In this document: in pieces, positions 1-64,000 of the stretch | How the letters are laid out: each line of letters starts with the position of its first letter | Position numbering within the stretch: position 1 is the stretch's first letter | Assembly: GCA_951812955.1 (NCBI GenBank) | Contig: OX638340.1 | Span: 928,001 to 992,000, forward strand | Source: an uncultured Gemmatimonadota bacterium | GTDB lineage: Bacteria; JAAXHH01 | DNA: 64,000 nt | Direction: 5' to 3' | Notes under the pieces: generated by a model | What the model was told of the DNA's origin: nothing | Databases searched by the model: none | Seen by the model: the letters and a program-made list of their open reading frames with translations, nothing else | Program-made: the position numbers and the translations under genes

Positions 1-1388
1 AGGAAATCACCGTCGAAATCGATCCCGACCTGGAGATCAGCGCCATCGCGGACCGCGTGGTCAAACGGAACGGTCCCGCGTTGTTGTTCACCAACGTCAA
101 GGGCCATGCTGGTATTCCCGTGCTGATCAATACCTTCGGGTCGAAGCGCCGCATGGAACTGGCGCTGGGCGCGGAAGACCTCGACGACATCGCGGCCGAG
201 ATCGCCGAACTGATCAATCCCCGGATGCCGGCCTCGCTCGCGGGAAAGCTGCAGATGCTGCCCCGGCTTGCCCGGTTGAAGGACACCCAGACGCGGACCG
301 TCCGCAACGGCCCCTGCCAGGAGGTAGTGGAGACGGACACAGCGTCCTTCGAAACCCTTCCGGTCATCAAATGCTGGCCCGGCGACGGCGGGAAGTACAT
401 CACCTTCCCCCAGGTCATTACGAAGCATCCCGAAAAGGGGACGCGCAACGTGGGTATGTACCGGCTGCAGGTCTTCGACGACAAGACGCTGGGACTGCAC
501 TGGCAGCGTCACAAGGGTGGGGCCCACCACTACCACGTCGCGGAACAGGCCGGTAAGCGGCTGGAAGTCGCCGTCGTCCTCGGCCCCGATCCGGAGACCA
601 TGTACGCCGCGACGGCGCCCCTGCCCGACGAGATCGACGAATACATGCTGGCCGGGTTTCTCCGCAGGCGGCCGGTGGAGCTAGTAAAGTGCCGGACGGT
701 GGACCTGGAGGTGCCGGCCAACGCCCAGATCGTGCTGGAAGGCTACGCCGAGCCCCGCGAACGGCGTGTCGAGGGTCCCTTCGGCGATCACCAGGGTTAT
801 TACTCGCTGACCGACGAATACCCGGTATTTCACCTTACGGCCATCACGCGAAGAAAAGAACCCATCTATCCCACGATCATCGTCGGGCCGCCTCCGCAGG
901 AAGACGGTTGGCTCGGGAAGGCCACCGAACGCATTTTCCTGCCGCTCCTCAAGACCACGCTACCGGAGATCGTGGACATCGACCTGCCCATCGAAGGCAT
1001 TTTTCACAACCTGGCCATCGTATCTATCGACAAACGCTATCCGGGCCACGCCCGGAAGGTGATGCATGCCCTCTGGGGCCTGGGCCAGATGATGTTCACC
1101 AAGGTGATTATCGTTGTGGACAAGGACGTGGACGTGCATAATATGAGGGAGGTCGCCTGGCGGGTCGGGGTATCCATCGATCCGAAACGGGATCTGTTGA
1201 TCAGCGAGGGACCTTGTGACGTCCTGGATTTCGCCGCGCAGACCGCGGATGTAAGTGGCAAGCTGGGCATCGACGCCACCGAGAAATGGCCGGACGAAGG
1301 GTTCGACCGGGGATGGCCGGAAATCCTGCGCATGCCCGACGAGGTCGACCGGCGCATCGATGCGCTATGGCCGAAGCTGGATCTTTGA
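1..1388 (+). CDS. UbiD-family decarboxylase; 5' partial, reading frame enters at the window start (EITVEIDPDLEISAIADRVVKRNGPALLF...)
   Basis: Full-length similarity to UbiD / 3-octaprenyl-4-hydroxybenzoate carboxy-lyase (LLFTNVKG, GGKYITFP motifs). It sits directly upstream of mqn genes, so it is probably the futalosine-pathway UbiD homolog. Confidence 0.8.
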   Translation, partial: EITVEIDPDLEISAIADRVVKRNGPALLFTNVKGHAGIPVLINTFGSKRRMELALGAEDLDDIAAEIAELINPRMPASLAGKLQMLPRLARLKDTQTRTVRNGPCQEVVETDTASFETLPVIKCWPGDGGKYITFPQVITKHPEKGTRNVGMYRLQVFDDKTLGLHWQRHKGGAHHYHVAEQAGKRLEVAVVLGPDPETMYAATAPLPDEIDEYMLAGFLRRRPVELVKCRTVDLEVPANAQIVLEGYAEPRERRVEGPFGDHQGYYSLTDEYPVFHLTAITRRKEPIYPTIIVGPPPQEDGWLGKATERIFLPLLKTTLPEIVDIDLPIEGIFHNLAIVSIDKRYPGHARKVMHALWGLGQMMFTKVIIVVDKDVDVHNMREVAWRVGVSIDPKRDLLISEGPCDVLDFAAQTADVSGKLGIDATEKWPDEGFDRGWPEILRMPDEVDRRIDALWPKLDL

Positions 1389-1403
1389 TTCAGGGAGAAT
1401 CGG

Positions 1404-2570
1404 ATGTTTGAAGCACTGATCGCCGAAGCAGGCCTTGAGGACATACACGGGAAAGTCGTGGCGGGCGAGCGGCTTTCTGCCGATGACGGGAGAAGGCTGT
1501 ACCGGCACGGTAACCTGCCGGCCGTCGGCTACCTGGCTAATCTCGTTCGCGAGCGCATGCACGGCGAACGGGTCTACTTCGTGCGTAACCAGCACCTGAA
1601 CTACACCAACATCTGCAACAAAAGCTGCCTCTTCTGTTCCTTTTACGCCCTGCCTAAAGATCCGGAAGGATACGTGCTTTCGCCCGACGACATCAGGACG
1701 CGGATGGAGACCTACTCGGACATGCCGATCTCCGAGATCCACATGGTCGGCGGAGTGAACCCCAGGTTGCCCTACGCCTATTACCTGGATATCGTCCGGG
1801 CGATCAAGGAAATGCGGCCTGGCGTGTCGCTCAAGGCCTTCACCATGATCGAGCTTGAGCAGATCCGTAGAATCGCCAAAAAACCCATGGACGAGACCCT
1901 GGCGGACCTGAAAGAGGCCGGGGTGGACGCGCTGCCTGGAGGCGGCGCCGAGGTTTTCAGCGAAAGGGTGCACGAGGAATTGTTCCAGGCCAAATCGGAC
2001 TCCGATAAATGGCTGGAAACCGCGCGCGTAGCACACGAGGTGGGTCTGCCCTCCAACGCGACCATGCTGTACGGCCACGTGGAGCAGACGGAGGAAAAGG
2101 TCTATCACCTCATGAAACTTCGGGAATTGCAGGATGAAACGAACGGGTTCCTGGCCTTCATTCCCCTTTCGTGGCACCCGGAGCGCACGGCTATCGAACA
2201 CCTGCCCGGACCGACGGGTCAGATGGACCTTCGGGAGATCGCGGTCGCACGGCTCATGCTGGACAACGTGCCCCATATCAAGTCGTTCTGGATCATGAAC
2301 ACCCCCGCGGTAACTCAGGTGGGACTGTGGTACGGCGCGGACGACATGGACGGCAGCGTCCTGGAGTACGAAATCACCCGCGATCCCGTTACCGACCGTG
2401 TGCAGGCCCTGACCCATCCCCAGATGCTCGACATGATCAGCGAGTCGGGCCGGCAGCCCGTCGAGCGCGACGCGCTCTACAACGTCGTGGACCGGCCGGA
2501 ATCGATTCGGCCGGCCTATCTGGATCCGGTCGGCGGTGCCACGGCCGACGCCCTCGCGAGCGCAGGATGA
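1404..2570 (+). CDS. mqnE: Radical SAM enzyme of the MqnE/MqnC family (aminofutalosine synthase-like)
   Basis: CNKSCLFCSF radical-SAM cysteine triad at the N-terminus. Its overall architecture matches MqnC/MqnE and it is a paralog of the next gene. Which paralog is MqnE and which is MqnC cannot be settled by eye. Confidence 0.6.
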   Translation: MFEALIAEAGLEDIHGKVVAGERLSADDGRRLYRHGNLPAVGYLANLVRERMHGERVYFVRNQHLNYTNICNKSCLFCSFYALPKDPEGYVLSPDDIRTRMETYSDMPISEIHMVGGVNPRLPYAYYLDIVRAIKEMRPGVSLKAFTMIELEQIRRIAKKPMDETLADLKEAGVDALPGGGAEVFSERVHEELFQAKSDSDKWLETARVAHEVGLPSNATMLYGHVEQTEEKVYHLMKLRELQDETNGFLAFIPLSWHPERTAIEHLPGPTGQMDLREIAVARLMLDNVPHIKSFWIMNTPAVTQVGLWYGADDMDGSVLEYEITRDPVTDRVQALTHPQMLDMISESGRQPVERDALYNVVDRPESIRPAYLDPVGGATADALASAG

Positions 2571-2600
2571 CTCCATGCATCACGAGCGCAGGATGACTTC

Positions 2601-3725
2601 ATGATTGCAGATATCGCAGAAAAGGTCCTGGCCGGCGCCCGCCTGAGCGCCAACGACGGACGCCGTCTGTTCCGGCACCCGAACGTTACAGAACTGGGCA
2701 TGTTGGCCGACCACGTGCGTCGACGGAAGCACCCCGAACCGGTAGTGACATACAATATCGGCCGTAACATCAATTACACCAACGTGTGCTGGGTGCGGTG
2801 CAAGTTTTGCGCTTTCTACCGCCCGCCGGGCGATGGCGAAGGATACACGCTCCCAGACGAGGAGATTTTCGCCAAGGTCGAGGAACTGATCGACGTCGGG
2901 GGTGACGCGGGGGAGTCCTGCGAGATCCTCATGCAGGGCGGACTCAATCCCAGGCTGAAGATCGACTATTATGAAACCCTCTTCTCGGAAATCACCCGTC
3001 GCTATCCCGCGGCCTATCTCCATTCGCTTTCCGTAGCGGAAATCGTTTACCTCGCCCATATCTCCCGGATCTCGGTCGAAGAAGCGCTGGTCCGTCTGCG
3101 CGCGGCTGGATTGAAGTCCCTCCCGGGCGCCGGCGCCGAAATCCTAGACACCGAAGTCCGCGACGCCATCGCCTTCCGTAAGGAAACGGTTCAGGAGTGG
3201 TTGGACGTACACAGCCTGACCCATCGGCTGGGCATGAAATCGACGGCGACCATGATGTTCGGATCGGTGGAAACCGTCGAGCACCGATTGAATCACCTCC
3301 TCCGTGTTCGCGAAGTACAGGACGAGTCGCTCGCACGCCACGACGGTTACTTCACGGCATTTATCGCCTGGAGCTTCCAACCCGAAGGCACCGAACTGCC
3401 CGATACGCGAAAGGCTACGGGATACGATTACCTGCGGACAGTAGCCATTGCCAGGCTTATGTTGGACAACATAGAGAACATCCAGGCTTCCTACGTAACG
3501 CAGGGACCGAAGATCGCGCAGATCGCTCTCGGTTACGGCGTGAACGATTTCGGCAGCACCATGATGGAAGAAAACGTCATCAGCGCCGGCGGCACGAGTT
3601 TCGTGATGCCCACCCCGGAGATCGAGCGGCTGATCGGCGACGCGGGGTTTATTCCGCGCCGGCGCAACACGCGGTATGAATTCGTAGAAAACGGCACTCC
3701 CGCAAATCATGAATCCGCAGTATAG
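2601..3725 (+). CDS. mqnC: Radical SAM cyclic dehypoxanthinyl futalosine synthase-like (MqnC/MqnE family)
   Basis: NINYTNVCWVRCKFCAFY motif. It is the second paralog of a radical-SAM pair in a futalosine-pathway context. Confidence 0.6.
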   Translation: MIADIAEKVLAGARLSANDGRRLFRHPNVTELGMLADHVRRRKHPEPVVTYNIGRNINYTNVCWVRCKFCAFYRPPGDGEGYTLPDEEIFAKVEELIDVGGDAGESCEILMQGGLNPRLKIDYYETLFSEITRRYPAAYLHSLSVAEIVYLAHISRISVEEALVRLRAAGLKSLPGAGAEILDTEVRDAIAFRKETVQEWLDVHSLTHRLGMKSTATMMFGSVETVEHRLNHLLRVREVQDESLARHDGYFTAFIAWSFQPEGTELPDTRKATGYDYLRTVAIARLMLDNIENIQASYVTQGPKIAQIALGYGVNDFGSTMMEENVISAGGTSFVMPTPEIERLIGDAGFIPRRRNTRYEFVENGTPANHESAV

Positions 3726-3859
3726 GCGAACGTACGCCCGGGCCCAACCCGCTCGTCCCGCCCAACCTGGCGGATTCGCCAATACCGCGACCACCTGGAT
3801 GAACAGGCTGTAATCACCGCCGGAAGGCGTTGACGGAGCAACCGGCGGACGATTGAAGC

Positions 3860-4675
3860 ATGGTCTCTAAAACCCGTCTTAACGCCGTGAGTTTTCTGAA
3901 TACCAGGCCCTTGACCTATGGCCTGGAACGCGGAGGCCGGGATCACGGATTCGAAATCCTCTATGATATCCCCTCCGTATGCGCCAGGCAGGTGAGGACG
4001 GGCGAAGCCTCGGCGGGCGTCATTCCCAGCATCGAATACGCACGCAGTGCGGTACCTTACTCAATCGTTCCCGAGGTATCCATCGCATCCAACGGTCCAG
4101 TCGCCAGCATTCTACTGTTCCACAGGGTGCCGGTCCGGGGCATCCGAAAGGTCGCGATGGATGTGAGTTCCCGGACAGCCGCGGCCCTGGTCCATATCGT
4201 CCTGTATGAGCGGTACGGCCTGGAAATCGAATCGGTCGACCACCCGCCGGACGTATCTGCGATGCTTGAACGGGCGGACGCGGCCCTGGTCATCGGCGAT
4301 CCTGCCCTGGAGAATACGAACCGGCCCGAACCCCGTCTGGACCTGGGGCAGGCATGGCGGGAACTGACCGGGTTGCCTTTTGTGTACGCCTTCTGGGCGG
4401 GGAAGGATGGTGGTCTCACGCCCGGCGAGGTCGAACTGCTGATCGCGTCGAAGAACCAGGGGATGTCCGCCTTCGACGAGATCGCCGAAGTTCACGCGAG
4501 GGACCGCTCACATCCGACTTCGTACTACGCGTCGTACCTCAGCGATAACCTGGTTTACGACCTGGGAGAAGAGGAACAACGAGGACTCATGGAGTTTTAC
4601 GGGATGGCCCATGTTCGCGGCCTGATCCCGTACGTACCGGAATTGCGTTTTTATCCGCGTCAAGGAAGGAGATGA
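3860..4675 (+). CDS. mqnA: Chorismate dehydratase / futalosine synthase MqnA
   Basis: N-terminal VSFLNTRPL motif and a periplasmic-binding-protein-like fold typical of MqnA. Neighbouring mqnC/mqnE genes give cluster context. Confidence 0.72.
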   Translation: MVSKTRLNAVSFLNTRPLTYGLERGGRDHGFEILYDIPSVCARQVRTGEASAGVIPSIEYARSAVPYSIVPEVSIASNGPVASILLFHRVPVRGIRKVAMDVSSRTAAALVHIVLYERYGLEIESVDHPPDVSAMLERADAALVIGDPALENTNRPEPRLDLGQAWRELTGLPFVYAFWAGKDGGLTPGEVELLIASKNQGMSAFDEIAEVHARDRSHPTSYYASYLSDNLVYDLGEEEQRGLMEFYGMAHVRGLIPYVPELRFYPRQGRR

Positions 4676-5637
4676 TCATGGCATCGGCAACAACGGTCGG
4701 CATCGGCACGGGAAGCAACCGCCGCGAGAACGTGCGCGTGGCGGTGGAACGCTCCGCCCCGCAATTGGCCTCCCTCATGGGGGAAGAGGTCATGCTCAAG
4801 CCTAATTTCCTCTCCGGCACCAACCCGGTGGTATGCACCCACCCGGACGCGGTCCGCGGCGTGCTGGACGTCATCATGACCCTGCCGGAGAAACCGCGCC
4901 GGGTACTGATCGCAGAGGGCGGCAATGAATCCGTGCCGGGAGAGTGCTTCCGTCACATGGGATACACCGACATCCCGGACGAATACGACATCCCCATCGA
5001 ACTGGTGGACCTGAACCAGGAGACCAGGTGGCGAAATACCCGGGTGTACATGGTCGACGGCACCTGGACTACGGTCAGGATGCCGCGTACCGTGCTGGAC
5101 TGTCCCTGCGTTATCTCGGTCGCCGTGGCCAAGACCCATGACGGCGCCATGGTTACCCTGGCGCTGAAGAATCTCATCATGGGTACGATATTGAAGAAAG
5201 ACCGAATCAAGGTCCATGGCTATACGACCCACCACGACCGGCGCCATCCTCCGGAAGCCCGGGCGCTCAGCAGGAACCTGATCCGCCTCGCCCGCCACCT
5301 CTACCCCCACTACAGCGTGGTGGACGGTACGGTCGGCATACAGGGTAACGGTCCAGGGGGAACTGACACCGTGCCGCTGGGCCTGGCGGCGGCCGGGGAG
5401 GACACCATCGCCGTGGACGCCGTCATTTCAAAGGCCATGGGATTCGAACCATTGGAGGTGGGAACGGTATTCTACGGGGACGCAATCGGCCTGGGCGTGG
5501 GCGATCTGGAACGCATCTGCGTGAACGGCGGACGGCTGGATGAACTTGCCCTGTCCTTCAAGGGGCATGAATCCATCGATCTGCAGCGTCAGTGGGCTTT
5601 CGAAGGCGCGTGGGAATCGGCGGCGGTCGGCGGTTGA
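4672..5637 (+). CDS. DUF362 domain protein
   Basis: The start codon overlaps the mqnA stop (ATGA), which suggests translational coupling. DUF362-like composition (KPNF..., VVDG, GNGPGGTD). Its stop codon lies inside the first unit of a 22-bp tandem repeat. Confidence 0.55.
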   Translation: MIMASATTVGIGTGSNRRENVRVAVERSAPQLASLMGEEVMLKPNFLSGTNPVVCTHPDAVRGVLDVIMTLPEKPRRVLIAEGGNESVPGECFRHMGYTDIPDEYDIPIELVDLNQETRWRNTRVYMVDGTWTTVRMPRTVLDCPCVISVAVAKTHDGAMVTLALKNLIMGTILKKDRIKVHGYTTHHDRRHPPEARALSRNLIRLARHLYPHYSVVDGTVGIQGNGPGGTDTVPLGLAAAGEDTIAVDAVISKAMGFEPLEVGTVFYGDAIGLGVGDLERICVNGGRLDELALSFKGHESIDLQRQWAFEGAWESAAVGG

Positions 5638-5706
5638 AACGGCGGCGGTCGGCGGTTGAAACGGCGGCGGTCGACGGTTGAAACGGCGGCGGTCGACGGT
5701 TGAAAC
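5619..5706. repeat. Four tandem copies of the 22-bp unit ggcggcggtcg(g/a)cggttgaaac, plus a partial fifth
   Basis: Read directly from the sequence. Each unit repeats the last codons of the DUF362 gene (AAVGG) together with the TGA stop. It lies in a convergent intergenic region. Confidence 0.9.
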
Positions 5707-5737
5707 GGCGGGGACACAGGCATCTACAGGTTTGAGA

Positions 5738-7006
5738 TCAATGCCCCGGCAGGACATCTGGGACGCGCAGCACCTCTTCTTCCGTGTTGTAGAAGTGCGG
5801 TGAAATGCGAATGCCACCCCCGCGGCGGGCGCCGATAATCTGGTGGCTTCGCAACGTTCGATGCAGGTCTTCGGTCTCGTGGACCGGGCTGTCGAAGGTC
5901 ACGATACCCGACCATTCGGACTCGCCCCGTGGACTCAGGACGCGGAAGCCCGAGTCGCACAGGGCTTCGGCCAGTCGGTCGGTCAACTGGCGCAGCCTCT
6001 CCTGTACAACGTCGATACCCACCTCCAGCAGCAGTTCCAGCGAAGCCCCCAGCGCGTGTATGCCCAGCGTGTTGTGGGATCCGCATTCGAAGCGGCGCGC
6101 CGTCGGCGCCGGGGTCGGATCGTAGACGTCGTAGTTGCCCGCATTAGCCACCGAATTCCAACCCACCTCGTAGAGCCTCAACTGCTCGGTCATGTGTGGC
6201 GCGCAGTAGAAGATGCCGATCCCTTCGGGACTCAGAAGCCATTTGTGTCCATCGGCCGTGAGGATGTCGATATTCATCGCATCCACGTCAACCGGAGTCT
6301 GACCGAGGGATTGTATGGCGTCGACGACGAAACAGACGCCCTTTTCCCGGCATAGAGCGCCGATCGCAGCAATGTCGTTGCGGAATCCGTTACCGTACTC
6401 GACGTGGCTGATGGAGACTGCGCGCGTCCTGGAATCGATCCTGTCCGAGATCGCATCCACCGTGAGACGGCCGTCCACGGACTTGACCATCCGCGTTTCC
6501 ACTCCGTCTCGCGAGAGATTAAGCCACGGATATACGTTGGATGGAAATTCGAGGTCGTTCAGGACCACGTTGTCGCCCCTGCGCCAGTCGATGCCGTTGG
6601 CGGCAAAACAGAGCCCTTCCGTGGTATTCTTGACAAATGCGATCTGACTGGGATCGGCGTTGATCAGCCTGGCCGACCGGGACCGGGCGGTCTCGATAGC
6701 CGATTCCCAGTCGCGGTAGTTGGAGGCGGCGTACTCGCTGAAATCCGCTGCATAGGCTCGCACGGCCTCGAAGGCGCGGCCGGGCAACGTGCCGACCGCA
6801 GCGTGGTTCAGGTAGGTACAGTGGTGGACAACAGGAAATTCCTGGCGGATGCGGTCCAGGTTCAATAGAGGCCGTTCCGGTTCTGCGGGAAGGAGCAGGT
6901 TGGTGACTGCCGCCGATTGATGCGAAGCCGGGATCGATTCGAAAGCGGTCCGATCAGAAACTTGCCGCGGCGTCCTCCGTCGAGTCGAAAATATTGAATA
7001 CGGCAT
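5738..7006 (-). CDS. Class V PLP-dependent aminotransferase / cysteine-desulfurase-like; start uncertain, probably internal near 6865-6898
   Basis: ADGHKW PLP-lysine motif and class V fold. The listed ORF 5' end overlaps the upstream STAS gene by 52 nt, so a later CTG or TTG start is likely. Confidence 0.7.
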   Translation of the reverse strand: MPYSIFSTRRRTPRQVSDRTAFESIPASHQSAAVTNLLLPAEPERPLLNLDRIRQEFPVVHHCTYLNHAAVGTLPGRAFEAVRAYAADFSEYAASNYRDWESAIETARSRSARLINADPSQIAFVKNTTEGLCFAANGIDWRRGDNVVLNDLEFPSNVYPWLNLSRDGVETRMVKSVDGRLTVDAISDRIDSRTRAVSISHVEYGNGFRNDIAAIGALCREKGVCFVVDAIQSLGQTPVDVDAMNIDILTADGHKWLLSPEGIGIFYCAPHMTEQLRLYEVGWNSVANAGNYDVYDPTPAPTARRFECGSHNTLGIHALGASLELLLEVGIDVVQERLRQLTDRLAEALCDSGFRVLSPRGESEWSGIVTFDSPVHETEDLHRTLRSHQIIGARRGGGIRISPHFYNTEEEVLRVPDVLPGH

Positions 7007-7286
7007 CCAGTCGGGTTACGACGACGAGCACGTTGTGCGTGCGTTCGCTCAGGTTGGCCAGCCTCAGGTCGCCTCCGGCCTCGCGGAGGGTCTTGGCGCT
7101 GCCTACGAGCGCGCCGACACCGGAACTGCTGATGAGGTTCAACCTGCCGAGATCTACTACGGCTCCGGTCGTACCTTCGGACTTCAACGCCCTTACACGA
7201 TCGTGGAAGGCGGTCACTTCGGGATCGCCCAGGAAGCTGCCAACGAGTTCGATAACCGGTACTCCGTTAATCCTGCGTTCGTTCAT
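6954..7286 (-). CDS. STAS-domain anti-sigma factor antagonist (SpoIIAA-like)
   Basis: 110-aa protein MNERRINGVPVIELVGSFLGD...LISSSGVGAL with a conserved phosphorylatable Ser motif. The ATG is at 7284-7286 on the minus strand. Confidence 0.7.
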   Translation of the reverse strand: MNERRINGVPVIELVGSFLGDPEVTAFHDRVRALKSEGTTGAVVDLGRLNLISSSGVGALVGSAKTLREAGGDLRLANLSERTHNVLVVVTRLDAVFNIFDSTEDAAASF

Positions 7287-7504
7287 TACACGTCCCCTTC
7301 GTCTGTACGCTGCTGAAGCGAAAACCGGCCTTTTGAATGTGCCATCATTAAACACCTCGTATTCGGTTTCCGCAAGGATAAATTGCGCGGGGGCAGGTAG
7401 ACCCGTCCGGGGCATTGGTGCGGCAGGGACGCGGCAGAGCAGCGGCACGGCAGGGACGCGGTGTGCACGACGGCCGTCCGTCCATTTCCTGCACCTGCCG
7501 ATGG

Positions 7505-9199
7505 TCACGGATTCGACGCGAAAACGGCGGTCTCGGCGCCCGCGGCGCTGTATCCCGGGCAGAACCCCGCCTCGATGTAGGGACAGGGACTCCGGGCGAT
7601 GATCACGCGGATACCTGCCTGGCGCAGGCCCTTGCCGATCACGTCTCGTGTCCGGACTTCGTCCCACGGATCGACGGTTTCGTTCAGCGAGACCGGACAG
7701 GCTCCCACGATATCGTCTATACTAAGCGCCGTCGTCTCGTGGCCCAGTTCGGTTCCGCCCAGGTTGGGTGTACCCTGGAACCCGGACAGGGCCGTCGTGG
7801 CGTTGTCCAGTATGAGGATGAGCAGATCCGACCCCTGGTGGACCACATTGAACAGCGCGTTTGCGCTCAGGTGGAAGAAGTCGGAATCCCCGACGACGGC
7901 AATCACCGGGTCGGTCACGCCGGACAGAACGAGACCCGATGCGATTCCGATGCTCGAACCCATGGAATACTTCACGTCGAGCATCTCGAAGGGCGGCGTA
8001 TTGATCTTGATCGCGCAACCGGGATCGACCACGTACACCGGCGACATGCCGTATCGCGCACTCAAATCGCGCAGGATTTCGAAAACCGGTGTATAGGGGC
8101 AGTTCGACGGCAGTCCGGCCTCGCTGGGCAGGTACTTCTGTTCGTCTTCCGGCGAGAAGTCTCGGTCGGGTTTATAACCGGGGACGAAACCGGCCAGGGA
8201 CTCCGCGATCTGCCAGCGGAACAACTCCCCTTCCCGCGGCACGGCCCGGTCGTGCTTGCCGCTGACCGGCGTCGATATCTTCGCATCATAGGCAACCGAC
8301 TTGATCAACGTTTCCAGAAAGGGCTCGTTCTCTTCCAGTACCAGGGTTTTCTCCGTCGAACGTAGAAATCCGGTGATCTGGTCGGCGGGCAGCGGCCACA
8401 GGGTGGACAGCTTGAGGATGGACAGACCGGAAGTGTCCGCCCCATGAAGCACGTCCATCAACTTGGTGTGAATTACGCCCGCGGCGATTATGCCGGTCTT
8501 TCCCGTGCCGGTTACGGTGTTGAAATCCGCCCGTTCGAAATGCCGCGCGATCGATTCGAGCCGGTCGTGCAGACGCCTGTGCAATCGGACGGCGTTTCCG
8601 GGAACCGAAATCCACCGCATGGGATGCCGTTCGAAGGCATGGGGCCGCACGTAAGTCGTACGAGGAATCTCTGGTCGTTCCAGTTCTTCTTCCATCGTGC
8701 CGAAGGATTTCGTGATCCGCACGATGAAGGGCATCTGCGTTTCGCGGGAAAGCCGGAACGCCTCCCGCGTCATTGCGATCCCTTCCGAGGGTGTCGCCGG
8801 TTCCAGCATGGGCAGTTCGCTACCCCAGGCGATCGGACGGGTATCCTGGTCGTTCTGGGAGGCCCATGCGCCCGGATCGTCCCCGAGCAGGATGACCAGC
8901 CCCGCGCCCACGTCCGTCAGGTTGGCCACCATGACGGCGTCGAGTGCGACGTTGAACCCGACGCCCTTGCACCCCATCAGGGCCGGCACCCCTCCGATGG
9001 ACGCGCCGACCGCCGTCTCAAAGGCGACCTTTTCGTTGGCGGACCATTCAACGTGCAGACCGTGACTGTCCACGAAGCCGCGCAGGAACTCGATGGTGCT
9101 GCTGCTCGGCGAACCAGGATAGCTTGTCGCCACCGCGACACCCGACTGCAGTGCGCCGTAGGCGATGGCCTGGTCACCGGTGATTCGCATCCCGGCCAC
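7505..9199 (-). CDS. Indolepyruvate/2-oxoacid:ferredoxin oxidoreductase alpha-subunit-like TPP enzyme (IorA-like)
   Basis: Full-length IorA-like N-terminal and TPP-binding regions. The C-terminal ferredoxin domain is short or absent, and there is no adjacent iorB. Confidence 0.6.
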   Translation of the reverse strand: MAGMRITGDQAIAYGALQSGVAVATSYPGSPSSSTIEFLRGFVDSHGLHVEWSANEKVAFETAVGASIGGVPALMGCKGVGFNVALDAVMVANLTDVGAGLVILLGDDPGAWASQNDQDTRPIAWGSELPMLEPATPSEGIAMTREAFRLSRETQMPFIVRITKSFGTMEEELERPEIPRTTYVRPHAFERHPMRWISVPGNAVRLHRRLHDRLESIARHFERADFNTVTGTGKTGIIAAGVIHTKLMDVLHGADTSGLSILKLSTLWPLPADQITGFLRSTEKTLVLEENEPFLETLIKSVAYDAKISTPVSGKHDRAVPREGELFRWQIAESLAGFVPGYKPDRDFSPEDEQKYLPSEAGLPSNCPYTPVFEILRDLSARYGMSPVYVVDPGCAIKINTPPFEMLDVKYSMGSSIGIASGLVLSGVTDPVIAVVGDSDFFHLSANALFNVVHQGSDLLILILDNATTALSGFQGTPNLGGTELGHETTALSIDDIVGACPVSLNETVDPWDEVRTRDVIGKGLRQAGIRVIIARSPCPYIEAGFCPGYSAAGAETAVFASNP

Positions 9200-9454
9200 G
9201 AAACGCTCCTGTTAAATGTAAAACAGCCTGTGAATGAACGGGTGAATATAGACTTTCACCCCATCCCGGTCAAGCGATTACCATCGTGGAGAACCGGTCA
9301 GAAACCGCTTGCGACCGTTTCGCTGTCCGGCTATATTTGACCCGTTTCCTCTTAAGGTATGGCAACAGGATTCGGATGGCGCGCGCATTTCCACGGCGGT
9401 CGTTCGTTCCACGCTTTCCGCTCCGAATATCCTCTCAATCGACGGAGTATTGGA

Positions 9455-10744
9455 ATGGCCAGAAAAAAGCAAGCTGCCAGAAAAAAGCAAGCTGAAGGAA
9501 GTAAAAAAGCAGCAGTTAAAAACAATCGAGCCATCGGGATGGCGGACACCATAGACGAATTGAAAAAGACGCTCGGTAGCACCGGTCCGGCCGAGGTGGA
9601 CAACGAGGAATACTGGCGCGCCGTGCGGGCCCAGTTTCCGTACAATGGTTCGATACGATACACCAATAACGGGACGATAGGCATCCTGCCCCACATGGTC
9701 CTGCAGGCCCAGATCGCCACCCTGAAGGAGGCGGAGGTTCAGGATGGGGATACCGGGGGCGTCGCCTATCCCGCTCCCCACGAAGCCCACGGGAAGCTGG
9801 CCGCGCTGATCAACGCGGATCCCAGCGAGGTCGCCATTACGCGGAATTCGACCGAGAGCATGAACATCATCGCCCTCGGACTCGACCTGAAACCGGAAGA
9901 CGAGATCCTGACCACGACGCACGAGCATTACGGCGGCTGGTCCTGCTGGCAGCATCGGCACGCCCTCTTCGGAAACCCGATCCGGAAACTCGACCTATAC
10001 GATCCGCCTGAAGACGAAGACGAGATCGTGGGGCTGATCGAAGAAGCCATTCGGCCGGAAACCCGCGTGCTCAGTTTCTGCCATGTCACCTGCACCACGG
10101 CCTGGCGCCTGCCCGTCAAGAAGATCTGCGCGATGGCCCGCAAGCGGGGGCTTATTACGGTCGTCGACGGCGCCCAGTCTGTGGGCATGATCGCGGTCGA
10201 CGTGAAGGACCTAGGCGGTGATTTCTACGTAAGCAGCACGCACAAATGGCTTTTTACGCCCAAAGGTACGGGCCTGTTGTACGTGGATGAGGCGGCACAG
10301 GACACGATCACGCTGGGTTACTACTCCGGAGGCGGCCGGCTGACGGCGAGGCGTTTCGAGAACAACGCGAGCCAGAGCTACGCGCCGTTCGTGGGGTTCG
10401 CCTTGGCCGTGGATTTCCACAACGCCATCGGTACCAGTCTGATCGAGGACCGCGGCGCGGCCATGGCGAAGTGGCTCAAGACCCGTCTTTCCGATATACC
10501 CGGCGTCCGTGTGTGGACACCCATGAGCCGCGGGCTGTCCGCATCCATGGTTTCCTTCTCCATCGCCGGCATGACCTCCTCCGACGTGGGTACGCCGCTC
10601 AGGGAACGGTACCGTATACACAGCCGCGGCCTGCACGAAGGCGGATATCACGGCGCCCGCATTTCCTGCGCCATGCACAACAGTTATGATGAGATGGAGC
10701 AAGTCGTTAGCGCCGTGCAAGAAATCGCGGCGAACCGGTGCTGA
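9455..10744 (+). CDS. Class V PLP-dependent aminotransferase with a lysine-rich N-terminal extension
   Basis: SSTHKW PLP-lysine motif. A GGAG Shine-Dalgarno lies 9 nt upstream of the ATG at 9455; alternative start at 9539. The N-terminus carries an in-frame 18-bp duplication (ARKKQA x2). Confidence 0.7.
   Translation: MARKKQAARKKQAEGSKKAAVKNNRAIGMADTIDELKKTLGSTGPAEVDNEEYWRAVRAQFPYNGSIRYTNNGTIGILPHMVLQAQIATLKEAEVQDGDTGGVAYPAPHEAHGKLAALINADPSEVAITRNSTESMNIIALGLDLKPEDEILTTTHEHYGGWSCWQHRHALFGNPIRKLDLYDPPEDEDEIVGLIEEAIRPETRVLSFCHVTCTTAWRLPVKKICAMARKRGLITVVDGAQSVGMIAVDVKDLGGDFYVSSTHKWLFTPKGTGLLYVDEAAQDTITLGYYSGGGRLTARRFENNASQSYAPFVGFALAVDFHNAIGTSLIEDRGAAMAKWLKTRLSDIPGVRVWTPMSRGLSASMVSFSIAGMTSSDVGTPLRERYRIHSRGLHEGGYHGARISCAMHNSYDEMEQVVSAVQEIAANRC
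9459..9494 (+). repeat. Perfect 18-bp tandem duplication ccagaaaaaagcaagctg x2 inside coding sequence
   Basis: Read from the sequence. It encodes a duplicated RKKQAA segment. Confidence 0.9.
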
Positions 10745-10808
10745 ATCCGAGTTCATTCCAGAACCCGCGGCTATCCATACGCGGGCTCACTCAGCGGGAG
10801 AACGGATC

Positions 10809-12518
10809 ATGTCCGATACTGTACTTACCATAAAAGCACTGAAGGATCAATTGGGCGAGAAGTTCGCGGAGAACGTCGTCCTTCGGATTAAGCGCGACGG
10901 AGAATACGTTGAATTCACTGGAGGAGAAGCGGCTCGACGTGCCGACGCGCTCGCCGGACTGCTGTCCTCCCTCGGGTTGCAGCCCGGCGACCGGGTCGCG
11001 CTGCTGGCGGACAACCAGCCCGAGTGGGGCGTCACCTACCTGGCCATCGTGGGACACGGGATGACGGCCGTTCCCATCGACCGCCTGTTGAAACCCGGTG
11101 AATACCAGCGGATTCTCGAGGATTCCGGGACCCGGGCGATCGTCGTGTCGGACGCCTTCCGCGATGAGTTCCATTCCATTGCGGGCTCGCTGCCCGAGCT
11201 GAAGCACGTGCTGAGTCTTGAAGAAGTCATGGCCAGCGAGACAGGTGCTCCTGCGCCGGACAACCCGGTCAGCCCGGACGATCTGGCCGTTCTGATCTAT
11301 ACCTCGGGCACTACCGGACAGCCCAAGGGCGTGATGCTTTCCCACCGGAATATCATGTCCAACGTGGTGGCCGCCAGCCAGGTCATCTCCATTTCATCCG
11401 ACGACAGCTTCGTTTCGGTACTCCCCCTTCACCACACTTTCGAATGCACCGCCGGGTTCCTCGCGCCGATATACAACGGCGCCATGGTTTCCTACGTGGG
11501 CAGCCTCAAGTCACGGGACATCGTCGATACGATGAAGGACTCCAAGGCGACCATCATGCTGGCGGTCCCGCTGCTTTACGAGAAGATGTTCCAGGGAATC
11601 ATGCGCAAGGTAGGCTCACAGCCCGCCGTCACGCGGACGGTGTTCAATCTTTTGATGGGCGCGGTGAAACTGGGCGAGAAGTTCAACAAGCGCATGGGGA
11701 CGGCCCTGTTCAGAAGCCTGCGCGACAAGGGCGGACTCGGGACCATCCGGTTCTTCGTGTCCGGCGCCGCCGCGCTTCCGCCTGAAGTGGCCACGGGATT
11801 CGATCGCCTGGGCCTTCGCATCCTGCAGGGTTACGGACTCACGGAAACCTCGCCGGTCGTTTCGGTACATCGCGTGGAGCAACCACCCAAACCCGATTCC
11901 GTCGGACCGCCCCTAAACGGCGTGGAAGTGGAAGTCGTGGACCCGGACGAAACGGGCGTGGGTGAACTCATCGTCCGGGGAGACAACGTGATGCTGGGCT
12001 ATTACAACAACCCGGAGGCCACGGCGGAGGTGCTCAAGGACGGAGCGCTGTACACCGGCGATTCGGGATGGATCGACGAGGAAGGACACCTGCACATTGC
12101 GGGGCGCCTGAAGAACGTGATCGTTACCCGGGCAGGCAAGAACATCTATCCCGAAGAAATCGAGGGGGAACTCGTCCTCAGTCCCTATATCGCCGAGGTG
12201 CTCGTCTTCGGCGCCGAAGTCCCGGACACAGGGGAAGAATACGTACGGGCGGTCGTTGTCCCCGATTTCGAGTACCTGGAAGAGGAAGGCACGCCGAACG
12301 ACGACGAAACCCTGAACACGCTCATAAACAAGGAAGTGCGGGACCGGTGCGGAAACCTTGCGGACTACAAGCGGGTCCGGGAAGTGGAGATCCGCAGGGA
12401 GGAGTTCTCCAAGACCTCGACACGCAAGATCAAGCGGTTTCTCTTCCAATCCGGACAGTCCGCACAGTCCGAGCAGTCCGGACAGGCGGCCCCGTCAGAA
12501 GAAGCTGACGGCCAATAG
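10809..12518 (+). CDS. Long-chain fatty acid-CoA ligase (AMP-dependent synthetase/ligase)
   Basis: YTSGTTGQPKGV AMP-binding motif and full-length FadD-like architecture. The C-terminal QSGQSAQSEQSGQ tail is encoded by a short tandem repeat. Confidence 0.8.
   Translation: MSDTVLTIKALKDQLGEKFAENVVLRIKRDGEYVEFTGGEAARRADALAGLLSSLGLQPGDRVALLADNQPEWGVTYLAIVGHGMTAVPIDRLLKPGEYQRILEDSGTRAIVVSDAFRDEFHSIAGSLPELKHVLSLEEVMASETGAPAPDNPVSPDDLAVLIYTSGTTGQPKGVMLSHRNIMSNVVAASQVISISSDDSFVSVLPLHHTFECTAGFLAPIYNGAMVSYVGSLKSRDIVDTMKDSKATIMLAVPLLYEKMFQGIMRKVGSQPAVTRTVFNLLMGAVKLGEKFNKRMGTALFRSLRDKGGLGTIRFFVSGAAALPPEVATGFDRLGLRILQGYGLTETSPVVSVHRVEQPPKPDSVGPPLNGVEVEVVDPDETGVGELIVRGDNVMLGYYNNPEATAEVLKDGALYTGDSGWIDEEGHLHIAGRLKNVIVTRAGKNIYPEEIEGELVLSPYIAEVLVFGAEVPDTGEEYVRAVVVPDFEYLEEEGTPNDDETLNTLINKEVRDRCGNLADYKRVREVEIRREEFSKTSTRKIKRFLFQSGQSAQSEQSGQAAPSEEADGQ
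12453..12486 (+). repeat. Short tandem repeat (cagtccg-type units) encoding the low-complexity C-terminal tail of the acyl-CoA ligase
   Basis: Read from the sequence: ggacagtccgcacagtccgagcagtccggacag. Confidence 0.8.
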
Positions 12519-12552
12519 GAGACACCGCGACGGCAGGGCGGAATCGCGATCG

Positions 12553-13554
12553 ATGGATAAAATGGAGCAATCAGGTTCAGATCCGGTGCCGCCTTCCCCG
12601 AAGGACGCGCTCTCTGATACCCCGTTACGTATCGATGCGGGACAGCAGAGAACGCATTGGCGACGCCCTGCCATCCTTTTCGCCTGTACCTTCCTTACCA
12701 CCCTTGTTTCCGGTACGATCATGGAGCACCCCGCCGTGCCGCCGCTGGTGGTGCTTTTCACCCTGTTGAGCGTCCCGTCGCTTCTCCTGGACGGCCTGCC
12801 CTTTTCCCTGTCGGTACTCGGTATACTCATGGCCCACGAGATGGGCCACTATCTCTACGCCAGGTGGTATGGCGTCCATACCTCCCTCCCCCATTTCATC
12901 CCCTCGCCCTTCGTCTTCATCACGCCGAATCCGGGCACCTTCGGCGCCGTCATCGTCACGAAGGCGCCTTACCCGAACAGGCAAGCGCTGATGGACATCG
13001 GCGCCGCCGGACCTATCGCCGGTTTCATCGTGGCCGTCCCGATCATGGCCTACAGTCTCGTCGGAGCCAGGGTGGATCTCGTCCCCGGCGAGGGAGAGGG
13101 CCTTTACCTTGGCGAACCCCTGGTGTTTCAGGCGCTCGCATACCTGATACACGGCCCGCTGCCCGAGAACTATACCATTTACCTTGATTCCGTTGGCCTT
13201 GCGGCATGGTTCGGCTGCCTGGTGACCATGCTCAACCTGCTGCCGGTGGGACAATTGGACGGCGGCCATATTCTGTACGCGTTCACGGGTGGCGCGGTCC
13301 GGAGCAGGCGTCTCCAGCGGAACCTTACGATCGCGAGTTTCCTGGCACTGGCGGTGCTAGGTATGTATTCGCCGGGTTGGTGGGTTTTCGGGGCGCTGCT
13401 GCTGCTCATGGGCAGGTTCAGCGGCTTCAGGCACCCCGCGCCGATCGACGATGCCGCGCCGCTTCCCAGGCACAGCAAGTGGCTGGGCTGGCTCGCGGTC
13501 CTGGTCTTTATTCAGACCTGCATGCCGGTGCCGATCTCGTTTACGGGACCGTAG
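12553..13554 (+). CDS. M50 family site-2 protease (membrane zinc metalloprotease)
   Basis: HEMGH zinc motif within a TM helix plus an LDGG motif; multi-pass membrane composition. Confidence 0.75.
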   Translation: MDKMEQSGSDPVPPSPKDALSDTPLRIDAGQQRTHWRRPAILFACTFLTTLVSGTIMEHPAVPPLVVLFTLLSVPSLLLDGLPFSLSVLGILMAHEMGHYLYARWYGVHTSLPHFIPSPFVFITPNPGTFGAVIVTKAPYPNRQALMDIGAAGPIAGFIVAVPIMAYSLVGARVDLVPGEGEGLYLGEPLVFQALAYLIHGPLPENYTIYLDSVGLAAWFGCLVTMLNLLPVGQLDGGHILYAFTGGAVRSRRLQRNLTIASFLALAVLGMYSPGWWVFGALLLLMGRFSGFRHPAPIDDAAPLPRHSKWLGWLAVLVFIQTCMPVPISFTGP

Positions 13555-13609
13555 GATGATCGTCGCGTCGCGGGACGGCGTTGAGGTGGGTAGGGGATCG
13601 GCGCGGGGA

Positions 13610-14383
13610 TCAACTGATCAGTAGCCGTTCCAGTTTCTTGTGGATTCGTTCGTCGTCCCCGTCGATACGATGGGCCTTGAGCAATTCGTCGATCGCCCGG
13701 GCGTTTTCCCCCATGATCTCGAAAATGGATCCCAGTGCGTAGTGGGCCGCGAAATTGGTAGCGTCGAGTTCGAGGGCCTTCTGGTACTCACCGATCGCGA
13801 AGTCCCATTTCTCCTGACGGACGTAGATTTCCGCGAGACTCATATGGACTTCCGAAACATCACCATCCCAGCGTAACGCTTCCCGGTATGAGACGACGGC
13901 TTCATCGTACATCGTGCGCCGTTTGTACACCATGCCCAGGAGTTTGTATGCGTCGCCGTTCCGAGGTGATCTGCGGATGACTTCCCGGAAGCAGTTGGTC
14001 GCTTTTTCGAATTCGCCGAGATAGCAGTAGATTCTACCAAGATCCTGAAAAAGGACATCGGTGCGATACCCGCCTTCGAGGGCGTTCAGCATGTATCCGC
14101 GGGCTTCGCTGTAGCATTCCTGCTTCATGTAGATCAGGCCGATATCATACTGTACCGCAACTTTCTTCGGATACTCCCTGGCACACTTGCTGAGCCACTC
14201 GAAGGCCTCACTCGTGCGGCCGGTATACATGAGCCCAAGGCCAAGGCCCCGCAGGGTCCAGTAGTCGGTCTGGTGTTGCTCCAGGCGCTCGAAGCAAAGG
14301 CGCACAATGGTTTCGTAGTCCTTCTTCGCCAGGAGGAGCTTGAGCTTATGAGACCAAAACCACATATTTGTTTTCTCTTCCAA
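13610..14383 (-). CDS. Tetratricopeptide (TPR) repeat protein
   Basis: Repeated 34-residue A/Y/L-rich helical motifs (AxxYxxLGxxY...). Confidence 0.7.
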   Translation of the reverse strand: MEEKTNMWFWSHKLKLLLAKKDYETIVRLCFERLEQHQTDYWTLRGLGLGLMYTGRTSEAFEWLSKCAREYPKKVAVQYDIGLIYMKQECYSEARGYMLNALEGGYRTDVLFQDLGRIYCYLGEFEKATNCFREVIRRSPRNGDAYKLLGMVYKRRTMYDEAVVSYREALRWDGDVSEVHMSLAEIYVRQEKWDFAIGEYQKALELDATNFAAHYALGSIFEIMGENARAIDELLKAHRIDGDDERIHKKLERLLIS

Positions 14384-14575
14384 AAACGGCCGGTACCTTC
14401 GAGGGGATTAGATCCCGGGGTATCGGGCCGAGCGAAATCCTCGTCCCGACACTTTAAATATACGGCCGGCGGCCAGGGGTGTCAAGCGGTGGGGACGGAC
14501 CGGAACCTGGGTGACTTCATGGTACGAACAGGTGGATTCACCCACCCTGAAACCTGGTTGGGGAGCACTGGATAA

Positions 14576-15193
14576 ATGACCGATAGAGATGAGGTTACGG
14601 GCGTCATCCTCGCGGGAGGAATGAGCAGCCGATTCGGTTCCAACAAGGCGCTGAGCAGGTTTGATGGAGAACGGTTGATCCTCCGGCTGTGCAAGAGGGT
14701 GGGCGCAGTGACGGACCGGATGGCACTGATCACAAATACGCCGGAAGAATACGCCTTTCTGAACCTGGATTCCCGGAAGGACCTGGTACCCCGATGTGGT
14801 CCTATCGGCGGCATCTACACCGCGCTCAAAACGGCTGAAACTCCACTGTGCCTGTGTGTCGCGTGCGACATGCCCTTCATCAGGCCGGCACTGCTGGAGT
14901 ACATGGTCGAAAGGTCGCCAGGGTACGACGTGATCGTCCCCGTACAAGACGGCCGCGAGGAACCGCTGTGTGCGGTTTACCGGAACACCTGCGTCCCGGC
15001 GATCGACAACCGGATCCAGGCAGGGAAGTACAGGATTACCGGGTTTTTCAACGAGGTTCGCGTCCTTCGCGTCGCTTTGGAAGACGCGGGGATCCATGAT
15101 GCGGATATGTTCTTCAACATCAACCGGCCGGAGGACTATGACGAGGCGTTGAAACGGCTGAACCGGCCGGAGGATCGGCGGTCGTCGCAGTGA
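14576..15193 (+). CDS. mobA: Molybdenum cofactor guanylyltransferase MobA
   Basis: GVILAGGMSSRFG nucleotide-binding motif; about 200 aa, MobA-like. Confidence 0.72.
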   Translation: MTDRDEVTGVILAGGMSSRFGSNKALSRFDGERLILRLCKRVGAVTDRMALITNTPEEYAFLNLDSRKDLVPRCGPIGGIYTALKTAETPLCLCVACDMPFIRPALLEYMVERSPGYDVIVPVQDGREEPLCAVYRNTCVPAIDNRIQAGKYRITGFFNEVRVLRVALEDAGIHDADMFFNINRPEDYDEALKRLNRPEDRRSSQ

Positions 15194-15311
15194 TCGCAGG
15201 GACCCGGGCACGGTGCGGAGGATTGCCGACGGACAGACCGGCACGGCCTTTCAAGGCGGATAGGCCGGAGTACCGGCCATTCCGGGCGGATAGGCTACCC
15301 GCCGGATCCGT

Positions 15312-15983
15312 CTACCCGCCCGATCGGCCCTCGATCAACAGGATGAATTCTCCCCTGAGCCGCCGGTCGCGGGTCTCCTCCAGCAGCCGGGACAGTGAAT
15401 GCCGGTCGATTTTCTCGTGAAGCTTCGTCAGTTCGTTCGCCAGAACCGCCCTGCGGTCTCCGAATACCTCCAGGGCGGCGGCGATGAGCGCGGGTACCCG
15501 GTGGGGACTCTCGAAATAGATCAGCGTATCTTCCCGTTCCACGTCCACTTCGAGATAGCGTCGCCGGGCTCCGGGTTTTCGGGGAGGAAATCCGCAGAAG
15601 GCGAAGCGATGCACGGGCAGGCCCGACAGGACCAGCGCCATAATCAACGCGCTCGGTCCCGGAGCCATGCTCACGGGGATTTCGGCCTGTACCGCAGCCC
15701 GTACCAGACGGTAACCAGGATCGGCGATTCCGGGCGTGCCCGCATCCGTGACCAGGGCAAGTTCCCGGCCCTTTTCAAGGAGCGAAAGCGCCCTGGTTAC
15801 GGCCCGTTGTTCGTTGTGTTCGTGATAGGCCATCTGCCGGGCGTTGATCCCGAAATGCTTGAGCAGGCGTCCGGTCCTGCGCGTATCTTCGCTGAGAACG
15901 ATATCCACGCCGCGCAGGATCTCCAGCGCCCTGAGCGTGATGTCGTCAAGATGGCCGATCGGCGTGGCTACAAGGTAGAGCAT
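15312..15983 (-). CDS. rsmI: 16S rRNA (cytidine1402-2'-O)-methyltransferase RsmI
   Basis: [23 protein letters not shown] tetrapyrrole-methylase-fold N-terminus characteristic of RsmI. Confidence 0.8.
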
Positions 15984-15986
15984 GAA

Positions 15987-17033
15987 TCAGTTCGACTGTT
16001 CGGGAAACGGCGCGCGTATGTCGTAGCGTCCGTGTATCTCCACGGGAAGTGTCCCCTCCTCTACCATGATGTCCAGTGGATTGTCTCCCGTCCGGAGCGG
16101 CAATTCGACCGCGTCGCGGATTCGCGCCGACTCGTAGATCGCCATCATGAGTTCCATGGTCAGGCGGGCCGTTCCGCCCTCGTTGCGGTGCGCATCGATG
16201 CGGCCGTCCAGCCAGGATATGAACTCGTCGTACTGGTCGGCCTCCACCGGCGGTGGCTGGATGGACTGCCAGTCGCTGGAATGCCGGTTCAACAACAGTA
16301 GGCTGCCCTCCGGACCGCGCTTCAAAATCCCCTCCGTCCCGTAAATGACGTCGCCCTGAAGGCCCGGTTCGGGCAGATCGCTTTCGTAGGTTCCCCTTAT
16401 CCCACCCTCGAAGGCGATGATCGCCGCGCACCGGTCCTCGCACCGCACCCGACGCTCCCACCGGTCCGTCTTGCGCGTCACCTGGCCGATCACCCAGATC
16501 GGTCTGGGGTCGCCCAGCACATACATCATTTCATCGAGTTCGTGGGTACCCCTGTTGAGCAGGCCGTGGGCGTCCCTGCGCAGCATGGCCGTGGGCGTTC
16601 CGATCGCGCCTTCCAGCACGAGGCGTCGCGCTTCCACGTTCTGCGGGGTGAACCGGCGCTGGTGACCGATTGCCAGCTTGACACCGTGTTCCGCGCAGGC
16701 TTCCAGCATGCGGTCGGCCTCGCCCAGACTGGACGCCATGGGCTTTTCGCCCAGGATTCCTACCACGCCCGACTCCGCCGCCGTCACGGTGATCTCGGCC
16801 CGGACGTTCTGCCATGTGGTGACGCTGACGATGTCACACGCCTCGCTCTCCAGCATGTGCTCGTAATCCGTGTAGGACTTCGCGCCGAATTCGCCGGCCA
16901 GTTTACGGGCGCTTCGCTCGTTGACGTCAGCGACCGCGACCACCTCGGTGTGCGTCTTCTGCGTCCAGTGGCGCGCATGAGAACCGCCCATGCCCCCGCT
17001 GCCTATGATGCCGACCCGATATGACCCGGTCAT
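15987..17033 (-). CDS. Gfo/Idh/MocA family NAD(P)-dependent oxidoreductase
   Basis: N-terminal Rossmann GIIGSGGMG motif and Gfo/Idh/MocA C-terminal domain. Confidence 0.8.
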   Translation of the reverse strand: MTGSYRVGIIGSGGMGGSHARHWTQKTHTEVVAVADVNERSARKLAGEFGAKSYTDYEHMLESEACDIVSVTTWQNVRAEITVTAAESGVVGILGEKPMASSLGEADRMLEACAEHGVKLAIGHQRRFTPQNVEARRLVLEGAIGTPTAMLRRDAHGLLNRGTHELDEMMYVLGDPRPIWVIGQVTRKTDRWERRVRCEDRCAAIIAFEGGIRGTYESDLPEPGLQGDVIYGTEGILKRGPEGSLLLLNRHSSDWQSIQPPPVEADQYDEFISWLDGRIDAHRNEGGTARLTMELMMAIYESARIRDAVELPLRTGDNPLDIMVEEGTLPVEIHGRYDIRAPFPEQSN

Positions 17034-17173
17034 GTATACTCCTTGAATACGGTCAGTTTCATGATCTCACGGCTCGACAGCGCGCCGTCCCGCGCAATTT
17101 ACTCCTTTCGCGACCGACCCGCAACCCCTGATTAGTAACGCCCGCGAGGTGGAATTCACGCCAACTTATTGTA

Positions 17174-17202
17174 TTGCACCGTGTCTGTATCGTCTGTATG
17201 AT
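17174..17202 (+). promoter_or_regulatory. Putative sigma70 promoter: TTGCAC, 17-nt spacer, TATGAT
   Basis: Near-consensus -35/-10 hexamers with a 17-nt spacer, about 24 nt upstream of the hemE-fusion start, in a divergent intergenic region. Confidence 0.4.
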
Positions 17203-17225
17203 AGATCTGGTCATCATGAGAAAGG

Positions 17226-18737
17226 ATGGACATGGACTATAATGGATTGCAGGTCGCGACGCTCGATGAGTCTCTGAGCGACGCCATTGCCGCGCGCGGT
17301 GGCAAACCTGTGGTATCCAGGGCGGACGACACGGAGAGCCTGGATTCCTTTCTTGAAAACCTGGCACGGGACGACATCGCCGTACTGTTACTGACAGAAC
17401 CTGAACATGTCCGTGCGTTGTTCGGTCGCGCGTCCGCAACAGGGCGCGTCGAGCCCCTGCTGGATGCAGTCAGGCAAATTGCCGTGGGTTCGGCGGGACC
17501 CGCGTGCACGAAAATCTGGAGAAACCACCATCTTTCCGTCGATTTCGAACCTGACGGGACCGGCGGAGAAGCACTCGTGTCGGGCATGGCGCGCCTCGCC
17601 GCATACCTGGTCAACAAGAAACGCACCGCCGTGGACAGTGGGGTGGACACCTCGCACTGGCAACGCATCGACATGCGGTGGCATTTCGAAAGCGATCCCT
17701 ACGGAACCCGGGGCGAGTCTGCCTTCCTCCGGGCGTGCCGCCGGGAACCGACGGAATATACGCCCGTATGGCTGCTGCGTCAGGCGGGCCGATACCAGCG
17801 GGCCTATCGGGAACTGAAATCCGACCTGGATTTCCTGGACATGTGCAAGACCCCGGAACTCACCGCCGAGATCACGTTGATGGCCGTAGAACGCCTGGGG
17901 GTGGACGCCGCCATCCTATTCGCAGACATCCTCCCGCTGCTGCAACCGATGGGCTTCCACCTGGAATACGTCAAGGGACAGGGACCCGTCATTCGCAATC
18001 CGATTCGGTCGGACCGGGCCGTGGATCAACTCGAGGAGGAAGGACCGGAATCCCAGCATTTCGTTTACGAGGCCATCCGCATGGCATTGCCGGCGCTTCC
18101 ACCCCATATCCCGCTCATCGGTTTTTCCGGCGCTCCATTCACCCTGGCCGCCTATGCCATCGAGGGGCAGAGTTCGCGGGACTTCAGGCGCGTCAAGACC
18201 TTCATGTATTCCGAACCGAGGGCCTGGCATGCCTTGATGGCGAAACTGGCGAGAACCGTCACGGCCTACCTCAACGAACAGATCGAGGCGGGCGTTCATG
18301 CCGTACAGTTATTCGACAGCTGGGCAGGCTGCCTTTCGCCCGATGATTACAGGACATTCGTCCTTCCCCATACCGGGTACGTCTTCTCCAATCTGCGCCC
18401 CGGCGTTCCTTCCATACATTTCGGGGTCTGCACCGGTTCTCTGCTCGATTTGATGCGGGAGGCGGGTGGTGAGGTCATCGGGCTGGATTGGCGCGTGGAC
18501 CTGTCCGAAGCATGGCAGGACCTTGAACACGAGGTGGCGGTCCAGGGAAACCTGGATCCCATGGTCCTCTTTTCGTCCCCCGATGTAATCCGCCAGCATG
18601 CGGCGACCGTCCTGCACAAGGCCGGGGGACGTCCCGGACATGTCTTCAACCTGGGTCACGGCATACTGCCCGGCACACCGGAAGACCACGTCATCGCGCT
18701 CGTGGACGCCGTGCATGAATTGGGAATCGCTCGATGA
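17226..18737 (+). CDS. hemE: Uroporphyrinogen decarboxylase HemE with an N-terminal extension of about 160 aa
   Basis: Residues from about 165 onward match HemE (FLRACRREPTEYTPVWLLRQAGRYQ...). The N-terminal 160 aa is an extra domain with weak HemD-like resemblance. Confidence 0.8.
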   Translation: MDMDYNGLQVATLDESLSDAIAARGGKPVVSRADDTESLDSFLENLARDDIAVLLLTEPEHVRALFGRASATGRVEPLLDAVRQIAVGSAGPACTKIWRNHHLSVDFEPDGTGGEALVSGMARLAAYLVNKKRTAVDSGVDTSHWQRIDMRWHFESDPYGTRGESAFLRACRREPTEYTPVWLLRQAGRYQRAYRELKSDLDFLDMCKTPELTAEITLMAVERLGVDAAILFADILPLLQPMGFHLEYVKGQGPVIRNPIRSDRAVDQLEEEGPESQHFVYEAIRMALPALPPHIPLIGFSGAPFTLAAYAIEGQSSRDFRRVKTFMYSEPRAWHALMAKLARTVTAYLNEQIEAGVHAVQLFDSWAGCLSPDDYRTFVLPHTGYVFSNLRPGVPSIHFGVCTGSLLDLMREAGGEVIGLDWRVDLSEAWQDLEHEVAVQGNLDPMVLFSSPDVIRQHAATVLHKAGGRPGHVFNLGHGILPGTPEDHVIALVDAVHELGIAR

Positions 18738-20155
18738 AAGTCGTCGTGGTCGGCGGGGGCATAGCCGGGTTGAGCGCCGCGCACCGGCTGGCGGAAACGA
18801 AACGTCACGACCTGGAAGTGACGCTGCTGGAGCGGACGGACCGATTCGGTGGCACGATACGCACGATCGAGCTCGGCGGATGTCTGGTCGAACTGGGTCC
18901 GGATTCCTTTCTTTCGTCCAAGCCCTGGTTGACGCAACTGGCTGAGCGATTGGGCGTGGCTGATCGGATCATCGCCACTGCAACCACCCATCGCAGGTCC
19001 CACGTCGTCCATCGCGGCAAGCTGCACCCGTTGCCCGACGGGTTCCTGATGATGGCGCCTACCCGCCTCTGGCCCATGGTGACCACTTCGCTTTTTTCGT
19101 GGACGGGCAAGATCCGGTGCGCTTTGGACCTGGTACTGCCACGTTCGCGTGCAACCGGAGACGAGAGTCTGGGCGCGTTCGTCCGCCGGCGTTTCGGCGG
19201 AGAGGTGCTCGAGCGCGTCGTACAACCGCTCATCGGGGGCATCTATGCGGGAGACCCCGATAGGCTCAGCCTGAAGGCCACCATCCCGCGGTTCCTCGAG
19301 ATGGAAACCCGATACCGCAGTGTCATACGGGCCATGGTCGCACAGCGGCGCGCGGCCGCCCGGCGCGGAGGCGGTCCCACGGCCGGCAGCGGCGCGCGCT
19401 ACGGTGAACTGGTCACCTTCGACCATGGCATGAAAACCATCGTGCAGGCGTTGATGGAAAGCCTTCCGGAAGAAACGATGCGCACGCATTCCGACGTCGT
19501 GAGCCTGAGCCGCGAAGGGGACCTCTGGCGTCTGGCATGCGGCGACGGACAGCATATCGATGCGGATGCGGTCATTCTTGCCCTGCCTGCCCGAAAGGCC
19601 GCGGATCTGCTTCGCGGCATCGAAACGGGCCTTCATGATGAACTGTCGGCCATCCCCCACGCGTCGACGGCCGTCCTGAACCTCGTGTACCGGCGTTCGG
19701 ATGTGCCCCATCCCATGGACTGCTTCGGGTTTGTGGTTCCCGCGGTAGAGGAACGGGATATCATCGCCTGCACCTTCAGCAGCGTTAAGTTCCCGAACCG
19801 GGCGCCGGAGGACCACGTGCTGTTGCGCGCTTTCATCGGCGGCGCCCGGCAGCGGCACATGCTCGGTTTCGATGACGGGGAGCTGAACCGGATCGTCCGG
19901 GCGGAGCTGAAAGACCTCATGGGCATCGAAGCCGCTCCTCTTCACACCGCGCTTGCCCGGTACCCGGACGCCATGCCCCAGTACCTCGTCGGCCATAGCC
20001 GGCGCGTTGAGCGGATCGAATCACTGCTCGATCGGTATCCCGGACTTGCGTTGGCAGGCAATGCCTATGGCGGCGTGGGCCTGCCCGATTGCGTGCGTTC
20101 GGGTGAACAGGCAGCGGAGCGGGTACTGGAGATGGAGGAGAACGGCTCCCGTTAG
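18734..20155 (+). CDS. hemY: FAD-dependent protoporphyrinogen/coproporphyrinogen III oxidase (HemY/HemG family)
   Basis: MKVVVVGGGIAGLSAAHRL FAD-binding N-terminus and HemY-like length. A 4-nt ATGA overlap with hemE indicates translational coupling. Confidence 0.75.
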   Translation: MKVVVVGGGIAGLSAAHRLAETKRHDLEVTLLERTDRFGGTIRTIELGGCLVELGPDSFLSSKPWLTQLAERLGVADRIIATATTHRRSHVVHRGKLHPLPDGFLMMAPTRLWPMVTTSLFSWTGKIRCALDLVLPRSRATGDESLGAFVRRRFGGEVLERVVQPLIGGIYAGDPDRLSLKATIPRFLEMETRYRSVIRAMVAQRRAAARRGGGPTAGSGARYGELVTFDHGMKTIVQALMESLPEETMRTHSDVVSLSREGDLWRLACGDGQHIDADAVILALPARKAADLLRGIETGLHDELSAIPHASTAVLNLVYRRSDVPHPMDCFGFVVPAVEERDIIACTFSSVKFPNRAPEDHVLLRAFIGGARQRHMLGFDDGELNRIVRAELKDLMGIEAAPLHTALARYPDAMPQYLVGHSRRVERIESLLDRYPGLALAGNAYGGVGLPDCVRSGEQAAERVLEMEENGSR

Positions 20156-20236
20156 CAGATGGAGAAGGGCGACTTTCGCTAGCAGTTGAAGGAGCACGAC
20201 TCCTGTTCGGAGATGGAGCAGGGCGACTCTTGTTGA
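20129..20236 (+). repeat. Three in-frame tandem copies of the hemY 3' terminus, each ending in a stop codon (EMEENGSR*, QMEKGDFR*, then EMEQGDSC*)
   Basis: Read codon-by-codon from the sequence: TAG at 20153-20155, TAG at 20180-20182 and TGA at 20234-20236 are all in the hemY frame. Confidence 0.85.
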
Positions 20237-20276
20237 CCGACGCCGCCCGCGGGATTCATGCGTCGTGTTCCCGTTC

Positions 20277-20369
20277 TCCGGATGACATTCAATCCGTCCC
20301 CCGGTCCCGCAGCATCGTGTTCCAGCTCGCCGGATGCCATTCAAGCAGTCCCCTGGTCCCGCAGCATCG
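20277..20369 (-). repeat. Duplicated sulP 3' terminus: two imperfect copies of about 40 bp, one encoding the real C-terminus MLRDQGTA* and the other MLRDRGTD* just downstream
   Basis: Read from the sequence on the minus strand. The second copy is frame-shifted relative to sulP. Confidence 0.8.
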
Positions 20370-21969
20370 CAATCGCCGTCTTCCGGGCTTCCTCCATGCT
20401 TCCGACCAGGCGCCAATCGGGGATGCTCCTTACGATGTCGAAGGACTTCAGTGTTTTAGATGCTGCGCCCGAGAGTCCCATCACGATCGTACCGGTTTTC
20501 TGTTCTTCGGCGACCTCAAACAGCCGTTGAATCACAAGGGCCGCACTGTCGTCCACATACTGGGTGTCAGAAAAATCGAAGATGACCACCTGGTGTTCCT
20601 TGATGTCTTCACCAATGGCCATGACCAGTTTCCTTGATGAAGCGATGGTAAAGCTACCCCTGAGAGAGACCAGACCCACCCGAGCTGTATGGGGTTCCAC
20701 ACCGGCCTGGATTCCTTCGGTGGAGAAAAACTCGCGGTCCAACAGGGGCACTGAGACCACGTTGTCGAGCTCCAGGTGTTCCAGCTGCCGGGCGTGGACC
20801 ATCCCGGCGGCGATCAGCCCGATGGCCACTGCCGTGATCAGATCGATGAAAACCGTGAGGCCCAGCGTGAGCGCCATCACCAGCAGATGTTCCCGCTGGA
20901 GACGATGAATCCGGGCGAGTACCCGCCAGTCGATGATGTTCCATCCGACCACAATGAGGATACCGGCCAGGACGGCATGGGGAACCGGCTCGACAAACCT
21001 GCCCAACCCGAGTAGAATCAACAGCAGGAACACGGCGCGCAGAACGCCTGAGACCGGAGTCTGTCCTCCCGAACGGATATTCGCCACGGTACTGACGGTG
21101 GCACCTGATCCAGGAAGACCGCCAAACAGCCCTGCCGCCATGTTGCCTATACCCTGACCCACCAGTTCCCGGTCAGGATTATGGCTTGATCCCGTGAGCG
21201 AATCCGCGATGAGGCAGGCGAGCAGACTGTCCACGGAGCCCAAAAGGGCGATAATCAGCGCGGGTTGGACCGCATACAGCAGAAACGACCAGGAAGGCAA
21301 CTGGAACTGTAGCGCGGGCAGTCCGGCCGGTATCTCTCCAATAACCGGCACGTCACTCAGCCAGAATACGCCCACCATCGTGCCGGCCAGCAAAGCCAGC
21401 AAGGGCGCGGGCACGTACCGGCTCAGCTGCCGAGGCCAGAAAACCGCCAGGACAAGGGTGACCACGGCGATGGCTACTGCGCTGAAGTTCGTGCTGTTCA
21501 ATGCATCGGGAAGGGATCGGATCGCGGCAAGTGCGCCCCCAGGGGCGACAGGCGTGCCGAGAAACGGAAGGGCCTGCATGAGGATGATGATGATGCCGAT
21601 ACCGGACATGAATCCGGATACAACCACATGGGGGGTGTAGGCGATGTATCGGCCCAAATTGGAAATACCCAGCAGCACCTGGATCGCTCCGGCGAGCATG
21701 ACAACGATCAGCGCCTCCGAGAGCGTGCTCACCTGGCTGGTGACGATTAACGCCATCGCGATCGTGACGGATGGCGCAGGACCGGAAACCACCGTCCGCG
21801 TGCCGCCGAACACTGAAGCAAAGAAACCTACCGCGATCGCGCCGTACATGCCCGCGGCCGCACCCATGCCGGACGCAACGCCAAAGGCCAGTGCGAAAGG
21901 CAATGACACCACGGCGGAGGTGAGTCCGCCGGTAAAATCACCTCTGAATGTACCCGGATCATACTTCAA
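20341..21969 (-). CDS. SulP family anion permease with a C-terminal STAS domain
   Basis: Multi-TM SulP core (GIGNMAAGLFGGLPGSGA) and a C-terminal STAS domain. Confidence 0.8.
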   Translation of the reverse strand: MKYDPGTFRGDFTGGLTSAVVSLPFALAFGVASGMGAAAGMYGAIAVGFFASVFGGTRTVVSGPAPSVTIAMALIVTSQVSTLSEALIVVMLAGAIQVLLGISNLGRYIAYTPHVVVSGFMSGIGIIIILMQALPFLGTPVAPGGALAAIRSLPDALNSTNFSAVAIAVVTLVLAVFWPRQLSRYVPAPLLALLAGTMVGVFWLSDVPVIGEIPAGLPALQFQLPSWSFLLYAVQPALIIALLGSVDSLLACLIADSLTGSSHNPDRELVGQGIGNMAAGLFGGLPGSGATVSTVANIRSGGQTPVSGVLRAVFLLLILLGLGRFVEPVPHAVLAGILIVVGWNIIDWRVLARIHRLQREHLLVMALTLGLTVFIDLITAVAIGLIAAGMVHARQLEHLELDNVVSVPLLDREFFSTEGIQAGVEPHTARVGLVSLRGSFTIASSRKLVMAIGEDIKEHQVVIFDFSDTQYVDDSAALVIQRLFEVAEEQKTGTIVMGLSGAASKTLKSFDIVRSIPDWRLVGSMEEARKTAIAMLRDQGTA

Positions 21970-22021
21970 TGACAGGTATCCCTTGCAGATTACGACCGAT
22001 TACACGACGAGACCGCCCATA

Positions 22022-23359
22022 TCATCTTACCAGCCTTCTGAAGGGTTCTTTCTTCAGATCGCATTCCAGCAATTCCGCCAGGTTGCCACGGTCCAGGCCC
22101 GACTTGATGAGGCCGAAGACCTCCGACGCGGCTTCGCCGAGCTGCCGGATGTCTTCCTCCGTGTGGGCCATGGTTACCCGGAACGAGGTCGGGGTGAAAA
22201 CGCCCCGCCGCGACATCTCCTGGACGAATAGCGTGGAGACGACGGGCAGTAGTTCTGGATCGGGCAGGTCGAAGGAAAGGCCGGGATTGTAGGACAGGCC
22301 CACGCAGGCGCCCGGAAGCCCCGCGCTCGCCAGGGCGTCGTTTATCGTGGCTTTGACCAATGTACCCATGGATTCGAAGAAGGTTTCTGAATCCCGTCGT
22401 TTCAACTCGCGAATCGTGGTCAGCGCGGCGGCCAGACCCACGTTGTCGCTCCAGTAGGAACTGGAAACGAACATCGAAGCGGCCGGCGCCATGGCTTCGC
22501 GGGATCCCACGACGGCGCCCATGGCGTATCCGTTCGACATGGCTTTGGCCAGGGTCGTCACGTCGGGCGTCACCCCGGTATACTCCTGAAATCCCCCGAT
22601 GCGAAAGCGCCATCCGCAGGACACCTCGTCGAACACCAGCAGCGCGTCGTGTTCATGGGCCAGCCGCTTCACGGATTCCAGGTATCCGGGAGGCGGAAGC
22701 TCGGACCGCGCGGGTTCCATCATGACCGCCGCGACCTGTCCGTCGTACTGCTTGAGCAGGTCCGAGAGCATGTCCAGGTCACCGTACGTGAAGGGTATGG
22801 CCGTCCCCGCCAGTACGCGCGGCACGCCGATGGGCTCGATGCCCGCGAAGGGATATTCGCCGCTTTCGGGATCGACGAGGTAGTTGGCGGACTGGTACCA
22901 GTCGTGCCAGCCATGGTATCCGCAGAAGAGGATAATGTCCTTCCCGGTCGTACCCCGCACGATACGCACCGCCAGGGCGCAGGTCTCGCCGCCCGCCTTG
23001 GCGTACCGCACCATCTCGGCGCTGGGGATGGTATCGACGAGTTCCTCGGCGAGTTCGATTTCGAGCGCGCTGTTCAGCGTGTAGATGCTGCCCCGGTCGA
23101 TCTGTTCCTTCACCGCCTGGTCCACAACGTCATCGGCATGGCCCAGGATGATGGCGCTGACGGCGTTCATCATGTCCAGGTACTCGTTGCCGTCCACGTC
23201 TGTGAACCGCGCGCCCTTGGCCCGTTCCGCGTACACGGGGCTCACCCCGTTTGCGAACTGGCTGGCCCGCCTGCTGATCAGTTGCGTCCAGCCAGGGATC
23301 AATTGCTCGGCCCGTCTGTACATGCTCATGGACTGTTCTACGGAACGGATGACGGTCAT
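22022..23359 (-). CDS. Class III PLP-dependent aminotransferase, glutamate-1-semialdehyde aminomutase-like (not canonical HemL)
   Basis: FDEVSCGWRF and TLAKAMSNGYAMG (PLP lysine) motifs; GSA-aminomutase-family architecture with divergent motifs. Confidence 0.72.
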   Translation of the reverse strand: MTVIRSVEQSMSMYRRAEQLIPGWTQLISRRASQFANGVSPVYAERAKGARFTDVDGNEYLDMMNAVSAIILGHADDVVDQAVKEQIDRGSIYTLNSALEIELAEELVDTIPSAEMVRYAKAGGETCALAVRIVRGTTGKDIILFCGYHGWHDWYQSANYLVDPESGEYPFAGIEPIGVPRVLAGTAIPFTYGDLDMLSDLLKQYDGQVAAVMMEPARSELPPPGYLESVKRLAHEHDALLVFDEVSCGWRFRIGGFQEYTGVTPDVTTLAKAMSNGYAMGAVVGSREAMAPAASMFVSSSYWSDNVGLAAALTTIRELKRRDSETFFESMGTLVKATINDALASAGLPGACVGLSYNPGLSFDLPDPELLPVVSTLFVQEMSRRGVFTPTSFRVTMAHTEEDIRQLGEAASEVFGLIKSGLDRGNLAELLECDLKKEPFRRLVR

Positions 23360-23401
23360 GCCTTCCTTCCTTTCACAATGTAAGTACGTCGTCGCGGCGC
23401 A

Positions 23402-24232
23402 TCAGCCGCGCGTCCGGTGCCAGGGTTTGAACAGCGCGCGCTGGTCGTCGTCCCAGCGCTTGAAAGTCGATTCGGTTATGTACTGCGCTTCGTCCATGGT
23501 GGCCTGATTCTGCGAAAGCATCCAGTAGGGACCGTATCCTACGTGGATGGTCTTCCGGACCTGGACGGACCGGTTGGTAATGCCGCCGTGCCTCAGGTTT
23601 TCCGTGAACAGAATGGCGTCGCCGGCCTTGACTTCCAGGGCGATCATGCCGGGTTCCTCGTCCGGATTGCCGCCATGGGGGCAGGGAAGGTTCGTCTTGT
23701 GGGTGCCGGGGACAACGGAAAAAGCGCCCTGGTCCCGGGAAACATCGTGAATGAAGTAGATCATGCGCACCATCATGCAGTCGATTCCGCCCGCGTTGAA
23801 CGCGTATCGGTACTTCTGATTCTCCGGACGCATGCCGCCGTGGGAGCCCGACTGGTTGCCGCGGTAGCGTATCCGGATCTCCGAGTTGTTAATCGTGGCC
23901 CTGCCCTGGACGATCCCGCCGATATACGCCATCGTGCGCGGGTCGTTCACCAGTACGTCGAATCGCTCGTCGGCATTCCAGAAATCCTCTATGATAATGG
24001 TTCTTCCTTCTTCATTCGATCCATCGGCGTGGTATCCCAGTTCGGGATTGCGGTGATAGTCCGGTCCCCACGGGCTGGCCTTTCGGGGCGGTTCATCGAG
24101 GTGCCGCAAAGCATGGACTTCCAGTTCGTCCACGGCGGACGCAAGCGAGGACACGGTATCGGAATCCAGCATGTCCTCGATCACGATATAGCCCTGTCGG
24201 TCGAATTCGTAGCGTTCGACATCGTTCATCAC
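23402..24232 (-). CDS. Phytanoyl-CoA dioxygenase (PhyH) family Fe(II)/2-oxoglutarate oxygenase
   Basis: PhyH-like length and His/Asp facial-triad context (VVPGTHK...H). One of five paralogs in this window. Confidence 0.7.
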   Translation of the reverse strand: MMNDVERYEFDRQGYIVIEDMLDSDTVSSLASAVDELEVHALRHLDEPPRKASPWGPDYHRNPELGYHADGSNEEGRTIIIEDFWNADERFDVLVNDPRTMAYIGGIVQGRATINNSEIRIRYRGNQSGSHGGMRPENQKYRYAFNAGGIDCMMVRMIYFIHDVSRDQGAFSVVPGTHKTNLPCPHGGNPDEEPGMIALEVKAGDAILFTENLRHGGITNRSVQVRKTIHVGYGPYWMLSQNQATMDEAQYITESTFKRWDDDQRALFKPWHRTRG

Positions 24233-24238
24233 GACTCC

Positions 24239-25072
24239 TTAGCTGCCGGGTTCCCAGAGTGGAACGTAACCCGCCCGTTCGACGACGGCCTGACCCTCGT
24301 CGCTCAGTATCCAATCGACGAAGGACTTGATGGCGCCACGCGGCGAATGGGCGATGTAGAAATACAGGTACCTGTTCAGAGGATAGGTGCCGTCCCGCAC
24401 GGTGGCGGCCGTGGGAAACACACCGTTGATGCTGCAGGGCACAGTCCCCTCGCCAGATCGGATCCCTCCGTATCCGATCGCGTTGGGCCAGCGCGCCACG
24501 GTCTCGACCACGGCCCTGGAAGTGGGCACGATCCGCGCTTGCGGAGTAAAATCCAACTCCTGAAGCACGAATTGGTCGAAATACACGCGCGTGCCCGAGT
24601 TCGGGGGACGGTTTACCACGAGGATAGGTGCTTGCGGTCCATTAACCTGGCGCCAGTTATCGATCTTTCCCGAGAAAATCGCCCTGACCTGGTCGATGGA
24701 GAGATCGCGAACGGTATTCTCGCGATGGACATATATGCTCAGCGCGTCCCGTGCTGTCAGAATGCTCATGCCGAGCGAACCGCGCTTCTCCAGCAACCGC
24801 TTGACTTCATCGGCAAGCATGGTCCGCGAGGCTGCCCCAATATCGGTTTTCCCGGAGATCAACGACTCGATGCCAAAACGGCTGCTTCCGCTTTCGGTTT
24901 CGATGAACACCCCGGGGTGGGCGTCCATGTATGCGAACGCCCACTGCTGCACCAACCGGTTCATCGTGGTCGACCCGGTGATTTTGAATCGTACGGGTCC
25001 ATCCATCACGGGCGGCGCCGCGATACCGCACGATAAAAGAAACAGGCCCGCTATCCCAATGAGTCGCTTCAT
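24239..25072 (-). CDS. PstS-family periplasmic substrate-binding protein (phosphate/oxyanion-binding-like); an orphan with no adjacent permease or ATPase
   Basis: Signal peptide/lipobox-like N-terminus (LLSCG); GSTTM...SGSSRFGIESL...DIGAASR motifs typical of the PstS family. Confidence 0.62.
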   Translation of the reverse strand: MKRLIGIAGLFLLSCGIAAPPVMDGPVRFKITGSTTMNRLVQQWAFAYMDAHPGVFIETESGSSRFGIESLISGKTDIGAASRTMLADEVKRLLEKRGSLGMSILTARDALSIYVHRENTVRDLSIDQVRAIFSGKIDNWRQVNGPQAPILVVNRPPNSGTRVYFDQFVLQELDFTPQARIVPTSRAVVETVARWPNAIGYGGIRSGEGTVPCSINGVFPTAATVRDGTYPLNRYLYFYIAHSPRGAIKSFVDWILSDEGQAVVERAGYVPLWEPGS

Positions 25073-25092
25073 TTCTCAATCCGCGCCGGCAT

Positions 25093-26751
25093 CTACCGGC
25101 TTTCGATGATGGACCGCAGCCGCGCCACGTTGTACCGTGACTGCGAAACCCATTGCACAGGCCGAAAGGTATCGGCCAGGGCGCCGACGTAGGCGAGCAG
25201 CACCTGGACGTGCTGCCGGACTGCGGCGCGGTTGAACGGCTGTTCGAGATCGTCGAAGGGCGTGTGGTACCGGAGCCGGCCCCAATTAACGAAGATCTCG
25301 ATGCCCGCCTCGCTCGAAAGGTTCTTGAACTGTATCCCTTCCATGAGCAGTATCGCAGGAATGCCTGCCTGGGCAAAAGCGAACTGGTCAGACAGAGCGA
25401 AGGGGTCCAGACCCTGGAACATCAGGGGAATCTGCGAGACCGTCATGTCCAGTTCACCGGCGACTGTTTGCAGCAGTTCTCCCAGGGTGGACAGTTCGGC
25501 GCCGACCCCAATGATATCCCTGAAGGTGTCGACGATGGCGAGTCCATCCACGTTAACCGCCGCCATCGTCCGATGCAGCGGTACGGCCGGGTGGTCCAGG
25601 TAGAATCGGCTGCCGAGCATGCCCTTCTCTTCTCCCGTTACGAAAAGAAAGACCAGAGACCTCCTCGGCGGCTCGGGCATGGCCGCGATCCCGCGGGCTA
25701 TCTCCAGCACACCGGAACACCCCAACGCGTTATCGACCACGCCGTTGTATATGGAATCCGCCAAGACTGGAGGGCCGACTCCCAGGTGGTCGTAATGGGC
25801 CGAGACGATCACGTACTCGTTCCGAAGTATCGGATCGCTGCCCGGCAGGACGCCAATGACATTGGACGAGAAGAACTCGCGCTCCCGGAATCTTCCCACG
25901 AAGCGTAGCTGCGTTTCGAGCGGAAAACTGCGCATTTCGTAATTCAGGTCCATTTCATACACGTCACCCAGACTGTAGGAGGCTCCTTCAAAAAAAACGG
26001 AGGCCCGGGCCGGGTTCACCAGCATGGTCAGGTTCGCGGGCTCACCGTAAAGCAGCGTGACATGCTCGAAGGCGAACATATCCCGCCATTCGCTCCACGT
26101 ACGTCCACCATGTTCCCGGTATGAAGGAATCATGATGCTGCCCACCGCGCCCCTGGACAGGGCCTGGCGCTGCTTCATCCCGGGAATGGAATGGACGGTC
26201 GGTCGTACCCCCTTGAAATAGTCTGTCACTTCCGAGTAGGGTTCGCCCGATAGAAAAACCACGACCGCTCCCTCTACCTGGAGGTCCTGGTAATCGTCGT
26301 AGTCGTATTCCGGCGCGATGATACCATAGCCGACGAACACGATAGGCACCGGCTGGGGTATGATGGTATAGTCCCCAGTGTCGTACAGGAGATAGTCCTG
26401 GACCAATTCGAGTTGATAGACCGTGTCAGCGACAATGACCTGTAACAGGCTACCTGAAAGCGCGTGGCTGCCATGTAGCGGTACACGTTGCAGGTATGAT
26501 CCGTCTTCCGCACCTGGCCTGATTTTCAGGTGCCGCAGTTGGTCTGCAAGGTATTGCGCCGCGGTATCAGCACCCGCGGTGCCCACGGCCCTTCCCATCA
26601 ACCGATCATTGCCCAGGTACTCCGTATGGGACCATATCCGTTCGATGGATACCGATTCCATTGCCATCCGCACCCTGGGGGATAGGGCCTGCTGCGCATG
26701 GCAGGGCGCAACAAGGAGCAATTGCAGCAGCATCAGTGCGTAACGCGGCAT
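25093..26751 (-). CDS. M28 family secreted aminopeptidase with a PA domain
   Basis: Signal peptide; FLFVTGEEKGMLGSRFY M28 metal-binding region. Confidence 0.7.
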   Translation of the reverse strand: MPRYALMLLQLLLVAPCHAQQALSPRVRMAMESVSIERIWSHTEYLGNDRLMGRAVGTAGADTAAQYLADQLRHLKIRPGAEDGSYLQRVPLHGSHALSGSLLQVIVADTVYQLELVQDYLLYDTGDYTIIPQPVPIVFVGYGIIAPEYDYDDYQDLQVEGAVVVFLSGEPYSEVTDYFKGVRPTVHSIPGMKQRQALSRGAVGSIMIPSYREHGGRTWSEWRDMFAFEHVTLLYGEPANLTMLVNPARASVFFEGASYSLGDVYEMDLNYEMRSFPLETQLRFVGRFREREFFSSNVIGVLPGSDPILRNEYVIVSAHYDHLGVGPPVLADSIYNGVVDNALGCSGVLEIARGIAAMPEPPRRSLVFLFVTGEEKGMLGSRFYLDHPAVPLHRTMAAVNVDGLAIVDTFRDIIGVGAELSTLGELLQTVAGELDMTVSQIPLMFQGLDPFALSDQFAFAQAGIPAILLMEGIQFKNLSSEAGIEIFVNWGRLRYHTPFDDLEQPFNRAAVRQHVQVLLAYVGALADTFRPVQWVSQSRYNVARLRSIIESR

Positions 26752-26994
26752 AAGACCGGTTTCTCGTTTGTGGCTGCGGGTGGCGACCCACTGCCGGTCT
26801 GTTCATCGTAACCTGTTCTTTAGGAAGCGATCCTTCAGCATGCTTCGATCCGATGGCTAGTTCAGCAGGTGGAAAACCAAACCAGGACCACGTATCCTCG
26901 TGATTCAAAATAACGCAAGAACGGGAGCCTGACAATATGCGCGTGGACCGTATGGTTTATTTTCCAGTGGCGGTCGTCTACGCCAATCTGAGAG

Positions 26995-27023
26995 TTGACG
27001 CGTCTCACGGGAATCTTTATATA
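26995..27023 (+). promoter_or_regulatory. Putative sigma70 promoter: TTGACG, 17-nt spacer, TATATA, upstream of pntAA
   Basis: Hexamers and spacing read from the sequence in the 400-bp divergent intergenic region. Confidence 0.35.
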
Positions 27024-27153
27024 TAGAACTCGGCCGGCCAGGATCCGGCAGTCGCCAATTAAGCAGCGCTTCATGGGCGGGGCCGGACAAGACGACGGGC
27101 CGTTGCCTCCAGGCGTCCTCGATTACCGAGCAAGCATCCAGTCGGAGCACTAA

Positions 27154-28311
27154 ATGACCATCGGCGTCCCTACTGAAACCAGTCCGGGCGAGCGGCGCGT
27201 ATCCATCGTTCCGGCCGGGGTTTCCAACCTGGTGAAGGCGGGATGCGCCGTCCGGGTCTCCGCGGGCGCGGGCCGGGAGGCGGGCATCTCGGACGCAGAA
27301 TACGAAGAAGCCGGCGCCACAGTCGTGCAGGAGCGCGGATCCGTATTCGACGAGTCCGACGTGATCGTGCAGGTAAGAGGCGGCGGCGCGAATCCCGACT
27401 CAGGCATGGCGGACGTGGAGCGATTGCGCGAGGGACAGGTGCTGATCAGTTTCCTGGAACCGTTGTCGGCCCCGGCGGAGATCAAGGCGCTCTCCAACCG
27501 GCGGGTGACCGCCTGCGCCATGGAATTCATACCGCGGACATCCCGTGCGCAAAGCATGGACGCCCTTTCTTCCCAGGCCAACATCGGGGGGTACAAGGCC
27601 GCGCTGGTAGCGGCCGAATACCTGCCCAGACTTTTCCCCATGATGATGACCGCGGCCGGGACCATAACGCCCGCCCACATTTTCGTGGTCGGCGTCGGTG
27701 TGGCCGGGCTGCAGGCCATCGCCACGTGCAAGCGGCTGGGCGCCGTGATCCAGGCCTACGACGTGCGTCCCGCCGTCAAGGAGCAGGTCCAGAGCGTCGG
27801 GGCCCGGTTCGTGGAGCTGGAACTGGATACGGCCGATTCGGAAGGATCGGGTGGGTACGCCCAGGCCATGGACGAGCAGTTCTATGCAAAACAACGCGAG
27901 ATGATGGCCCGCGTCGTATCTGAAAACGACGTCGTGATCACCACGGCCGCCGTACCCGGCAAGCCAGCGCCCGTGCTGGTTACAGAAGACATGATTAAAA
28001 GCATGCGGCCCGGCTCGGTCGTGATCGATCTCGCTGCGGAGCGGGGGGGAAACTGCGAAATCACCGAACCCGGCAGGACCGTCGTCAAGCACGGCGTGAC
28101 GCTCGTGGGCGAGGTGAATCTTCCTTCAACCGTGCCCTTTCATGCCAGCCAGATGTATTCCAACAACATCGTGAATTTCCTTAAGCTGATGATAAACGAC
28201 GGTACGCTTGACGTGGGCATCGACGACGACATCGTGCAAGGCGCAACGGTAACCCGCGACGGCGAGATCGTCAACGAGCAGGTGAGCGCCCTGCTTACCG
28301 AAGCCGGGTGA
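27154..28311 (+). CDS. pntA: NAD(P) transhydrogenase alpha subunit part 1 (PntAA)
   Basis: Alanine-dehydrogenase-like dI domain and a GVGVAGLQA NAD-binding motif. Confidence 0.85.
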   Translation: MTIGVPTETSPGERRVSIVPAGVSNLVKAGCAVRVSAGAGREAGISDAEYEEAGATVVQERGSVFDESDVIVQVRGGGANPDSGMADVERLREGQVLISFLEPLSAPAEIKALSNRRVTACAMEFIPRTSRAQSMDALSSQANIGGYKAALVAAEYLPRLFPMMMTAAGTITPAHIFVVGVGVAGLQAIATCKRLGAVIQAYDVRPAVKEQVQSVGARFVELELDTADSEGSGGYAQAMDEQFYAKQREMMARVVSENDVVITTAAVPGKPAPVLVTEDMIKSMRPGSVVIDLAAERGGNCEITEPGRTVVKHGVTLVGEVNLPSTVPFHASQMYSNNIVNFLKLMINDGTLDVGIDDDIVQGATVTRDGEIVNEQVSALLTEAG

Positions 28312-28379
28312 CGGGCGGAGCGACTGCGATCGAAGCCGGGTGACGAGCGGAGCACCATCGAACGAAGCGAGGAGTTCCC

Positions 28380-28661
28380 ATGGGTGAAACCATTGCCATT
28401 CTGACTATATTCGTCCTGGCGGTATTCGTCGGATTCGAAGTCATAACCAAGGTGCCGCCCATATTGCATACGCCGCTCATGTCGGGCTCGAACGCCATAT
28501 CGGGCATCACGATCATTGGCGCCATCCTGTCGGCCGGGGCACAGTACAGCACGCTGACAACCGTCCTCGGCTTCGCCGCGGTGGTCTTCGCGACCATCAA
28601 CGTGGTCGGCGGCTACCTCGTTACCAACCGCATGCTGGACATGTTCAAGGGAAAGGAGTAG
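28380..28661 (+). CDS. NAD(P) transhydrogenase alpha subunit part 2 (PntAB, membrane)
   Basis: 93-aa, 3-TM protein ending ...VTNRMLDMFKGKE, typical of PntAB. Confidence 0.8.
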   Translation: MGETIAILTIFVLAVFVGFEVITKVPPILHTPLMSGSNAISGITIIGAILSAGAQYSTLTTVLGFAAVVFATINVVGGYLVTNRMLDMFKGKE

Positions 28662-28665
28662 GCGG

Positions 28666-30066
<1,401 letters not shown>

Positions 30067-30118
30067 CCTCGGCGCCCGCGAATGTGGGAATCAGAAAATA
30101 CACCGGAAGGACCGTCCG

Positions 30119-31300
30119 ATGAGCGCGATAGGAACGCCGTTATCCCCTTCGGCGACCCGGGTTCTGATGTGCGGTTCGGGCGAGCTGGGCAAGGAAGTAG
30201 CCATCGAGTTTCAACGCCTCGGCGTCGAAGTGATCGCGGTGGACCGCTACCCCAACGCGCCGGCCATGCAGGTAGCCCACCGCTCCCATGTCGTGGATAT
30301 GCTGGACCCATCCGCCCTGCGCGCGGTGATCGAGAAAGAAAAACCGGATTATATCGTACCCGAAATAGAAGCCATTGCCACAGACGCCCTGGTGGACCTG
30401 GAATCGGAAGGCTTCAACGTCGTTCCCACCGCGCGGGCCGTACACCTTACGATGAACCGGGAGGGGATACGCAGGCTCGCCGCGGAGCAGCTCGGCCTTC
30501 CCACGTCGCCCTATCGCTTCGCCGGGACCAGCAATGAATACGATCGGGCGGTGAGAGAAATCGGGCTTCCCTGCGTGATCAAACCGGTCATGAGTTCCTC
30601 CGGTAAGGGACAGAGTACGGTCAGAGAAAGATCGGAAGTGTCCGGCGCCTGGCGGAGGGCGCACGACGAGACCCGCGGCGGCGCAGGCAAGGTGATCGTC
30701 GAGGGGTTCGTCGAATTCGACTACGAAATCACGCTGCTGACCGTTCGCCACGCGGGAGGCACGGGTTTCTGCCAGCCCATCGGGCACCAGCAGATCGACG
30801 GCGATTACAGGTACTCCTGGCAGCCCCAGCCCATGAGCGAAAGGGCGTGGGAACGCGCCAGGCGGACCGCGGAGAAGATAACCGAAGCTCTGGGCGGGTA
30901 CGGCGTCTTCGGCGTAGAACTGTTCGTCAAGGGCGACGACGTGGTTTTCAGCGAGGTGTCGCCCCGACCCCACGATACCGGCATGGTAACGCTCATTTCG
31001 CAGGATCTTTCCGAATTTGCCCTGCACGCGCGGGCAGTGCTGGGACTCCCGATCCCCGGGATCCGACAGCATGGTCCTTCCGCCTCGGCGGCGCTCGTCG
31101 TGGAAGGCGAGTCCAACCGGATGAAATTCGACAATCTCGGCGCCGCTGTCTCCCAGCCTGACACGGGCCTGTACCTATTCGGCAAGCCCGAAGTTTCTGG
31201 TCACCGGCGTCTCGGCGTATCCGTCGCCCGTGGACCCAACATCGAATCGGCCCGCGCGAAGGCGGTCCGGGCCATGGAAGCCGTTCGCGTCGTATTGTAA
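30119..31300 (+). CDS. purT: Formate-dependent phosphoribosylglycinamide formyltransferase PurT
   Basis: ATP-grasp PurT architecture ([17 protein letters not shown]...). Confidence 0.85.
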
Positions 31301-31370
31301 CGCCCCGCGCGCATGATCAGTGGGAGAACGCCCGCCACCCGCGGCGCCTGCATCACCGGCGAAAGGAGGG

Positions 31371-32252
31371 ATGATGCAATCGCAGAAGGCAGATGAGATC
31401 AACGTGGACGACCGGGACTGGCGCGCGTTGACCCGGGGCGAGCGTATCCGGATGATCGAAGAGGAGGGCTATCTGATCATACCGGACTGGATCCCGCCCG
31501 GCTATCTGGCGGAACTGAAAGCGGAATGCAGAAAACTCGAAACGGTCGGACGGGACTACAGCGAAAAGCAACGGGGCTGCAGGGATCCCCACCTGAGCAG
31601 CCGGAAACTGGCCGAACTCATCGCCTACGAACCCACTGTCGCATTCCTGGAAGCGTTGTTCGGCGACCGACTCGTTTTTATTCACTATACCTACGACCGG
31701 TCCGAGCCCGGCACCCCTGGCATCAGTCTACATACCGACGGTCAGCCCTACGGATCCAAGATATTCGGTTACGAAGGGAGTTGTCCCATCACCGTGCGGG
31801 TACTCTACTATCTCGACGACCTGACGATGGACGTATCACCTTTCCGGGTGGTTCCAAGGTCCCATCTCTGCATGCACGCGGACGCCCATCCGTACAAAAG
31901 GTACGACGGGCATCCCGAAGAGGTCGTCGTACCGTGCACCGCGGGTTCGGCGCTGTTTCTCAACCACCGGACGTTTCACGGCACCCTGCCCAACAGGGGA
32001 AACCGCTCGCGCGCCATGCTTGCGGTGGCTTACCGACCGGCCTGGGCCGGTCCGATCGTGGACGTTGCGCCGCGGGACCCGGCTGACCTGGAACGGATGC
32101 CCGATTCCGTCCGTCCCTTCCTGGGCGACCCGAGCATGCGATCTTACGAGTTCGGTGTTGGCAACAAACCCGAGGGGATGTCGGCCGGCGCGCCGGGGAT
32201 GAACCCAAGCAGGTGGGAAAGCCCGCGTGAGGGACGCGCGCGGAAAGCGTAA
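31371..32252 (+). CDS. PhyH family Fe(II)/2OG dioxygenase
   Basis: PhyH-like core with the His-x-Asp...His triad context. An AGGAGG Shine-Dalgarno lies immediately upstream of the ATGATG start. Confidence 0.68.
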   Translation: MMQSQKADEINVDDRDWRALTRGERIRMIEEEGYLIIPDWIPPGYLAELKAECRKLETVGRDYSEKQRGCRDPHLSSRKLAELIAYEPTVAFLEALFGDRLVFIHYTYDRSEPGTPGISLHTDGQPYGSKIFGYEGSCPITVRVLYYLDDLTMDVSPFRVVPRSHLCMHADAHPYKRYDGHPEEVVVPCTAGSALFLNHRTFHGTLPNRGNRSRAMLAVAYRPAWAGPIVDVAPRDPADLERMPDSVRPFLGDPSMRSYEFGVGNKPEGMSAGAPGMNPSRWESPREGRARKA

Positions 32253-32394
32253 GCCCCGCATGAGGGACGCGTTGAGGGACGCGCGCGGGACGAGTGAGGG
32301 ATACGAACGCTAAAACGCGGTATCTTCGCGGACCAATCGGTTTTCAATCGGCCACATTATCTAAAGATCGACATGCAACCATAGGAGAAAGCAC

Positions 32395-33039
32395 ATGCCG
32401 AAGGCCCTGTTCGTCTGGGGTGGCTGGGAAGGACACGAACCCAGGCAGTCCCAGGACATCTTCGTCCCGCTGCTCGAGGCGGAAGGATACGAAATCGCGC
32501 AGCACGACTCGCTTGACGCCTACCTGGACGCCGAAGCCATGCCCACGTACGATCTCATCGTACAGACCGTGACCATGAGCACGATCACCGGCGCGCAGGA
32601 GAAAGCGCTCCTGGATACGGTCGCCGCCGGCGCCGGGTTCGGGGGATGGCACGGCGGCCAGGCGGACGCCTTCCGCAACAACACGAACTACCAGTACATG
32701 GTGGGAGGGCAGTGGGTGTCCCACCCCGGCGGTATCATCGACTACGAAGTCAACATCATCGATCACGAGGATCCCATCACGGCCGGGTTGAACGACTTCG
32801 CCATGCGCTCGGAGCAGTATTACATGCACGTCGATCCGGGCAACCAGGTGCTTGCGACCACGACCTTCAGCGGGGAACACGACGCGTGGATCGAGGGAAC
32901 CGTCATGCCCGCCGCATGGAAGAGACCGTGGGGAAAAGGCAAGGTATTCCACTGCACGCTGGGTCACGTCGCCGCCGATTTCCACGTGCCGGAAGCGCGG
33001 GAAATCGTCCGGCGCGGGCTGATCTGGTGCACCCGTTGA
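32395..33039 (+). CDS. ThuA-like protein with a type-1 glutamine-amidotransferase-like fold
   Basis: ThuA family length and motifs ([18 protein letters not shown]). Confidence 0.55.
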
Positions 33040-33157
33040 TATTATTCTTTACTTTGTTGATTCAGATATATATATTATCGGGAACAGCACGGAGGATCAG
33101 GCTACTGATCGCAAACCGCAACTATCCCTACAGCAAGCCATTTGCAGGAGGAATGTC

Positions 33158-33790
33158 ATGGCGTTACGTTTAATGGACGAAGCCCCGGATTTCACAGCCG
33201 AAACCACCGAGGGAACGATTCGTTTTCACGAATGGCTCGGTGACAACTGGGGCATTCTCTTTTCCCATCCCGCGGATTATACGCCGGTCTGTACCACGGA
33301 ACTGGGTTACATGGCCAACATCGCGCACGAGTTCGCCAAACGCAATGTCAAGGTCCTGGCCATCAGCGTGGATCCCCTCGATTCCCATCGTGGCTGGATC
33401 GGCGACATCAACGAGACGCAGAACGCGAACGTAAGCTATCCGCTGATCGCGGACCCCGACCAGGAAGTCGCCCAGCTGTATGATATGATCCACCCGAACG
33501 CGAACGACAAGATGACCGTGCGGTCGGTATTCGTCATCGGGCCGGACAAGAAGATCAAGCTGATGCTGACCTACCCCGCGTCCACCGGCCGGAACTTCGA
33601 CGAGATCCTGCGGGTTGTGGATTCCCTGCAGTTGACGGCCAATCACAAGCTGGCCACGCCGGTGAACTGGACCAGTGGGGAAGACTGCATCATCGTGCCG
33701 GCAGTGACCGACGAAGAAGCGGACCAGACCTACTCCGACATCCGTCGCGTGAAGCCCTACCTGCGTTACGTGAAGCAGCCCCAGGACTGA
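33158..33790 (+). CDS. 1-Cys peroxiredoxin (Prx6 subfamily)
   Basis: DFTPVCTTE peroxidatic cysteine motif and Prx6-like length. Confidence 0.85.
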   Translation: MALRLMDEAPDFTAETTEGTIRFHEWLGDNWGILFSHPADYTPVCTTELGYMANIAHEFAKRNVKVLAISVDPLDSHRGWIGDINETQNANVSYPLIADPDQEVAQLYDMIHPNANDKMTVRSVFVIGPDKKIKLMLTYPASTGRNFDEILRVVDSLQLTANHKLATPVNWTSGEDCIIVPAVTDEEADQTYSDIRRVKPYLRYVKQPQD

Positions 33791-33821
33791 TTGCGGTCGA
33801 GAAGGGCCGTTGCAATACGAT

Positions 33822-33855
33822 AAAAGGCGCCTCAACCGGGGCGCCTTTTTTATTT
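33822..33855 (+). terminator. Rho-independent terminator: GC-rich hairpin (aaaaGGCGCC, loop, GGCGCCtttt) followed by a T-run
   Basis: Read from the sequence, 30 nt downstream of the peroxiredoxin stop. Confidence 0.6.
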
Positions 33856-33867
33856 GGTAATATATGC

Positions 33868-33896
33868 TTGACTGGCGCTCCGTTATCCCGTATGAT
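33868..33896 (+). promoter_or_regulatory. Near-consensus sigma70 promoter: TTGACT, 17-nt spacer, TATGAT, driving the SPFH gene
   Basis: Exact hexamers and spacing read from the sequence. A GGAGGG Shine-Dalgarno precedes the ATG at 33953. Confidence 0.5.
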
Positions 33897-33952
33897 ATCA
33901 TAATGATATTATTTTGTTACCCATCTTACCAGTGTTTCAAGGAGGGGAAGTA

Positions 33953-34855
33953 ATGATAACGGAACGAATACCGTTGAAATTCAACGGCTGGAGAGCGTTG
34001 GCCTGGCTGATCGTCCTGTTTCCTTTGACGATGGTTGCTATGGATTTGGTCATTACGTTCAACCCACCAGTTCTGGAGCAGGAAATGAGCGTCAGAGACA
34101 TTCTTCTGCTGGTGTTTTTCTTCATACCGGCGCTCGTCGCATTGGGATTTTGCTTCAAGGGATTCTTCACGCTGGAACCGAACGAAGCCAGTGTGCTAAC
34201 GCTGTTCGGCAAGTACACCGGAACGGTAAGGGAACAGGGATTCTGGTGGGTGAATCCCCTCAACGGCAAAAAGAAGATCTCCCTTCGAGCCAGAAATTTC
34301 GACAGTGAGCGATTGAAGGTGAACGACAAAAACGGCAACCCGATCGAAATCTCGGCCGTCGTGGTCTGGCGCGTGGAAGATACCGCCCAGGCGAGTTTCG
34401 AGGTGGACGATTTTATCGAATACATCCAGGTTCAGTCCGAATCGGCAATCCGCCATCTGGCCACCAGCTACCCGTACGATCTGACCGAGGGGGAGACCGC
34501 CAGCCTGAGGTCATCCATCGAAGAAGTTTCCGAAGCGCTCGGCAACGAAATACAGGAACGGGTCGGCGCGGCCGGAGTTTCGGTCACTGAGGCACGGATC
34601 AACCACCTGGCTTATGCCCCGGAAATCGCGCAGGTGATGCTGCAGCGGCAGCAGGCCGATGCCATCATCGCCGCCCGTCAGAAGATTGTGGACGGCGCGG
34701 TGGGCATGGTGGAAATGGCCCTTGAAAGACTCAAGGAACAGCAAGTGGTCGATCTGGATGAAGAACGCAAGGCGGCCATGGTGAGCAATCTTCTCACGGT
34801 GCTCTGCAGCGAATCGTCCACGCAGCCTATCGTCAATACCGGTTCGCTGTACTGA
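33953..34855 (+). CDS. SPFH/band-7 (stomatin/prohibitin-like) membrane protein with two N-terminal TM helices
   Basis: Two N-terminal TM helices followed by an SPFH domain and a coiled-coil-like C-terminal region. GC is markedly lower than the flanking genes. Confidence 0.7.
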
Positions 34856-34893
34856 CGGGATCGACTGTTCTTTCAACGGTGGAAGCCCGAGGG

Positions 34894-34960
34894 CCTCAAA
34901 CGCGCGCCGGATCCCCCATCTCATGCCCGGATGCTCGGAGGCGGCGCGCAGCGTTTGAGG
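34894..34960. repeat. Imperfect inverted repeat (about 16-19-bp arms, about 33-nt loop) immediately downstream of the SPFH gene
   Basis: cctcaaacgcgcgccg ... cggcgcgcagcgtttgagg, read from the sequence. Confidence 0.6.
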
Positions 34961-34993
34961 AAATTGACGCGAGAATCCAGGTAACCTGTTATC

Positions 34994-35161
34994 GTGCCGG
35001 ATAAGAAGAAATCCCTGCTGTTGCGAATCAACACCGAGCTCTGGAATGACCTCAATGCCTGGGCGAAGGATGAATTGCGTAGCGTGAACGCGCAGATCGA
35101 GTATATTCTTCGGGAGGAAGTGCACAGACGGAAGAAACGACGGCGACGCGAGGAAGATTGA
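34994..35161 (+). CDS. 55-aa ribbon-helix-helix (Arc/MetJ-like) DNA-binding protein with a basic C-terminal tail
   Basis: GTG start. SLLLRINTELWNDLNAWAKDELRSVNAQIEYILREEV matches the Arc-type RHH pattern. Not in the ORF track (<60 aa). Confidence 0.45.
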   Translation: MPDKKKSLLLRINTELWNDLNAWAKDELRSVNAQIEYILREEVHRRKKRRRREED

Positions 35162-35241
35162 AGAGATCGAAACGTGTGCAGGTATACTTGTACGGGTGTT
35201 AATGTACACGCGTGGCCAAGCACGGGGTAGCTGTCATGGGT

Positions 35242-35289
35242 GGCGGACCGGCGGACCGGCGGACCGGCGGACCGGCGGACCGGCGAACC
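35242..35289. repeat. Octamer microsatellite (ggcggacc) x5 plus a variant copy
   Basis: Read from the sequence, between the RHH gene and the next PhyH gene. Confidence 0.9.
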
Positions 35290-35329
35290 GGCAAATCAGC
35301 GGTCGCGTATTTGATCCGGAGACATTGAA

Positions 35330-36190
35330 GTGGCGGTGGAAACGAACACGGACCTGGACCGATACGAGACTACGGGATTTGTGATTCTGAAGGGATTCTA
35401 TCCCGACACGGTCGTAGCGGCGGCCCGGGACGCCGCGGCCGAGCTCGTCGAACGGTTCGCGAAACGGCTTATGTCGTCGGGCACGGTCTCCCGGGATCAT
35501 GCCGAGGCATCGTTTGAAACGCGCCTGGCCCGGCTCTGTGAGGATGCCCCGGACGAAGCGCCCCACATATTTCGTAAGGAACTCCACCTGGCGGGTATGT
35601 ACGACGTGTTTTTCTACCCGCCCCTGCTCGATATCGTGGAATCCCTGATGGGCGAGGAACTTCGTCTTTATCCCAACTATTCCATCCGTCCCAAGCTGCC
35701 CGACCACGCCCCCACGCTCGTCCTCTGGCACCAGGACGGCGGGTATACCTACAAGGTCCACCGAGACGGGGACCACAGCGCGGAGACGGTCGATGCCCTG
35801 CGCATGATCAACGTATGGTCGCCGCTGGTCCCCGCCCGCGAGGACAACGGCTGCATGCAATTCATCCCCGGCACTCACCGAATCGGCATGGCCCGGCACG
35901 AAGACCGCGAATTCTACCTCGAGATATCGCAGGAGGACCTGGCGCCCTACGTGGACCAGGCCGTGTCCATCGAACTCGATCCGGGCGACATCGTCCTCTT
36001 CCACAACATGCTCTACCACCAGGGTCTGCCCAATCGCACCGACCAGGTAAGGTGGAGCATGGACTGGCGCTATCAGGACGCAAGGCAGTCCACGCTGCGC
36101 AGTACGCGGGGCCATCTTGCCCGCAGCCGCCAGTGTCCCGATGAGGTAGTACGTGACGCCAATGACTGGACCAGCCGTGTTTTTCAGTAG
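35330..36190 (+). CDS. PhyH family Fe(II)/2OG dioxygenase
   Basis: PhyH-like core (WHQDGGY...H...). GTG start with GGAG Shine-Dalgarno. The stop is followed by a 2x direct repeat of cggccgcgcagact. Confidence 0.72.
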   Translation: MAVETNTDLDRYETTGFVILKGFYPDTVVAAARDAAAELVERFAKRLMSSGTVSRDHAEASFETRLARLCEDAPDEAPHIFRKELHLAGMYDVFFYPPLLDIVESLMGEELRLYPNYSIRPKLPDHAPTLVLWHQDGGYTYKVHRDGDHSAETVDALRMINVWSPLVPAREDNGCMQFIPGTHRIGMARHEDREFYLEISQEDLAPYVDQAVSIELDPGDIVLFHNMLYHQGLPNRTDQVRWSMDWRYQDARQSTLRSTRGHLARSRQCPDEVVRDANDWTSRVFQ

Positions 36191-36313
36191 CAATCCGGCC
36201 GCGCAGACTTCGGCCGCGCAGACTCAGGCCGCCGAGGCCCTTTCTGGCGGCATGGCCACCCAATCCGTCCTCATCACCCAACCCGGCCCCATCGTCTTAT
36301 ACCGGTATTTCCT

Positions 36314-37564
36314 TTGATCCGTTTTCCAGATATACGGCTTGTCTTCCTTCGTGAACTCCGCGGCGCCCTGCGGGAACGTTCCATCGTCATCAACGTCGTG
36401 CTGGTTCCTTTGTTCATGTATCCTATCCTCCTGTGGATGGTCTACACGGGACTGTCCTTCGTCATCGGTCAGACGGAGAACTTCACGGCCCGGGTAATGA
36501 TCGCCGGCGACACCGAAGCGGGCGGGGCGCTCGTTCAAAAAATCAAAGCGGCGGATCGCGTTACAATCACCACCGTGGATACACCGCGTGACGCGATTCG
36601 CGACGGACGGCTGGATCTCCTGGTTGAACTCGCCCCCCGGGACGGTGGCTACGCGGATGACTTCGAGGTTCGGTTTACCGGTGATTCCTCCAAGGACCGG
36701 AGCCGGATCGCCACGAGTCGGGTCGAGGATCTGGTCACCCGGCACCGAACGGCCTATTTGGAAGCAGCTGGGAGGAACCGGGGACTGTCCGGCCCGGAAT
36801 ACCAGATGATCTGGATCGAACGGGAGAACATATCCTCCGAACGGGACATGGGAAGATTCATCCTCGGCATGGCGGTTCCCGTGCTGGTCATCATCATGGT
36901 GATCGTCGGCGGTATGTATCCCGCGCTGGACGCGACGGCAGGAGAAAGGGAACGGTCCACCTGGGAGACCACGCTGACGGCGGCGACGGATCGCGTGAAC
37001 GTCCTCGCGGGCAAGTACCTGTACGTGGCCGCCCTCTCCACAACGGCCGGCTTGCTGAATTTCGCGGCCATGAGCCTTTCCATGCGGACCCTCATGGCGC
37101 CGCTCCTGGGAGACCGTCTCGAAAGCGTGGCCTTTACGATCCCGTGGGCGTCCGTACCCCTGATCGTCGTCGTAACGGTACTGCTTGCCCTGTTCGTATC
37201 GGCGCTGCTCATGATTGTGGCCAGTTTCGCCCGAACTTTCAAAGACGCCCAGTCCCTGGCAGGTCCCTTCGTCACCGTCATGATCCTGGTACCCGCGGTC
37301 TTCATGCAGTTTCCCGGCCTGGAACTCACGACGTGGCTGGCCTGCGTGCCCATCATCAATGTCTGCCTGGTGTTCCGGGAAGCCATAGGCGGAGTCTATC
37401 AATGGCCCCAGATCGGCCTGACCCTGCTTATGGAAGGCCTGTACATCTGGATCGTTTTGCGGCTCGCTTCGGCGATCACCCGCTACGAAGACATCATGAC
37501 CGGCAGTTATGAAGGCGGCCTCACCGGTTTCCTGAAACACCGCCTCCTGCGCCGTACCTCCTGA
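36314..37564 (+). CDS. ABC-2 family exporter permease (NatB-like)
   Basis: Multi-TM ABC-2 permease architecture with a long extracytoplasmic loop after TM1. Confidence 0.68.
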   Translation: MIRFPDIRLVFLRELRGALRERSIVINVVLVPLFMYPILLWMVYTGLSFVIGQTENFTARVMIAGDTEAGGALVQKIKAADRVTITTVDTPRDAIRDGRLDLLVELAPRDGGYADDFEVRFTGDSSKDRSRIATSRVEDLVTRHRTAYLEAAGRNRGLSGPEYQMIWIERENISSERDMGRFILGMAVPVLVIIMVIVGGMYPALDATAGERERSTWETTLTAATDRVNVLAGKYLYVAALSTTAGLLNFAAMSLSMRTLMAPLLGDRLESVAFTIPWASVPLIVVVTVLLALFVSALLMIVASFARTFKDAQSLAGPFVTVMILVPAVFMQFPGLELTTWLACVPIINVCLVFREAIGGVYQWPQIGLTLLMEGLYIWIVLRLASAITRYEDIMTGSYEGGLTGFLKHRLLRRTS

Positions 37565-37578
37565 GAGGAACAACAACC

Positions 37579-38325
37579 GTGGCCGAACCCGTGTTCGTGA
37601 AGGACCTGACCAAGACCTACTACGATGAATCCCGCGGTCCCGTACACGCAGTAAGGCAGATCGGCTTTGACTGCCGCCCCGGCGAGATATTCGGGCTCCT
37701 CGGGGCTAACGGCGCCGGCAAGACCACTACCCTGCGCATGCTGACCACGATCCTCAAGCCCACCGCCGGCACCGCGAAGATCATGGGATACGACGTGGCG
37801 GAGGAACCCGTGGAGGTACGCCGACGCCTGGGGTTCTATTCGGCCACGACCGCATTGTATCCAAGGCTTTCCGCCAGGGAAACCATCGAGTTTTTTGCAC
37901 GGATCAACGGGTACCCCGCCTCCGGGACCCCTGCCCGGGTCGATGAGCTGATCGAACGATTCGGAATCGGAGAATATGCCCGCACCCGCATAGACAAACT
38001 CTCCAGCGGCATGAAGCAGAAAGTGGCGATCGCACGGACCGTGGCCCACGATCCGCCGATCCTGGTCTTCGACGAACCCACCGTCGGCCTGGACGTGCTC
38101 AATGCCCTGGAAATGCAGGGCATATTGGCCGAGTTGAAAGCGCAGGGGAAGACCATCCTGTTCTCTACCCATATCATGAGCGAAGCCGAGAAACTGTGCG
38201 ACCGGATTGCCATCATCCACGAGGGCCGGATCCTGGCCTGCGGCACCCTGGAATCGCTTCGTGAACGGACCGGGGCCCATTACCTGGAAGACGTTTTCGT
38301 CTCCTGCATCACAGAGGTCTCATGA
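37579..38325 (+). CDS. ABC transporter ATP-binding protein (NatA-like)
   Basis: Walker A GANGAGKTT, signature LSSGMKQKV, Walker B ILVFDEPT. Confidence 0.85.
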   Translation: MAEPVFVKDLTKTYYDESRGPVHAVRQIGFDCRPGEIFGLLGANGAGKTTTLRMLTTILKPTAGTAKIMGYDVAEEPVEVRRRLGFYSATTALYPRLSARETIEFFARINGYPASGTPARVDELIERFGIGEYARTRIDKLSSGMKQKVAIARTVAHDPPILVFDEPTVGLDVLNALEMQGILAELKAQGKTILFSTHIMSEAEKLCDRIAIIHEGRILACGTLESLRERTGAHYLEDVFVSCITEVS

Positions 38326-40454
38326 ACCGCGCGACGATCGGACTGCTGGTAAAACACGAAATGCGCATGCTCTTGCGGGACCGGCGGACCGTGGTGCTGA
38401 GTATTCTCCTGCCGCTCGTCGTTTTGCCGCTGATACTCTTCGGCTTCAAATTCATGAGCGAATGGCGCAGTGAGCAACTGGACGCAACGACGTATCGCTA
38501 TGCCGTGACCGGCGCCTATGCCGACTCGGTACGGGCACTCATAGGAAGGGGAGCGCGTCTCGCGGAAAAGGACGCGGAGGAAGGCCGGCAACCGGCCTCA
38601 TTCGTCGAGGTGGAGGTGGCCGAACCCGATTCGAGCCTATCCGCCGGCGACCTGGATTTCTACCTGGTAACCCAGACCGGCGCGGAGGCCGATTTGCTCG
38701 ATCTGGCTGTTGCGGGAACAGACTCGGCGATGCGCGCGGACGCGGAAATCGACCGGGCGGGTGAAGATATCGCCGACGTGACCGTGGCGGACGAGCGGTA
38801 TCCGGGCGTGCCCGTGGTCACGGTCTACTTTCGCGCCAACCGGGACGAATCCAGGACGGGCAGCGGCCTGCTGGTGGATCGCCTGGTGGACGCCAGGAAA
38901 CAGGACCGTACCGATGAGCTGCGCAGGCGGGGTTTCGCGGCGGATCCGGAGGAGGCCATAGAGCTTTCGAGGGTGGACGTGGCGACGCCGGAACAGGCAG
39001 CAGGATTCTATTTCGGACGTATCCTGCCGCTTTTTCTCGTATTCCTGACCCTAACCGGCGCTTCGGTGGCGGCCATGGACAGTGTCGCGGGGGAAAAGGA
39101 ACGCGGCTCCCTGGAAACCCTCCTGACCACTTCAGTCAGCCGGTTCGAAATCATTACCGCGAAGCAGTTGACGATCCTGTCGGTCGCGCTCTTCATCACC
39201 CTGGCCCAGGCCGGAAACCTTTTCGTCTATCTTGCCCTCGGATTCATCGAATTCTCCGCGGACCTGGAAATCGACGTGTCACCCGGCGCCGTGCTGGTAT
39301 TGCTTGCCCTTTACGTCCCCGTGGCCGTCGTGGTTTCGTCCCTGCTCCTCCTGGTGTCGGCCTATGCGAAGACTTACCGGGAGACGCAGCTGTACCTCCT
39401 GCCTGTTTTCTTCGGACTCATGATCCTGACGGCGGCGGGCCTGTTGCCGGGTGTTTCCCTCCGCTCGCTGATCGCCGTCGTTCCCGTAGCGAACGTCAGC
39501 GTGGCCGTACGTGAGATCATGGTCGGCCATTACGATATCCCCATGCTCCTGGTAACCTGTGCGGCCATGCTCGCAGCAGCCTTCATGATGCTCAGGTTGT
39601 CGTCGCGCATGCTGGGCATGGAAAGGCTCATCACCGCGCAGGACACGGACGCGGCGGATCTGGAGGGAGGCGCCGCGCTGTTTCCCAGGAGGGTGCTCCT
39701 GTGGTTTGTCGGCATGTGGGCGCTGATTATCATCGCGCCGGCGAACGTCGAGGCGTTGACGCGTCTGGAGGGACAGTGGGCCTTCAATATGTTCGTCATC
39801 TTTTTCGGCGGTTCTTTGCTCATGATCCGTTTACACCGGCTCGACTGGCGGCAGGCCCTGGCGCTCCGTCCGGTGCGTCCGCAGGTCTGGCTGGCGGTAC
39901 TCCTCCTGGTGCCTTCGACCTTGTTGACCGGTATCTTCATTGTAGGACTGTCCAGCGTATTCCTGCCCTTCCCGGAAGAAATGCTGGAGAAATTCGCCAG
40001 CCAACTCATTCCCGAAGACTTCCCGATGTGGCAGATCCTGCTCATGCTGGCCCTCACGCCCGGGATCGTGGAGGAAATGGCCTTCCGGGGACTGTTGCTT
40101 CACGGGCTTCACCGCCGGCTCAGGCCGCTGGCGCTCATCCTGGTGGTCGGCCTGATTTTCGGACTGTTTCACCAGGCCCTTTTCCGGATCATCCCCACGG
40201 CCTACCTGGGTATGGTGCTGACCGCCGTGGCCGTGCTCACGGGTTCGATCCTTCCGTGCATACTACTCCACGCCGGCAACAACGCCTTCGCCTTCCTGCT
40301 CTACCGTTCTGGTACCGAAGTCGAAAATTGGCCCCCGGAACTGCTCCTGTTGAACATCCCCGTTTTTGTGTTCGCGATCTATCTGCTGTATCGATATCGA
40401 ACGCCCTATCCTGGCCTGTTGCCCTTCCGGAAAAAGGTTCCTGAAGACGCGTAG
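38322..40454 (+). CDS. Fusion of an ABC-2 exporter permease with a C-terminal CPBP (CAAX protease / Abi) intramembrane metalloprotease domain
   Basis: N-terminal half resembles the upstream ABC-2 permease. The C-terminal half carries CPBP motifs EEMAFRG, FGLFH and HAGNNAF. A 4-nt overlap with the ATPase gene. Confidence 0.68.
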   Translation: MNRATIGLLVKHEMRMLLRDRRTVVLSILLPLVVLPLILFGFKFMSEWRSEQLDATTYRYAVTGAYADSVRALIGRGARLAEKDAEEGRQPASFVEVEVAEPDSSLSAGDLDFYLVTQTGAEADLLDLAVAGTDSAMRADAEIDRAGEDIADVTVADERYPGVPVVTVYFRANRDESRTGSGLLVDRLVDARKQDRTDELRRRGFAADPEEAIELSRVDVATPEQAAGFYFGRILPLFLVFLTLTGASVAAMDSVAGEKERGSLETLLTTSVSRFEIITAKQLTILSVALFITLAQAGNLFVYLALGFIEFSADLEIDVSPGAVLVLLALYVPVAVVVSSLLLLVSAYAKTYRETQLYLLPVFFGLMILTAAGLLPGVSLRSLIAVVPVANVSVAVREIMVGHYDIPMLLVTCAAMLAAAFMMLRLSSRMLGMERLITAQDTDAADLEGGAALFPRRVLLWFVGMWALIIIAPANVEALTRLEGQWAFNMFVIFFGGSLLMIRLHRLDWRQALALRPVRPQVWLAVLLLVPSTLLTGIFIVGLSSVFLPFPEEMLEKFASQLIPEDFPMWQILLMLALTPGIVEEMAFRGLLLHGLHRRLRPLALILVVGLIFGLFHQALFRIIPTAYLGMVLTAVAVLTGSILPCILLHAGNNAFAFLLYRSGTEVENWPPELLLLNIPVFVFAIYLLYRYRTPYPGLLPFRKKVPEDA

Positions 40455-40583
40455 GACGATCGCAAATCGCGATAGCCGATTGATATTGCCTCGCGTAGCC
40501 TGCAACCTTATATTGCGAACTGTTTTCCGGGAATCCCCGCGTAATCGCGCCTACTCTGGACTGCCGTTATATCCATTCCATAC

Positions 40584-41177
40584 ATGTCCCGTCTTTCCAA
40601 ACATCCGCTAGCACTATTCATCCGAGTCATGCTAAAAAGCCCGACGAGCGTGTGTGCCGTGGCGCCGAGTTCGCGGACGCTCGCCCGGGCGATGGCGAAA
40701 GGGCTGACGATCGGTGACGACGAGTCCGTCGTGGAGCTGGGGCCCGGTACGGGCGCTATCACGGACCAGATCCGCCACATTTTGCCCCATGACGGCGGAT
40801 ACCTGGGCATCGAAATCGAGCCGCGGTTCGTCGACCTGCTGCGGAAACGATATCCCGGTCTTCGATTTGAACAGAACACTGTAGCGAAGGCCTTCCAGCT
40901 GCACGCGAACACGGGAACCCCTCCGGTCAGGGCCGTGATCTCCGGGCTGCCGATCTCGACCATGCCGGTCCAGGTCATTGACGAAATCATCGCGAATCTC
41001 GACCGGCTTATGAAACCCGGTACTGTTTTCCGCATGTTCCAGTATATACACGCCTACTACCTTCCAGCGTCGATTCAGTTCAGACGGCGGATGGCGCCGT
41101 TCTTCTCCTGTTACCGGGTTGAATCAGTTGTCCTCAAGAACCTGCCTCCGGCCCTCGTGATTACCTGGACGCGCTAG
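40584..41177 (+). CDS. Class I SAM-dependent methyltransferase
   Basis: VVELGPGTGAIT SAM-binding motif I. Confidence 0.55.
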   Translation: MSRLSKHPLALFIRVMLKSPTSVCAVAPSSRTLARAMAKGLTIGDDESVVELGPGTGAITDQIRHILPHDGGYLGIEIEPRFVDLLRKRYPGLRFEQNTVAKAFQLHANTGTPPVRAVISGLPISTMPVQVIDEIIANLDRLMKPGTVFRMFQYIHAYYLPASIQFRRRMAPFFSCYRVESVVLKNLPPALVITWTR

Positions 41178-41382
41178 CGCTCCGCGACGCGTGTCTGCCG
41201 GAATTTTAAAGTATTTCAGGTGTTCGGTTGTAATATATGAAGATTCCCGACGATCAACGGCGGGGAAACGGGGGCCCGTCGCGCCGGCCAGGCGTCTACC
41301 TGACGCCGGTCCTGACTGAATGGCAGTACGTCGAACTCCCTTCGTTCCAATTTGCCCAAGCCAGGAAAGAACATAGGTTTTC

Positions 41383-44082
41383 ATGCGTCTGAAACCCCTC
41401 GCCTTTTCCGTTCTCACCGTGATTTCCATATCCACGTTGACATTTGATACCGTGACGGCCCAGTCCGAAAGTGACGAACCCGCCCTGCCCGCAATGGAGG
41501 CGGCGGAGCGCACCGGGCACATCGAGATCGACGGAAGGCTGGATGAAGCGGCCTGGACGGCGGCCATTCCGGCTACACAGTTCGTCCAGCGGGAGCCGGT
41601 CGAAGGGGCCAATCCCGACAAGGCCACCGAAGTACGGGTGCTCTACGACGCCGACGCCATCTACATCGGCGCGCGGATGTTCGACGATCATCCGGAGCAT
41701 ATCGGCCGGCAACTCGTCCGGCGAGACGAGCGCGGCGCTTTCGACCTGTTCTCCGTTTCCATCGATCCGAACAACGACAGGCTTACCGGGTATCAGTTCC
41801 GCGTCAGTGCTGCAGGGGCGCAGCGGGACGCGTACCTGTATGACGACGTGCGGCAGGACGATGCGTGGGACGCCGTATGGGAATCGGGCGTGGTGATCGA
41901 CGAACTGGGCTGGGCCGCCGAGATGCGGATTCCCCTTTCCCAGATGCGATACGAGACGACGGACGGCGCCCAGTCCTGGGGCGTGAACTTCATGCGGCGG
42001 TGCCTTGCCACGAACGAGGTCATCGACTTCGCTCTCCAGTCCCGGCTGCGGTATGGGAGGGTGAGCGTCCTGGGCAGGCTGAACGGACTGGTCTTGCCGT
42101 CGGACGCCCGCCGCCTGGAGGTCAGGCCCTATACCCTCGGCAGCGCCCGGACCGCGCAGGCCGAACAGGGGAATCCCTTCTTCGACGGATCCGATTACAA
42201 TGCACGGGCGGGCCTTGACGTACGGTACGGCCTCGGTTCGTCCTACCACCTCGACATGACGATCAATCCCGACTTCGGGCAGGTGGAAGTAGATCCGGCC
42301 GTCGTAAATCTCTCGGCCTTTGAAACGTTTTTCCGGGAACAACGCCCCTTTTTCGTCGAGGATGCCCAGGTTTTCGAATTCGGCCTGTCGGGCCGGGACG
42401 AACTGTATTACAGCCGACGGATCGGGCGGCAACCCCGGGGCGGCACGCCGGACGACGCGGATTTCTCCGATATTCCCACGGAGACTAGCATTCTCGGCGC
42501 CGCCAAGATCACCGGCCGATCGCAGGGTGGCGTTTCCATCGGTGCCCTGGCCGCGGTTACGGGAAGGGAAACGGGGAAGGCCTATTCCCTGGTTGACAGG
42601 CGAACAGAGGAGTTCACGGTGGAACCCCGGGCGGGATTCAGTGTCTTCCGGATCCGCCGGGATTTCAGGAACGGCGCCAGCCAGTTCGGGGCAGTGGGCT
42701 CGCTAATGCACCGGGCCCTGCCCGATGACGGCGCCTTCGATTATCTCACATCGGGGGCCTTTACCGGAGGAGTGGACTTCGAACACAACTGGGGGGGAGC
42801 GAGAGAGAGAGACTGGGCAGTCTACGGGTACCTGGCGGGTAGCCGCGTCCAGGGAAGCACGGAAGCGCTGACCCGGCTGCAGCGGGCCAGCAACCACTAC
42901 TTCCAGCGTCCGGACGCCACGCGTTTCGCCGTGGATTCAACCGCCACGTCCATGAACGGGTACAATTGGCGGTTGCAGTTCGCCAGGCGAGACTCGCAGA
43001 ACTGGTCCGGAGCGGTCTGGTTCGCCCAGATTTCGCCCGGGTTCGAAGTCAACGACCTGGGATTCTCCCGATCGAACGAACGCCTCGACGGCGGCGCGCG
43101 GATCGAATACCAGAACATCACGCCGGGACGGTTCTTCCGCAACTATGAGTTCCGTTTCTTCACGTTCTACAACTTCCGGCACGAGGCCCTCGACGACCCG
43201 TGGTCCTGGTCGTCCTGGCGGAACAACTATAAGAACGGACGTTTCTTCGCGGGGGGCAATTTCGAACTCAACAACTACTGGGAGGTCTTTCTCGGCTCCA
43301 GTTACAGCCCCACCCAGTTCAGCGATACGCGGACCCGGGGCGGTCCGGTGATGGAGGATCCCGGATCCTATTCCTTCGATCTCGGCATCAGGTCGGACCG
43401 GAGGAAACGGATCTCCCTGGAGACGGAATTCGACTACGAGCGATTCCAGCGGGGTGGCCACGAGTTTGAAACGGAAATCGAAGCCACGATTCGTCCGTCT
43501 CCCAACTGGGAACTGGAACTTGCGCCAAATTTCAGCTGGGAGCGCAACGCCGCCCAGTACGTTACGCAGACCGACGCCCTGGCCTTCGAGCCCACCTACG
43601 GCAGCCGGTACGTGTTTTCGGACCTGCAGAGGCGGTCCTTTTCCCTCGAAACCCGTTTGAACGTGGCCTTTTCGCCCGATTTGACCCTGCAGCTGTACGC
43701 CCAGCCCCTGCTGTCCTCGGGCGATTACCTCAACTACAAGCAATTGCTCCGTGGCAACAGTTTCGATTTCGACGTGCTGGACGAGGGTACGCGGTCCTTC
43801 ATCGATCCGGTCGACGGTTACCGTTACCTGGACTTCAACGGGGACGGTATGCCCGATATCAATTTCTCGGACCGGGACTTCAACATCCAGTCTCTGCGCA
43901 TGAACATCGTGCTGCGCTGGGAATACCGGCCCGGTTCCCGGGTATTCCTCGTCTGGCAGCAGACCCGCAGCGAAAGGGACGAAAACGGGACGCTTGACAT
44001 CGGCAGAGACTTCGGCAACCTGTTCGGCGGGGAATCGGAGAACATCTTCATCGTCAAGTTCAACTACTGGTTCGGCGTGTGA
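41383..44082 (+). CDS. Large secreted DUF5916-type protein with an N-terminal CBM9-like domain; probable outer-membrane beta-barrel
   Basis: Signal peptide, N-terminal CBM9-like region, and a C-terminal Y/F/W/N/R-rich alternating beta-strand composition ending in an aromatic residue. Confidence 0.55.
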   Translation: MRLKPLAFSVLTVISISTLTFDTVTAQSESDEPALPAMEAAERTGHIEIDGRLDEAAWTAAIPATQFVQREPVEGANPDKATEVRVLYDADAIYIGARMFDDHPEHIGRQLVRRDERGAFDLFSVSIDPNNDRLTGYQFRVSAAGAQRDAYLYDDVRQDDAWDAVWESGVVIDELGWAAEMRIPLSQMRYETTDGAQSWGVNFMRRCLATNEVIDFALQSRLRYGRVSVLGRLNGLVLPSDARRLEVRPYTLGSARTAQAEQGNPFFDGSDYNARAGLDVRYGLGSSYHLDMTINPDFGQVEVDPAVVNLSAFETFFREQRPFFVEDAQVFEFGLSGRDELYYSRRIGRQPRGGTPDDADFSDIPTETSILGAAKITGRSQGGVSIGALAAVTGRETGKAYSLVDRRTEEFTVEPRAGFSVFRIRRDFRNGASQFGAVGSLMHRALPDDGAFDYLTSGAFTGGVDFEHNWGGARERDWAVYGYLAGSRVQGSTEALTRLQRASNHYFQRPDATRFAVDSTATSMNGYNWRLQFARRDSQNWSGAVWFAQISPGFEVNDLGFSRSNERLDGGARIEYQNITPGRFFRNYEFRFFTFYNFRHEALDDPWSWSSWRNNYKNGRFFAGGNFELNNYWEVFLGSSYSPTQFSDTRTRGGPVMEDPGSYSFDLGIRSDRRKRISLETEFDYERFQRGGHEFETEIEATIRPSPNWELELAPNFSWERNAAQYVTQTDALAFEPTYGSRYVFSDLQRRSFSLETRLNVAFSPDLTLQLYAQPLLSSGDYLNYKQLLRGNSFDFDVLDEGTRSFIDPVDGYRYLDFNGDGMPDINFSDRDFNIQSLRMNIVLRWEYRPGSRVFLVWQQTRSERDENGTLDIGRDFGNLFGGESENIFIVKFNYWFGV

Positions 44083-44294
44083 CCGCGGGCGGGTTCGGCG
44101 TGTGACCGCGGCTGGACAGCCCCGCGCGGCCTCGATTGCGCCTTGACAGAAAAGGGCCGGGACGCCCATATTGAAATTGTAAAAGTATGCCGGCGCTTAG
44201 GGGTATCCGGTTCGATCCGGCCGGCCGGAATTTCTGTAAGGAAGTAACGGTCAAGTGGCAACGGGACACACCGCCGAAGGACATAGACCCTATC

Positions 44295-46535
44295 ATGAAA
44301 ATCATGAAACCGATTCTAAAATCCATTCTGTTGCTCATAACTATGTGCGCATTCGGCCTTGCGACCCGGTCCGTCCAGGGACAGGCGGTTCGCACCGATT
44401 ACATGGAAACGGAACTGGTCGTGGAGACGACGTCCATCAAGCCCGGGCAGCCTTTCTGGGCCGGCCTGCGGATGAAGATGGACGAGCACTGGCATACGTA
44501 TTGGCGCAACCCGGCCGATTCGGGTCTTCCTACCGAGATTGACTGGGCGCTTCCCGATGGTTTCCAGGCTGGAGAGATCAACTGGCCCTATCCCCAGAAG
44601 ATTGTGCTCGACATCCTGGCCAGCTACGGGTACGAGGGCGAGACGCTGCTGCTCGTGGAGATCACACCCCCGGCGGATCTGGAGACCGGCGGCACGGCCG
44701 ACATTGGGGCCTTCGCCTCCTGGCTGGTCTGCGCGGATATCTGCCTACCGGGAGAATCGGGATACCAGGTAACGCTCCCCGTAACCGATGAGGCGCCTCA
44801 GGCCGACGAAAGATGGACGGATCTGTTTACCCGCACCCGGGAGCAGCTTGCGGTCCCGGTACCGGGGTGGCAGGTCGAGGCCGTCATATCCGATTCCACC
44901 GTGGCGTTGCACGCGTCCACGCCCGAGTGGTACCGCGGATCGCTTACCCGCGTCGAATTCTATCCGTACAACGAAGACCTGATCGACTACGTATCGCCCC
45001 AGAGACTGGAGAAGACCGAAACCGGGTACCTGTTGACTATGCGCCGGTCGGGCTTCTACACTGGCAGGCCCGATGAAATCACGGGCGTGCTGGTATCCGC
45101 GGAAGGATGGCGCGGCGCCGGATCGGAGCGTGCCCTGGCCGTTGCCGCAGTCTACGCGGATGAGCTTCCGGCGGCGGTCGCCGCCATCGGACCGGCGGTT
45201 GCGGGTGAAACGGCGGGCGCCCTTGCGCCGGTCTCCGGCGATCTGGTTGCCGGCCTGTGGCAGGCCCTGCTTTTCGCCCTCATCGGCGGCCTGATTCTCA
45301 ACCTGATGCCCTGCGTGCTCCCCGTGCTGTCCATCAAGGTCCTCGGATTCATACACCAGGCGGGCGACGATCCTGCCAAGGCCCGGCGGCACGGATTGGT
45401 ATTTACCGCGGGCGTCCTGATTTCCTTTCTCGCGCTGGCGGCGGTGCTGATTGCCCTGCGTGCCGGGGGAGAACAATTGGGCTGGGGATTCCAGCTTCAG
45501 TCGCCGGCCTTTCTCGTCATCCTGTCGGTCATCATATTCGTGTTCGGCCTCAGTCTATTCGGCGTCTTCGAAATCGGTACGTCCCTTGTCGGCCTTGGCG
45601 GCAGGGCTGATTCGGGCAGCGGACTCGGTGGCTCCTTCATGAGCGGCGTCCTGGCCACGGTCGTGGCCACGCCGTGCACCGCGCCTTTCATGGGCGTGGC
45701 CCTGGGATACGCATTGACGCAATCGGCGGCGCAATCGCTGGCGATCTTCGGATTCCTGGGCCTGGGCATGGCCCTGCCCTACCTGACCCTGTCTTCCGTG
45801 CCCGCCCTGCTGAAATATGTACCAAAACCTGGCGCCTGGATGGAGTCGTTCAAGCAGTTCATGGGATTCCTGATGATGGCCACCGTGGTCTGGCTGCTCT
45901 GGGTGCTGAACCTTCAGACGGACCCAAACCTCGTCGCCCTCGTGATGGTCCTGCTGGTGATGGTGAGCCTGGGAAGCTGGATACTCGGCCGCTGGGGAGG
46001 GATCTCCGCCGGAAGCAGGACCCGGATCGCGGCCAGGTCCGTCGCAACGGTAATCGTTTTCGCGAGCCTCGCGGCGGTATTGAGCCAGGTACCCGCCCCG
46101 GCCAAGGCCGAGCGGGCCGCGATGACGCCGGTGAACAGCGCGGGGCTGGAGTGGCAACCCTTCTCCCGGCAACTTGTACAGGATCTGCGTGCAACGGGCA
46201 AACCGGTGTTCGTGGACTTCACCGCTGCCTGGTGCCTTAGTTGCCAGGTGAACAAGCGCGTAGCACTGAATGACAGCCGCGTGGTGGAACGGTTCGAGAC
46301 GCTGGGTGTGGCGACTGTCCAGGCCGACTGGACGTCACGGGACCCCGAGATCACGCGGGCACTCGCCGAATTCGGACGCAACAGCGTCCCGCTGTACGTG
46401 CTGTACTCGGGCGGACCCGATTCCGAACCGGCAATTCTACCGGAACTGCTCACGCCCGGTCTGGTGCTGGACGCCCTGAAGCAGGCCGAAACAGGTAGTG
46501 CCGCGAGCGGACGGACTGTCGGCATGATCGATTGA
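44295..46535 (+). CDS. dsbD: Thiol:disulfide interchange protein DsbD
   Basis: Signal peptide plus DsbD-alpha-like region, a central CcdA/DsbD TM core (LNLMPCVLPVLS) and a C-terminal thioredoxin domain with a WCLSC active site. Confidence 0.8.
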   Translation: MKIMKPILKSILLLITMCAFGLATRSVQGQAVRTDYMETELVVETTSIKPGQPFWAGLRMKMDEHWHTYWRNPADSGLPTEIDWALPDGFQAGEINWPYPQKIVLDILASYGYEGETLLLVEITPPADLETGGTADIGAFASWLVCADICLPGESGYQVTLPVTDEAPQADERWTDLFTRTREQLAVPVPGWQVEAVISDSTVALHASTPEWYRGSLTRVEFYPYNEDLIDYVSPQRLEKTETGYLLTMRRSGFYTGRPDEITGVLVSAEGWRGAGSERALAVAAVYADELPAAVAAIGPAVAGETAGALAPVSGDLVAGLWQALLFALIGGLILNLMPCVLPVLSIKVLGFIHQAGDDPAKARRHGLVFTAGVLISFLALAAVLIALRAGGEQLGWGFQLQSPAFLVILSVIIFVFGLSLFGVFEIGTSLVGLGGRADSGSGLGGSFMSGVLATVVATPCTAPFMGVALGYALTQSAAQSLAIFGFLGLGMALPYLTLSSVPALLKYVPKPGAWMESFKQFMGFLMMATVVWLLWVLNLQTDPNLVALVMVLLVMVSLGSWILGRWGGISAGSRTRIAARSVATVIVFASLAAVLSQVPAPAKAERAAMTPVNSAGLEWQPFSRQLVQDLRATGKPVFVDFTAAWCLSCQVNKRVALNDSRVVERFETLGVATVQADWTSRDPEITRALAEFGRNSVPLYVLYSGGPDSEPAILPELLTPGLVLDALKQAETGSAASGRTVGMID

Positions 46536-46560
46536 CAGCGAAATTCAATCGACTTTTTTA
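46528..46560 (+). terminator. Rho-independent terminator: 8-bp stem (tcgattga / tcaatcga) overlapping the dsbD stop, followed by a T-run
   Basis: Read from the sequence. Confidence 0.55.
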
Positions 46561-46602
46561 ACGCAGTTGTAGATTCTCTATCCAAAGCCAAGGAGGAAAT
46601 CC

Positions 46603-47229
46603 ATGAAGAAGATCCTGATACCGATAGCCGTGGTGGCCGTTGCCGCCGCCTATTTACTCGGCAACTACGGTACGCCGATGGCCGCAGGGGAAGCCCAGGT
46701 GGGCAACCCGGCGCCGGATTTCACGCTGATGGACACCAACGGCAACAACGTGGCGCTTTCGGATTACAGCGGCAAGTACATAGTCCTGGAGTGGATCAAC
46801 TACGACTGTCCCTTCGTGGCCAAGCACTACAACGCCAAGAATATGCAGAGTCTGCAGGACAAGTACCGCGAGCAGGGCGTGGTCTGGCTGGCCATCAACT
46901 CGTCCGCCGAGGGCAAGCAGGGCCAGTTCTCGAACGATGAAATCCACACGCGCCTGAAGAAGCACGCGTCGACCGTGGATGCCTACCTGCTCGATGGCAA
47001 TGGCGAGGTCGGCAGAAAGTACGGCGCCACCCATACGCCACACATGTACATCATCAACCCCGAAGGCACGCTGGTCTACATGGGCGCCATCGACAGCATC
47101 AACTCGGCGAACGTCGCGGATATCCCCAAGGCCGACAATTACGTCGTGATGGCCTTCGACGCGATTTTTGCCGGCAATGATGTGCCGGTCGGGATGACCC
47201 GGGCGTACGGCTGCACGGTGAAGTACTAG
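46603..47229 (+). CDS. Secreted thioredoxin-fold redoxin family protein (TlpA/AhpC-like, single Cys)
   Basis: Signal peptide and a redoxin-like core (YIVLEWINYDCPFV). It sits adjacent to dsbD. Confidence 0.6.
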   Translation: MKKILIPIAVVAVAAAYLLGNYGTPMAAGEAQVGNPAPDFTLMDTNGNNVALSDYSGKYIVLEWINYDCPFVAKHYNAKNMQSLQDKYREQGVVWLAINSSAEGKQGQFSNDEIHTRLKKHASTVDAYLLDGNGEVGRKYGATHTPHMYIINPEGTLVYMGAIDSINSANVADIPKADNYVVMAFDAIFAGNDVPVGMTRAYGCTVKY

Positions 47230-47469
47230 AGGGATTGAGTCCGGGGGAGGCCACAACGCGCGCGCGAAGTGCTCCCCCGGACCGTTGCAGGATATGATCC
47301 GTATGGCCAAAGATTATGTAAGTATGCTGTACGACCTCGCACGCCCATAATCACGTAAAACAATGATTGTTTACGAGATTATCCCGGTTTCTCCGACTAT
47401 ACATTTCAACATGCACTTCACTTCCGGTTTCGCCGCGGCGCAGGTATGTATGGTTGAGGGTCCTCGATT

Positions 47470-47790
47470 ATGGAACTCGCCCACCTGTTGTTAACGCCGG
47501 CCACGCTATTGACGGCCTTCATCTTCTTCTGGAATCAGGCAAAGACCGGAAGGGACGAACTCCGGCGGGAACTCAATACGGATATCGGGGAATTTAAAGA
47601 GGAATTGAAGGAGGAAATCATGGCCTTTCGCCGGGAAGTCGCCGCGGTCCGCGACGAAATGAAGGCCGAGATGAGGGAGGAAATCTCCCCCCTGCGGACG
47701 GAAGTGGCCGCCATCCGTACGGAAATGCACGACATGAATGGTCGCCTCGGACGTGTCGAAGGTCTGCTCAGAACGTCGGACGCCGGCTGA
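47470..47790 (+). CDS. Small membrane-anchored coiled-coil protein of unknown function
   Basis: One N-terminal TM helix then a charged heptad-like region (EFKEELKEEIMAFRREVAAVRDEMKAEMREEI). Its stop lies within a 2x 20-bp tandem duplication. Lower-GC context. Confidence 0.4.
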   Translation: MELAHLLLTPATLLTAFIFFWNQAKTGRDELRRELNTDIGEFKEELKEEIMAFRREVAAVRDEMKAEMREEISPLRTEVAAIRTEMHDMNGRLGRVEGLLRTSDAG

Positions 47791-47813
47791 TTTCATCGGA
47801 CGTCGGCTGATTT
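47776..47813 (+). repeat. Tandem duplication (period 20) of the stop-containing 3' end of the small protein: tcggacg(c/t)cggctgattt x2
   Basis: Read from the sequence. Confidence 0.85.
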
Positions 47814-47975
47814 AAGCGGGCGGTCCGGGTAGTACGCGCGGTCCGGGCTGTCCAGGCGGTCCGTGTAAACCTCTCCTGCGGTTCGTTCGTCGTGCGCCAG
47901 TTTACCTTCCATCCTGCTCCTGTCAGACAGAACGTCCGCAATCATACGATTCTTCATCTGTCGTATACGTAGTCT

Positions 47976-48003
47976 TTGACTAAGTCCCTCCGTTTTCTAT
48001 ATT
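47976..48003 (+). promoter_or_regulatory. Near-consensus sigma70 promoter: TTGACT, 16-nt spacer, TATATT, upstream of the tandem PhyH genes
   Basis: Read from the sequence in an AT-rich intergenic region. Confidence 0.45.
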
Positions 48004-48039
48004 CCTAAACAAGATATCTACTCATCCAGCAACGCCGGA

Positions 48040-48990
48040 ATGGGCTGTTTCCGTTTTGAGGCGACTGGATACCCGGTTTATTACGCAATGCGCCTGGAGA
48101 CCGCCATGGCCATGTTCGGCGACCCTGAAGCGTTCGTCATGATGAGCGAACGCGAGAAGTATCTCTACGATCTCCAGGGGTTCCTCGTGGTGCGCGACCT
48201 GCTTTCCACCGATGAGGTCCGGGCACTGAACGATGCCCTGGACGCCAATCCGGACCGGACCGCCGAACACGGACCGGGCGGCGCGCTGGACGGCACGCCA
48301 CTGGCCGGACCATATTCGCAATACATCCACTACGAGGGCATGCTGACCTGGGACCGGCCCTGGTGCCAGCCCTTCCGCGAACTCCTCGCCCACCCGAAGC
48401 TGATCCCCTATCTCAACACCATGATGGGACGAGGCTGGAAACTGGATCACAATATCGACGTGCTCACTTCGAAACCGGGCGCCCAGGGTACGCCCTTCCA
48501 TGGCAACAGCACGGGTACGTTCGCCGGTTCGACCTATTACACGTACGACGACGGCCGGATGCGCAGCGGCCTGATCGTCTGCCAGTTCTACCTGACCGAC
48601 GTGAATCCGGGAGATGGCGGGCTCACCGTGATTCCCGGCAGTCACAAGGCCAATTTTCCCATGCCGGGATACGTCCGCAATTACGAGGACCACCAGGAGA
48701 TCTTCCATCATATCGCCGTCAAGGCCGGCGACCTGGTCATCTTCAACGAGGCGACGACGCACGGTGCCTTGCCGTGGAAGGGAGTGGGCGAGCGCCGCTG
48801 CGTGCTCCACCGGTACATCCCGAAATACATGCACTACGATGGCGGAGTCTACGAAACGCGCATGCCCGAATGGACGCATGAGCTCACCGATGCCCAGCGG
48901 GCCGTGCTGGAACCACCGTACATCTACAACCGCCCCCTGATCGAGGACGACGGCGAATCGATCGCGCGTCCCCGCAGGGAAGGCATCTGA
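48040..48990 (+). CDS. PhyH family Fe(II)/2OG dioxygenase, tandem paralog 1; the true start is possibly at 48103 or 48139
   Basis: Roughly 60% identical to the next gene (YLYDLQGF, WDRPWC, NPGDGGL, VIPGSHK, FNEATTHG motifs). Confidence 0.75.
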   Translation: MGCFRFEATGYPVYYAMRLETAMAMFGDPEAFVMMSEREKYLYDLQGFLVVRDLLSTDEVRALNDALDANPDRTAEHGPGGALDGTPLAGPYSQYIHYEGMLTWDRPWCQPFRELLAHPKLIPYLNTMMGRGWKLDHNIDVLTSKPGAQGTPFHGNSTGTFAGSTYYTYDDGRMRSGLIVCQFYLTDVNPGDGGLTVIPGSHKANFPMPGYVRNYEDHQEIFHHIAVKAGDLVIFNEATTHGALPWKGVGERRCVLHRYIPKYMHYDGGVYETRMPEWTHELTDAQRAVLEPPYIYNRPLIEDDGESIARPRREGI

Positions 48991-49042
48991 ATCCAACCGG
49001 CACGGGAAGGCCCCGTTCTCCGGCTGCACGGGATCTAAACGC

Positions 49043-49975
49043 GTGTCCGGGCCTACTTCCGACTACCCCGCCGACTACTTGCTACATGCGAAAGTGCAGA
49101 CCGGTATGAACCCGACATCCGAATCCTTCGCCACCATGGCGCCCCATGAGCAGTACCTCTTCGATCTGCAGGGGTTTATCGTGGTGCGCAATGCCCTTGC
49201 GCCCGAACAGGTCGATGCCCTGAACGCGGCGCTGGACGCCAATCACGACAAACGTAAGGAAGACGTGGTCACCCAGACGAGCGAGGCGCTGAAGGGCAAG
49301 CAGTACCGCGGTCTCTACGACGGCATGCTGACGTGGGATCGGCCCTGGTGCCTGCCCTTTCGCGAAGTGCTTGCCAATCCGAAGATCATACCGTACCTGA
49401 ACACGCTGCTGGGCCGGGGGTGGAAGCTGGACCACGATCCGTTCATCTACACATCGAGCGTGGGGACCGAGGGCCTGAACCTCCACGGTTACGGACTGGC
49501 CGAGTTCAACGGTTCCCGGTTCTACCACTACCAGAACGGCGCCATGCGTTGCGGATTGATCAACTGCCAGTACCAGCTGAACGACGTGAACCCTGGCGAC
49601 GGCGGGCTGTGCGTCATCCCGGGCAGCCACAAGGCGAATTTCACCCTGCCCGGCGACATTTCCCGTTACGAAGCCCACCAGGAGATCGTCCGCCACGTGT
49701 CCATGAAAGCGGGCGACCTGGTCATCTTCAACGAGGCGACGACCCACGGGACGCTGCCCTGGAGGGGCGAAGGCGAACGTCGCTCTCTGTTCTACCGGTA
49801 TACCCCCAAGTACATGCATTACACCGGCGGCGTATACGAAACCGGCCTGCCGGAGTGGACGAGAGAGCTTACGGACGCCCAGCGCGCCGTGCTCGAACCG
49901 CCCTATGTCTATCAACGGCCGATGATCGACGACGACGGACAGACGCTGTCGACCCCGCGGCGCGAAGGAGAGTGA
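49043..49975 (+). CDS. PhyH family Fe(II)/2OG dioxygenase, tandem paralog 2; the start is possibly at 49106 or 49136
   Basis: Paralog of the preceding gene with the same motif set. Confidence 0.75.
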   Translation: MSGPTSDYPADYLLHAKVQTGMNPTSESFATMAPHEQYLFDLQGFIVVRNALAPEQVDALNAALDANHDKRKEDVVTQTSEALKGKQYRGLYDGMLTWDRPWCLPFREVLANPKIIPYLNTLLGRGWKLDHDPFIYTSSVGTEGLNLHGYGLAEFNGSRFYHYQNGAMRCGLINCQYQLNDVNPGDGGLCVIPGSHKANFTLPGDISRYEAHQEIVRHVSMKAGDLVIFNEATTHGTLPWRGEGERRSLFYRYTPKYMHYTGGVYETGLPEWTRELTDAQRAVLEPPYVYQRPMIDDDGQTLSTPRREGE

Positions 49976-49985
49976 AGGAAGCCAA

Positions 49986-51620
49986 ATGACTGGAAACGAA
50001 GCTATTGCGAAGATCCTGAAAGCCGAGGGGCTGGACTGGTTCAGCTGTTTTCCGCATCACCCGCTCATCGATGCCTGTGCGATCGAGGGCATGCGTCCCA
50101 TTCTTTGCCGCCAGGAACGGGCGGGTGTGAATATCGCCGATGGATTCAGCCGGATCCGGAACGGGAATACCATAGGAGTATTCATGATGCAGATGGGCCC
50201 GGGCGCGGAGAACGCCTTTGGCGGCGTCGCCCAGGCCTACGCGGATTCGGTGCCCATCCTCCTGTTGCCCGGCGGTCCACCGCGATCCCGCACGGGCGCC
50301 GGTCTGGCCTTCGAATCTATGGAGAACTACCGCGGCATCACCAAGTGGGTATCGAACATCAACTCGGCCGCACGTATACCGGAGATGATGGGACGGGCAT
50401 ACAGCCTGCTGAAACAGGGCAAGCCGGGACCGGTCATGTTGGAAATCCCCGGGGACGTGGGAGAGGAGGAGATACCGGACGAGGCCTTTGACTATACCCC
50501 TGTGAAACCTTTCAAGAGCGGCGCCGCTCCCGAGGACGTGCGAGATCTCGTGTCTGCGCTGCTCAAGTCGGACTGTCCGGTAATCAGCGCCGGCCAGGGC
50601 GTGCTGTACGCCGAGGCTACGGAAACGTTGATTGAATTCGCGGAATGGACCAAGACCCCGGTCATGACCACGCTGGCCGGCAAGAGCGCGTTCCCGGAAA
50701 CCCACCCCCTGTCCCTGGGCACCGGCGCCGCCTCCCACTCCCTGATGGTGGCGGAATACCTCAAGAAAACAGATTTCTTCTTCGGCATCGGTACGAGCAT
50801 GACCTCCGGGTTCAAGTCGGAGGTGCCGGCGGACGCGGCGCTCGCACAGTGTGTCATCGGCCATGGGGATATCAACAGGGAGCACCGCATCGACTACGGG
50901 GCTGTGGGGGATGCGGGTGTCGTGCTGCGGCAGATGGTCGAGGAAGCAAAACGCCAACTCGGAGGCCGTCCCCGAACCGACGAGCGCGGCGACATCGTGG
51001 AAATCGCCCGGCTTAAGAAGATCTGGCTGGCCGAATGGGAACCGCAATTCCAATCGGACGAGGTCCCATTGAGTCCTTACCGCGTATTTCGTGAGATCGC
51101 CGGGGTGGTGGATGGCAGACACACAATCATTACCCACGACTCCGGTTATCCCAGGGAGCAGCTCGCGCCTTTCTGGGAAACGGTGACGCCGAGAAGCTAC
51201 ATCGGCTGGGGCGCTTCCACGCAGTTGGGATACGGACTCGGACTGGCGATCGGCGCAAAGATCGCCGACCCGGAGAAGCAGGTCGTCAACATCATGGGCG
51301 ACGCGGCATTCGGCATGTCGGGACTGGACGTGGAGACCGCCGTGCGGTCGGAGATCCCCATAATTACTGTGGTACTAAACAACGGGGTCATGACCCATTA
51401 CGATCACCACATGGCCTACGCTTCGGAGCGGTGGGGCAGCAACCGGTTGGGCGGTGACTACGCCGCAGTGGGCGCCGGCCTGGGCGCCTATGCCGAGAAA
51501 GTGACAGAACCGGAACAAATCGCTCCGGCCATCCGGCGGGCCGTCGAGGCCAATCTCGAAGGCAGGCCGGCGGTCATCGAGACGATCACCAAGGTGGAAG
51601 AACACACGTCGAGATATTGA
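49986..51620 (+). CDS. Thiamine-pyrophosphate-dependent enzyme of the acetolactate synthase / sulfoacetaldehyde acetyltransferase / benzoylformate decarboxylase superfamily
   Basis: Three-domain TPP enzyme architecture with a GDAAFGMSGLD...NNG TPP-binding motif. Confidence 0.8.
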   Translation: MTGNEAIAKILKAEGLDWFSCFPHHPLIDACAIEGMRPILCRQERAGVNIADGFSRIRNGNTIGVFMMQMGPGAENAFGGVAQAYADSVPILLLPGGPPRSRTGAGLAFESMENYRGITKWVSNINSAARIPEMMGRAYSLLKQGKPGPVMLEIPGDVGEEEIPDEAFDYTPVKPFKSGAAPEDVRDLVSALLKSDCPVISAGQGVLYAEATETLIEFAEWTKTPVMTTLAGKSAFPETHPLSLGTGAASHSLMVAEYLKKTDFFFGIGTSMTSGFKSEVPADAALAQCVIGHGDINREHRIDYGAVGDAGVVLRQMVEEAKRQLGGRPRTDERGDIVEIARLKKIWLAEWEPQFQSDEVPLSPYRVFREIAGVVDGRHTIITHDSGYPREQLAPFWETVTPRSYIGWGASTQLGYGLGLAIGAKIADPEKQVVNIMGDAAFGMSGLDVETAVRSEIPIITVVLNNGVMTHYDHHMAYASERWGSNRLGGDYAAVGAGLGAYAEKVTEPEQIAPAIRRAVEANLEGRPAVIETITKVEEHTSRY

Positions 51621-51721
51621 GCACAATACGAAGACGCGATGATGGTGAAGTGAATGCGATGCGGACGTACGCGTAAATTACAGTTCGCCGAAGTTTTCAG
51701 GTGGAATTCCACCGGAGCGCC

Positions 51722-53161
51722 ATGCCCAGGATCCTGATCGGCACCTTTTTCCAGGAAACCAACGATTTCCATCCCAACGATACGGTCTACGAAGATTTCG
51801 GTATCTCGCGGGGCGAAGAGATGCTGGAGGAACCGAGCGGCGTGGTCGGGGGTGCCGTAGATACACTCGCCGCCCGGCCAGGCATGGAAATCGTGCCTAC
51901 CTACAGCGCCGCGATGGGGGCGGGGGGCACGATAACGCAGGCGTGTTTCGAGCGTACCACGTCGGAATTGCTTGACGCAATAGCCCGGGAGAGATCCGGG
52001 ACCGACGGGGTGTACCTGAATCTCCACGGCGCAATGGCCGCGGAAGTCGAAAAAGACCCGGAGGGGTTCGTTCTGCAGGAAGTACGGCGTATTGTAGGGC
52101 CTCACGTGCCCGTGGTCGCCTCCTTCGACATGCACGGCACGATCACCCGGCGCATGCTGTCCCACATGGATGGGTGCAGCATCCTGCATACCTATCCACA
52201 CATCGACTGGTACGAGACGGGCGCCAGGGCCGCCGGGGTACTGCTGCGTATACTCGACGGAGCGCGGCCGGTTATAGGAACCGTGTACACGCCCACCATG
52301 GTTCGTGGCGACGAACTCAAGACCGCCTCCGGGGTCCACGGCACGTTCATCCGGTACCTGGAGCGCCTGGAAGAGCGTAATGACGTCCTCGCCGGAGGCA
52401 TCATGCTCGGACATCCGCCGACGGACTGTCCGGAGCAGGGTTCTCGCGTCGTCGTGATTACGGACGGGAACCGGGACCTGGCGGAACGTGAAGCGTTGCA
52501 TATCGGCCGGAGCTTCTGGAACATGCGGTCTCACATGCAGTGCGTGCTGCACAGCGTGGAAGAAGGCATCCGGATCGCGGCGAATGCCGCGGGAACGGTT
52601 GTGTTCGCCGACGCCGCCGACGCCACCAGTTCCGGCGCGCCGGGCACCAGCAATACCATGCTGAAGGGGTTCCTCGAAAGCGACTACAGGGGGAGCGTAC
52701 TGTTCCCCATCCGTGACGACCCCGCCGTAGAGCGGGCCATGGAAGCGGGTGTCGGCCAGACGATTACTGTTCCCCTCGGCGGTACGCTTGACCCACGCTT
52801 CACCCCCGTGGCGGTTACCGCGACGGTGGAGGTACTGGGCCGGCGGGACGATACACCGGTCGCTGTGCTGAAATGCCGAAATATCACGATCTTTCTCGCG
52901 GCTTCCGGCCCCCTGCTGTGCGACCGTTGGATGTATCCCGCCTTCGGGCAGGACCCGAAAAACTTCGACGTCGTCGTCAAGAAACTGCCCCACACGCCGG
53001 ATGAGTGGTACGACGACTGGGCGGAGCGTACCATAACCATCGATTCCCCCGGCGCCGCGAGTCCGAACATTCCCACGCTCGGCCACCGGTTCGTCCCCCG
53101 GCCGATCTATCCCCTCGACCCCGCTATGACCTTCACGCCGGAAGTGGAGGTGTACGAATAA
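51722..53161 (+). CDS. M81 family metallopeptidase (MlrC-like; DUF1485/DUF1446)
   Basis: N-terminus MPRILIGTFFQETNDFHP matches the MlrC N-terminal pattern; length about 480 aa. GGAG Shine-Dalgarno upstream. Confidence 0.65.
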   Translation: MPRILIGTFFQETNDFHPNDTVYEDFGISRGEEMLEEPSGVVGGAVDTLAARPGMEIVPTYSAAMGAGGTITQACFERTTSELLDAIARERSGTDGVYLNLHGAMAAEVEKDPEGFVLQEVRRIVGPHVPVVASFDMHGTITRRMLSHMDGCSILHTYPHIDWYETGARAAGVLLRILDGARPVIGTVYTPTMVRGDELKTASGVHGTFIRYLERLEERNDVLAGGIMLGHPPTDCPEQGSRVVVITDGNRDLAEREALHIGRSFWNMRSHMQCVLHSVEEGIRIAANAAGTVVFADAADATSSGAPGTSNTMLKGFLESDYRGSVLFPIRDDPAVERAMEAGVGQTITVPLGGTLDPRFTPVAVTATVEVLGRRDDTPVAVLKCRNITIFLAASGPLLCDRWMYPAFGQDPKNFDVVVKKLPHTPDEWYDDWAERTITIDSPGAASPNIPTLGHRFVPRPIYPLDPAMTFTPEVEVYE

Positions 53162-53279
53162 ACCCGCGCGGCTGTCCTCCCGTACCGGTACTTCCCGAAG
53201 GGTCATTGACGGCCGGACCTGACCGGAGCGTTGGCCAGCGTATCGGCAGTTTCCTTCCCTTTATCCTCCCGGGTGTTGC

Positions 53280-54212
53280 ATGAACCGGCACGTTACCAGC
53301 GGCCGCTGGGGCCTGGGGCTTGTCCTGAGCCTGTTCACGATTTTCGTGTGGGGCGGGCTGCCCATCGTCCTGAAAATCATGCTGATCAGCCTGGACGCGT
53401 TCACGATGACCTGGTACCGTTTCGTCGTCGCGGCCGTGCTGATGGCGCTGATCGTGCAACGGCAAGGTCATTTTCCCCTGATCCGTCAGCTGCGGGGCGG
53501 TTATTTGCTGGTCTTCCTCGCGGCGGTTATGGGCTTCAGTTGCGCGTACGTATTCTATCCCCAGAGCCTGCAGTACATCTCGCCCAGCGCCGCCCAGGTA
53601 GTCAACCAGATCTCGCTGCTGTTCCTCCTGCTGGGCGCCATGCTGCTGTTCAAAGAGCGGATGACGCGTATACAGGTATTCGGACTCATGCTGCTCACGG
53701 GCGGCATCGTCCTGTTCTTCAACGAGCAGTTGTCGGAACTTCTGTCCGGGGACAGCGCCATGATCCCGGGCATTCTCTGGGTAACCGTCGCGGCGCTCGC
53801 GCTCTCCACGTACACGCTGACCCAGAAGCAACTGCTACAGGTCCTGCCCACTTCCGTCATCCTGTTCCTGATCTACTCGGCCGGATCAATCCTGATCCTA
53901 CCCTTCGTTCGGTTCGACTCGCTGCTGGCGCAGGACTCCTCTCAGATGATCCTGCTGAACGTATCGGCGGTGATTTCCCTCGTGGCATTCGTAACCCTGG
54001 TGGAGTCCCTGAAACACCTCGAGGTCTTCAGAGTCAGCATGGTCCTGTCGGCCGCGCCCCTGGTTACCGTCGTCGACATGATGATAGCCGCTCCGCTCGT
54101 ACCCGGCCTGCTCCAGCCGGAAAACCTCAACTTCCTCAGCGTATCCGGCGCCGTGCTGGTCGTCGTCGGTTCCATACTCGGTAACCTGAGGCGGACAGCG
54201 AAAACCAAGTGA
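53280..54212 (+). CDS. DMT superfamily (EamA-like) transporter
   Basis: 10-TM duplicated EamA architecture. Confidence 0.75.
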   Translation: MNRHVTSGRWGLGLVLSLFTIFVWGGLPIVLKIMLISLDAFTMTWYRFVVAAVLMALIVQRQGHFPLIRQLRGGYLLVFLAAVMGFSCAYVFYPQSLQYISPSAAQVVNQISLLFLLLGAMLLFKERMTRIQVFGLMLLTGGIVLFFNEQLSELLSGDSAMIPGILWVTVAALALSTYTLTQKQLLQVLPTSVILFLIYSAGSILILPFVRFDSLLAQDSSQMILLNVSAVISLVAFVTLVESLKHLEVFRVSMVLSAAPLVTVVDMMIAAPLVPGLLQPENLNFLSVSGAVLVVVGSILGNLRRTAKTK

Positions 54213-54294
54213 GCGCTGGCGCATTCGTCCTGAAGCGGGTTTACTGAAGATCCACGCAACAGGAATTGGCGGAACGGGATCTGGCGGAAGGATT

Positions 54295-54810
54295 ATGACA
54301 ATGAGACCACTCGTGGTCATGGGTTTACGGACCCTGGCTAATCTGGACGCGAAAGAAACCATGTACGAGCAGATCGACCGGAACGAAATCCGGGCGACGG
54401 GGCGGTTCGCAGGGGATCACCTGGAGACCATTGCATCGGGGGGGTTCGCCCTCGGCATCCTGTCCAGCCACAGCGTTGCGCGCATCGAGCGGGTGATCGA
54501 TCACCTGGGATGGTCCCACCTGTTTCGGTCGGATCATCTGATCTCTTCGGATCCACTGGTCCGGAAAGACGCCTCGAACTGGGAGGGATGGCGCAGGGAA
54601 TACCAGGCGCGCGGGCTTTCGCTCCACACGGTGGTCGATATCGGGGAAACGCTGATCAGGAATCTCGCCGGGTCGAGTGCATTCGACGAAATAGACAAGT
54701 ACTACATCACCGATGACGCGAGCGTGCGTATCGAAGGAGCGACACGCATAACGGCCCTGGACCGAACGCTGGCTTATCGACAGGCGTCCCGGTCATCACA
54801 GGACCGGTGA
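54295..54810 (+). CDS. Hypothetical protein, possibly a degenerate HAD-like hydrolase lacking the N-terminal DxD nucleophile motif
   Basis: Weak resemblance of the C-terminal half to HAD motifs II-IV (GILSSHS, VRKD, VVDIGETLIRNL). The N-terminus has no DxDG. The stop-containing 3' end is duplicated (ccggtgaacaac x2, period 20). Confidence 0.35.
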   Translation: MTMRPLVVMGLRTLANLDAKETMYEQIDRNEIRATGRFAGDHLETIASGGFALGILSSHSVARIERVIDHLGWSHLFRSDHLISSDPLVRKDASNWEGWRREYQARGLSLHTVVDIGETLIRNLAGSSAFDEIDKYYITDDASVRIEGATRITALDRTLAYRQASRSSQDR

Positions 54811-54893
54811 ACAACCCCGGGCGCCGGTGAACAACGACACGGGCCAGGCAAAAAAGGTTGACATTACCTGGCAGGCTTCGCGGAACCTGGCGA

Positions 54894-54983
54894 GTCGTTT
54901 AGCCGCACGTAGTCGTTGGGGCGCGGGTCGTTTAGCCGTACGTAGTGTTTGTGACACGAGTCGTTTAGCCGCACGTAGTCGTT
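54894..54983. repeat. Three copies of the 24-bp unit gtcgtttagccg(c/t)acgtagt(c/g)(g/t)tt, separated by 9-bp spacers (period 33)
   Basis: Read from the sequence in a convergent intergenic region downstream of the M20 gene. Too short and too few units to be a CRISPR array; no cas genes. Confidence 0.85.
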
Positions 54984-54994
54984 TTGGCGCGCGG

Positions 54995-56320
54995 CTACTG
55001 GTTGGGCTGTAGTGCTCTTGCGTTCAAAAACTCCAGCACCAGGTGGGTCATCGCGCGCATGCCCACCGTGACCGATTCGCTGTCCGCCGTCATGGTCGGG
55101 GTATGCAGGCCGCCGGAGGGCTGGCCGGGCCTGGTGACGCCGAGCCGATAGAAGAAACCTGGAATAACGTTGGAGAAATAGGCGAAATCCTCGCCGCCCA
55201 TCGTCGGGGGCAGCTCCAGCACCTGGTCTACGCCGGGCGCTCCGGCCAGGTAACCGGCCATTTCGCGGGACAGTTCGGGGTTGTTGATCACGGAAGGCGT
55301 GCCGCGGTCGTAGTTCAGTTCGAAGGCACCGCCATAGGCCCCGGTAATGCCTTCCAGGATGGTATTCATCCGGCTTTCCACCCGGTCCCGGACATCGGGA
55401 TTGTAGGTGCGCACCGTTCCCTCCAGGTGGACTTCCCGCGGTATGATGTTGAAGCGTTCTCCGCCGCGGAAGATACCCACGGTGACCACGCTGGGTTCCA
55501 GCGGCGACAGGGTGCGGGACCGGATCGTCTGCAGGGCGAGTACGATTTCGGACGCCATAACGATGGGATCGATGCCCTCTTCGGGACGGGCGCCATGAGC
55601 CTGTTTGCCCCGTACCTTGATATAGAAATGGTCCACGGCGGCCATGGCCGGACCAATGGTATAACCGACCGTGCCCACCTCGAGGGAAGGCAGTGCGTGG
55701 AGGCCGAAGATAGCCTCGGGCGCGGGGTCTTCGAGGACTTTCTCCCGCACCATCAGGTCCGCTCCACCCTCTTCGCCCGGGGGAGGCCCTTCCTCTGCCG
55801 GCTGGAATATGAATTTGACCGTGCCCGGCAGGTCGGCCTTCATATCGGCCAGCACGGAAGCCACGCCCAGTTGAACGGCGGTATGCACGTCGTGGCCGCA
55901 GGCGTGCATGACGCCCACTTCCTTCCCGAGATAGGACGTCCGCACGGTCGATTTGAAGGGTAGCACCGTCTCCTCCGTCACCGGCAGGGCGTCCATGTCC
56001 GCCCGGATGGCTACCACCGGACCGGGCCGTCCGCCTTTCAACACACCGACCACGCCCGTATGGGCGACACCGGTCTGAATCTCGATGCCCAGTGCGGTGA
56101 GATGCTCCGCGACCAGTTCCGCAGTCTTGAATTCCCGATTGCCCAGTTCCGGGTTCTGGTGGATATGCTCGCGCTTGCGGATGGCTTCCGCCCGGTGCTT
56201 TTCCACGAGCGCGGTCACGCTATCCTGTTGGGCAACCGCGTTTCCCGTCAACACGTGGAGACCCAGACCGAGTGCCGTGACCGACATGGCCTTCAGCGCC
56301 CAAATCACGCTTCTTTGCAT
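54995..56320 (-). CDS. Secreted M20D family amidohydrolase (N-acyl-amino acid amidohydrolase / hippurate hydrolase-like)
   Basis: Signal peptide and M20 metal-binding motifs (HACGHDVH, GGED). Confidence 0.8.
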   Translation of the reverse strand: MQRSVIWALKAMSVTALGLGLHVLTGNAVAQQDSVTALVEKHRAEAIRKREHIHQNPELGNREFKTAELVAEHLTALGIEIQTGVAHTGVVGVLKGGRPGPVVAIRADMDALPVTEETVLPFKSTVRTSYLGKEVGVMHACGHDVHTAVQLGVASVLADMKADLPGTVKFIFQPAEEGPPPGEEGGADLMVREKVLEDPAPEAIFGLHALPSLEVGTVGYTIGPAMAAVDHFYIKVRGKQAHGARPEEGIDPIVMASEIVLALQTIRSRTLSPLEPSVVTVGIFRGGERFNIIPREVHLEGTVRTYNPDVRDRVESRMNTILEGITGAYGGAFELNYDRGTPSVINNPELSREMAGYLAGAPGVDQVLELPPTMGGEDFAYFSNVIPGFFYRLGVTRPGQPSGGLHTPTMTADSESVTVGMRAMTHLVLEFLNARALQPNQ

Positions 56321-56329
56321 ACGGTGCGC

Positions 56330-58093
56330 CTACCTTTCCCAGGGAAAAGCGAAGGACGGCCGGTTGGCGTAGCGATCCATGGCCACGCGCAGCCTGCTGC
56401 CGCACCCGGGTTCGAGGGTCACCGAAAAGCTGGCGCCGTCGACCACGGTAGACCCGTTTTCATCACTGACTTCCAGGATCTGGTGTTCACCGTAAGCGCC
56501 GCCCTGGACGGTCACGGTCCGGGGGGACACCTGGTTGGTATTCACCAGCGTAACCACGGCGCTGTCGTCATGGAGTTCCTCCACGAGTGCGGCCACGTCC
56601 TCGGGCATGCCGGGGCGCACCCTGACGGGATCGAAATACCGGAAACGGCAGTGCAGGGGATGGCCGAAGTGCTCCGTGGGTATGCCACCGAGCATGAGCC
56701 GGATCAGGGCGTCCACCTCGGCGGGATTCGTGCCGTTCATGTCGTCCGAAAGGCGGGTATCCGGCGAGGTAAGGTCGTTTCGCAACCGCTCCATTTTCGA
56801 TCGAACCGACGAGATGTCCTCCTGCAGGGCTTCTTCCGGATAGTCCGGGTTCTGCCCTTCCAGGTAAGCGATCCAGCCTTCCATGGGCAGCCGTTCCAGG
56901 TCGCGGCGGTCCATGGACCAGTAGTAGACATGCTCCGCGCCACCAGAGAAGGGTTCGGGCTGGTAGTCGTACCAGCCGTCGTCGCCGTGCATGCGGGGAT
57001 AGAGCGTCTGGCCGTTCTCGACCTTGCTGTGGGCGTTGACCCCGTCGATGACGCCGCGCCAGGTGTCCACGTATTTCTGATCGCCCGTCAGCAGCAGCCC
57101 GTTGCCGAAACTCCAGTGGACGCGGATCAGGAAGTAGGGACGGTGCGCTATTTCCCCGGTCTGGGGCACTATGGTCGAGAATCCCCACCCGTACGCCCCG
57201 CCGTACCATCTTCCGCCGCACTCCCCGCCGATGCTCCCGTCCAGCCCGATATTCGTGGGTATGATGCCGTTGTTCTTCTCGGTCCGTTCCACCCAGGCGT
57301 CCAGGTAGTTCTTCGTCCACTCGCCGTAGGTCTCGTCTCCGTCGATCATGTAGGCGTTCAGCGTCATCGTGGTCACGCCCATGTTCAACGGATGGTCGCC
57401 GGCCACGTCGTTGTAGTCCTTGAAATGAGCGACCATCTCTTCGTAGTTCCGTTCTCCGTGCCCCAGCCTGAAACGGCCCTCGACCTCAATGGAATCGCCG
57501 GCCCAGTCGAGCCCCGTTGCCTTGCGCAACATCGGACCCCGGCTGCCGTTGAACATGCTCTTGATCACGCGGTGCTCGGGGATGTAGTTGTCCGCGATGG
57601 GATCGTTGCCCATGTAGAACCCGCAGAAGCGACGCGTACGGTCGATGAACTTCTTGTCCTGCGGATCGCACAGTCCCTGGAGAAAAAAGGCGGTGAAGCC
57701 CTCACCGTTGTGCATCCAGTCGAACATCGTGGGGAATTCCCTGAAATACATGCCGTCCCGGGCGAATTCGACCTCGGTGGTCTTCGCCTCCGTATACTGC
57801 AGCAGGTGACCGTCCCAGGCCTTCTTATACAATTCGTATACGCGTTCCGAAGCGCCAATCGCATAGAGCTCCGGCCAGTTCGCGAAGTTTTCCGCCGCGT
57901 CGTCCGGTCCGTCGTCACCGCCCCAGCGAGGGACGCACTGCAGGTACCCGCGTTCGTCGAAGTATTGGTCGTAGAACGCTTCCACGGCCTCTTCCTGCTG
58001 TTTGATCAGGTTCAATTCGAGCAAGGCCCAGGATGGAGGCGACATGGGTGACGCGACGCGCAAGCTACGCGCCCCCGTCGAGACGGACGGCAT
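56330..58093 (-). CDS. Uncharacterised 587-aa protein (no family recognised)
   Basis: Normal coding composition (W/Y/D/E/K-rich), in contrast to the antisense ORF. No motifs that I can assign. The start is possibly internal (MSPPSW at 58045). Confidence 0.5.
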   Translation of the reverse strand: MPSVSTGARSLRVASPMSPPSWALLELNLIKQQEEAVEAFYDQYFDERGYLQCVPRWGGDDGPDDAAENFANWPELYAIGASERVYELYKKAWDGHLLQYTEAKTTEVEFARDGMYFREFPTMFDWMHNGEGFTAFFLQGLCDPQDKKFIDRTRRFCGFYMGNDPIADNYIPEHRVIKSMFNGSRGPMLRKATGLDWAGDSIEVEGRFRLGHGERNYEEMVAHFKDYNDVAGDHPLNMGVTTMTLNAYMIDGDETYGEWTKNYLDAWVERTEKNNGIIPTNIGLDGSIGGECGGRWYGGAYGWGFSTIVPQTGEIAHRPYFLIRVHWSFGNGLLLTGDQKYVDTWRGVIDGVNAHSKVENGQTLYPRMHGDDGWYDYQPEPFSGGAEHVYYWSMDRRDLERLPMEGWIAYLEGQNPDYPEEALQEDISSVRSKMERLRNDLTSPDTRLSDDMNGTNPAEVDALIRLMLGGIPTEHFGHPLHCRFRYFDPVRVRPGMPEDVAALVEELHDDSAVVTLVNTNQVSPRTVTVQGGAYGEHQILEVSDENGSTVVDGASFSVTLEPGCGSRLRVAMDRYANRPSFAFPWER

Positions 58094-58177
58094 AGGACAG
58101 TTCCTTTCTTTTTTACATTGGGGATGGTGTAAGAAAAGGGATCAGCAGTAAGGTTCCCGGCGAGTTGCCATGTTTAG

Positions 58178-58990
58178 TCAGGAAGTCAGGCCACGACCGT
58201 GCCGCTTGCTACGCTCGGCGCTTTCCCGAATGAATGCGAGCAGGTACTCGACTTCTACGGTCCGTTCCACTTCATCCACAACCGCTTGAACCGCCTGAGA
58301 AACATTGAGCGAAGACCGGTGGAGCAGACGATAGACCTCTTTGAGCGTGCGGATGGCCTCATCGGAGAACCCGCTGCGTTTCAGACCGATGGTGTTGAGT
58401 GATACAGGTTTCAGCGGGTCGTGGGCGTACTTGATGTACGGACAGATGTCCTTGGTAACCATGCCGCCCCCGCTGATGAAAGCGTTGCGGCCAATTCGGA
58501 CGAACTGGTGTACCGCGACGAGTCCGCCGGTTATGGCGAAATCTTCGATTTCCACGTGGCCTCCCAATTGCGTCCCGTTGGCGAGAATCACGCGGTTGCC
58601 GATCACGCAGTCGTGGGCGACGTGCACGTAGGCCATGACCAGGGTATCGCTTCCGATCACCGTCTTCCCCAGGGCGCTGGTCCCGCGGTTCAGCGTGGTG
58701 AATTCGCGGATCGAAGTCCGGTCGCCGATTTCCAGTATGGACTGTTCACCAATGAATTTCTGATCCTGGGGTATGGACCCCACCACGGCTCCGTGATAGA
58801 TCCTGCACTCCGCGCCGATGCGCGTATGGGCGCCGATCAGCGCGCCGGATGCGATCTGCGTACCCGCTCCGATGATCACATTGGGTTCCACGATCGTATA
58901 CGGACCGATGCTGCACCCGGAACCCAACTCCGCGTCAGGATGGACGATGGCTGTCGGATGGACCTTGGTTTCGGTGGTTATGTCCGTCAC
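58178..58990 (-). CDS. lpxA: Acyl-ACP--UDP-N-acetylglucosamine O-acyltransferase LpxA
   Basis: Left-handed beta-helix hexapeptide repeats and an LpxA C-terminal helical domain. Confidence 0.85.
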   Translation of the reverse strand: MTDITTETKVHPTAIVHPDAELGSGCSIGPYTIVEPNVIIGAGTQIASGALIGAHTRIGAECRIYHGAVVGSIPQDQKFIGEQSILEIGDRTSIREFTTLNRGTSALGKTVIGSDTLVMAYVHVAHDCVIGNRVILANGTQLGGHVEIEDFAITGGLVAVHQFVRIGRNAFISGGGMVTKDICPYIKYAHDPLKPVSLNTIGLKRSGFSDEAIRTLKEVYRLLHRSSLNVSQAVQAVVDEVERTVEVEYLLAFIRESAERSKRHGRGLTS

Positions 58991-60486
58991 TGCGGCGTCT
59001 CCTGGACTGCCTGGTCTGCCTGGACTGCCTGGTCTGCCTGGTCTGCCTGGTCTGTCCGGTCTCCCTGTTCTGCCCGGTCTGCCCGGTCCGTAACCATTGC
59101 CATCAGGGTCGCTTCGGCGACGAGTTCATCGTTCACGTATGCCTTCCCTTCCATCTTGCAGGCGTGCATGCGCATTCGTTTCAGTTCCAATTCGAAGCGG
59201 ATCTGGTCGCCGGGTTTTACCAGTCTTCGAAACCTGGCATGATCGATGCCCATGAAATACGCCATTTTGCTCTTCGGTTCTTCAATCGTATTGAGCAGTA
59301 GCAGACCTCCGGCCTGTGCCATGGCCTCAACGATCAGGACGCCCGGCATGACGGGATGGCCAGGGAAGTGGCCCGCGAAAAAGGGCTCGTTGATAGTCAC
59401 GTTCTTGAGCGCTACCACGCGTTTCCCCGGTTCCATCTGGATTACCCGGTCGATGAGCAGAAAGGGATATCGATGGGGGAGAATGCGCAGGATGTCCTCG
59501 ATTTCGAGGACCGCTTCGGGTGCCGGCGCCGGTGAATCCATATTCCCTTTTTCCGGTTTCCTCTTAACGCCCGCATCGCGAATCCTTCGCACGAGCTCGA
59601 CGTTGGCGGAGTGGGAGGACCGCGCTCCGAACACCTGAGCCCTGAGCGGCGCTCCGAGCAGGGCCAGGTCGCCGATCAAGTCGAGCGCCTTGTGCCGGCA
59701 CGGTTCGTTGTCGAAGCGCAGCGGCCGGGTGCCCACAATTCCGTTCTCGCCGATGACCACCCTGTCCTCCACGCCGAACAGATCCTTCAACTCATCCAGT
59801 TCCTCCTCGGACAGGTCCATGTCCGCGATGACCACCGCGCTTTCCAGGCTGCCGCCCTTGATCAGCCCCTTTTCACGCAGGGCCTTGATGTCACTGAGGA
59901 AGGTCCAGGTCCGTGCCGGCGCGAATTCGGTTACGAACTCGTCTTCCAGGGAATAGAGCACGGTGTGCTGGCTGGCGAGATTTGATTTCTGGTAGTCGAC
60001 CATGTAAGTGAGATGGAAATCATCGGAAGGCATGACGACGAGTTCCTTCAACAGGCCGTTTTCCCGCTCCGAATAGAGCACGGGATTTTCCAGTTCCAGG
60101 TATTCCCTGGGCGCGTCTTGTTCGACGATTCCGGCTTCGATCAACGCGTTCACGAAAGGAATGGCGCTGCCGTCGCAAATCGGTGGCTCATCGCCGTCCA
60201 GCTCGATCCGGATGTTGTCCAGTCCCAGGCCCGCGACGGCGGCCAGGACGTGTTCCACGGTGTGTATCCGTACCCCGTCCCGTGCCAGGTTCGTCCCCCT
60301 GGTGGTATCGACCACGTAGTCGATATCCGCAGGGATTTCCAACCGGTCGGGATGGTCGACGCGTATAAACCGGATCCCGTCGTTAACGGTACCCGGCCTG
60401 AAAGTCAGCGTCGCCTGCCCGCCGGTATGCAAGCCTATTCCCTCAACGGATCTGGTGGATCCAATGGTACGTTGATTTTTAAGCAT
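58987..60486 (-). CDS. lpxC-fabZ: Bifunctional UDP-3-O-acyl-GlcNAc deacetylase / 3-hydroxyacyl-ACP dehydratase (LpxC-FabZ fusion)
   Basis: N-terminal LpxC domain (GIGLHTG, HTVEHVLAA) and a C-terminal FabZ hot-dog domain (PHRYPFLLIDRV, FFAGHFP). A 4-nt overlap with lpxA. A repeat-encoded (QAD)n C-terminal tail. Confidence 0.85.
   Translation of the reverse strand: MLKNQRTIGSTRSVEGIGLHTGGQATLTFRPGTVNDGIRFIRVDHPDRLEIPADIDYVVDTTRGTNLARDGVRIHTVEHVLAAVAGLGLDNIRIELDGDEPPICDGSAIPFVNALIEAGIVEQDAPREYLELENPVLYSERENGLLKELVVMPSDDFHLTYMVDYQKSNLASQHTVLYSLEDEFVTEFAPARTWTFLSDIKALREKGLIKGGSLESAVVIADMDLSEEELDELKDLFGVEDRVVIGENGIVGTRPLRFDNEPCRHKALDLIGDLALLGAPLRAQVFGARSSHSANVELVRRIRDAGVKRKPEKGNMDSPAPAPEAVLEIEDILRILPHRYPFLLIDRVIQMEPGKRVVALKNVTINEPFFAGHFPGHPVMPGVLIVEAMAQAGGLLLLNTIEEPKSKMAYFMGIDHARFRRLVKPGDQIRFELELKRMRMHACKMEGKAYVNDELVAEATLMAMVTDRADRAEQGDRTDQADQADQAVQADQAVQETPQ
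59001..59090 (-). repeat. Ten tandem copies of a 9-bp unit (cctggtctg and variants) encoding the low-complexity DQADQADQAVQADQAVQ tail of LpxC-FabZ
   Basis: Read from the sequence; in-frame (3-codon) repeat. Confidence 0.85.
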
Positions 60487-60492
60487 GTGCCG

Positions 60493-61554
60493 CTACTTTC
60501 CAGTTTCCTGTGGGTTCCGTTCTCCCCGCCCCGGGCTTTCGAGCGCCTTGACCCGCGTCTCCAGGGTCTGGATCTGTTGCAGCAGGTCCGGCAGACGCTT
60601 GATGGCCGCCTCTATTCTCCTGGCCTGGTTGTGCGGACGGGCGGGATAGCCCGACACGGTCGATCCGGAGGGGATGGACTTGGTCACACCGGCCTGGCCG
60701 CCGATCCTGGAGCCGGCGCCGACATGGATGTGATCCGAGAGTCCGGCCTGCCCACCGATGAGGGTCCCCGATTCAACCACCGTGCTTCCCGCGATACCCA
60801 CCTGGGCGCATATCGTGACGTGATCGCCGATCACGACGTTATGGCCGATCTGAACCAGGTTGTCGATCTTGGTGCCGCGGCCGATGCGGGTCATGCCCAT
60901 TGTCGCTCGGTCGATCGTCGAATTCGCTCCGATCTCCACGTCGTCACCGATTTCAACGCCGCCGACCTGCGGAATCTTGATCGCTCCTTTATCGCCCTGG
61001 AAATAGCCGAAGCCATCACTCCCGATTACGACGCCGCCGTGGACGATAACACCATTGCCCAGTGAAACCAGGTCGTAAAGTGTCGCGTTGGCGAATATCC
61101 ACGTGCCTTCGCCGATCCTGCATCGGGCGCCGATCGCCACATTCGTGCCGATACAGGCCCGTTTGCCCACCGTGGTGTGCGGACCTATCGACGCATGGGG
61201 GCCGATGTCCGCCTCGTCATCGACGTCCGCCGAAGGATGGATGCTGGCCGTCGGGTGAATCCCGCCTTCCGCGGGACGATGTCCGACGAAATAGGTCGTC
61301 AGCAAGGTAGCCAGGGCGACCTCGGGAGACGCCACGCGTATGATCGGGACCGGAGCGCGATCGATTTCACGGGAGACGATGACCGCCGTAGCCTCCGTCG
61401 ACTCAAGACGCCGGCTTTGCCGTGCGTTGATCAGTACGGAGATTGAACCCTTGCCGGCCTCGTCAAGCGGCGCCACGCTTTCGATGATGCACGATCCGTC
61501 ACCGATGAGCTCGCCCTGGACCTGCGTCGCGATATCTGCCAGCTTCTGTCGCAT
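60493..61554 (-). CDS. lpxD: UDP-3-O-(3-hydroxyacyl)glucosamine N-acyltransferase LpxD
   Basis: N-terminal LpxD domain plus hexapeptide-repeat beta-helix. Confidence 0.85.
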   Translation of the reverse strand: MRQKLADIATQVQGELIGDGSCIIESVAPLDEAGKGSISVLINARQSRRLESTEATAVIVSREIDRAPVPIIRVASPEVALATLLTTYFVGHRPAEGGIHPTASIHPSADVDDEADIGPHASIGPHTTVGKRACIGTNVAIGARCRIGEGTWIFANATLYDLVSLGNGVIVHGGVVIGSDGFGYFQGDKGAIKIPQVGGVEIGDDVEIGANSTIDRATMGMTRIGRGTKIDNLVQIGHNVVIGDHVTICAQVGIAGSTVVESGTLIGGQAGLSDHIHVGAGSRIGGQAGVTKSIPSGSTVSGYPARPHNQARRIEAAIKRLPDLLQQIQTLETRVKALESPGRGERNPQETGK

Positions 61555-61560
61555 CAGTGG

Positions 61561-62091
61561 TTAATTGGCTTCCTTTTGCAGTTCTTCCAGGACCTGTCCG
61601 GTAAGGTCCTGCGCTCTCAGCGGATCCACGTAAATAAGCGACCCGGCATCGAAGATATACGTATAGTTTTCCGCCTTGGCCAGGGTCTGCACCACATTGA
61701 AAATGGACTCCTGCAAAGGCCGGGTCAATTCCATTTCCTGTTGTGCGAGTTGCATTTGCGAAGTCTGAGCGAACTGCATGAGTTCCTGTTCCTTCTGCTG
61801 GATATTCTGCTCGTCCTGCTGCCGCCTGGCCGCGGTCAGCATGGTCTTGCGGGCTTCGTACTGCTGCTTGAGCATTTCAACTTCCTGCTGCCTGCTCTGC
61901 ACCTGTTCCTGCATGTCCATCGCTACCTTCTGGTAGGCTTCTTCGGCATCCCTGAACCCCTGGTACGACTGGCGCAGACGCTCCATATCGAGATAGCCGA
62001 TTTTCAGTTCCTGGCCCTGGGCCATAGCCGGCAGCAGCATAGCGACGGCGAGAATGGCCGCAGCGCGAATCATTCCTTTCATTGAAACCAT
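61561..62091 (-). CDS. skp: OmpH/Skp family periplasmic chaperone
   Basis: Signal peptide plus a Q/E-rich coiled-coil. AGGAGG Shine-Dalgarno 6 nt upstream of the ATG at 62091. Conserved bamA-skp-lpxD order. Confidence 0.7.
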   Translation of the reverse strand: MVSMKGMIRAAAILAVAMLLPAMAQGQELKIGYLDMERLRQSYQGFRDAEEAYQKVAMDMQEQVQSRQQEVEMLKQQYEARKTMLTAARRQQDEQNIQQKEQELMQFAQTSQMQLAQQEMELTRPLQESIFNVVQTLAKAENYTYIFDAGSLIYVDPLRAQDLTGQVLEELQKEAN

Positions 62092-62140
62092 GAATTTCCT
62101 CCTCGAAGGCCGGATCGCTCCGGTAAACTGGGCGAACGGA

Positions 62141-64000
62141 TCAGAACATCTGTCCAAGCTGAAAATGCGTATTCCAGCCGCTTCGCTTTTTCTGAAGGGC
62201 CTGGATCGGGTCCGACGGTTTGTCGAATCCGTAACCGACGTCGAAGCCCAGCAGTCCCACCAAAGGCATGATTACGCGGATACCGAGCCCCACCGATTTC
62301 TTCATATTGCCCAGCGTTGGCGTGGCGTCCGAAAGCTTCGCCCATGAATTACCGGCCTCGATGAACGCCACGGCATATACCGGCTGTTGTGACCTGAGCT
62401 GATCGATGATCGGAACCTGGTACTCCAGGGTGAAGATGCTCATCGCCCGTCCTCCGTCCCGGTTGCTGGTTCCATCGCCCAGTTCGGTATAGGGACCGAC
62501 GGAGTTATTGCCGTACCCGCGGATCATGCCATCGAAACTGACCCCTCCCGGAAAGAACCTCTCGAAAAACGGGACCTCCCGGTCGTTGAATGGGTTCACG
62601 GCCAGGGCATACCTCCCCCTGAGAGATATGGACGTGCCCTTGAACAGGGGTAAGTAGAAATCCGATTCCAAGGTCTGCTTGAGGAATTTCACGTCGCCTC
62701 CAACACCGGCTACATCGCTGCGGTACGTTTGACGCATGCCGCTCGTGGCAAACTGGGGGAAATCGCGGCTGTCGCGCGTAACGGTGAAGGTAACCTGGCT
62801 GGTCAGGCCGCTGTTGGATTCGTAGGATTCCCGCTGGCGGATATTAGAGTTGATGGCCGAGATTTGTGTTTCCGCCAGGGAGGAGTCCTCCAGGGCCGAC
62901 GCGTAGTAGCGCTCGCTGAAACCGGTGTACGCCAGGTCGAAAAACCGATAGGCTCCGTTAATGCGCCAGTACGTGCCACGGAAGCGGCGCCCGACGGACA
63001 GCCCGAATCCCTTCTGAATGATATTGAATTCCCGGAACCACTGCCTGTTCGTTCGGAAGACGTCGATGCCGGCGCTGGTCGGCGTATCGAACAGCCAGGG
63101 CTCGACGAAACTCGTCGAAATGGAATTGCGCCTGGCGCCGAATTCCCAGTTGAAATTCAGGTTCTGGCCGTTGCCCAGGAAGTTCGGAACGATCATGGAT
63201 ATCGTACCCACGAGCCCGTCGAACCCGCTGTAGCCGGCGCCGGCGTTTGCCGTCCCCGTCGGCTTCTCCAGGACGGTGAAGGTGACGTCCACGTTTCCGT
63301 CCGGAAGGGGTTGCAAAGCGGGCTGGACGTCCTGGAAGTAATTCAACTGGAACACGTCCCGCTGGCTTCTGAGCAGCACCGAACGGCGAAAGAACTGGCC
63401 GGGCTTGATCAACAGTTCCCGCCGTATGACTTTGTCCTTCGTCTTGGTGTTTCCCACGATGTCGATACGATGAACCTTGGCCGGTTCCCCTTCGTTGACC
63501 GCGAAGTTCAGGTCAATCGTGGAGTCATTGGCCGCCGATTCCCGGGCGATGGGGGTGGCGTACAGATAGCCGAGTTCGCCGTACGCCTCGTATATGGTCG
63601 ACACGCTTTCCTGGTATTCTTCTTCATTGAACGGTTTACCCGCGTCGATCTTGATGAGACTGGTCAGTTGTTCATTGGTAAACTTCGTGTTCCCCTCGAA
63701 TGCGACGTCCCCAAGGTAATACCGTTTTCCTTCGTTGATCCCCACCTTGAGGTACATTCGCTTTTTGTCCGCACTGAACCAGAGCGTATCCTCCACGACT
63801 TCCGCGTCTCTGAATCCGTGCTTGCGGTATTCCTGGACGATTTTCTCGAATTGGTCCAGCAGGCGTTCCCGGCGCAGGTCGCCCTCTTTCCAGAAATGCT
63901 CTTCCTCCATGTCCGATTTCTTGCGAAACGCCTCCTGCAACTGCTTTTCCGGGACGGACACATTGTTTTCGATAAAGATCTCGCCCAGCTTCACCTTTTC
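62141..64000 (-). CDS. bamA: Outer membrane protein assembly factor BamA (5' partial; the gene continues beyond the window end)
   Basis: C-terminal Omp85 beta-barrel ending ...GWNTHFQLGQMF, with POTRA-like upstream regions. The reading frame is open at position 64000. Confidence 0.8.
   Translation of the reverse strand, partial: EKVKLGEIFIENNVSVPEKQLQEAFRKKSDMEEEHFWKEGDLRRERLLDQFEKIVQEYRKHGFRDAEVVEDTLWFSADKKRMYLKVGINEGKRYYLGDVAFEGNTKFTNEQLTSLIKIDAGKPFNEEEYQESVSTIYEAYGELGYLYATPIARESAANDSTIDLNFAVNEGEPAKVHRIDIVGNTKTKDKVIRRELLIKPGQFFRRSVLLRSQRDVFQLNYFQDVQPALQPLPDGNVDVTFTVLEKPTGTANAGAGYSGFDGLVGTISMIVPNFLGNGQNLNFNWEFGARRNSISTSFVEPWLFDTPTSAGIDVFRTNRQWFREFNIIQKGFGLSVGRRFRGTYWRINGAYRFFDLAYTGFSERYYASALEDSSLAETQISAINSNIRQRESYESNSGLTSQVTFTVTRDSRDFPQFATSGMRQTYRSDVAGVGGDVKFLKQTLESDFYLPLFKGTSISLRGRYALAVNPFNDREVPFFERFFPGGVSFDGMIRGYGNNSVGPYTELGDGTSNRDGGRAMSIFTLEYQVPIIDQLRSQQPVYAVAFIEAGNSWAKLSDATPTLGNMKKSVGLGIRVIMPLVGLLGFDVGYGFDKPSDPIQALQKKRSGWNTHFQLGQMF

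Follow-up and report, generated by a model that had tools for sequence, protein, structure and literature searches.

A DUF362 gene following mqnA in a futalosine-pathway gene string is probably a clade-specific passenger with a lactate racemase-like fold

Background

The start of the 64-kb stretch of DNA analysed here (the window) holds menaquinone biosynthesis genes of the futalosine pathway, followed directly by a gene for a DUF362 protein, a member of a domain-of-unknown-function family with approximately 3,800 representative clusters. This raises the question of what a DUF362 protein does at the end of such a gene string. A previous reading made from the sequence alone had correctly placed DUF362 outside the described Mqn enzyme set, and had suggested a functional link to the pathway, for example as a redox partner or as a missing step in this lineage.

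Results

The menaquinone gene string and its surroundings

Bases 1-5637 contain a same-strand string of five genes, ubiD(mqnL)-mqnE-mqnC-mqnA-DUF362 (Table 1), of which the first four are an ordinary futalosine-pathway menaquinone set. Both content and order agree with the sequence-only reading, which had listed a contiguous UbiD-like decarboxylase, an MqnE/MqnC radical-SAM pair, MqnA and DUF362, and are confirmed by Pfam and the NCBIfam cutoffs. The UbiD-type gene has an uninterrupted frame between base 3 and base 1388, its 5' end thus being cut by the window edge; its product matches TIGR03701 (menaquinone biosynthesis decarboxylase) with 603 bits (cutoff 495.9, profile positions 33-433). 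MqnE and MqnC score 435.4 bits with TIGR03700 (cutoff 434.55) and 447.3 bits with TIGR03699 (cutoff 428.1), respectively, and their translations contain CNKSCLFC and CWVRCKFC, both of the form CxxxCxxC. The closest solved structures for MqnA are the chorismate dehydratases of S. coelicolor and D. radiodurans (7AHR, 9e-34), and its FLN and GPVxS sequences align to Asn17 and Ser86, which are described as absolutely conserved (PMC9672406) and are both kept here; MqnD was rejected as an identity for this gene, as the chorismate dehydratases were the best matches and no MqnD structure was among the matches. The last gene product matches PF04015 (DUF362) at 1e-37 and 130.5 bits (cutoff 24) over profile positions 1-198 of 200. 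The genes are separated by 15 nt (ubiD-mqnE), 30 nt (mqnE-mqnC) and 134 nt (mqnC-mqnA), followed by the mqnA/DUF362 junction.

Table 1. Features of the menaquinone gene string and the adjacent downstream region.
Feature	Position	Strand	Evidence
UbiD-family decarboxylase, menaquinone (SCO4490/MqnL) type	1..1388	+	Pfam UbiD_N, UbiD and UbiD_C all match
MqnE, aminofutalosine synthase, radical SAM	1404..2570	+	Radical_SAM and CofH_C domains
MqnC, cyclic dehypoxanthinyl futalosine synthase, radical SAM	2601..3725	+	Radical_SAM and CofH_C domains
MqnA, chorismate dehydratase	3860..4675	+	PF02621 at 6e-52
Shine-Dalgarno-like AAGGAAGGAG for DUF362 gene	4662..4671	+	Within last mqnA codons, read from sequence
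DUF362 protein, 319 aa	4678..5637	+	PF04015; longest ORF from 4672
22-nt tandem repeat, 4.5 copies	5614..5711	unstranded	TRF, 97% matches
Class V aminotransferase / cysteine desulfurase-like gene	5738..7006	-	PF00266 at 1e-57

Downstream of the DUF362 gene, the operon ends at the convergent aminotransferase gene, which does not belong to it; members of the clade have this gene at the same position, and every NCBIfam match of its product is below the respective cutoff. The convergent intergenic region contains the 22-nt repeat, which starts within the last DUF362 codons, repeats the DUF362 stop codon, and varies from 1 to about 3 copies in close relatives.

The mqnA/DUF362 junction

The DUF362 gene had been described as overlapping the mqnA stop codon by 4 nt, and an ATGA overlap is indeed present for the longest open reading frame (ATG at 4672, mqnA TGA at 4673-4675). 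However, the ATG at 4672 is not conserved, being ATA in one of the relatives (L007), and in relatives with the mqnA stop at another position a different start codon overlaps that stop instead. The ATG equivalent to 4678, located 2 nt after the mqnA stop, is kept in 22/22 close relatives and agrees with the 318-320 aa length of the database homologues, and is preceded at 6 nt by GGAG (4668-4671), with the Shine-Dalgarno sequence kept as GAAGGAG in close relatives. The conserved start codon, the spacing and the homologue length together point to a 2-nt gap rather than an overlap, the last codons of mqnA containing the ribosome-binding site. The tight coupling itself is real, as the distance from mqnA stop to DUF362 start ranges from -4 to +15 nt in 24 linked loci, and the pair appears from its sequence to be translationally coupled. 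DUF362 would be translated from the site inside mqnA and thus be co-expressed with the mqn genes in this lineage, presumably by co-transcription; a promoter and terminator scan of positions 1-7100 gave results at or below shuffle expectation.

Distribution of the mqnA-DUF362 linkage

The sequence-only reading had proposed a co-occurrence analysis, in which relatives never having DUF362 next to mqn genes would speak against a link. This is not what we found, since mqnA is directly upstream in 24/25 genome loci with a DUF362 at least 71% identical, but the linkage is limited to a single clade, and mqn genes were present within 8 kb in 0/55 genome loci with a DUF362 at 52-58% identity. In a neighbour-joining (NJ) tree the linked DUF362 proteins group in a single clade, whose members are MAGs of marine or sponge-associated origin labelled either Latescibacterota or Gemmatimonadota, and all proteins outside this clade are unlinked. 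Nested within the clade are the unlinked P0023 and the P0024 protein, whose gene is separated from mqnA by a single gene; a purH-like gene sits between mqnA and DUF362 in one branch of the clade, and in one branch DUF362 is fully unlinked from mqnA. As the linked loci belong to a single clade and mostly share their gene order, the linkage arose once.

Outside the clade, the DUF362 orthologs from Poribacteria, Chloroflexota (Litorilinea aerophila) and other Latescibacterota (52-58% identical, same length) keep all subfamily-invariant residues and yet never adjoin mqn genes, lying in heterogeneous contexts with neighbours that include MurQ-like SIS, BadF-type kinase, SBP56, xylose-isomerase-like TIM barrel, glyoxalase, GFO/IDH/MocA oxidoreductase and recQ genes; likewise no mqn genes are near DUF362 for P0030, P0037, P0050 and P0072. 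The Latescibacterota assembly GCA_036336855.1 contains ubiE-mqnE-mqnC-mqnA-ubiA-ilvD/edd-ubiX on one contig, with its DUF362 ortholog located after recQ on a different contig. DUF362 is also absent at four mqnA loci from other lineages, and in sister mqn clusters mqnA is followed by ubiA or an alcohol dehydrogenase gene instead.

The string also accommodates unrelated genes, namely a Ser/Thr kinase gene inserted between mqnC and mqnA, and YCII, permease and glyoxalase genes between ubiD and mqnE in relatives with a DUF362 at 94-97% identity. Most of the linked clade also shares the convergent genes that follow DUF362 (aminotransferase, STAS, IOR), so that the adjacency to mqnA is only slightly more persistent than background synteny. 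It does outlast the downstream genes in L023 and L024, and in L023, L024 and L088 the pair is kept on the same strand at 10-34 nt despite changes on both sides, although MqnA identity falls to as little as 55%. In most close relatives no other protein of the string is as well conserved as DUF362, at 91-98% identity vs 73-86% for MqnA.

This persistence bears on a possible role as a lineage-specific menaquinone accessory, i.e. a DUF362 enzyme recruited for co-expression in this clade only and acting on an intermediate of the futalosine pathway or on one of its by-products, for example the fragment derived from the sugar when MqnD acts, or a side product that is a hydroxy acid. The tight, seemingly translationally coupled junction, the retention of the pair after rearrangements on both sides and the strong conservation of the protein are all consistent with such a role, and the sister mqn clusters also carry a sugar-acid-type enzyme, the IlvD/Edd dehydratase between ubiA and ubiX, showing that such additions to mqn clusters occur. 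Against this stand a linkage which arose once and was then lost or loosened within the clade, relatives at 52-58% identity having the same invariant residues in unrelated contexts, the separation of DUF362 from a full mqn cluster in GCA_036336855.1, and our finding no literature linking DUF362 to the futalosine pathway. While DUF362 may have an accessory role in the linked clade, we consider recruitment for a futalosine intermediate or by-product rather unlikely.

The missing step proposed previously fared worse. In favour of DUF362 substituting for MqnD or MqnB in this lineage is the local gene content: no mqnD, mqnB (or MTAN), ubiA/MqnP, ubiX/MqnM or methyltransferase gene is found among the approximately 50 genes of the window, and mqnD and mqnB are missing from all retrieved flanks of the mqn cluster. 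However, mqnD and mqnB are likewise not found close to the sister clusters that have no DUF362, which makes their local absence uninformative; the genes of the pathway usually lie dispersed, with MTAN a common substitute for MqnB. Together with the unlinked DUF362 genes in relatives, and a LarA-like hydride-shuttle fold (see below) that has no obvious fit to glycosidic hydrolysis or retro-aldol cleavage, this makes replacement of a core enzyme very improbable.

Conserved residues of the DUF362 protein

Eight residues are invariant in 50 diverse DUF362 proteins (23-51% identity), namely K41, N43, H154, K164, N165, H180, D216 and D247 (numbered for the 319-aa protein starting at 4678), and all eight are present in the protein from the window. 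These include an invariant H-x9-K-x15-H pattern (H154-K164-H180). Of its five cysteines only C144xC146 is conserved in the subfamily, no cysteine is conserved family-wide, and PF04015 is the sole Pfam match at E<=10, with neither Fer4 nor any other second domain. A TAT signal was considered for the 'NRR' near the N-terminus and rejected, since there is no hydrophobic stretch after it and R15 is nearly invariant across the family, so that these residues belong to the conserved fold. The DUF362 product is cytoplasmic and cysteine-poor.

These features speak against the proposed redox partner, which would serve MqnE and MqnC as an Fe-S or ferredoxin-like protein. Radical-SAM enzymes do require a reductant, and fusions to 4Fe-4S ferredoxin domains occur in many other DUF362 proteins, but the protein from the window has only the subfamily CxC pair and lacks a Fer4 domain, and the DUF362 fold is LarA-like, which leaves a redox partner hardly credible.

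Similarity to lactate racemase

The DUF362 protein has a LarA-type alpha/beta fold, corresponding to the part of the lactate racemase that binds the cofactor. DUF362 shares a Pfam clan with DUF2088/LarA_N (PMC11770544), and three genuine LarA proteins have precomputed PF04015 matches. The 10/16 spacing of H154-K164-H180 is identical to that of H174-K184-H200 in LarA (sequence identical to 5HUQ_A) and H173-K183-H199 in LarA_Ip. When aligned with LarA using hhalign, the His-Lys-His segment is gapless but the alignment is weak overall (E 0.09), with a shallow LarA profile for which all homologues gathered were at least 77% identical. Neither the DUF362 subfamily profile nor the broad family profile had a real match in the PDB, even at E<=10. 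With regard to other components, larB, larC and larE are absent from the window, and hmmsearch over 1.5 Mb of retrieved loci gave no remote LarA-like genes.

Discussion

With a linkage restricted to one lineage, no iron-sulfur motif and a lactate racemase-like fold, DUF362 probably travels with the mqn genes as a passenger and does not supply a missing step. We therefore favour the explanation that it is a co-transcribed, lineage-specific neighbour of the mqn genes and most likely no dedicated futalosine-pathway enzyme, at a probability of roughly 0.6. Its placement would have arisen in the ancestor of the linked clade and persisted mainly as inherited synteny. Of the functional link suggested previously the tight coupling holds up, whereas a role in the pathway is weakly supported and the linkage is clade-limited. 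The DUF362 protein would most likely bind a nicotinate-type or metal cofactor at the His-Lys-His site, judging from the residues kept there, and would catalyse a hydride or proton shuffle on some hydroxy or carbonyl substrate.

For menaquinone biology this adds little, i.e. a standard futalosine set with a clade-specific neighbour. Of more use is the side result that a large family of unknown function appears to keep, as family-wide invariants, the residues holding the nickel-pincer cofactor in LarA, which provides a concrete and cheaply testable hypothesis for DUF362, at a time when new NPN-dependent enzyme families are actively sought (PMC13524815). In its widest form, the DUF362 family would represent another branch of LarA-like enzymes, shorter in length and likewise binding a cofactor, using His-Lys-His for the nickel-pincer nucleotide or a related cofactor, with one member recruited in this clade to the futalosine operon for a hydride-shuttling step on an intermediate or by-product of the pathway, for instance to replace a core step in this lineage or to carry out a salvage reaction; we regard this as a long shot.

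Compared with known menaquinone clusters, the string encodes the same enzymes as Streptomyces coelicolor SCO4490 (UbiD-type), SCO4494 (MqnE) and SCO4506 (MqnA), above the NCBIfam equivalog cutoffs, and shares the mqnE-mqnC-mqnA core order with the sister clusters of L097 and L100 (ubiE-mqnE-mqnC-mqnA-ubiA-...-ubiX). It differs from the sister clusters in having ubiD before the core and DUF362 after mqnA instead of ubiA or an alcohol dehydrogenase gene, and in the absence of ubiA, ubiX, ubiE, mqnD and mqnB from the window.

When compared with LarA, the DUF362 protein is the smaller of the two, at 319 vs approximately 425 aa, and is about 100 aa shorter and lacks the LarA_C substrate-binding domain; LarA consists of LarA_N (PF09861) and LarA_C (PF21113), whereas the DUF362 protein matches neither, even at E<=10, and no equivalent of LarA R75 was identified in it. 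In LarA (5HUQ) H174 is a catalytic histidine, K184 tethers the NPN and H200 ligates the nickel, and DUF362 appears to keep these positions. Of the two catalytic histidines of LarA, H108 and H174, the position of H174 is an invariant histidine in DUF362, whereas the residue aligned with H108 is an asparagine (AEGGNE vs ATGFHR in LarA), at a position not conserved in the wider DUF362 family. LarA homologues with a single catalytic histidine have been described, namely LarA_Sp and LarA_Bw (PDB 9Q3J/9Q3K; PMC12611868), although these are, unlike the DUF362 protein, true DUF2088 members which have the C-terminal domain and form octamers. The replaced histidine is the second (H174 position) in LarA_Sp and LarA_Bw, but the first (H108 position) in the DUF362 protein.

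Gene content of the futalosine cluster

The first 5.6 kb of the window hold five genes, all on the + strand and ending in a DUF362 gene, and the content proposed by the sequence-only reading (a UbiD-like decarboxylase, MqnE/MqnC, MqnA and DUF362) was borne out by the TIGR03701, equivalog, PF02621 and PF04015 matches listed in the table. A CxxxCxxC motif was seen in both radical-SAM proteins, MqnE and MqnC. [quoted passage not shown] As the class V aminotransferase gene is convergent, the string stops at DUF362, and neither further mqn genes nor any lar gene were found among the ~50 genes of the 64-kb window. The cluster is a futalosine cluster of the ordinary kind.

Features of the window and of the genome loci (L-handles) fetched for comparison
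Sequence	Position	Strand	Feature	Observation
Window	open from base 3	+	UbiD-family decarboxylase	cut by window edge; TIGR03701 'menaquinone biosynthesis decarboxylase', 603 bits (cutoff 495.9)
Window	1404-2570	+	MqnE	equivalog passed, 435.4 vs 434.55
Window	2601-3725	+	MqnC	equivalog passed, 447.3 vs 428.1
Window	3860-4675	+	MqnA	PF02621 match
Window	4672-5637	+	DUF362 protein	PF04015, 130 bits vs 24
Window	5614-5711		22-nt tandem repeat GAAACGGCGGCGGTCGACGGTT	4.5 copies, 97% matches
Window	5738-7006	convergent with DUF362	class V aminotransferase
Window	6954-7667	-	longest STAS ORF	237 aa, STAS domain only at 135-233
Window	17226-18737	+	uroporphyrinogen decarboxylase ORF	503 aa, URO-D domain only at 165-498
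Window	23402-24232, 31320-32252, 35330-36190, 48040-48990, 49043-49975		five PhyH-family genes	phytanoyl-CoA dioxygenase-like
Window	58987-60486	-	LpxC plus FabA/FabZ-like dehydratase domain	single 499-aa ORF
L001	517-4549		insert between ubiD and mqnE	~4.2 kb
L088	4390-7161		Ser/Thr protein kinase
L090	3129-5747		Ser/Thr protein kinase
L023	~2900-5700		Ser/Thr protein kinase
L090	6741-7853		AICARFT-only purH-like gene	between mqnA and DUF362
L024	9318-10787		adenylosuccinate-lyase-like gene	directly downstream of DUF362
L023	downstream of 7463		adenylosuccinate-lyase-like gene	directly downstream of DUF362
L053	6680-8568		two tandem DUF362 copies	identity to window protein 57% and 53%
L097	8751-10757		IlvD/Edd-family dehydratase	between ubiA and ubiX
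L100	8733-10748		IlvD/Edd-family dehydratase	between ubiA and ubiX

Several other features of the window were recorded. The 22-nt repeat begins within the last DUF362 codons and includes further copies of the DUF362 stop codon. Its copy number varies from 1 to ~3 in close relatives, the behaviour of a small variable-number repeat, here in the convergent intergenic region. Of the STAS ORF, probably only the short 3' part is the true gene, the homologue in L088 being 112 aa. The uroporphyrinogen decarboxylase ORF, which overlaps the next gene (amine-oxidase/protoporphyrinogen-oxidase-like) by 4 nt, either starts further downstream or carries an N-terminal extension of ~160 aa. Genes of the PhyH family turn up again close to DUF362 in other phyla (L081, L093, L094), and the LpxC-dehydratase ORF sits between a BamA-like Omp85 gene and genes resembling lpxA and lpxD.

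The mqnA-DUF362 junction

The junction reads AAGGAAGGAGATGATCATGG. A 4-nt overlap had been proposed here, and an ATG at 4672 does lie over the mqnA stop codon (4673-4675); the overlap itself is not what relatives conserve. L007 has ATA in place of this first ATG, and in 8 of 22 close relatives the stop codon of mqnA is shifted 6-15 nt upstream, in six of them through a G-to-T change that turns GGA into TGA in the mqnA frame and AGG into ATG in the DUF362 frame. Since all 22 have an ATG matching the one at 4678, 6 nt past a GGAG, and database homologues are 318-320 aa, consistent with this start, DUF362 likely starts at 4678, 2 nt past the mqnA stop and with a ribosome-binding site within mqnA. 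The tight coupling of the two genes held up, with stop-to-start distances of -4 to +15 nt over 24 linked loci.

Conservation of the linkage

We compared 80 genome loci with a DUF362 homologue. mqnA is directly upstream of DUF362 in 24/24 loci at 71-98% DUF362 identity; a 25th locus at at least 71% (L025, encoding protein P0023) has no mqn gene within 10 kb, and none of the 55 loci at 52-58% identity, mostly from Poribacteria, has one within 8 kb. Among individual homologues, P0021 (70% identity) is linked to mqnA, P0024 (69%) is separated from mqnA by an inserted purH-like gene, and P0030, P0037 (Litorilinea), P0050 (Latescibacterota) and P0072 (Poribacteria) lie in unrelated contexts, each different from the others. 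Since a neighbour-joining tree places all linked proteins in one clade, with P0023 and P0024 nested within, the linkage arose once and loosened later.

Seen from MqnA, DUF362 is absent from all four loci at 45-49% MqnA identity, where mqnE-mqnC-mqnA is followed by ubiA (L097, L100) or by alcohol dehydrogenase (L098, L099). In GCA_036336855.1, the source of L097 and L093, the full mqn cluster is on one contig and the DUF362 ortholog follows recQ on another. The gene order in L097 and L100, which belong to other lineages, is ubiE-mqnE-mqnC-mqnA-ubiA-ilvD/edd-ubiX, and the dehydratase (668-671 aa) seems to be a conserved component of these clusters outside the canonical set.

The convergent aminotransferase-STAS-IOR genes are kept with the mqn genes over most of the linked clade, and unrelated genes have entered the ubiD-to-DUF362 string in relatives. 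As the downstream genes are kept as well and such inserts occur within the string, we argue that the mqnA-DUF362 adjacency is largely inherited gene order. We give passenger status for DUF362 a probability of about 0.6. A link to menaquinone synthesis would fit the translational coupling of the pair, its survival in L023, L024 and L088 where the flanks have changed on either side, and the strong conservation of DUF362, which in most close relatives exceeds that of every other protein in the string (91-98% vs 73-86% for MqnA); an accessory role we consider unlikely. DUF362 is a probably co-expressed, clade-specific neighbour, with a putative pathway role that is on balance unlikely, and our literature search found no paper that ties DUF362 to futalosine or gives it a function.

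As to the inserts themselves, where the window has a 134-nt gap between mqnC and mqnA, sister lineages carry a large Ser/Thr protein kinase whose beta-propeller repeats are of the PD40/Tricorn type. The insert between ubiD and mqnE is absent from the window and occurs in the very close relatives L001, L007, L010, L011 and L020; in L001 it encodes a xanthine/uracil-family permease along with one YCII-domain and one glyoxalase-domain protein. Basal branches of the linked clade have purine-type genes as neighbours of DUF362.

The DUF362 protein and its relation to LarA

The DUF362 protein belongs to a well-defined subfamily of ~318 aa, with over 50% identity between phyla and many invariant residues, in which conserved cysteines are limited to one CxC pair. 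Across 50 diverse DUF362 proteins (23-51% identity) K41, N43, H154, K164, N165, H180, D216 and D247 are invariant and no cysteine is, and the window protein has no second domain. The check for Fe-S motifs proposed by the sequence-only reading was negative. Core-step replacement and a redox-partner role, even taken jointly, are improbable, more so than an accessory role. The tandem copies in L053 (Latescibacterota MAG, UBA11886) show that paralogous expansions exist within the subfamily.

No solved structure for DUF362 was detectable by sequence. DUF362 and DUF2088 (LarA_N) share one Pfam clan (PMC11770544). Precomputed PF04015 matches also occur, beside LarA_N and LarA_C, on three genuine LarA proteins (P0423-P0425, Loigolactobacillus nickel-dependent lactate racemases), a direct trace, at sequence level, of the DUF362-LarA relationship. 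Membership of the LarA family was rejected for the window protein, which has neither LarA_N and LarA_C matches, nor the C-terminal substrate-binding domain, nor the first catalytic His.

In LarA, K184 tethers the cofactor and H200 is a nickel ligand, with H108 and H174 acting as catalytic bases; the sequence used is identical to 5HUQ_A, and its numbering was confirmed. The invariant H154, K164 and H180 of DUF362 (H156, K166 and H182 when counted in the 321-aa ORF) are spaced 10/16, exactly as LarA H174, K184 and H200 are. In hhalign, the DUF362 profile and a small LarA alignment matched gap-free over the His-Lys-His segment, weak alone at E 0.09, with the Asn of DUF362 AEGGNE at the H108 position. 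Given this E value, in a comparison of sequences, we infer, with good motivation, that the site may bind a cofactor. The most useful lead is this LarA-like His-Lys-His site, invariant across DUF362, whose 10/16 spacing recurs in LarA_Ip (H173, K183, H199) and whose 10-residue spacing recurs in LarA_Sp (N185, K195).

Follow-up and report, generated by a model that had tools for sequence, protein, structure and literature searches.

Tandem repeats spanning gene ends in an uncultured Gemmatimonadota bacterium: copy-number variation and position relative to stop codons

In the stretch of DNA analysed here (64 kb; hereafter the window), a gene encoding a DUF362 protein terminates inside a short tandem array, the further copies of which repeat the final codons of the gene together with its stop codon. 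An earlier note, made from the sequence alone, had listed five genes with such ends and had described the pattern as recurrent, idiosyncratic to this genome and tied to stop codons. The question raised by this locus is whether the stop codon is itself a preferred site of duplication, or whether arrays which arise more generally are found over stop codons for some other reason.

The array at the end of the DUF362 gene

The features of the locus are as follows.

4672..5637, + strand: DUF362 gene (Pfam PF04015, E=1e-37), native C-terminus ...WESAAVGG-stop
5614..5711, + strand: tandem array at the DUF362 end, 22 bp x4.5, which spans the TGA at 5635-5637 and fills most of the convergent spacer
5738..6865, - strand: class-V aminotransferase gene (gene call; Pfam PF00266), convergent with DUF362, with its stop 27 nt past the array

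The 22-bp units containing the TGA were recovered by TRF (97% matches, score 175) as a slightly longer array than had been noted, with 4.5 copies at 5614-5711. In register, the copies consist of GAATCGGCGGCGGTCGGCGGTT, then three of GAAACGGCGGCGGTCG[G/A]CGGTT and finally a partial GAAACGGCGG. The DUF362 gene reads ...WESAAVGG-TGA and terminates within the first unit, and every full copy carries its last codons and TGA, the triplets being located at 5635, 5657, 5679 and 5701. As 22 is not divisible by 3, the additional TGAs are mostly out of frame (frames +1, +2 and 0 relative to DUF362 for 5657, 5679 and 5701, respectively). A role for the 22-bp array in providing back-up stop codons was considered and rejected, as later TGAs lie in other reading frames.

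The C-terminus was compared in an alignment of 17 homologues. Those with 93-99% identity had near-identical tails at any repeat number (...WE[ST]AAVG[G/A/T]-stop, one being a residue shorter), and since close homologues keep such tails, the DUF362 end appears to be ancestral and the downstream copies derived from it. Copy number at this site was 4.5 in the window, 3 in relatives L082, L083 and L084, approximately 2 (diverged) in L086 and L087, and 1 in L081, the DUF362 protein of which is 99% identical to that of the window. L082, L083 and L084 are three independent assemblies from different samples which encode an identical DUF362 protein and carry the same 3-copy allele. The convergent spacer between DUF362 and the class-V aminotransferase gene is 100 nt in the window and, when set against relatives, appears to have grown from 38 nt.

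No terminator-like site was found between 5400 and 6000, where neither a terminator nor a REP-type palindrome (G+C-rich hairpin, T-run) was detected, and the predicted RNA fold of the array was not significant (z=-2.06). Screening of the whole window with Rfam covariance models gave no match at the gathering threshold.

Repeats across the window and in related genomes

TRF identified 14 arrays in the window (score >=50) compared to 0.38 expected from second-order Markov simulations, and 18 exact short direct-repeat loci (>=11 nt, offset 4-60) were found compared to 1.6 expected, which bears out the view that the pattern is not a single accident. The characteristic period of 20-22 bp proposed in the earlier note was not borne out, as periods of 8, 9, 11, 15, 18, 20, 22, 23, 26, 27, 32, 33 and 52 bp were present. 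In the 64-kb window, the stop codon was located within a local tandem duplication for 9 of 53 genes, and the start codon for 0 of 51. All five of the examples listed previously were present among the former, together with four more (at 2557, 28299, 32224 and 44069). Besides the DUF362 array, the stop-spanning duplications are as follows.

2557..2598, + strand: 26-bp duplication of an operon gene junction (exact-repeat scan), comprising the stop of gene 1404..2570 and the start context of gene 2601..3725
20130..20229, + strand: diverged in-frame array, 27 bp x3.7 (TRF), spanning the TAG of the HemY-type amine oxidase gene 18734..20155
20263..20369, - strand: array, 52 bp x2.1 (TRF), spanning the stop (20341-20343) of sulP 20341..21969
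28299..28368, + strand: array, 32 bp x2.2 (TRF), spanning the TGA of the AlaDH/PNT-alpha gene 27154..28311, in an operon spacer
32224..32301, + strand: array, 11 bp x7 (or 22 bp x3.5) (TRF), spanning the TAA of the PhyH-family gene 31371..32252
44069..44111, + strand: 20-nt exact repeat at offset 23 (exact-repeat scan), spanning the TGA of gene 41383..44082
47776..47813, + strand: array, 20 bp x1.9 (TRF), spanning the TGA of the 106-aa coiled-coil gene 47470..47790
54804..54835, + strand: 12-nt exact repeat at offset 20 (exact-repeat scan), spanning the TGA of the 171-aa gene 54295..54810

Between 7 and 29 nt of the gene were covered by the array at these stops, and the register was not fixed. 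The in-frame copies reported for hemY were found (27 bp x3.7) and read ...EMEENGSR-stop-QMEKGDFR-stop-...EMEQGDSC-stop, with stops retained; the sulP end MLRDQGTA-stop was likewise found duplicated as MLRDRGTD-stop (52 bp x2.1), and the period of 20 bp at the coiled-coil gene was reproduced (x1.9). The repeat at the 171-aa gene is present but is the weakest example, being detected by the exact-repeat scan only, missed by TRF even at a score of 30 and absent from relative L093.

The remaining repeats lie in spacers away from stop codons, or in frame within genes.

7420..7461, unstranded: remnant 11-bp repeat in a hypervariable spacer (TRF, exact-repeat scan)
9458..9494, + strand: perfect 18-bp x2.1 duplication (TRF), in a divergent region or in the N-terminus of an aminotransferase gene
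12450..12485, + strand: in-frame 9-bp x4 repeat (TRF), encoding the (QSG/QSA) tail of an AMP-binding ligase
35242..35302, unstranded: 8-bp (GGCGGACC) x6.4 spacer array (TRF)
36194..36293, unstranded: two spacer arrays, 15 bp x2.6 and 18 bp x2.1 (TRF), beginning 4 nt after the stop of the PhyH gene 35330..36190
47819..47863, unstranded: 18-bp x2.5 spacer array (TRF), just downstream of the array at 47776
54890..54991, unstranded: convergent-spacer array, 33 bp x3.1 (TRF), its end lying 4 nt short of the stop of the M20 peptidase gene 54995..56320 (- strand)
58997..59088, - strand: in-frame 9-bp x10.3 repeat (TRF), encoding the (DQA)n C-terminal tail of LpxC-FabZ

Tandem arrays inside genes of the window have 9-bp periods, are in frame and encode low-complexity tails; those of the acyl-CoA (AMP-binding) ligase and LpxC-FabZ had already been pointed out and were recovered as in-frame 9-bp repeats.

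Related loci were taken from metagenome-assembled genomes labelled Latescibacterota or Gemmatimonadetes; the genome names alone suggest sponge or coral hosts for several of them. Exact look-ups of three proteins of the window (DUF362, with two alternative starts, and the 106-aa and 171-aa proteins) gave no record. The related loci are partly non-independent, as several arrays are common to a sub-clade with about 91% identity. The sister genome L001 is a 3.9-Mb chromosome-level genome with about 95% nucleotide identity, syntenic with window positions 8683-34436. The comparison with related genomes called for by the earlier note revealed that copy number does vary, from 1 to 4.5 at the DUF362 site and elsewhere as follows. 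L001 differed from the window in copy number at 5 of the 5 arrays compared: it has approximately 2 units fewer at the HemY end, 2 units fewer at the PhyH end, 2 units fewer in the ligase tail at 12450 (as has L082; 4 units in the window), and one copy rather than two at both the AlaDH end, where the single copy is flanked by CGAAGC, and at 9458. The coiled-coil array has 2 copies in the window and 3 in L093, while the array at 54890 has 3 copies in L093 and about 1.6 in L092. At the 2557 junction the spacer is 30 nt in the window and 5 nt before duplication, L082 having the unduplicated junction, and the AlaDH operon spacer appears to have grown from 36 to 68 nt, window against relatives. Two conspecific assemblies from different samples with the same DUF362 protein, L082 and L083, differ at the 7420 spacer by one 48-bp unit (48 bp x3.6 versus x2.6). 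Flank-anchored comparison showed that most non-coding arrays differ in length by whole or near-whole units, while coding repeats are invariant across relatives (the LpxC-FabZ tail is of equal length in L093), save the two in-frame units at 12450. The arrays are genuine variable-number tandem repeats with real copy-number variation between relatives.

The consequences of this variation for the encoded proteins are small. The DUF362, AlaDH and coiled-coil proteins have the same C-terminus at any copy number, and for PhyH and HemY copy number alters only the last few residues of the tail (PhyH, ...RWESPREGRARKA-stop in the window versus ...RWESPA-stop in L001; HemY, ...LEMEENGSR-stop versus ...LEIEKGDS-stop). 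Copy-number switching of a frame or promoter, as in a phase-variable contingency locus, was not found at any of these five genes.

Repeat density was high in the window. There were 2.19 arrays per 10 kb in the window, 1.57 in the clade and 0.74 in GC-matched controls, and for arrays in non-coding DNA, counted per kb of intergenic sequence, the corresponding values were 2.34, 1.29 and 0.26; a 50-kb stretch of E. coli K-12 contained 1 array. Over the same stretch, six arrays were present in the window versus one in the 95%-identical sister L001. The proportion of stop codons located in a local repeat was 17% in the window, as against 5.1% for the 19 related loci and 2.0% for the other phyla, the rate in the window being 3.3 times that of its own clade (P = 0.004; P = 9e-6 against other phyla). 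The lineage-specific feature is this high density of repeats in the spacers between genes, and to that extent the description of the pattern as genome-idiosyncratic holds.

Position of repeats relative to stop and start codons

For positional statistics, which cover 64 kb of this genome, genes were called with a simple caller of our own (53 genes, 92% coding), which may mislabel repeats near start codons, such as that at 9458. When TRF arrays in the window were placed uniformly, 0.8 stops were expected within arrays versus 6 observed, and 0.8 starts versus 0. When arrays were required to touch non-coding DNA, 4.7 stops were expected versus 6 observed, and 4.6 starts versus 0. The uniform-placement null was thus rejected for TRF arrays at stops, while the geometry-conditioned null was not. 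For the window together with the 19 related loci (382 kb), the requirement to touch non-coding DNA gave 18.9 expected versus 19 observed for stops, and 20.8 expected versus 8 observed for starts (P about 0.0005).

A wider set, made up of TRF arrays plus exact repeats (22 loci in the window), was analysed in the same way. With the requirement to touch non-coding DNA, 6.2 stops were expected versus 9 observed (P = 0.12) and 6.0 starts versus 0, while with coding overlap restricted to <=30 nt, 3.9 stops were expected versus 9 observed (P = 0.005) and 3.7 starts versus 0 (P = 0.014). Under the latter null both boundaries taken together were hit as expected (9 observed versus 7.6), and the asymmetry of stops over starts alone stands out; its modest excess at stops leaves room for some true stop-side preference over pure spacer. 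The enrichment at stop codons anticipated by the earlier note was therefore seen over the uniform and <=30-nt nulls, but otherwise counts at stops were near the geometric expectation.

In the wider set, stops outnumbered starts within repeats by 16 to 9 in the related loci and by 13 to 4 in unrelated phyla, and by 38 to 13 when these were pooled with the window (P = 0.0006). The asymmetry of stops over starts is not peculiar to this genome, and in this respect the pattern is not idiosyncratic. The fraction of DNA covered by repeats in convergent spacers, co-directional spacers, divergent spacers and coding DNA was 0.51, 0.09, 0.03 and 0.0045 in the window, 0.14, 0.058, 0.045 and 0.0040 in clade loci, and 0.023, 0.014, 0.007 and 0.0036 in other phyla. 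The order convergent > co-directional > divergent >> coding was found in all three groups, with coding coverage of approximately 0.4% throughout. The clearest deviation from expectation is depletion at start codons and within genes, not targeting of stops.

A survey of 5374 prokaryotic genomes reported an enrichment of tandem repeats in the intergenic DNA that borders start and stop codons (PMC12418385). Repeats are rare in coding DNA and commoner just outside it both in that survey and here; duplications including the stop codon are not singled out in the survey, whereas the present repeats strongly avoid starts when compared with stops.

Origin of the arrays and relation to known repeats

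The arrays consist of head-to-tail units within the range of approximately 6-100 bp, vary in copy number and exceed what composition predicts, as minisatellites do. They are probably ordinary bacterial minisatellites, generated by microhomology-mediated duplication and slippage and filtered by selection, rather than by a process directed at stop codons. We infer both the duplication mechanism and the role of selection as a filter. A short segment bounded by a few bases of microhomology would be duplicated in tandem during replication, and copies would then be gained or lost through slipped-strand mispairing or unequal recombination. Selection would purge arrays from gene bodies, save for in-frame disordered tails, and from start codons and ribosome-binding regions, while arrays in spacers and over stop codons would be tolerated. 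Arrays over stops would be tolerated because the first copy retains the native C-terminus and stop, so that the protein is unchanged at any period, while duplication over a start codon would add an initiation site ahead of the genuine one and would plausibly be harmful. Under such filtering, gene ends would come to resemble preferred sites without any stop-directed process.

Microhomology-mediated tandem duplication has been described in S. pombe and reported across life (bioRxiv 10.64898/2026.02.28.708716, PMC8639346), and the first of these papers reports it to be the predominant way in which tandem repeats arise. As in that process, direct repeats of 6-8 nt lie exactly one unit apart in single-copy alleles here: GAATCGGC occurs twice, 22 nt apart, in the L081 allele of the DUF362 site, and CGAAGC occurs twice, 32 nt apart, in the L001 allele of the AlaDH end, and the arrays show an [arm][unit][arm] layout. 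The process is also reversible, and both gains and losses are present among the relatives, although the direction of change here comes from comparisons and not from de novo events. The arms of the single-copy alleles might just as well have been left behind by the collapse of an array and, given the approximately 2 diverged copies in L086 and L087, the DUF362 array may be old and the L081 allele collapsed.

It is unlikely that a process acting at gene 3' ends makes the duplications, for example the stalling of forks or template switching at transcription termination or at collisions in convergent transcription, with the stop-side bias being mutational and not selective. Such a process would fit the richness of convergent spacers (51% repeat-covered in the window, 14% in the clade), the 9 stops versus 0 starts in repeats, the excess of stops under the stricter null (<=30 nt coding overlap) and the presence of unrelated arrays at the same sites in other lineages (at the 2557 junction in L086, downstream of hemY in L009). 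However, divergent and co-directional spacers and in-frame tails carry arrays too, the overlap of 7 to 29 nt has no fixed register, the DUF362 site tested showed neither a hairpin nor a terminator, and the gradient among spacer classes extends to unrelated genomes of low repeat density, as a selective filter predicts. Nor are the arrays likely to be functional, whether as tunable 3' UTRs, insulating spacers, terminators, protein-binding sites or back-up stops. Arrays fill much of several convergent spacers, some are kept at orthologous sites in the sub-clade with about 91% identity, and a CGGWCCG-containing motif recurs in non-orthologous arrays; against this, turnover is fast and the 95%-identical sister is without most of the arrays, units are unrelated between loci, and the 22-bp period places extra TGAs mostly out of frame. 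As the search for a terminator pattern, a significant fold (z=-2.06) and an Rfam match gave none, and as units are locus-specific, a role as a structured or dispersed element lacks support.

Tandem repeats are a known cause of assembly error, but an artefact of assembly or polishing is very unlikely, as an identical 3-copy DUF362 allele is present in three independent assemblies from different samples, the copies of older arrays have diverged (68-87% identity), most arrays are 32-107 bp and thus below sequencing-read length, and most differ from relatives by whole or near-whole units. Three further candidates were rejected. A dispersed or MIRU-like element family was dismissed since matches to each unit were confined to the locus itself and to its orthologue in relatives; Rho-utilisation-type C-rich tracts, since inspection of the units gave a G-rich coding strand at some sites and a C-rich one at others, with no bias common to all; and CGGWCCG as a special motif, since 8 of its 52 matches (30.6 expected) came from two arrays.

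The proposed duplication and selective filtering do not account for the high density in the window. Short tandem duplications may arise at an unusually high rate in this symbiont-type lineage, and in the window's genome especially. This is a tentative and unlikely explanation, under which much of the intergenic DNA would derive from duplicated gene ends and junctions; such a rate could stem from a peculiarity of replication or repair (impaired flap processing, mismatch repair) or from a process linked to transcription termination. If the density is a lineage trait of repair or replication, it would constitute a modest but real finding on the mutational regimes of symbionts. The association with stop codons alone calls for no new mechanism.

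The arrays are best read as members of an already known class, that of variable tandem repeats retained where they are harmless. Like bacterial VNTRs or minisatellites (MLVA loci), they have head-to-tail units of 8-52 bp, mostly in intergenic DNA or in-frame tails, with a locus-specific unit and a copy number which varies between close strains or species; they differ in their unusual density, with an array over the stop in 9 of 53 genes. As such, they could be used as strain-typing markers for an uncultured lineage, and they illustrate the birth of intergenic spacers from gene ends and junctions in a compact genome, here one of Latescibacterota type. Mycobacterial interspersed repetitive units (MIRUs) are similarly tandem repeats in operon spacers adjoining stop and start codons, but they share one unit and make up a family that is dispersed and apparently mobile, whereas each array here comes from its own local sequence. 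For annotation, caution is warranted, as duplicated gene ends yield decoy stop codons and mini-ORFs: the duplication at 2557-2598 creates a mini-ORF of 9 codons, the TGA of which overlaps the downstream ATG in an arrangement resembling MIRU coupling (PMC12548453).

Arrays in spacers and at gene junctions

The spacer between a STAS-domain gene and a pyruvate-oxidoreductase-type gene was found to be hypervariable. A 48-bp unit was present there in 3.6 copies in the related locus L082 (12533-12727) and in 2.6 copies in L083 (9928-10081), two loci from separate samples which encode an identical DUF362 protein, while the window (7420-7461) had a mere 11-bp x3 remnant. Directly 3' of hemY, the related locus L009 carried an unrelated 17-bp x5 array (CCCGGCGGTCAGACGGA; 11460-11544), apparently a repeat that arose independently in the hemY downstream spacer.

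A duplication was also identified between two adjacent genes:

2557-2604, 26-bp duplication at the junction of two radical-SAM (CofH_C-type) genes

As a result of this duplication the junction spacer is 30 nt in the window versus 5 nt in L082, and a 9-codon mini-ORF (MHHERRMTS*) is produced, which begins 4 nt past the upstream TGA and whose own TGA shares bases with the downstream ATG (ATGA). By analogy with mycobacterial interspersed repetitive units (MIRUs), which it resembles in this respect, the overlap is a layout that would keep translational coupling. The same junction in L086 contained another repeat, ACGCAGGA.

Gene ends and missing segments

The sulP gene (counterpart region 20168-22008 of the window) was missing from both L001 and L002, two related loci, each of which retained one copy of the 52-bp unit containing the sulP 3' end (L001, 11436-11582; L002, ~2560-2620). 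The lone unit in these sulP-less loci suggests that sulP was lost by deletion in both lineages, leaving behind a relic of its repeated end. L001, otherwise syntenic with the window and ~95% identical to it, also lacked a 2.6-kb segment (24318-26903) containing the following gene:

25093..26751, minus strand, 552-aa gene

At 58987-59088, the 3' end of the gene for the LpxC-FabZ fusion protein includes a 9-bp x10 repeat, which codes for a low-complexity (DQA)n C-terminal tail, equal in length in L093. The stop region of this gene shares bases with the beginning of the lpxA-like hexapeptide transferase gene (58178..58990) that lies downstream.

Common core and array periods

A GGCGGWCCG(G) core, containing CGGWCCG, was common to arrays at non-orthologous sites:

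Window, 35242-35302 (8-bp x6.4 spacer array, GGCGGACC) and 47819-47863
L008, 767-837
L015, 4964-5011
L016, 4729-4822
L009, ~6500

CGGWCCG was over-represented in the window (52 matches versus 30.6 expected), with two arrays supplying 8 of the 52. Upstream of the GGCGGACC array, the long spacer contains a small ORF, for which no Pfam match was found and whose C-terminus is highly basic (..HRRKKRRRREED*):

34994-35161, 55-aa ORF

Among the non-coding arrays of the clade (hand count, L001-L020), the period was a multiple of 3 in 27 of 45, above a one-third share, and in approximately 17 of 35 once orthologous arrays were collapsed; this excess may come from arrays that arose within coding sequence, or from coding tails missed by annotation. 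An 18-bp period was especially frequent among these arrays.

Follow-up and report, generated by a model that had tools for sequence, protein, structure and literature searches.

Bacterial minisatellites, or variable-number tandem repeats (VNTRs), are made of units of 10-100 bp arranged head to tail and are attributed to slipped-strand mispairing. MIRUs are short intergenic tandem units that reportedly overlap the ends of the flanking ORFs. They disturb expression little, belong to a dispersed family of related sequences present at many loci, and are described as inserting at start codons. Diversity-generating retroelements involve a separated pair of sequences of roughly 100 nt at the 3' end of a gene. 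In the tandem repeats of Borgs, the first unit may lie within the end of a gene, and the unit length is mostly not divisible by 3 in intergenic regions and always divisible by 3 within ORFs (Schoelmerich et al. 2023, PMC9879509). [quoted passage not shown]

Here, we analysed a 64,000-nt stretch of DNA, hereafter the window, in which the hemY gene is followed by copies of its own 3' end. The original prediction considered these copies as a series of backup stops with short readthrough peptides, and saw in them, together with other duplications of the same kind in the window, the trace of an undescribed mechanism acting on gene ends, or of selection on them. Our results make it very probable that the hemY array is instead an ordinary minisatellite, probably neutral and now decaying, that was formed by tandem duplication across the hemY stop codon.

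The 3' end of hemY is the first of four 27-nt units

The hemY gene lies directly downstream of hemE (URO-D). Its product matches the Pfam Amino_oxidase family over residues 10-465 (E=3e-66), and its orthologues share 66-93% amino acid identity. Past the sequence ...AAERVL, the C-terminal tail varies in both length and sequence across relatives. In the window, the protein ends with ...VLEMEENGSR-TAG, the stop codon occupying positions 20153-20155, and the region 20129-20236 is made of four in-register 27-nt units, that is, the gene end and three extra copies. The corresponding features, the units being defined by codon reading, are the following:

18734..20155, + strand: hemY-like protoporphyrinogen/coproporphyrinogen oxidase gene, 473 aa (Pfam Amino_oxidase)
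20129..20155, + strand: unit 1, EMEENGSR followed by TAG, the functional end of hemY
20156..20182, + strand: unit 2, a non-coding copy, QMEKGDFR-TAG in the hemY frame
20183..20209, + strand: unit 3, a non-coding copy without a stop, QLKEHDSC-TCG (reads QLKEHDSCS)
20210..20236, + strand: unit 4, EMEQGDSC-TGA (stop at 20234-20236), adjoining the conserved spacer

The codons of the hemY end and of the QMEKGDFR-TAG copy are exactly as originally reported. The following 54 nt do end with EMEQGDSC-TGA as well; they had been taken for a single copy and comprise two units, the one at 20183-20209 having been overlooked. In the same way, the claim that the terminus had been copied twice and had diverged is right as regards duplication and divergence, the outgroups having a single unit, and wrong as regards the count, which is three extra copies.

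TRF described the array with a period of 27, 3.7 copies and a score of 95. In pairwise comparisons, the units share 17-20 of their 27 bases, compared with a mean of 7.1 (sd 2.3) for random 27-mers of the window (P = 3e-4 for at least 17 shared bases). Unit 2 matches units 1 and 4 at 19-20 of 27 positions, and unit 3 matches the others at 17-20. A degenerate consensus searched with 3 mismatches gave 3 matches, all within 20129-20236, and none in 100 shuffles. Comparison with the related loci L002 and L005, described below, places the coding unit close to its orthologues, with 24/27 bases shared between unit 1 and the L002 gene end and 22/27 with that of L005. Unit 4 is the one closest to the single outgroup unit (23/27 to L005) and, in the alignment, it runs on into the conserved GACGCCGCC... 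flank. When the units are laid out in the 27-nt register, codon positions 1 and 2 hold most of the differences between them; these are mostly non-synonymous, and the peptide is not conserved. No clear microhomology was found at the junction, where no more than 2-3 nt are discernible after decay.

Using blastn with a word size of 7, we found the 27-mer nowhere else in the window, nor in the non-orthologous parts of the relatives' loci. Although the array resembles MIRUs as a short intergenic repeat overlapping the end of an ORF, its unit is unique to one locus and derived from the local gene end, and a dispersed REP/MIRU-like element was rejected because the unit is confined to hemY. The variable and template repeats (VR/TR pair) of a diversity-generating retroelement were set aside as well, the 27-mers being adjacent and their differences not being limited to one base.

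We then considered whether the array could be a functional element of the 3' UTR or spacer, its purine-rich GGAG/GGA sequences serving as binding sites for a protein such as a CsrA-type regulator or for the ribosome, through anti-Shine-Dalgarno pairing, or the whole acting as an insulator or terminator that separates the convergent genes. The 108-nt array contains 6 GGA motifs for a background of 2.6, and arrays persist in all three close lineages. Moreover, among the non-coding copies, conservation is higher in the 5' half of the unit (xAGxTGGAGxAG) than in the 3' half (0.82 vs 0.66, with only n=7 units), which might be a hint of constraint. However, about 2% of the 108-nt windows reach 7 GGA or more, one above the count of the array, which is therefore unexceptional, and the array owes its richness in this motif to the Glu-Met-Glu-Glu codons; an array of CsrA- or ribosome-binding GGA sites was rejected on these grounds. 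No terminator-like or promoter-like site was found in 19800-20700, the RNA folds of the array and spacer were no better than those of shuffled sequences (z = -0.30 on the + strand and +1.30 on the - strand), and no Rfam family matched the window at gathering score, so that neither a stable or conserved structure nor a terminator speaks for such a role. In addition, genomes sharing 94-96% identity are very unlike each other in both the number and the sequence of their units, a single unit suffices in the outgroups, and the units of the other arrays of the window are unrelated to this one. A functional element is accordingly a very unlikely explanation, and a neutral repeat accounts better for the array.

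Copy number of the array in related genomes

Relatives were found through a scan of species-representative genomes, and the window groups with sponge- and coral-associated MAGs labelled Latescibacterota or Gemmatimonadetes. Over the shared loci, blastn identity to the window is about 96% for L002, 94-95% for L001, a 3.9-Mb chromosome, and about 83% for L005 and L017. At the 4-fold degenerate sites of hemY, the distance from the window (K4) is 0.12 for L002, 0.155 for L001 and about 0.5 for L005 and L017. L081 and L082 are two metagenome contigs whose hemY end and array are near-identical to those of L002, with one base different, and judging from this sequence they appear to come from the same species as L002.

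The number of 27-nt units is 1 in L005 and L017, 2 in L001, 4 in the window and 5 in L002, L081 and L082. In L005 and L017, hemY ends with ...LEMEKDDSR-TGA and ...LEMAKDDSC-TAA, respectively, and this one unit is directly followed by the conserved spacer. In the multiple alignment, the extra units form an insertion between conserved flanks. The five units of L002, L081 and L082 are degenerate and keep the 27-nt register. At the 3' end of hemY in L001 and L002, the arrays are too degenerate for TRF to report them, and they were arranged by hand in the 27-nt register. These comparisons show that the tandem array behind hemY is derived and that species differ in its copy number.

The age of the array can be approached through its own divergence. 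The Jukes-Cantor distances between units are 0.32-0.51, which falls between the outgroup split (0.5) and the L002 split (0.12), and this places the original duplication in the stem of the clade formed by the window, L001 and L002. The array is therefore old and decaying. The non-coding units of the window and of L002 show no orthologous pairing (18-20/27 at best) despite a K4 of only 0.12, and this comparison implies that the array was remodelled or that it changed at an accelerated rate.

The same records bear on the quality of the assembly, since the original prediction had named an assembly artefact as a reason to abandon it. That reads were expanded or mis-joined within the repeat is barely conceivable: an artefactual expansion would give identical copies, whereas the copies of the hemY array are 26-37% diverged. 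Moreover, homologous multi-unit arrays are found in records that were deposited separately, among them a long chromosome-level MAG, and a near-identical 5-unit array is found in L002, L081 and L082.

The hemY array therefore compares best with bacterial minisatellites. Its copies are arranged head to tail with a constant period, the array is intergenic, and its copy number, which takes the values 1, 2, 4 and 5 across related genomes, is derived. Nevertheless, three features set it apart from a typical VNTR. Its copies are old and degenerate (about 70% identity) and not near-identical, the copy number is constant in the three sister-species records and does not look hypervariable, and a gene end makes up the first unit.

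The SulP side of the convergent spacer

The gene facing hemY encodes a SulP-family permease, and its 3' end has been duplicated as well. The features on this side are as follows:

20341..21969, - strand: SulP-family permease gene with a STAS domain, convergent to hemY (Pfam Sulfate_transp E=2e-81, STAS)
20237..20262, no strand: unique spacer, remnant of the ancestral convergent region of about 49 nt (aligns with the L017 and L005 spacer)
20263-20369, - strand: 52-nt tandem duplication across the SulP stop at 20341-20343 (TRF period 52, score 165)

This second array contains about 2 copies (2.1 according to TRF) that are identical at 45 of 52 bases, the two full copies occupying 20263..20366. 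The distal copy, at 20263-20314, is non-coding, and, 52 not being a multiple of 3, its SulP stop is out of frame. A single 52-mer is found in L017 and L002, and among the aligned genomes it is duplicated in the window only. As to the relatives, L009 has in this spacer an independent array of 17 nt x5 that spans the stop of SulP, and in L016 and L013 a separate 16-nt x2 repeat is located inside the hemY 3' end.

In the window, the spacer between hemY and the SulP gene measures 185 nt, of which 81 nt are extra 27-mers and 52 nt the extra 52-mer. Copied gene ends thus represent 133 of the 185 nt (72%). The two stops are separated by about 49 nt in L017, which means that the spacer has grown from about 49 to 185 nt. 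These dimensions are important for the interpretation of the arrays. Indeed, a 52-nt duplication cannot be confined to an ancestral spacer of about 49 nt and must span a stop. As for 27-nt duplications, about two thirds of those tolerated in a spacer of about 49 nt would span a stop. Because the ancestral convergent spacer was only this long, most of the duplications tolerated there must span a stop.

Other stop-spanning repeats in the window

The original prediction invoked other 3'-terminal duplications in the window, and these do exist. Six of the 18 tandem repeats extend across a stop codon, and no start codon is spanned. Besides the hemY and SulP arrays, the stop-spanning repeats are:

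5614..5711, + strand: near-perfect 22-nt x4.5 repeat over the TGA of a DUF362 gene (4672..5637) (TRF)
28299..28368, + strand: 32-nt duplication over the TGA of pntAA (27154..28311), upstream of pntAB
32224..32301, + strand: degenerate 22-nt (11-nt) repeat over the TAA of a PhyH-family gene (31371..32252) (TRF)
47776..47813, + strand: 20-nt x1.9 duplication over the TGA of a small ORF (47470..47790), a weak gene call (TRF)

The DUF362 gene, the PntAA gene followed by that of PntAB, and the PhyH gene are real genes. At 28299, L001 and L011 have one copy, and the window differs from them by a clean 32-nt insertion that leaves the pntAB Shine-Dalgarno sequence untouched. CGAAGC stands at the start of the 32-nt unit and again after it; this 6-nt direct repeat is the classic signature of a slipped-strand duplication, and a short direct repeat flanking the junction is a further likeness to minisatellites. 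The last unit of the array at 5614 is incomplete (10 nt), and this would fit the same process as at 28299. Two of the seven intergenic repeats, the arrays at 36194 and 54890, are located at most 10 nt from a stop; they were rejected as stop-derived, as their units have no similarity to the adjacent gene end, and were counted as intergenic.

The periods of the six stop-spanning arrays (22, 27, 52, 32, 22 and 20) include one multiple of 3, where about 2 would be expected by chance, and the six arrays have no common offset, unit length or sequence. The divisibility pattern of the window repeats is the one known from Borgs. However, the repeats of Borgs are perfect and A-rich, of very recent origin and extremely dense, whereas those of the window are GC-rich, mostly decayed and present at 2.8 per 10 kb, a density close to the one seen in relatives and unrelated controls.

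The frame is preserved in the hemY array only. The in-frame register noted at hemY is genuine, and it does not recur elsewhere in the window, as five of the six periods are not multiples of 3. At hemY itself, the copies are in frame because 27 nt correspond to 9 codons. Given the base composition of the window, a stop within 9 codons is expected anyway in about 25% of cases according to our calculation. These figures bear directly on the idea that the copies would have been kept by selection, as fail-safe stops or for programmed readthrough, in order to end TAG readthrough after a short peptide. Indeed, in two of the three extra units the stop has been retained in frame and at the equivalent position, and such stops lie downstream of the primary one, as fail-safe stops would. 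However, unit 3 has TCG in its place, the peptide is not conserved, the copies are absent from the outgroups, five of the six arrays of this kind do not preserve the frame, and the absence of selection for extra stops in eubacteria (PMC6764699) also argues against it. The extra stops of hemY were inherited through duplication and are being lost. From these sequence comparisons, a role as selected backup stops would be highly improbable, and we did not retain the proposal of backup stops with readthrough peptides, the frame being given by the 27-nt period.

Are gene ends a target of duplication?

The original prediction went further and suggested a system acting on gene ends. We evaluated this proposal with a gene map built on self-trained codon usage, which contains 52 genes and leaves 91% of the window coding, and with merged tandem repeats of TRF score 40 or more (n=18 in the window). 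Apart from the six that span a stop, seven of these repeats are intergenic and five lie within genes. Random placement predicts 0.8 stop-spanning repeats for 6 observed (P = 2e-4). We also used a neutral-filter null, which keeps only the duplications that leave every protein intact, the stop-spanning share being computed among non-genic repeats:

Window: stop-spanning share expected 18-24%, observed 46% (6/13), p = 0.02-0.07
23 related loci: expected 14-16%, observed 26%, p = 0.05-0.16
Unrelated, mostly planctomycete-type loci: expected about 6%, observed 10%, p = 0.14-0.16

Compared with the neutral-filter model, stop-spanning repeats are in excess about 2-fold in the window and 1.5-2x in relatives and controls, the counts of the relatives including orthologous arrays counted more than once. 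The ratio of stop-spanning to start-spanning repeats is 6:0, 9:1 and 10:2 for the window, the relatives and the unrelated loci, respectively, and such an asymmetry is what a filter preserving both proteins and their expression predicts. Moreover, the stop-spanning fraction tracks genome compactness. Repeat density per 10 kb is 2.8 in the window, 2.1 in relatives (L001-L020) and 1.9 in controls (L021-L080). The residual excess is therefore modest, general and not peculiar to this genome. The undescribed system is not supported by these data, as an excess of about 2-fold over a crude filter is found equally in relatives and in unrelated lineages.

The origin of this excess deserves attention. 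It plausibly results from the simplicity of the model, through constrained spacer, missed small genes, a coding copy that decays slowly and orthologous arrays that were recounted. In particular, arrays with a coding copy are detectable for longer because a still-coding copy decays more slowly. The filter may be oversimplified, or the 3' ends of genes may be genuinely preferred sites of duplication. In the latter case, the duplication process itself, and not retention, would be biased, for example through fork stalling or template switching where transcription terminates or converges. Besides the excess, which is similar in relatives and controls, this proposal draws on the presence of arrays in 3 of the 5 convergent spacers of the window, and on the independent gain of arrays by the hemY-SulP spacer in L009 and in L016/L013. 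On the other hand, the excess is modest and equal in unrelated planctomycete-type loci, and errors of the model (constraint on the promoter side, missed small genes, slow decay of the coding copy) could yield it, as could the repeated counting of orthologous arrays in relatives. Furthermore, the arrays have neither an offset nor a unit length or sequence in common. We consider a bias of duplication towards gene ends as unlikely, and favour retention as the main cause of the pattern.

Discussion

The scenario that we favour for hemY is simple. A 27-nt segment made of the last 8 hemY codons and the stop was duplicated in tandem, the event at the DNA level being most likely slippage during replication, or unequal exchange, between short direct repeats. 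Because the first copy is still terminated by its stop, the HemY protein was unchanged and the event would have been invisible to selection. The extra copies would then have drifted as non-coding spacer. We infer both the neutrality of the array and the involvement of slippage at hemY itself. A duplication that includes the stop is the sole kind that touches a gene without changing its protein. As a consequence, the apparent targeting of gene ends would mainly reflect survivorship, the duplications that persist being those located in spacers or across stops, because the genome is 91% coding and its convergent spacers are very short.

A few loose ends are worth recording: the stop excess of about 2-fold, the non-coding units of the window and L002 that do not correspond one to one, and a purine-rich half of the unit that is conserved slightly better than the rest. 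One could also imagine a broader scenario, rather unlikely in our opinion, in which duplication in this Latescibacterota-like lineage, associated with sponges and corals, is favoured at gene 3' ends, for example by a coupling of replication slippage to the termination or convergence of transcription, and constitutes a major source of intergenic DNA and sometimes of new C-terminal tails; in a variant of it, the GGAG-rich array would have been co-opted as a binding platform in the 3' UTR.

The hemY locus is of value mainly as a cautionary case, as in-frame 'backup' C-termini complete with stops can arise trivially from one 27-nt tandem duplication. Likewise, the clustering of repeats at gene ends is largely explicable by which duplications spare proteins. 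Should the modest excess at stop codons hold for whole genomes, a duplication bias connected with termination would be indicated. The locus also shows how a compact bacterial genome gains intergenic DNA from copied gene termini, and raw material for C-terminal extensions can appear through such copies.

Repeats across the pntAA and DUF362 stop codons

Outside the hemY region, genes of the window whose stop codons are spanned by tandem repeats include pntAA and a DUF362 gene.

28299-28368: 32-nt duplication in the pntAA-pntAB interval, crossing the stop codon of pntAA
5614-5711: 22-nt tandem repeat, 4.5 copies, across the TGA of the DUF362 gene, in a convergent spacer

The 32-nt unit is present in one copy only in the close relative L001 and in L011, from another related genome. 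Its duplication junction is flanked by the direct repeat CGAAGC, and the adjacent pntAB ribosome-binding site is undamaged. The DUF362 array is near-perfect (97%) and looks like a recent expansion, which makes this locus the strongest candidate for continuing variation in copy number.

Intergenic and in-gene repeats

Three other features of the window bear repeats of different kinds.

54890-54991: 33-nt array, 3.1 copies, at most 4 nt from a stop codon
36194-36232: 15-nt array, 2.6 copies, at most 4 nt from a stop codon
58987-60486, minus strand: LpxC and FabA/FabZ-like fusion gene

The units of the first two show no relation to the neighbouring gene ends, and these arrays are purely intergenic minisatellites. 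In the fusion gene, the C-terminal tail consists of an in-frame 9-nt repeat in 10 copies (58997-59088), encoding (D-Q/R-A)n.

The hemE-hemY-SulP region

17226-18737, plus strand: hemE ORF, 503 aa
20263-20369: 52-nt tandem duplication crossing the stop of SulP, which converges with hemY; 2.1 copies, 45/52 identical
20341-21969, minus strand: SulP/STAS permease gene, present in the window

The URO-D domain occupies residues 165-498 of the hemE ORF. Because the approximately 160 residues preceding it give a sub-threshold match to HemD (HEM4), this ORF may be a hemD-hemE fusion, or the remnant of one.

Downstream, the 52-nt SulP unit is single copy in the outgroup L017 and in the close relative L002. 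Repeats found at this gene pair in other species arose independently: a 17-nt array of five copies crosses the SulP stop in L009 (7460-7544), and a 16-nt unit occurs twice within the hemY 3' end of L016 (7397-7429), with equivalents in L013 and L004. Read in a shifted frame, this 16-nt repeat seems to encode that sub-clade's tail, G-A-D-T-G-Q-L-T.

The SulP gene itself is retained in L017 and L009 and absent from L001 (7436-7582), L002 (2450-2676) and the outgroup L005 (7420-7656). A leftover of approximately 55 nt of its 3' end adjoins hemY in L001 and L002, and the sequence downstream of hemY in two metagenome contigs (L081 and L082) matches that of L002. Since SulP is missing or reduced to a remnant in some relatives and kept in others, the region downstream of hemY is a hot spot for structural change.

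What the first reader, a model, noticed from the sequence alone, without database searches (positions are those of the whole stretch)
23402..49975. Five PhyH-family Fe(II)/2OG dioxygenase paralogs within 64 kb
The PhyH-like genes lie at 23402-24232 (minus), 31371-32252, 35330-36190, 48040-48990 and 49043-49975. The last two are a tandem duplication. Such a density of one oxygenase family suggests lineage-specific expansion for hydroxylating diverse small molecules such as quaternary amines, phosphonates, ectoine-like osmolytes or acyl compounds.
Basis: partly seen in the sequence, partly recalled or inferred. Interest (0 to 1): 0.5.

Follow-up and report, generated by a model that had tools for sequence, protein, structure and literature searches.

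The report
Five divergent PhyH-family oxygenase genes
Five iron- and 2-oxoglutarate-dependent oxygenase genes of the PhyH family really do sit in this 64-kb stretch of a sponge- or coral-associated bacterial chromosome, but they are old, unrelated-looking family members rather than a recent expansion, and three of them have the rare metal-binding layout so far described only for the antibiotic enzyme HygX.

Summary
All five ORFs match Pfam PF05721 (PhyH) at 56-102 bits against a cut-off of 22, and none of about 46 other genes in the window does.

- Apart from PhyH4 and PhyH5 (59% identical), the paralogs share at most 29% identity over partial local alignments (24-26% over the longer ones).
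- Four of the five have cross-phylum relatives at 54-70% identity; PhyH2 belongs to a rare subfamily.
- In a tree, PhyH4 and PhyH5 are not sisters.
- The gene arrangement is conserved in more than 20 species-level genomes of a sponge/coral Latescibacterota clade.
- dN/dS against orthologs is 0.09-0.15.
So these are retained ancient subfamilies in separate transcription units among housekeeping genes, not a recent burst or a single pathway.

None reaches any NCBIfam model for EctD, halogenase, PhnY-type or PtlH enzymes, and none resembles the 2'-O-methylnucleoside demethylases.

The new point concerns the metal site. PhyH2 and PhyH3 have the canonical H-x-D...H triad. PhyH1, PhyH4 and PhyH5 lack that Asp and carry an invariant Glu four residues before the distal His, the relocated carboxylate described for HygX, which is also their best sequence and structure match.

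Substrates remain unknown; some gene contexts hint at sugars or glycosides.

The parts
23402..24232 (-). PhyH1: PhyH-family oxygenase with a full HygX-type site (H131-G-G133, R156, E211-x3-H215, R226).
   Evidence: Pfam PhyH 58.2 bits. In 121 family members H131, E211, H215 and R226 are invariant, G133 is present in 118 and R156 in 120. MAFFT aligns HygX H102/G104/K137/E202/H206/R217 onto these residues. AF2 model pLDDT 92.2, and the top 16 Foldseek PDB hits are all HygX. dN/dS 0.13.
31371..32252 (+). PhyH2: divergent PhyH-family oxygenase with the canonical triad (H-T-D ... H ... R). An alternative upstream GTG start lies at 31320.
   Evidence: Pfam PhyH 56.3 bits. The triad and Arg are conserved in 14 aligned relatives. 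The subfamily is rare: 48 representatives at E<=1e-30 among 1.84 billion. Best PDB E-value is only 0.006. dN/dS 0.09.
35330..36190 (+). PhyH3: PhyH-family oxygenase with the canonical triad (W-H134-Q-D136 ... H230 ... R241).
   Evidence: Pfam PhyH 102.2 bits. H134, D136, H230 and R241 are invariant in 121 sequences. Cross-phylum relatives at 54-60% identity. Best PDB hits are 6zyk at 1e-9 and PtlH at 1.6e-8.
48040..48990 (+). PhyH4: HygX-like PhyH-family oxygenase (F-H154-G-N ... E237-x3-H241 ... R252). The probable true start is near 48106.
   Evidence: Pfam PhyH 69.6 bits. In 123 sequences H154, E237, H241 and R252 are invariant and the +2 position varies. FHGN is kept in 28 of 29 clade orthologs. 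A family profile matches HygX at E 1.7e-16. AF2 pLDDT 83.6, with HygX the top Foldseek hit. dN/dS 0.09.
49043..49975 (+). PhyH5: tandem paralog of PhyH4 at 59% identity (L-H-G-Y ... N-E-A-T-T-H-G). The probable true start is near 49106.
   Evidence: Pfam PhyH 63.1 bits. 59% identity to PhyH4. Orthologs keep LHG[Y/H/S]. Not sister to PhyH4 in the NJ tree. dN/dS 0.15.
49986..51620 (+). TPP-dependent enzyme (NCBIfam NF004807/PRK06154 family, function uncharacterised), 11 nt downstream of PhyH5.
   Evidence: 680.9 bits against a cut-off of 607; the HACL model scores only 172.8 against 600. Nearest solved structures are glyoxylate carboligase and BbmA, then oxalyl-CoA decarboxylase/HACL. It follows PhyH4-PhyH5 in all syntenic loci.
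51677..54212 (+). M81/MlrC-like peptidase (51677-53161) and EamA-family transporter (53223-54212), completing the conserved block PhyH4-PhyH5-TPP-M81-EamA.
   Evidence: Pfam hits. The block is conserved in L001-L002, L005-L024, L027 and L028.
22022..23401 (-). Class-III aminotransferase (GSA-aminomutase-like; not HemL by cut-off), abutting the stop codon of PhyH1.
   Evidence: Pfam Aminotran_3. NCBIfam hits are all below cut-off. The adjacency is conserved in L029 and L030.
24239..26802 (-). PstS-family substrate-binding protein (24239-25075) and M28 peptidase (25093-26802), upstream of PhyH1 on the same strand.
   Evidence: TIGR02136 scores 208.3 against a cut-off of 206.6. Peptidase_M28 hit. 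The order M28 - binding protein - PhyH1 - aminotransferase - SulP is conserved in L029 and L030, but the binding protein is only 154 aa there.

Best explanation
The window is a chromosomal segment of a sponge- or coral-associated Latescibacterota bacterium (some NCBI records label the clade Gemmatimonadota). It carries five separate, functional Fe(II)/2-oxoglutarate oxygenase genes of the PhyH family.

They represent four deep subfamilies: PhyH1, PhyH2, PhyH3, and the PhyH4/PhyH5 pair. They lie in at least four transcription units among housekeeping genes (hemE/hemY, pntAB, purT, dsbD, lpx). This arrangement is retained across the clade rather than created by recent duplication.

Inferred chemistry, from the established mechanism of the enzyme class: each enzyme binds Fe(II) through two His and one carboxylate, and binds 2OG through a conserved Arg. 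Oxidative decarboxylation of 2OG gives an Fe(IV)=O species that abstracts a hydrogen from the substrate. The outcome is hydroxylation or a derived reaction such as O-demethylation or cyclisation.

Shown by sequence:
- PhyH2 and PhyH3 use the canonical H-x-D...H triad.
- PhyH1, PhyH4 and PhyH5 lack the Asp and instead have an invariant Glu four residues before the distal His. This is the relocated-carboxylate architecture described for HygX.
- PhyH1 also reproduces HygX's Gly at +2 and a basic residue (R156) at the position of HygX Lys137.

Inferred only: the substrates are unknown. My best guess is polar, probably glycosidic or sugar-derived compounds from the host or from dissolved organic matter, with each paralog acting on a different substrate.
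For: Family membership:
- Pfam scores for all five, and no other 2OG-oxygenase gene in the window.

Origin of the window:
- L005 is 97% identical at PhyH4, and 86-92% identical orthologs occur in many sponge/coral MAGs and in closed chromosomes of 3.7-3.9 Mb.

Old, distinct subfamilies:
- Pairwise identity is at most 29% over partial local alignments, except 59% for PhyH4/PhyH5.
- Cross-phylum relatives at 54-70% identity.
- PhyH4 and PhyH5 are not sisters.

Conserved and under selection:
- Synteny holds in more than 20 species representatives.
- dN/dS is 0.09-0.15, similar to PurT (0.12) and DsbD (0.15).

Metal site:
- Family-wide invariance of H, E(-4), H and R in the PhyH1 and PhyH4/5 families, with no conserved acid at +2.
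- In the canonical families, H-x-D is invariant in both; position -4 is an invariant Asn in PhyH3 and variable in PhyH2.
- The HygX motif H-X-G...E-X3-H and Lys137 are taken from PMC13374393. I verified the numbering on the PDB sequence.
- HygX aligns residue for residue to the PhyH1 family.
- HygX is the best PDB match by sequence and by predicted structure for both PhyH4 and PhyH1.

Sugar hint:
- HygX itself acts on a glycoside.
- A Paenibacillus member of the PhyH3 family sits in an operon AraC - binding protein - two permeases - PhyH - GFO/IDH/MocA.
- An AraC regulator or a CBM9/DUF4838 gene lies next to PhyH1-family genes.
- ThuA and GFO/IDH/MocA genes are present in the window.
Against: - No substrate was tested, and no gene context is conserved outside the clade. 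The sugar or glycoside idea is therefore weak.
- The tools return no model coordinates, so I could not verify that E237/E211 lies within ligand distance of the two His.
- For the PhyH4/5 family the alignment of the proximal His to HygX is ambiguous. HMMER and MAFFT place HygX H102 ten residues upstream of H154, because HygX has a 10-residue insertion.
- PhyH4 and PhyH5 have N or Y, not Gly, at +2, and Val at the Lys137 position. Their site is not identical to that of HygX.
- The genome-wide PhyH count, and hence true enrichment, was not obtained.
Confidence: 0.8

Rival explanations
1. One reading: a lineage-specific expansion by gene duplication. It would have produced a set of related hydroxylases for small molecules such as quaternary amines, phosphonates, ectoine-like osmolytes or acyl compounds.
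For: - Five family members in 64 kb, two of them adjacent.
- A PstS-family binding protein and an aminotransferase flank PhyH1, which could hint at phosphonate or amine metabolism.
- Poribacterial PhyH genes include PhnY-like ones (PMC3909097).
Against: - Paralogs share at most 29% identity over partial local alignments, except one pair at 59%.
- Four of the five have closer relatives in other phyla than in this window.
- PhyH4 and PhyH5 are not sisters.
- The arrangement is conserved across more than 20 species.
- None reaches the EctD, PhnY-type or halogenase cut-offs.
- No HD-domain PhnZ partner is present in the window.
Confidence: 0.08
2. PhyH4-PhyH5 plus the downstream TPP enzyme form a bacterial alpha-oxidation module. 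In this reading, acyl-CoA 2-hydroxylation is followed by cleavage by a 2-hydroxyacyl-CoA lyase, as in peroxisomal phytanic acid breakdown.
For: - The TPP enzyme starts 11 nt after PhyH5 and is co-conserved with the pair in every syntenic locus.
- 2-hydroxyacyl-CoA lyases and oxalyl-CoA decarboxylases are among its solved relatives, at E about 1e-41 to 1e-37.
- In the human pathway, PHYH acts immediately upstream of HACL1 (established knowledge).
Against: - The TPP enzyme belongs to NF004807/PRK06154 (681 bits against 607). It scores only 173 against a cut-off of 600 on the HACL model.
- Glyoxylate carboligase and BbmA are closer solved relatives.
- PhyH4 matches HygX (E 1e-9; family profile 1.7e-16) far better than human PHYH (5.5e-5; 2.7e-6).
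- No acyl-CoA ligase or dehydrogenase lies in the block.
- The PhyH-TPP link is absent outside the clade.
Confidence: 0.08
3. PhyH1, PhyH4 and PhyH5 are not hydroxylase-type enzymes. Lacking the Asp of H-x-D, they would be either halogenases (open coordination site, as in SyrB2 or WelO5) or catalytically dead pseudoenzymes.
For: - Gly at +2 in PhyH1 resembles the H-x-G/A motif of halogenases, and the review itself calls HygX's motif 'reminiscent' of halogenases.
- Weak matches of PhyH4 and PhyH5 to the chlorinating-enzyme model (E 5e-5).
- Sponge microbiomes are rich in halogenated products (general knowledge).
Against: - An invariant Glu at -4 from the distal His, the residue the review describes as HygX's relocated acidic triad residue, occurs in all 121 and all 123 family members.
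- The Arg expected to bind 2OG is invariant.
- dN/dS is 0.09-0.15, which argues against pseudoenzymes drifting.
- Scores on the chlorinase model are about 23 bits against a cut-off of 226, and PhyH1 gives no hit.
- No carrier-protein or NRPS genes lie nearby.
- PhyH4 and PhyH5 have bulky N or Y at +2 rather than Ala or Gly.
Confidence: 0.06
4. The five oxygenases cooperate in one natural-product or catabolic gene cluster spanning 23-50 kb.
For: - Several tailoring-type oxygenases, a methyltransferase, ABC transporters, an aminotransferase and peptidases lie in one region.
- Their closest solved relatives (HygX, PtlH, SnoK, AndA) are natural-product enzymes.
Against: - The genes between them are core housekeeping genes: pntAA/AB/B, purT, peroxiredoxins and dsbD. 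hemE/hemY and the lpx/bamA block flank the region.
- There is no PKS, NRPS, terpene synthase or glycosyltransferase scaffold gene.
- PhyH1 is on the opposite strand from the other four, and there are long intergenic gaps.
- Relatives in other phyla occur as isolated genes.
Confidence: 0.04

Closest known systems
HygX (hygromycin B orthoester-forming Fe(II)/2OG oxygenase; PDB 4XC9, 4XCA, 4XCB, 4ZPI)
   Same: - Best PDB match of PhyH4 by sequence: E 1.1e-9 for the single sequence and 1.7e-16 for the family profile.
- For PhyH1 it is the second-best sequence match (E 2.2e-6, against TlxI at 1.7e-6).
- Best match of both predicted structures: the top 11 Foldseek hits for PhyH4 and the top 16 for PhyH1.
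- Same relocated carboxylate, E-X3-H, in PhyH1, PhyH4 and PhyH5.
- PhyH1 additionally shares H-X-G and a basic residue at the Lys137 position.
   Different: - Only about 20% identity.
- HygX has a 10-residue insertion after the proximal His.
- PhyH4 and PhyH5 have N or Y at +2 and Val at the Lys137 position.
- No orthosomycin or aminoglycoside gene cluster surrounds these genes.
- They belong to large environmental families spanning many phyla rather than an actinomycete antibiotic pathway.
Over-representation of the PhyH family in Poribacteria (Kamke et al. 2014, PMC3909097)
   Same: - Many highly diverse PF05721 genes per genome in uncultivated sponge symbionts. That study found 305 sequences in 193 clusters at 60% identity, more than 1.9% of genes, mostly of unknown function.
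- Poribacterial proteins are among the homologs of PhyH4, at about 66% identity.
   Different: - A different phylum: Latescibacterota, in the FCB group.
- The genome-wide frequency here is unknown.
- That paper did not analyse metal-site variants.
- No PhnY-PhnZ pair is present in this window.
Human phytanoyl-CoA 2-hydroxylase (PHYH, PDB 2A1X), founding member of PF05721
   Same: Same Pfam family and DSBH fold, the same Arg for 2OG binding, and the conserved PG(S/T)H(K/R) segment.
   Different: - E-values are only 5.5e-5 (PhyH4), 1.6e-6 (PhyH3) and 0.086 (PhyH1), with no hit for PhyH2.
- The canonical H-x-D is absent from three of the five.
- There is no evidence for acyl-CoA substrates.
PHYHD1/FJS 2'-O-methylnucleoside demethylases (PMC12709175)
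   Same: - Members of PF05721.
- They include an enzyme from Poribacteria.
- They show that bacterial PhyH proteins can attack sugar O-methyl groups.
   Different: At most 28% identity to any of the five, over partial alignments. Those enzymes use the canonical H-X-D...H triad.
EctD, PhnY-type hydroxylases, PtlH, and SyrB2/CytC3-type halogenases
   Same: Same superfamily, with weak HMM similarity.
   Different: All scores are far below the curated cut-offs. For example, ectoine hydroxylase 19.6-29 against 336.5, chlorinating enzyme 22.6-51 against 226, methylphosphonate hydroxylase 15.5-31 against 500, and PtlH 38 against 550.

Membership tests
Pfam PF05721 (PhyH) Fe(II)/2OG oxygenase family | Match to the family HMM above the gathering score of 22 bits. 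| tested here: met
   Scores of 58.2, 56.3, 102.2, 69.6 and 63.1 bits for PhyH1-5, each covering nearly the whole 213-position model.
Pfam PF05721 (PhyH) Fe(II)/2OG oxygenase family | Canonical 2-His-1-carboxylate triad H-x-D/E ... H. | tested here: not met
   Met by PhyH2 (H-T-D...H) and PhyH3 (H-Q-D...H), with family-wide invariance. Not met by PhyH1 (H-G-G), PhyH4 (H-G-N) or PhyH5 (H-G-Y), and the +2 position is non-acidic or variable across their families.
Pfam PF05721 (PhyH) Fe(II)/2OG oxygenase family | Basic residue about 11 positions after the distal His, binding the C5 carboxylate of 2OG. | tested here: met
   The Arg is invariant across the five paralogs (column R226 of alignment A1). 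It is invariant within three families and nearly so in the fourth (R252, R226, R241, R214).
HygX-type relocated-carboxylate oxygenases | H-X-G at the proximal site, combined with E-X3-H at the distal His. | tested here: met
   PhyH1: H131-G-G133 and E211-N-L-R-H215, aligned column for column with HygX H102/G104/E202/H206. PhyH4 and PhyH5 have E-X3-H (NEATTHG) but N or Y instead of Gly, so they meet this only partly.
HygX-type relocated-carboxylate oxygenases | Basic residue (HygX Lys137) filling the space left by the missing Asp. | tested here: inconclusive
   The PhyH1 family has Arg156 (120 of 121) at the aligned position. The PhyH4/5 family has Val180 there. The spatial position could not be checked because no coordinates are returned.
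HygX-type relocated-carboxylate oxygenases | Glu actually ligates the metal (three-dimensional geometry). | not testable with these tools
   AF2 models were obtained (pLDDT 83.6 and 92.2) and HygX is their top structural match.
HygX-type relocated-carboxylate oxygenases | Location in an orthosomycin or aminoglycoside biosynthetic cluster, with orthoester formation as the reaction. | tested here: not met
   Neighbours are housekeeping and transport genes. There are no glycosyltransferases or aminocyclitol genes.
Ectoine hydroxylase EctD (TIGR02408) | Score at or above the curated cut-off of 336.5 bits. | tested here: not met
   Scores of 19.6 (PhyH1), 29 (PhyH4) and 23.2 (PhyH5). No hit for PhyH2 or PhyH3.
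Fe/2OG halogenases (TIGR01762 chlorinating enzyme) | Score at or above 226.3 bits; H-x-A/G with no replacement carboxylate; a carrier-protein context. | tested here: not met
   Scores of 51.3 (PhyH3, which has the canonical H-Q-D), 22.8 and 22.6 (PhyH4, PhyH5), and none for PhyH1. The invariant Glu at -4 supplies a carboxylate. No carrier-protein genes lie nearby.
PhnY-type phosphonate hydroxylases (NF052437) | Score at or above 500 bits, and an adjacent HD-domain PhnZ. | tested here: not met
   Scores of 30.8 (PhyH3) and 15.5 (PhyH5). No HD-domain gene is present in the window.
PHYHD1/FJS 2'-O-methylnucleoside demethylases | Close sequence relationship to the tested enzymes. | tested here: not met
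   BLASTP against four tested demethylases taken from the paper's supplement gives at most 28% identity and a best E-value of 7e-10, over a partial alignment to PhyH3.
2-hydroxyacyl-CoA lyase (for the adjacent TPP enzyme; NF058623) | Score at or above 600 bits. | tested here: not met
   Score of 172.8 bits. The protein instead belongs to NF004807/PRK06154, at 680.9 against a cut-off of 607.

The most novel reading that the evidence does not exclude
PhyH1-type and PhyH4/PhyH5-type proteins define two large, cross-phylum, entirely uncharacterised enzyme families. They occur in Latescibacterota, Poribacteria, Planctomycetota, Armatimonadota, Zixibacteria and Chloroflexi. In both families the HygX-style relocated carboxylate (H ... 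E-x3-H, no Asp) is the rule rather than a one-off adaptation of a single antibiotic enzyme.

If so, a second metal-site architecture is widespread in the PhyH clade. It could be tuned to bulky glycoside or glycan substrates in host-associated and particle-associated heterotrophs, and could carry out chemistry beyond simple hydroxylation.
Probability: 0.45. Interest if true: 0.55.

Novelty: new member of a known kind. Interest (0 to 1): 0.35.

Why it matters
PhyH-family proteins are the most abundant Pfam family in some sponge symbionts, and almost none has a known substrate (PMC3909097). This window shows the same accumulation in a second symbiont phylum.

It also splits the 'PhyH' label into chemically different groups: two canonical enzymes and three with a HygX-type iron site. 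That split gives concrete targets for experiment (PhyH1 E211, G133 and R156; PhyH4 E237).

It is also a caution for annotation pipelines and motif-based screens. Screens that treat a missing Asp as a sign of a halogenase or a dead enzyme would misread these proteins.

It does not reveal a new kind of system.

Tried and rejected
- The exact PhyH4 protein was looked up in the assembly index and is not on record.
- An exact 60-mer from PhyH4 was searched in the GTDB representative genomes, with no match. The taxon was then inferred from 86-97% identical orthologs.
- Alpha-oxidation idea (PhyH plus a HACL-like TPP enzyme): the TPP enzyme belongs to PRK06154 and is far below the HACL cut-off. Kept only as a low-probability rival.
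- Phosphonate idea for PhyH1 (PstS-like neighbour). There is no PhnZ/HD gene, the PhnY-type model gives no hit for PhyH1, the binding protein is truncated in relatives, and the context is not conserved in other phyla.
- Similarity to the new 2'-O-methylnucleoside demethylases: none.
- Riboswitch or other RNA elements upstream of the PhyH genes: no Rfam hit at gathering score anywhere in the window.
- Promoter and terminator scan around the PhyH4 block. One 10/12 sigma-70-like site lies at 47976-48003, upstream of PhyH4, but the counts are not above shuffled expectation. No weight was given to it.
- The original HygX structure paper (PMC4577193) is not held. The motif was taken from a 2026 review and checked against the PDB sequence.
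- The afdb50 fold library is not available.
- A literature search for PhyH enrichment in sponge Latescibacterota found no mention.

Full report
**1. Observation**

ORF listing and a codon-position GC analysis give about 51 probable genes in the window.

| Gene | Coordinates | Bits |
|---|---|---|
| PhyH1 | 23402-24232 (-) | 58.2 |
| PhyH2 | 31320/31371-32252 (+) | 56.3 |
| PhyH3 | 35330-36190 (+) | 102.2 |
| PhyH4 | 48040-48990 (+) | 69.6 |
| PhyH5 | 49043-49975 (+) | 63.1 |

- Pfam scans of the remaining ORFs and a phmmer scan of all six-frame ORFs found no sixth member and no other 2OG-oxygenase family.
- Ortholog lengths suggest that PhyH4 and PhyH5 start at internal ATGs near 48106 and 49106.
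- Five of about 51 genes is far above published frequencies: under 0.049% of genes in ordinary genomes, and about 1.9% in Poribacteria (PMC3909097).

**2. What the region is**

The window is ordinary chromosome of a Gram-negative bacterium. It carries:
- futalosine-pathway menaquinone genes;
- hemE and hemY;
- pntAA, pntAB and pntB;
- purT;
- dsbD and peroxiredoxins;
- the block lpxD - lpxC/fabZ - lpxA - skp - bamA.

The exact sequence is not among the GTDB representative genomes. However, PhyH4 orthologs at 86-97% identity occur in many MAGs from sponges and corals, and in closed chromosomes of 3.7-3.9 Mb. These records are labelled Candidatus Latescibacterota, Gemmatimonadota/Gemmatimonadetes, or simply 'bacterium'.

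The five PhyH genes are interspersed with these housekeeping genes, on both strands, in at least four transcription units:
- M28 peptidase - PstS-like binding protein - PhyH1 - class-III aminotransferase (- SulP), on the minus strand with gaps of 6-23 nt;
- pntAB - purT - PhyH2;
- PhyH3, standing after a 475-nt gap;
- PhyH4 - PhyH5 - TPP enzyme - M81 peptidase - EamA transporter.

This is not one gene cluster.

**3. Age and relationships of the paralogs**

- BLASTP among the five gives 59% identity for PhyH4/PhyH5. Every other pair shares at most 29% identity over partial local alignments (24-26% over the longer ones), and some pairs are barely detectable.
- Each of PhyH1, PhyH3 and PhyH4/5 retrieves hundreds of proteins. 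The top 120 hits are all at least 53% identical (51% in one case). They come from Planctomycetota, Armatimonadota, Zixibacteria, Poribacteria, Chloroflexi, Actinobacteria and a cultured Paenibacillus.
- PhyH2 belongs to a rare subfamily: 48 representatives at E<=1e-30 among 1.84 billion.
- In a neighbour-joining tree PhyH4 and PhyH5 are not sisters. 66 of 120 homologs are closer to PhyH5, and more than 100 sequences, including ones named Poribacteria by their source, join the PhyH5 branch without PhyH4 among them.
- The PhyH4 - PhyH5 - TPP - M81 - EamA block is conserved in 24 of the 28 loci compared. Twenty-two of the 24 GTDB species-representative loci carry both genes.
- Where the loci reach far enough, PhyH2, PhyH3 and the PhyH1 block are also in place.
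- dN/dS against orthologs is 0.13 (PhyH1), 0.09 (PhyH2), 0.09 (PhyH4) and 0.15 (PhyH5). PhyH3 is saturated at synonymous sites, with pN/pS 0.19. These values are comparable to PurT at 0.12, DsbD at 0.15 and the TPP enzyme at 0.06.

All five are therefore functional genes, retained since before the clade diversified. 'Lineage-specific expansion' by duplication is not supported.

**4. Placement among characterised enzymes**

- No paralog approaches the NCBIfam cut-offs for ectoine hydroxylase, chlorinating enzymes, PhnY-type methylphosphonate hydroxylase, PtlH or the sporadic carbohydrate-cluster oxygenases.
- Best PDB sequence matches are remote:

| Gene | Best PDB matches |
|---|---|
| PhyH4 | HygX, 1e-9 |
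| PhyH1 | TlxI, 1.7e-6, and HygX, 2.2e-6 |
| PhyH3 | 6zyk ('monooxygenase/uncharacterized protein'), 1e-9; PtlH, 1.6e-8 |
| PhyH2 | SptF, 0.006 |

- Comparison with four experimentally tested 2'-O-methylnucleoside demethylases of this family gives at most 28% identity. Their sequences came from the supplement of PMC12709175.

None of the five falls in a known substrate clade.

**5. The metal site: the unexpected part**

In the alignment of the five paralogs, the proximal His, the distal His and the 2OG-binding Arg are invariant. The acidic residue of the H-x-D/E motif is present only in PhyH2 (H-T-D) and PhyH3 (H-Q-D). PhyH1 reads H-G-G, PhyH4 H-G-N and PhyH5 H-G-Y.

Exactly these three carry a Glu four residues before the distal His (TENLRHG and NEATTHG). 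PhyH2 has His at that position and PhyH3 has Asn.

This is a property of the families, not of single sequences:
- In 123 PhyH4/5-type sequences, H154, E237, H241 and R252 are invariant. The +2 position is variable: S, H, N, P, A and D are the six commonest residues.
- In 121 PhyH1-type sequences, H131, E211, H215 and R226 are invariant, and G133 is present in 118.
- Clade orthologs keep FHGN (28 of 29) and LHG[Y/H/S].
- In the canonical PhyH3 family, H134, D136, H230 and R241 are invariant, and position -4 is an invariant Asn.

A 2026 review describes this same arrangement for HygX. It writes the motif as 'H-X-G ... E-X3-H', with the acidic residue relocated and Lys137 occupying the resulting gap (PMC13374393).

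- I verified the numbering on the PDB sequence: H102, G104, K137, E202 and H206.
- Adding HygX to the PhyH1-family alignment gives H102/H131, G104/G133, K137/R156, E202/E211, H206/H215 and R217/R226. HygX has a 10-residue insertion after the H-G-G.
- R156 is conserved in 120 of 121 sequences.
- HygX is the best PDB match for a profile of the PhyH4/5 family, at E 1.7e-16. The next matches are DhiD at 9e-8 and human PHYH at 2.7e-6.
- HygX is also the best Foldseek match for the AF2 models of PhyH4 (pLDDT 83.6; E 6e-16) and PhyH1 (pLDDT 92.2; the top 16 hits are all HygX, TM 0.65-0.76).

Caveats:
- For the PhyH4/5 family the automatic alignments place HygX H102 ten residues upstream of H154, because of the indel.
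- PhyH4 and PhyH5 lack the Gly and the basic filler residue.
- I could not measure ligand geometry, because the models' coordinates are not returned.

**6. Function**

- Shown: family membership, conservation of residues for Fe and 2OG binding, and purifying selection.
- Inferred from the established mechanism of Fe(II)/2OG oxygenases: formation of a ferryl intermediate, then hydrogen abstraction from the substrate.
- Substrates are not determined. Gene context is conserved only within the clade.

Contexts elsewhere:
- Outside the clade, PhyH1- and PhyH4-type genes are isolated or lie beside other PhyH genes.
- A Paenibacillus member of the PhyH3 family lies in an operon AraC - binding protein - two permeases - PhyH - GFO/IDH/MocA.
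- An AraC regulator or a CBM9/DUF4838 gene neighbours PhyH1-type genes.
- ThuA and GFO/IDH/MocA genes are in the window.
- HygX and several of the other structural relatives act on sugar moieties.

From this I infer, with low confidence (about 0.3), glycoside- or sugar-derived substrates.

The TPP enzyme after PhyH5 is a member of the uncharacterised PRK06154 family and not a 2-hydroxyacyl-CoA lyase by model score. An alpha-oxidation module is therefore unlikely.

**7. Comparison with what is known, novelty and verdict**

- High copy number and diversity of PF05721 genes is already described for sponge-associated Poribacteria.
- The relocated carboxylate is already described for HygX.
- In the held literature I found no report of PhyH abundance in sponge Latescibacterota. 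I also found no report that the HygX-type site characterises large environmental families. That library is incomplete.

I therefore class the finding as new members of a known kind, with a moderately interesting sub-result: three of the five, and their large families, are HygX-type. Interest is 0.35.

Noticed in passing
window 58987-60492 (-): LpxC and FabZ are fused in one ORF. It lies within a conserved block lpxD - lpxC/fabZ - lpxA - skp - bamA at the right end of the window.
   Followed up: no
window 17220-18737 (+): Uroporphyrinogen decarboxylase (HemE) carries an N-terminal extension of about 160 aa. The extension has a weak HemD/HEM4 match (E 1.6e-4, below the gathering score), so this may be a HemD-HemE fusion.
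   Followed up: no
window 38265-40454 (+): An ABC-2 type permease is fused to a C-terminal CAAX/Rce1-like protease domain. It is the last gene of a three-gene ABC-2 transporter set directly downstream of PhyH3. The set is absent from the more distant relative L001, where PhyH3 is followed directly by the methyltransferase.
   Followed up: partly
window 56330-58141 (-): A 603-aa ORF has no Pfam or NCBIfam hit in my scans. It is conserved at 84-96% identity in all relatives, and its ortholog in L001 is tagged PF26099 (DUF8034).
   Followed up: no
window 24239-25075 (-); L029 and L030 7527-7991: The PstS-family binding protein next to PhyH1 is 278 aa here but only 154 aa in two related closed genomes. 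SulP is fragmented in L029. These may reflect gene decay or long-read frameshift errors.
   Followed up: no
L028 9550-10504: The PhyH4 ortholog is split into two overlapping ORFs in this relative. This is either a frameshift or pseudogene, or an assembly error.
   Followed up: no
window 47458-47790 (+): A small (110 aa) coiled-coil, apolipoprotein-like ORF lies upstream of PhyH4. It is present in two copies in L005, L014 and L022, and no match to it was reported in several other relatives.
   Followed up: no
window 40545-41177 (+): A methyltransferase shows weak similarity to the ornithine-lipid N-methyltransferase OlsG (72 bits against a cut-off of 350) and to the phospholipid N-methyltransferase PmtA. 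It is conserved next to a DUF5916/CBM9 protein.
   Followed up: no
window 3-4675 (+): A futalosine-pathway menaquinone gene set is present: a UbiD-like decarboxylase, two radical-SAM CofH/MqnC-type genes and an MqnA-like gene.
   Followed up: no
L036 313-3065; L039 6953-8873: In a marine-metagenome contig that also carries the protein named Candidatus Poribacteria in NCBI (L036), and in a 7-Mb genome (L039), PhyH4-type genes again lie beside other PhyH genes. The arrangements are PhyH - SDR - PhyH, and a divergent PhyH pair followed by an amidohydrolase. Local pairing of PhyH genes therefore recurs across phyla.
   Followed up: partly
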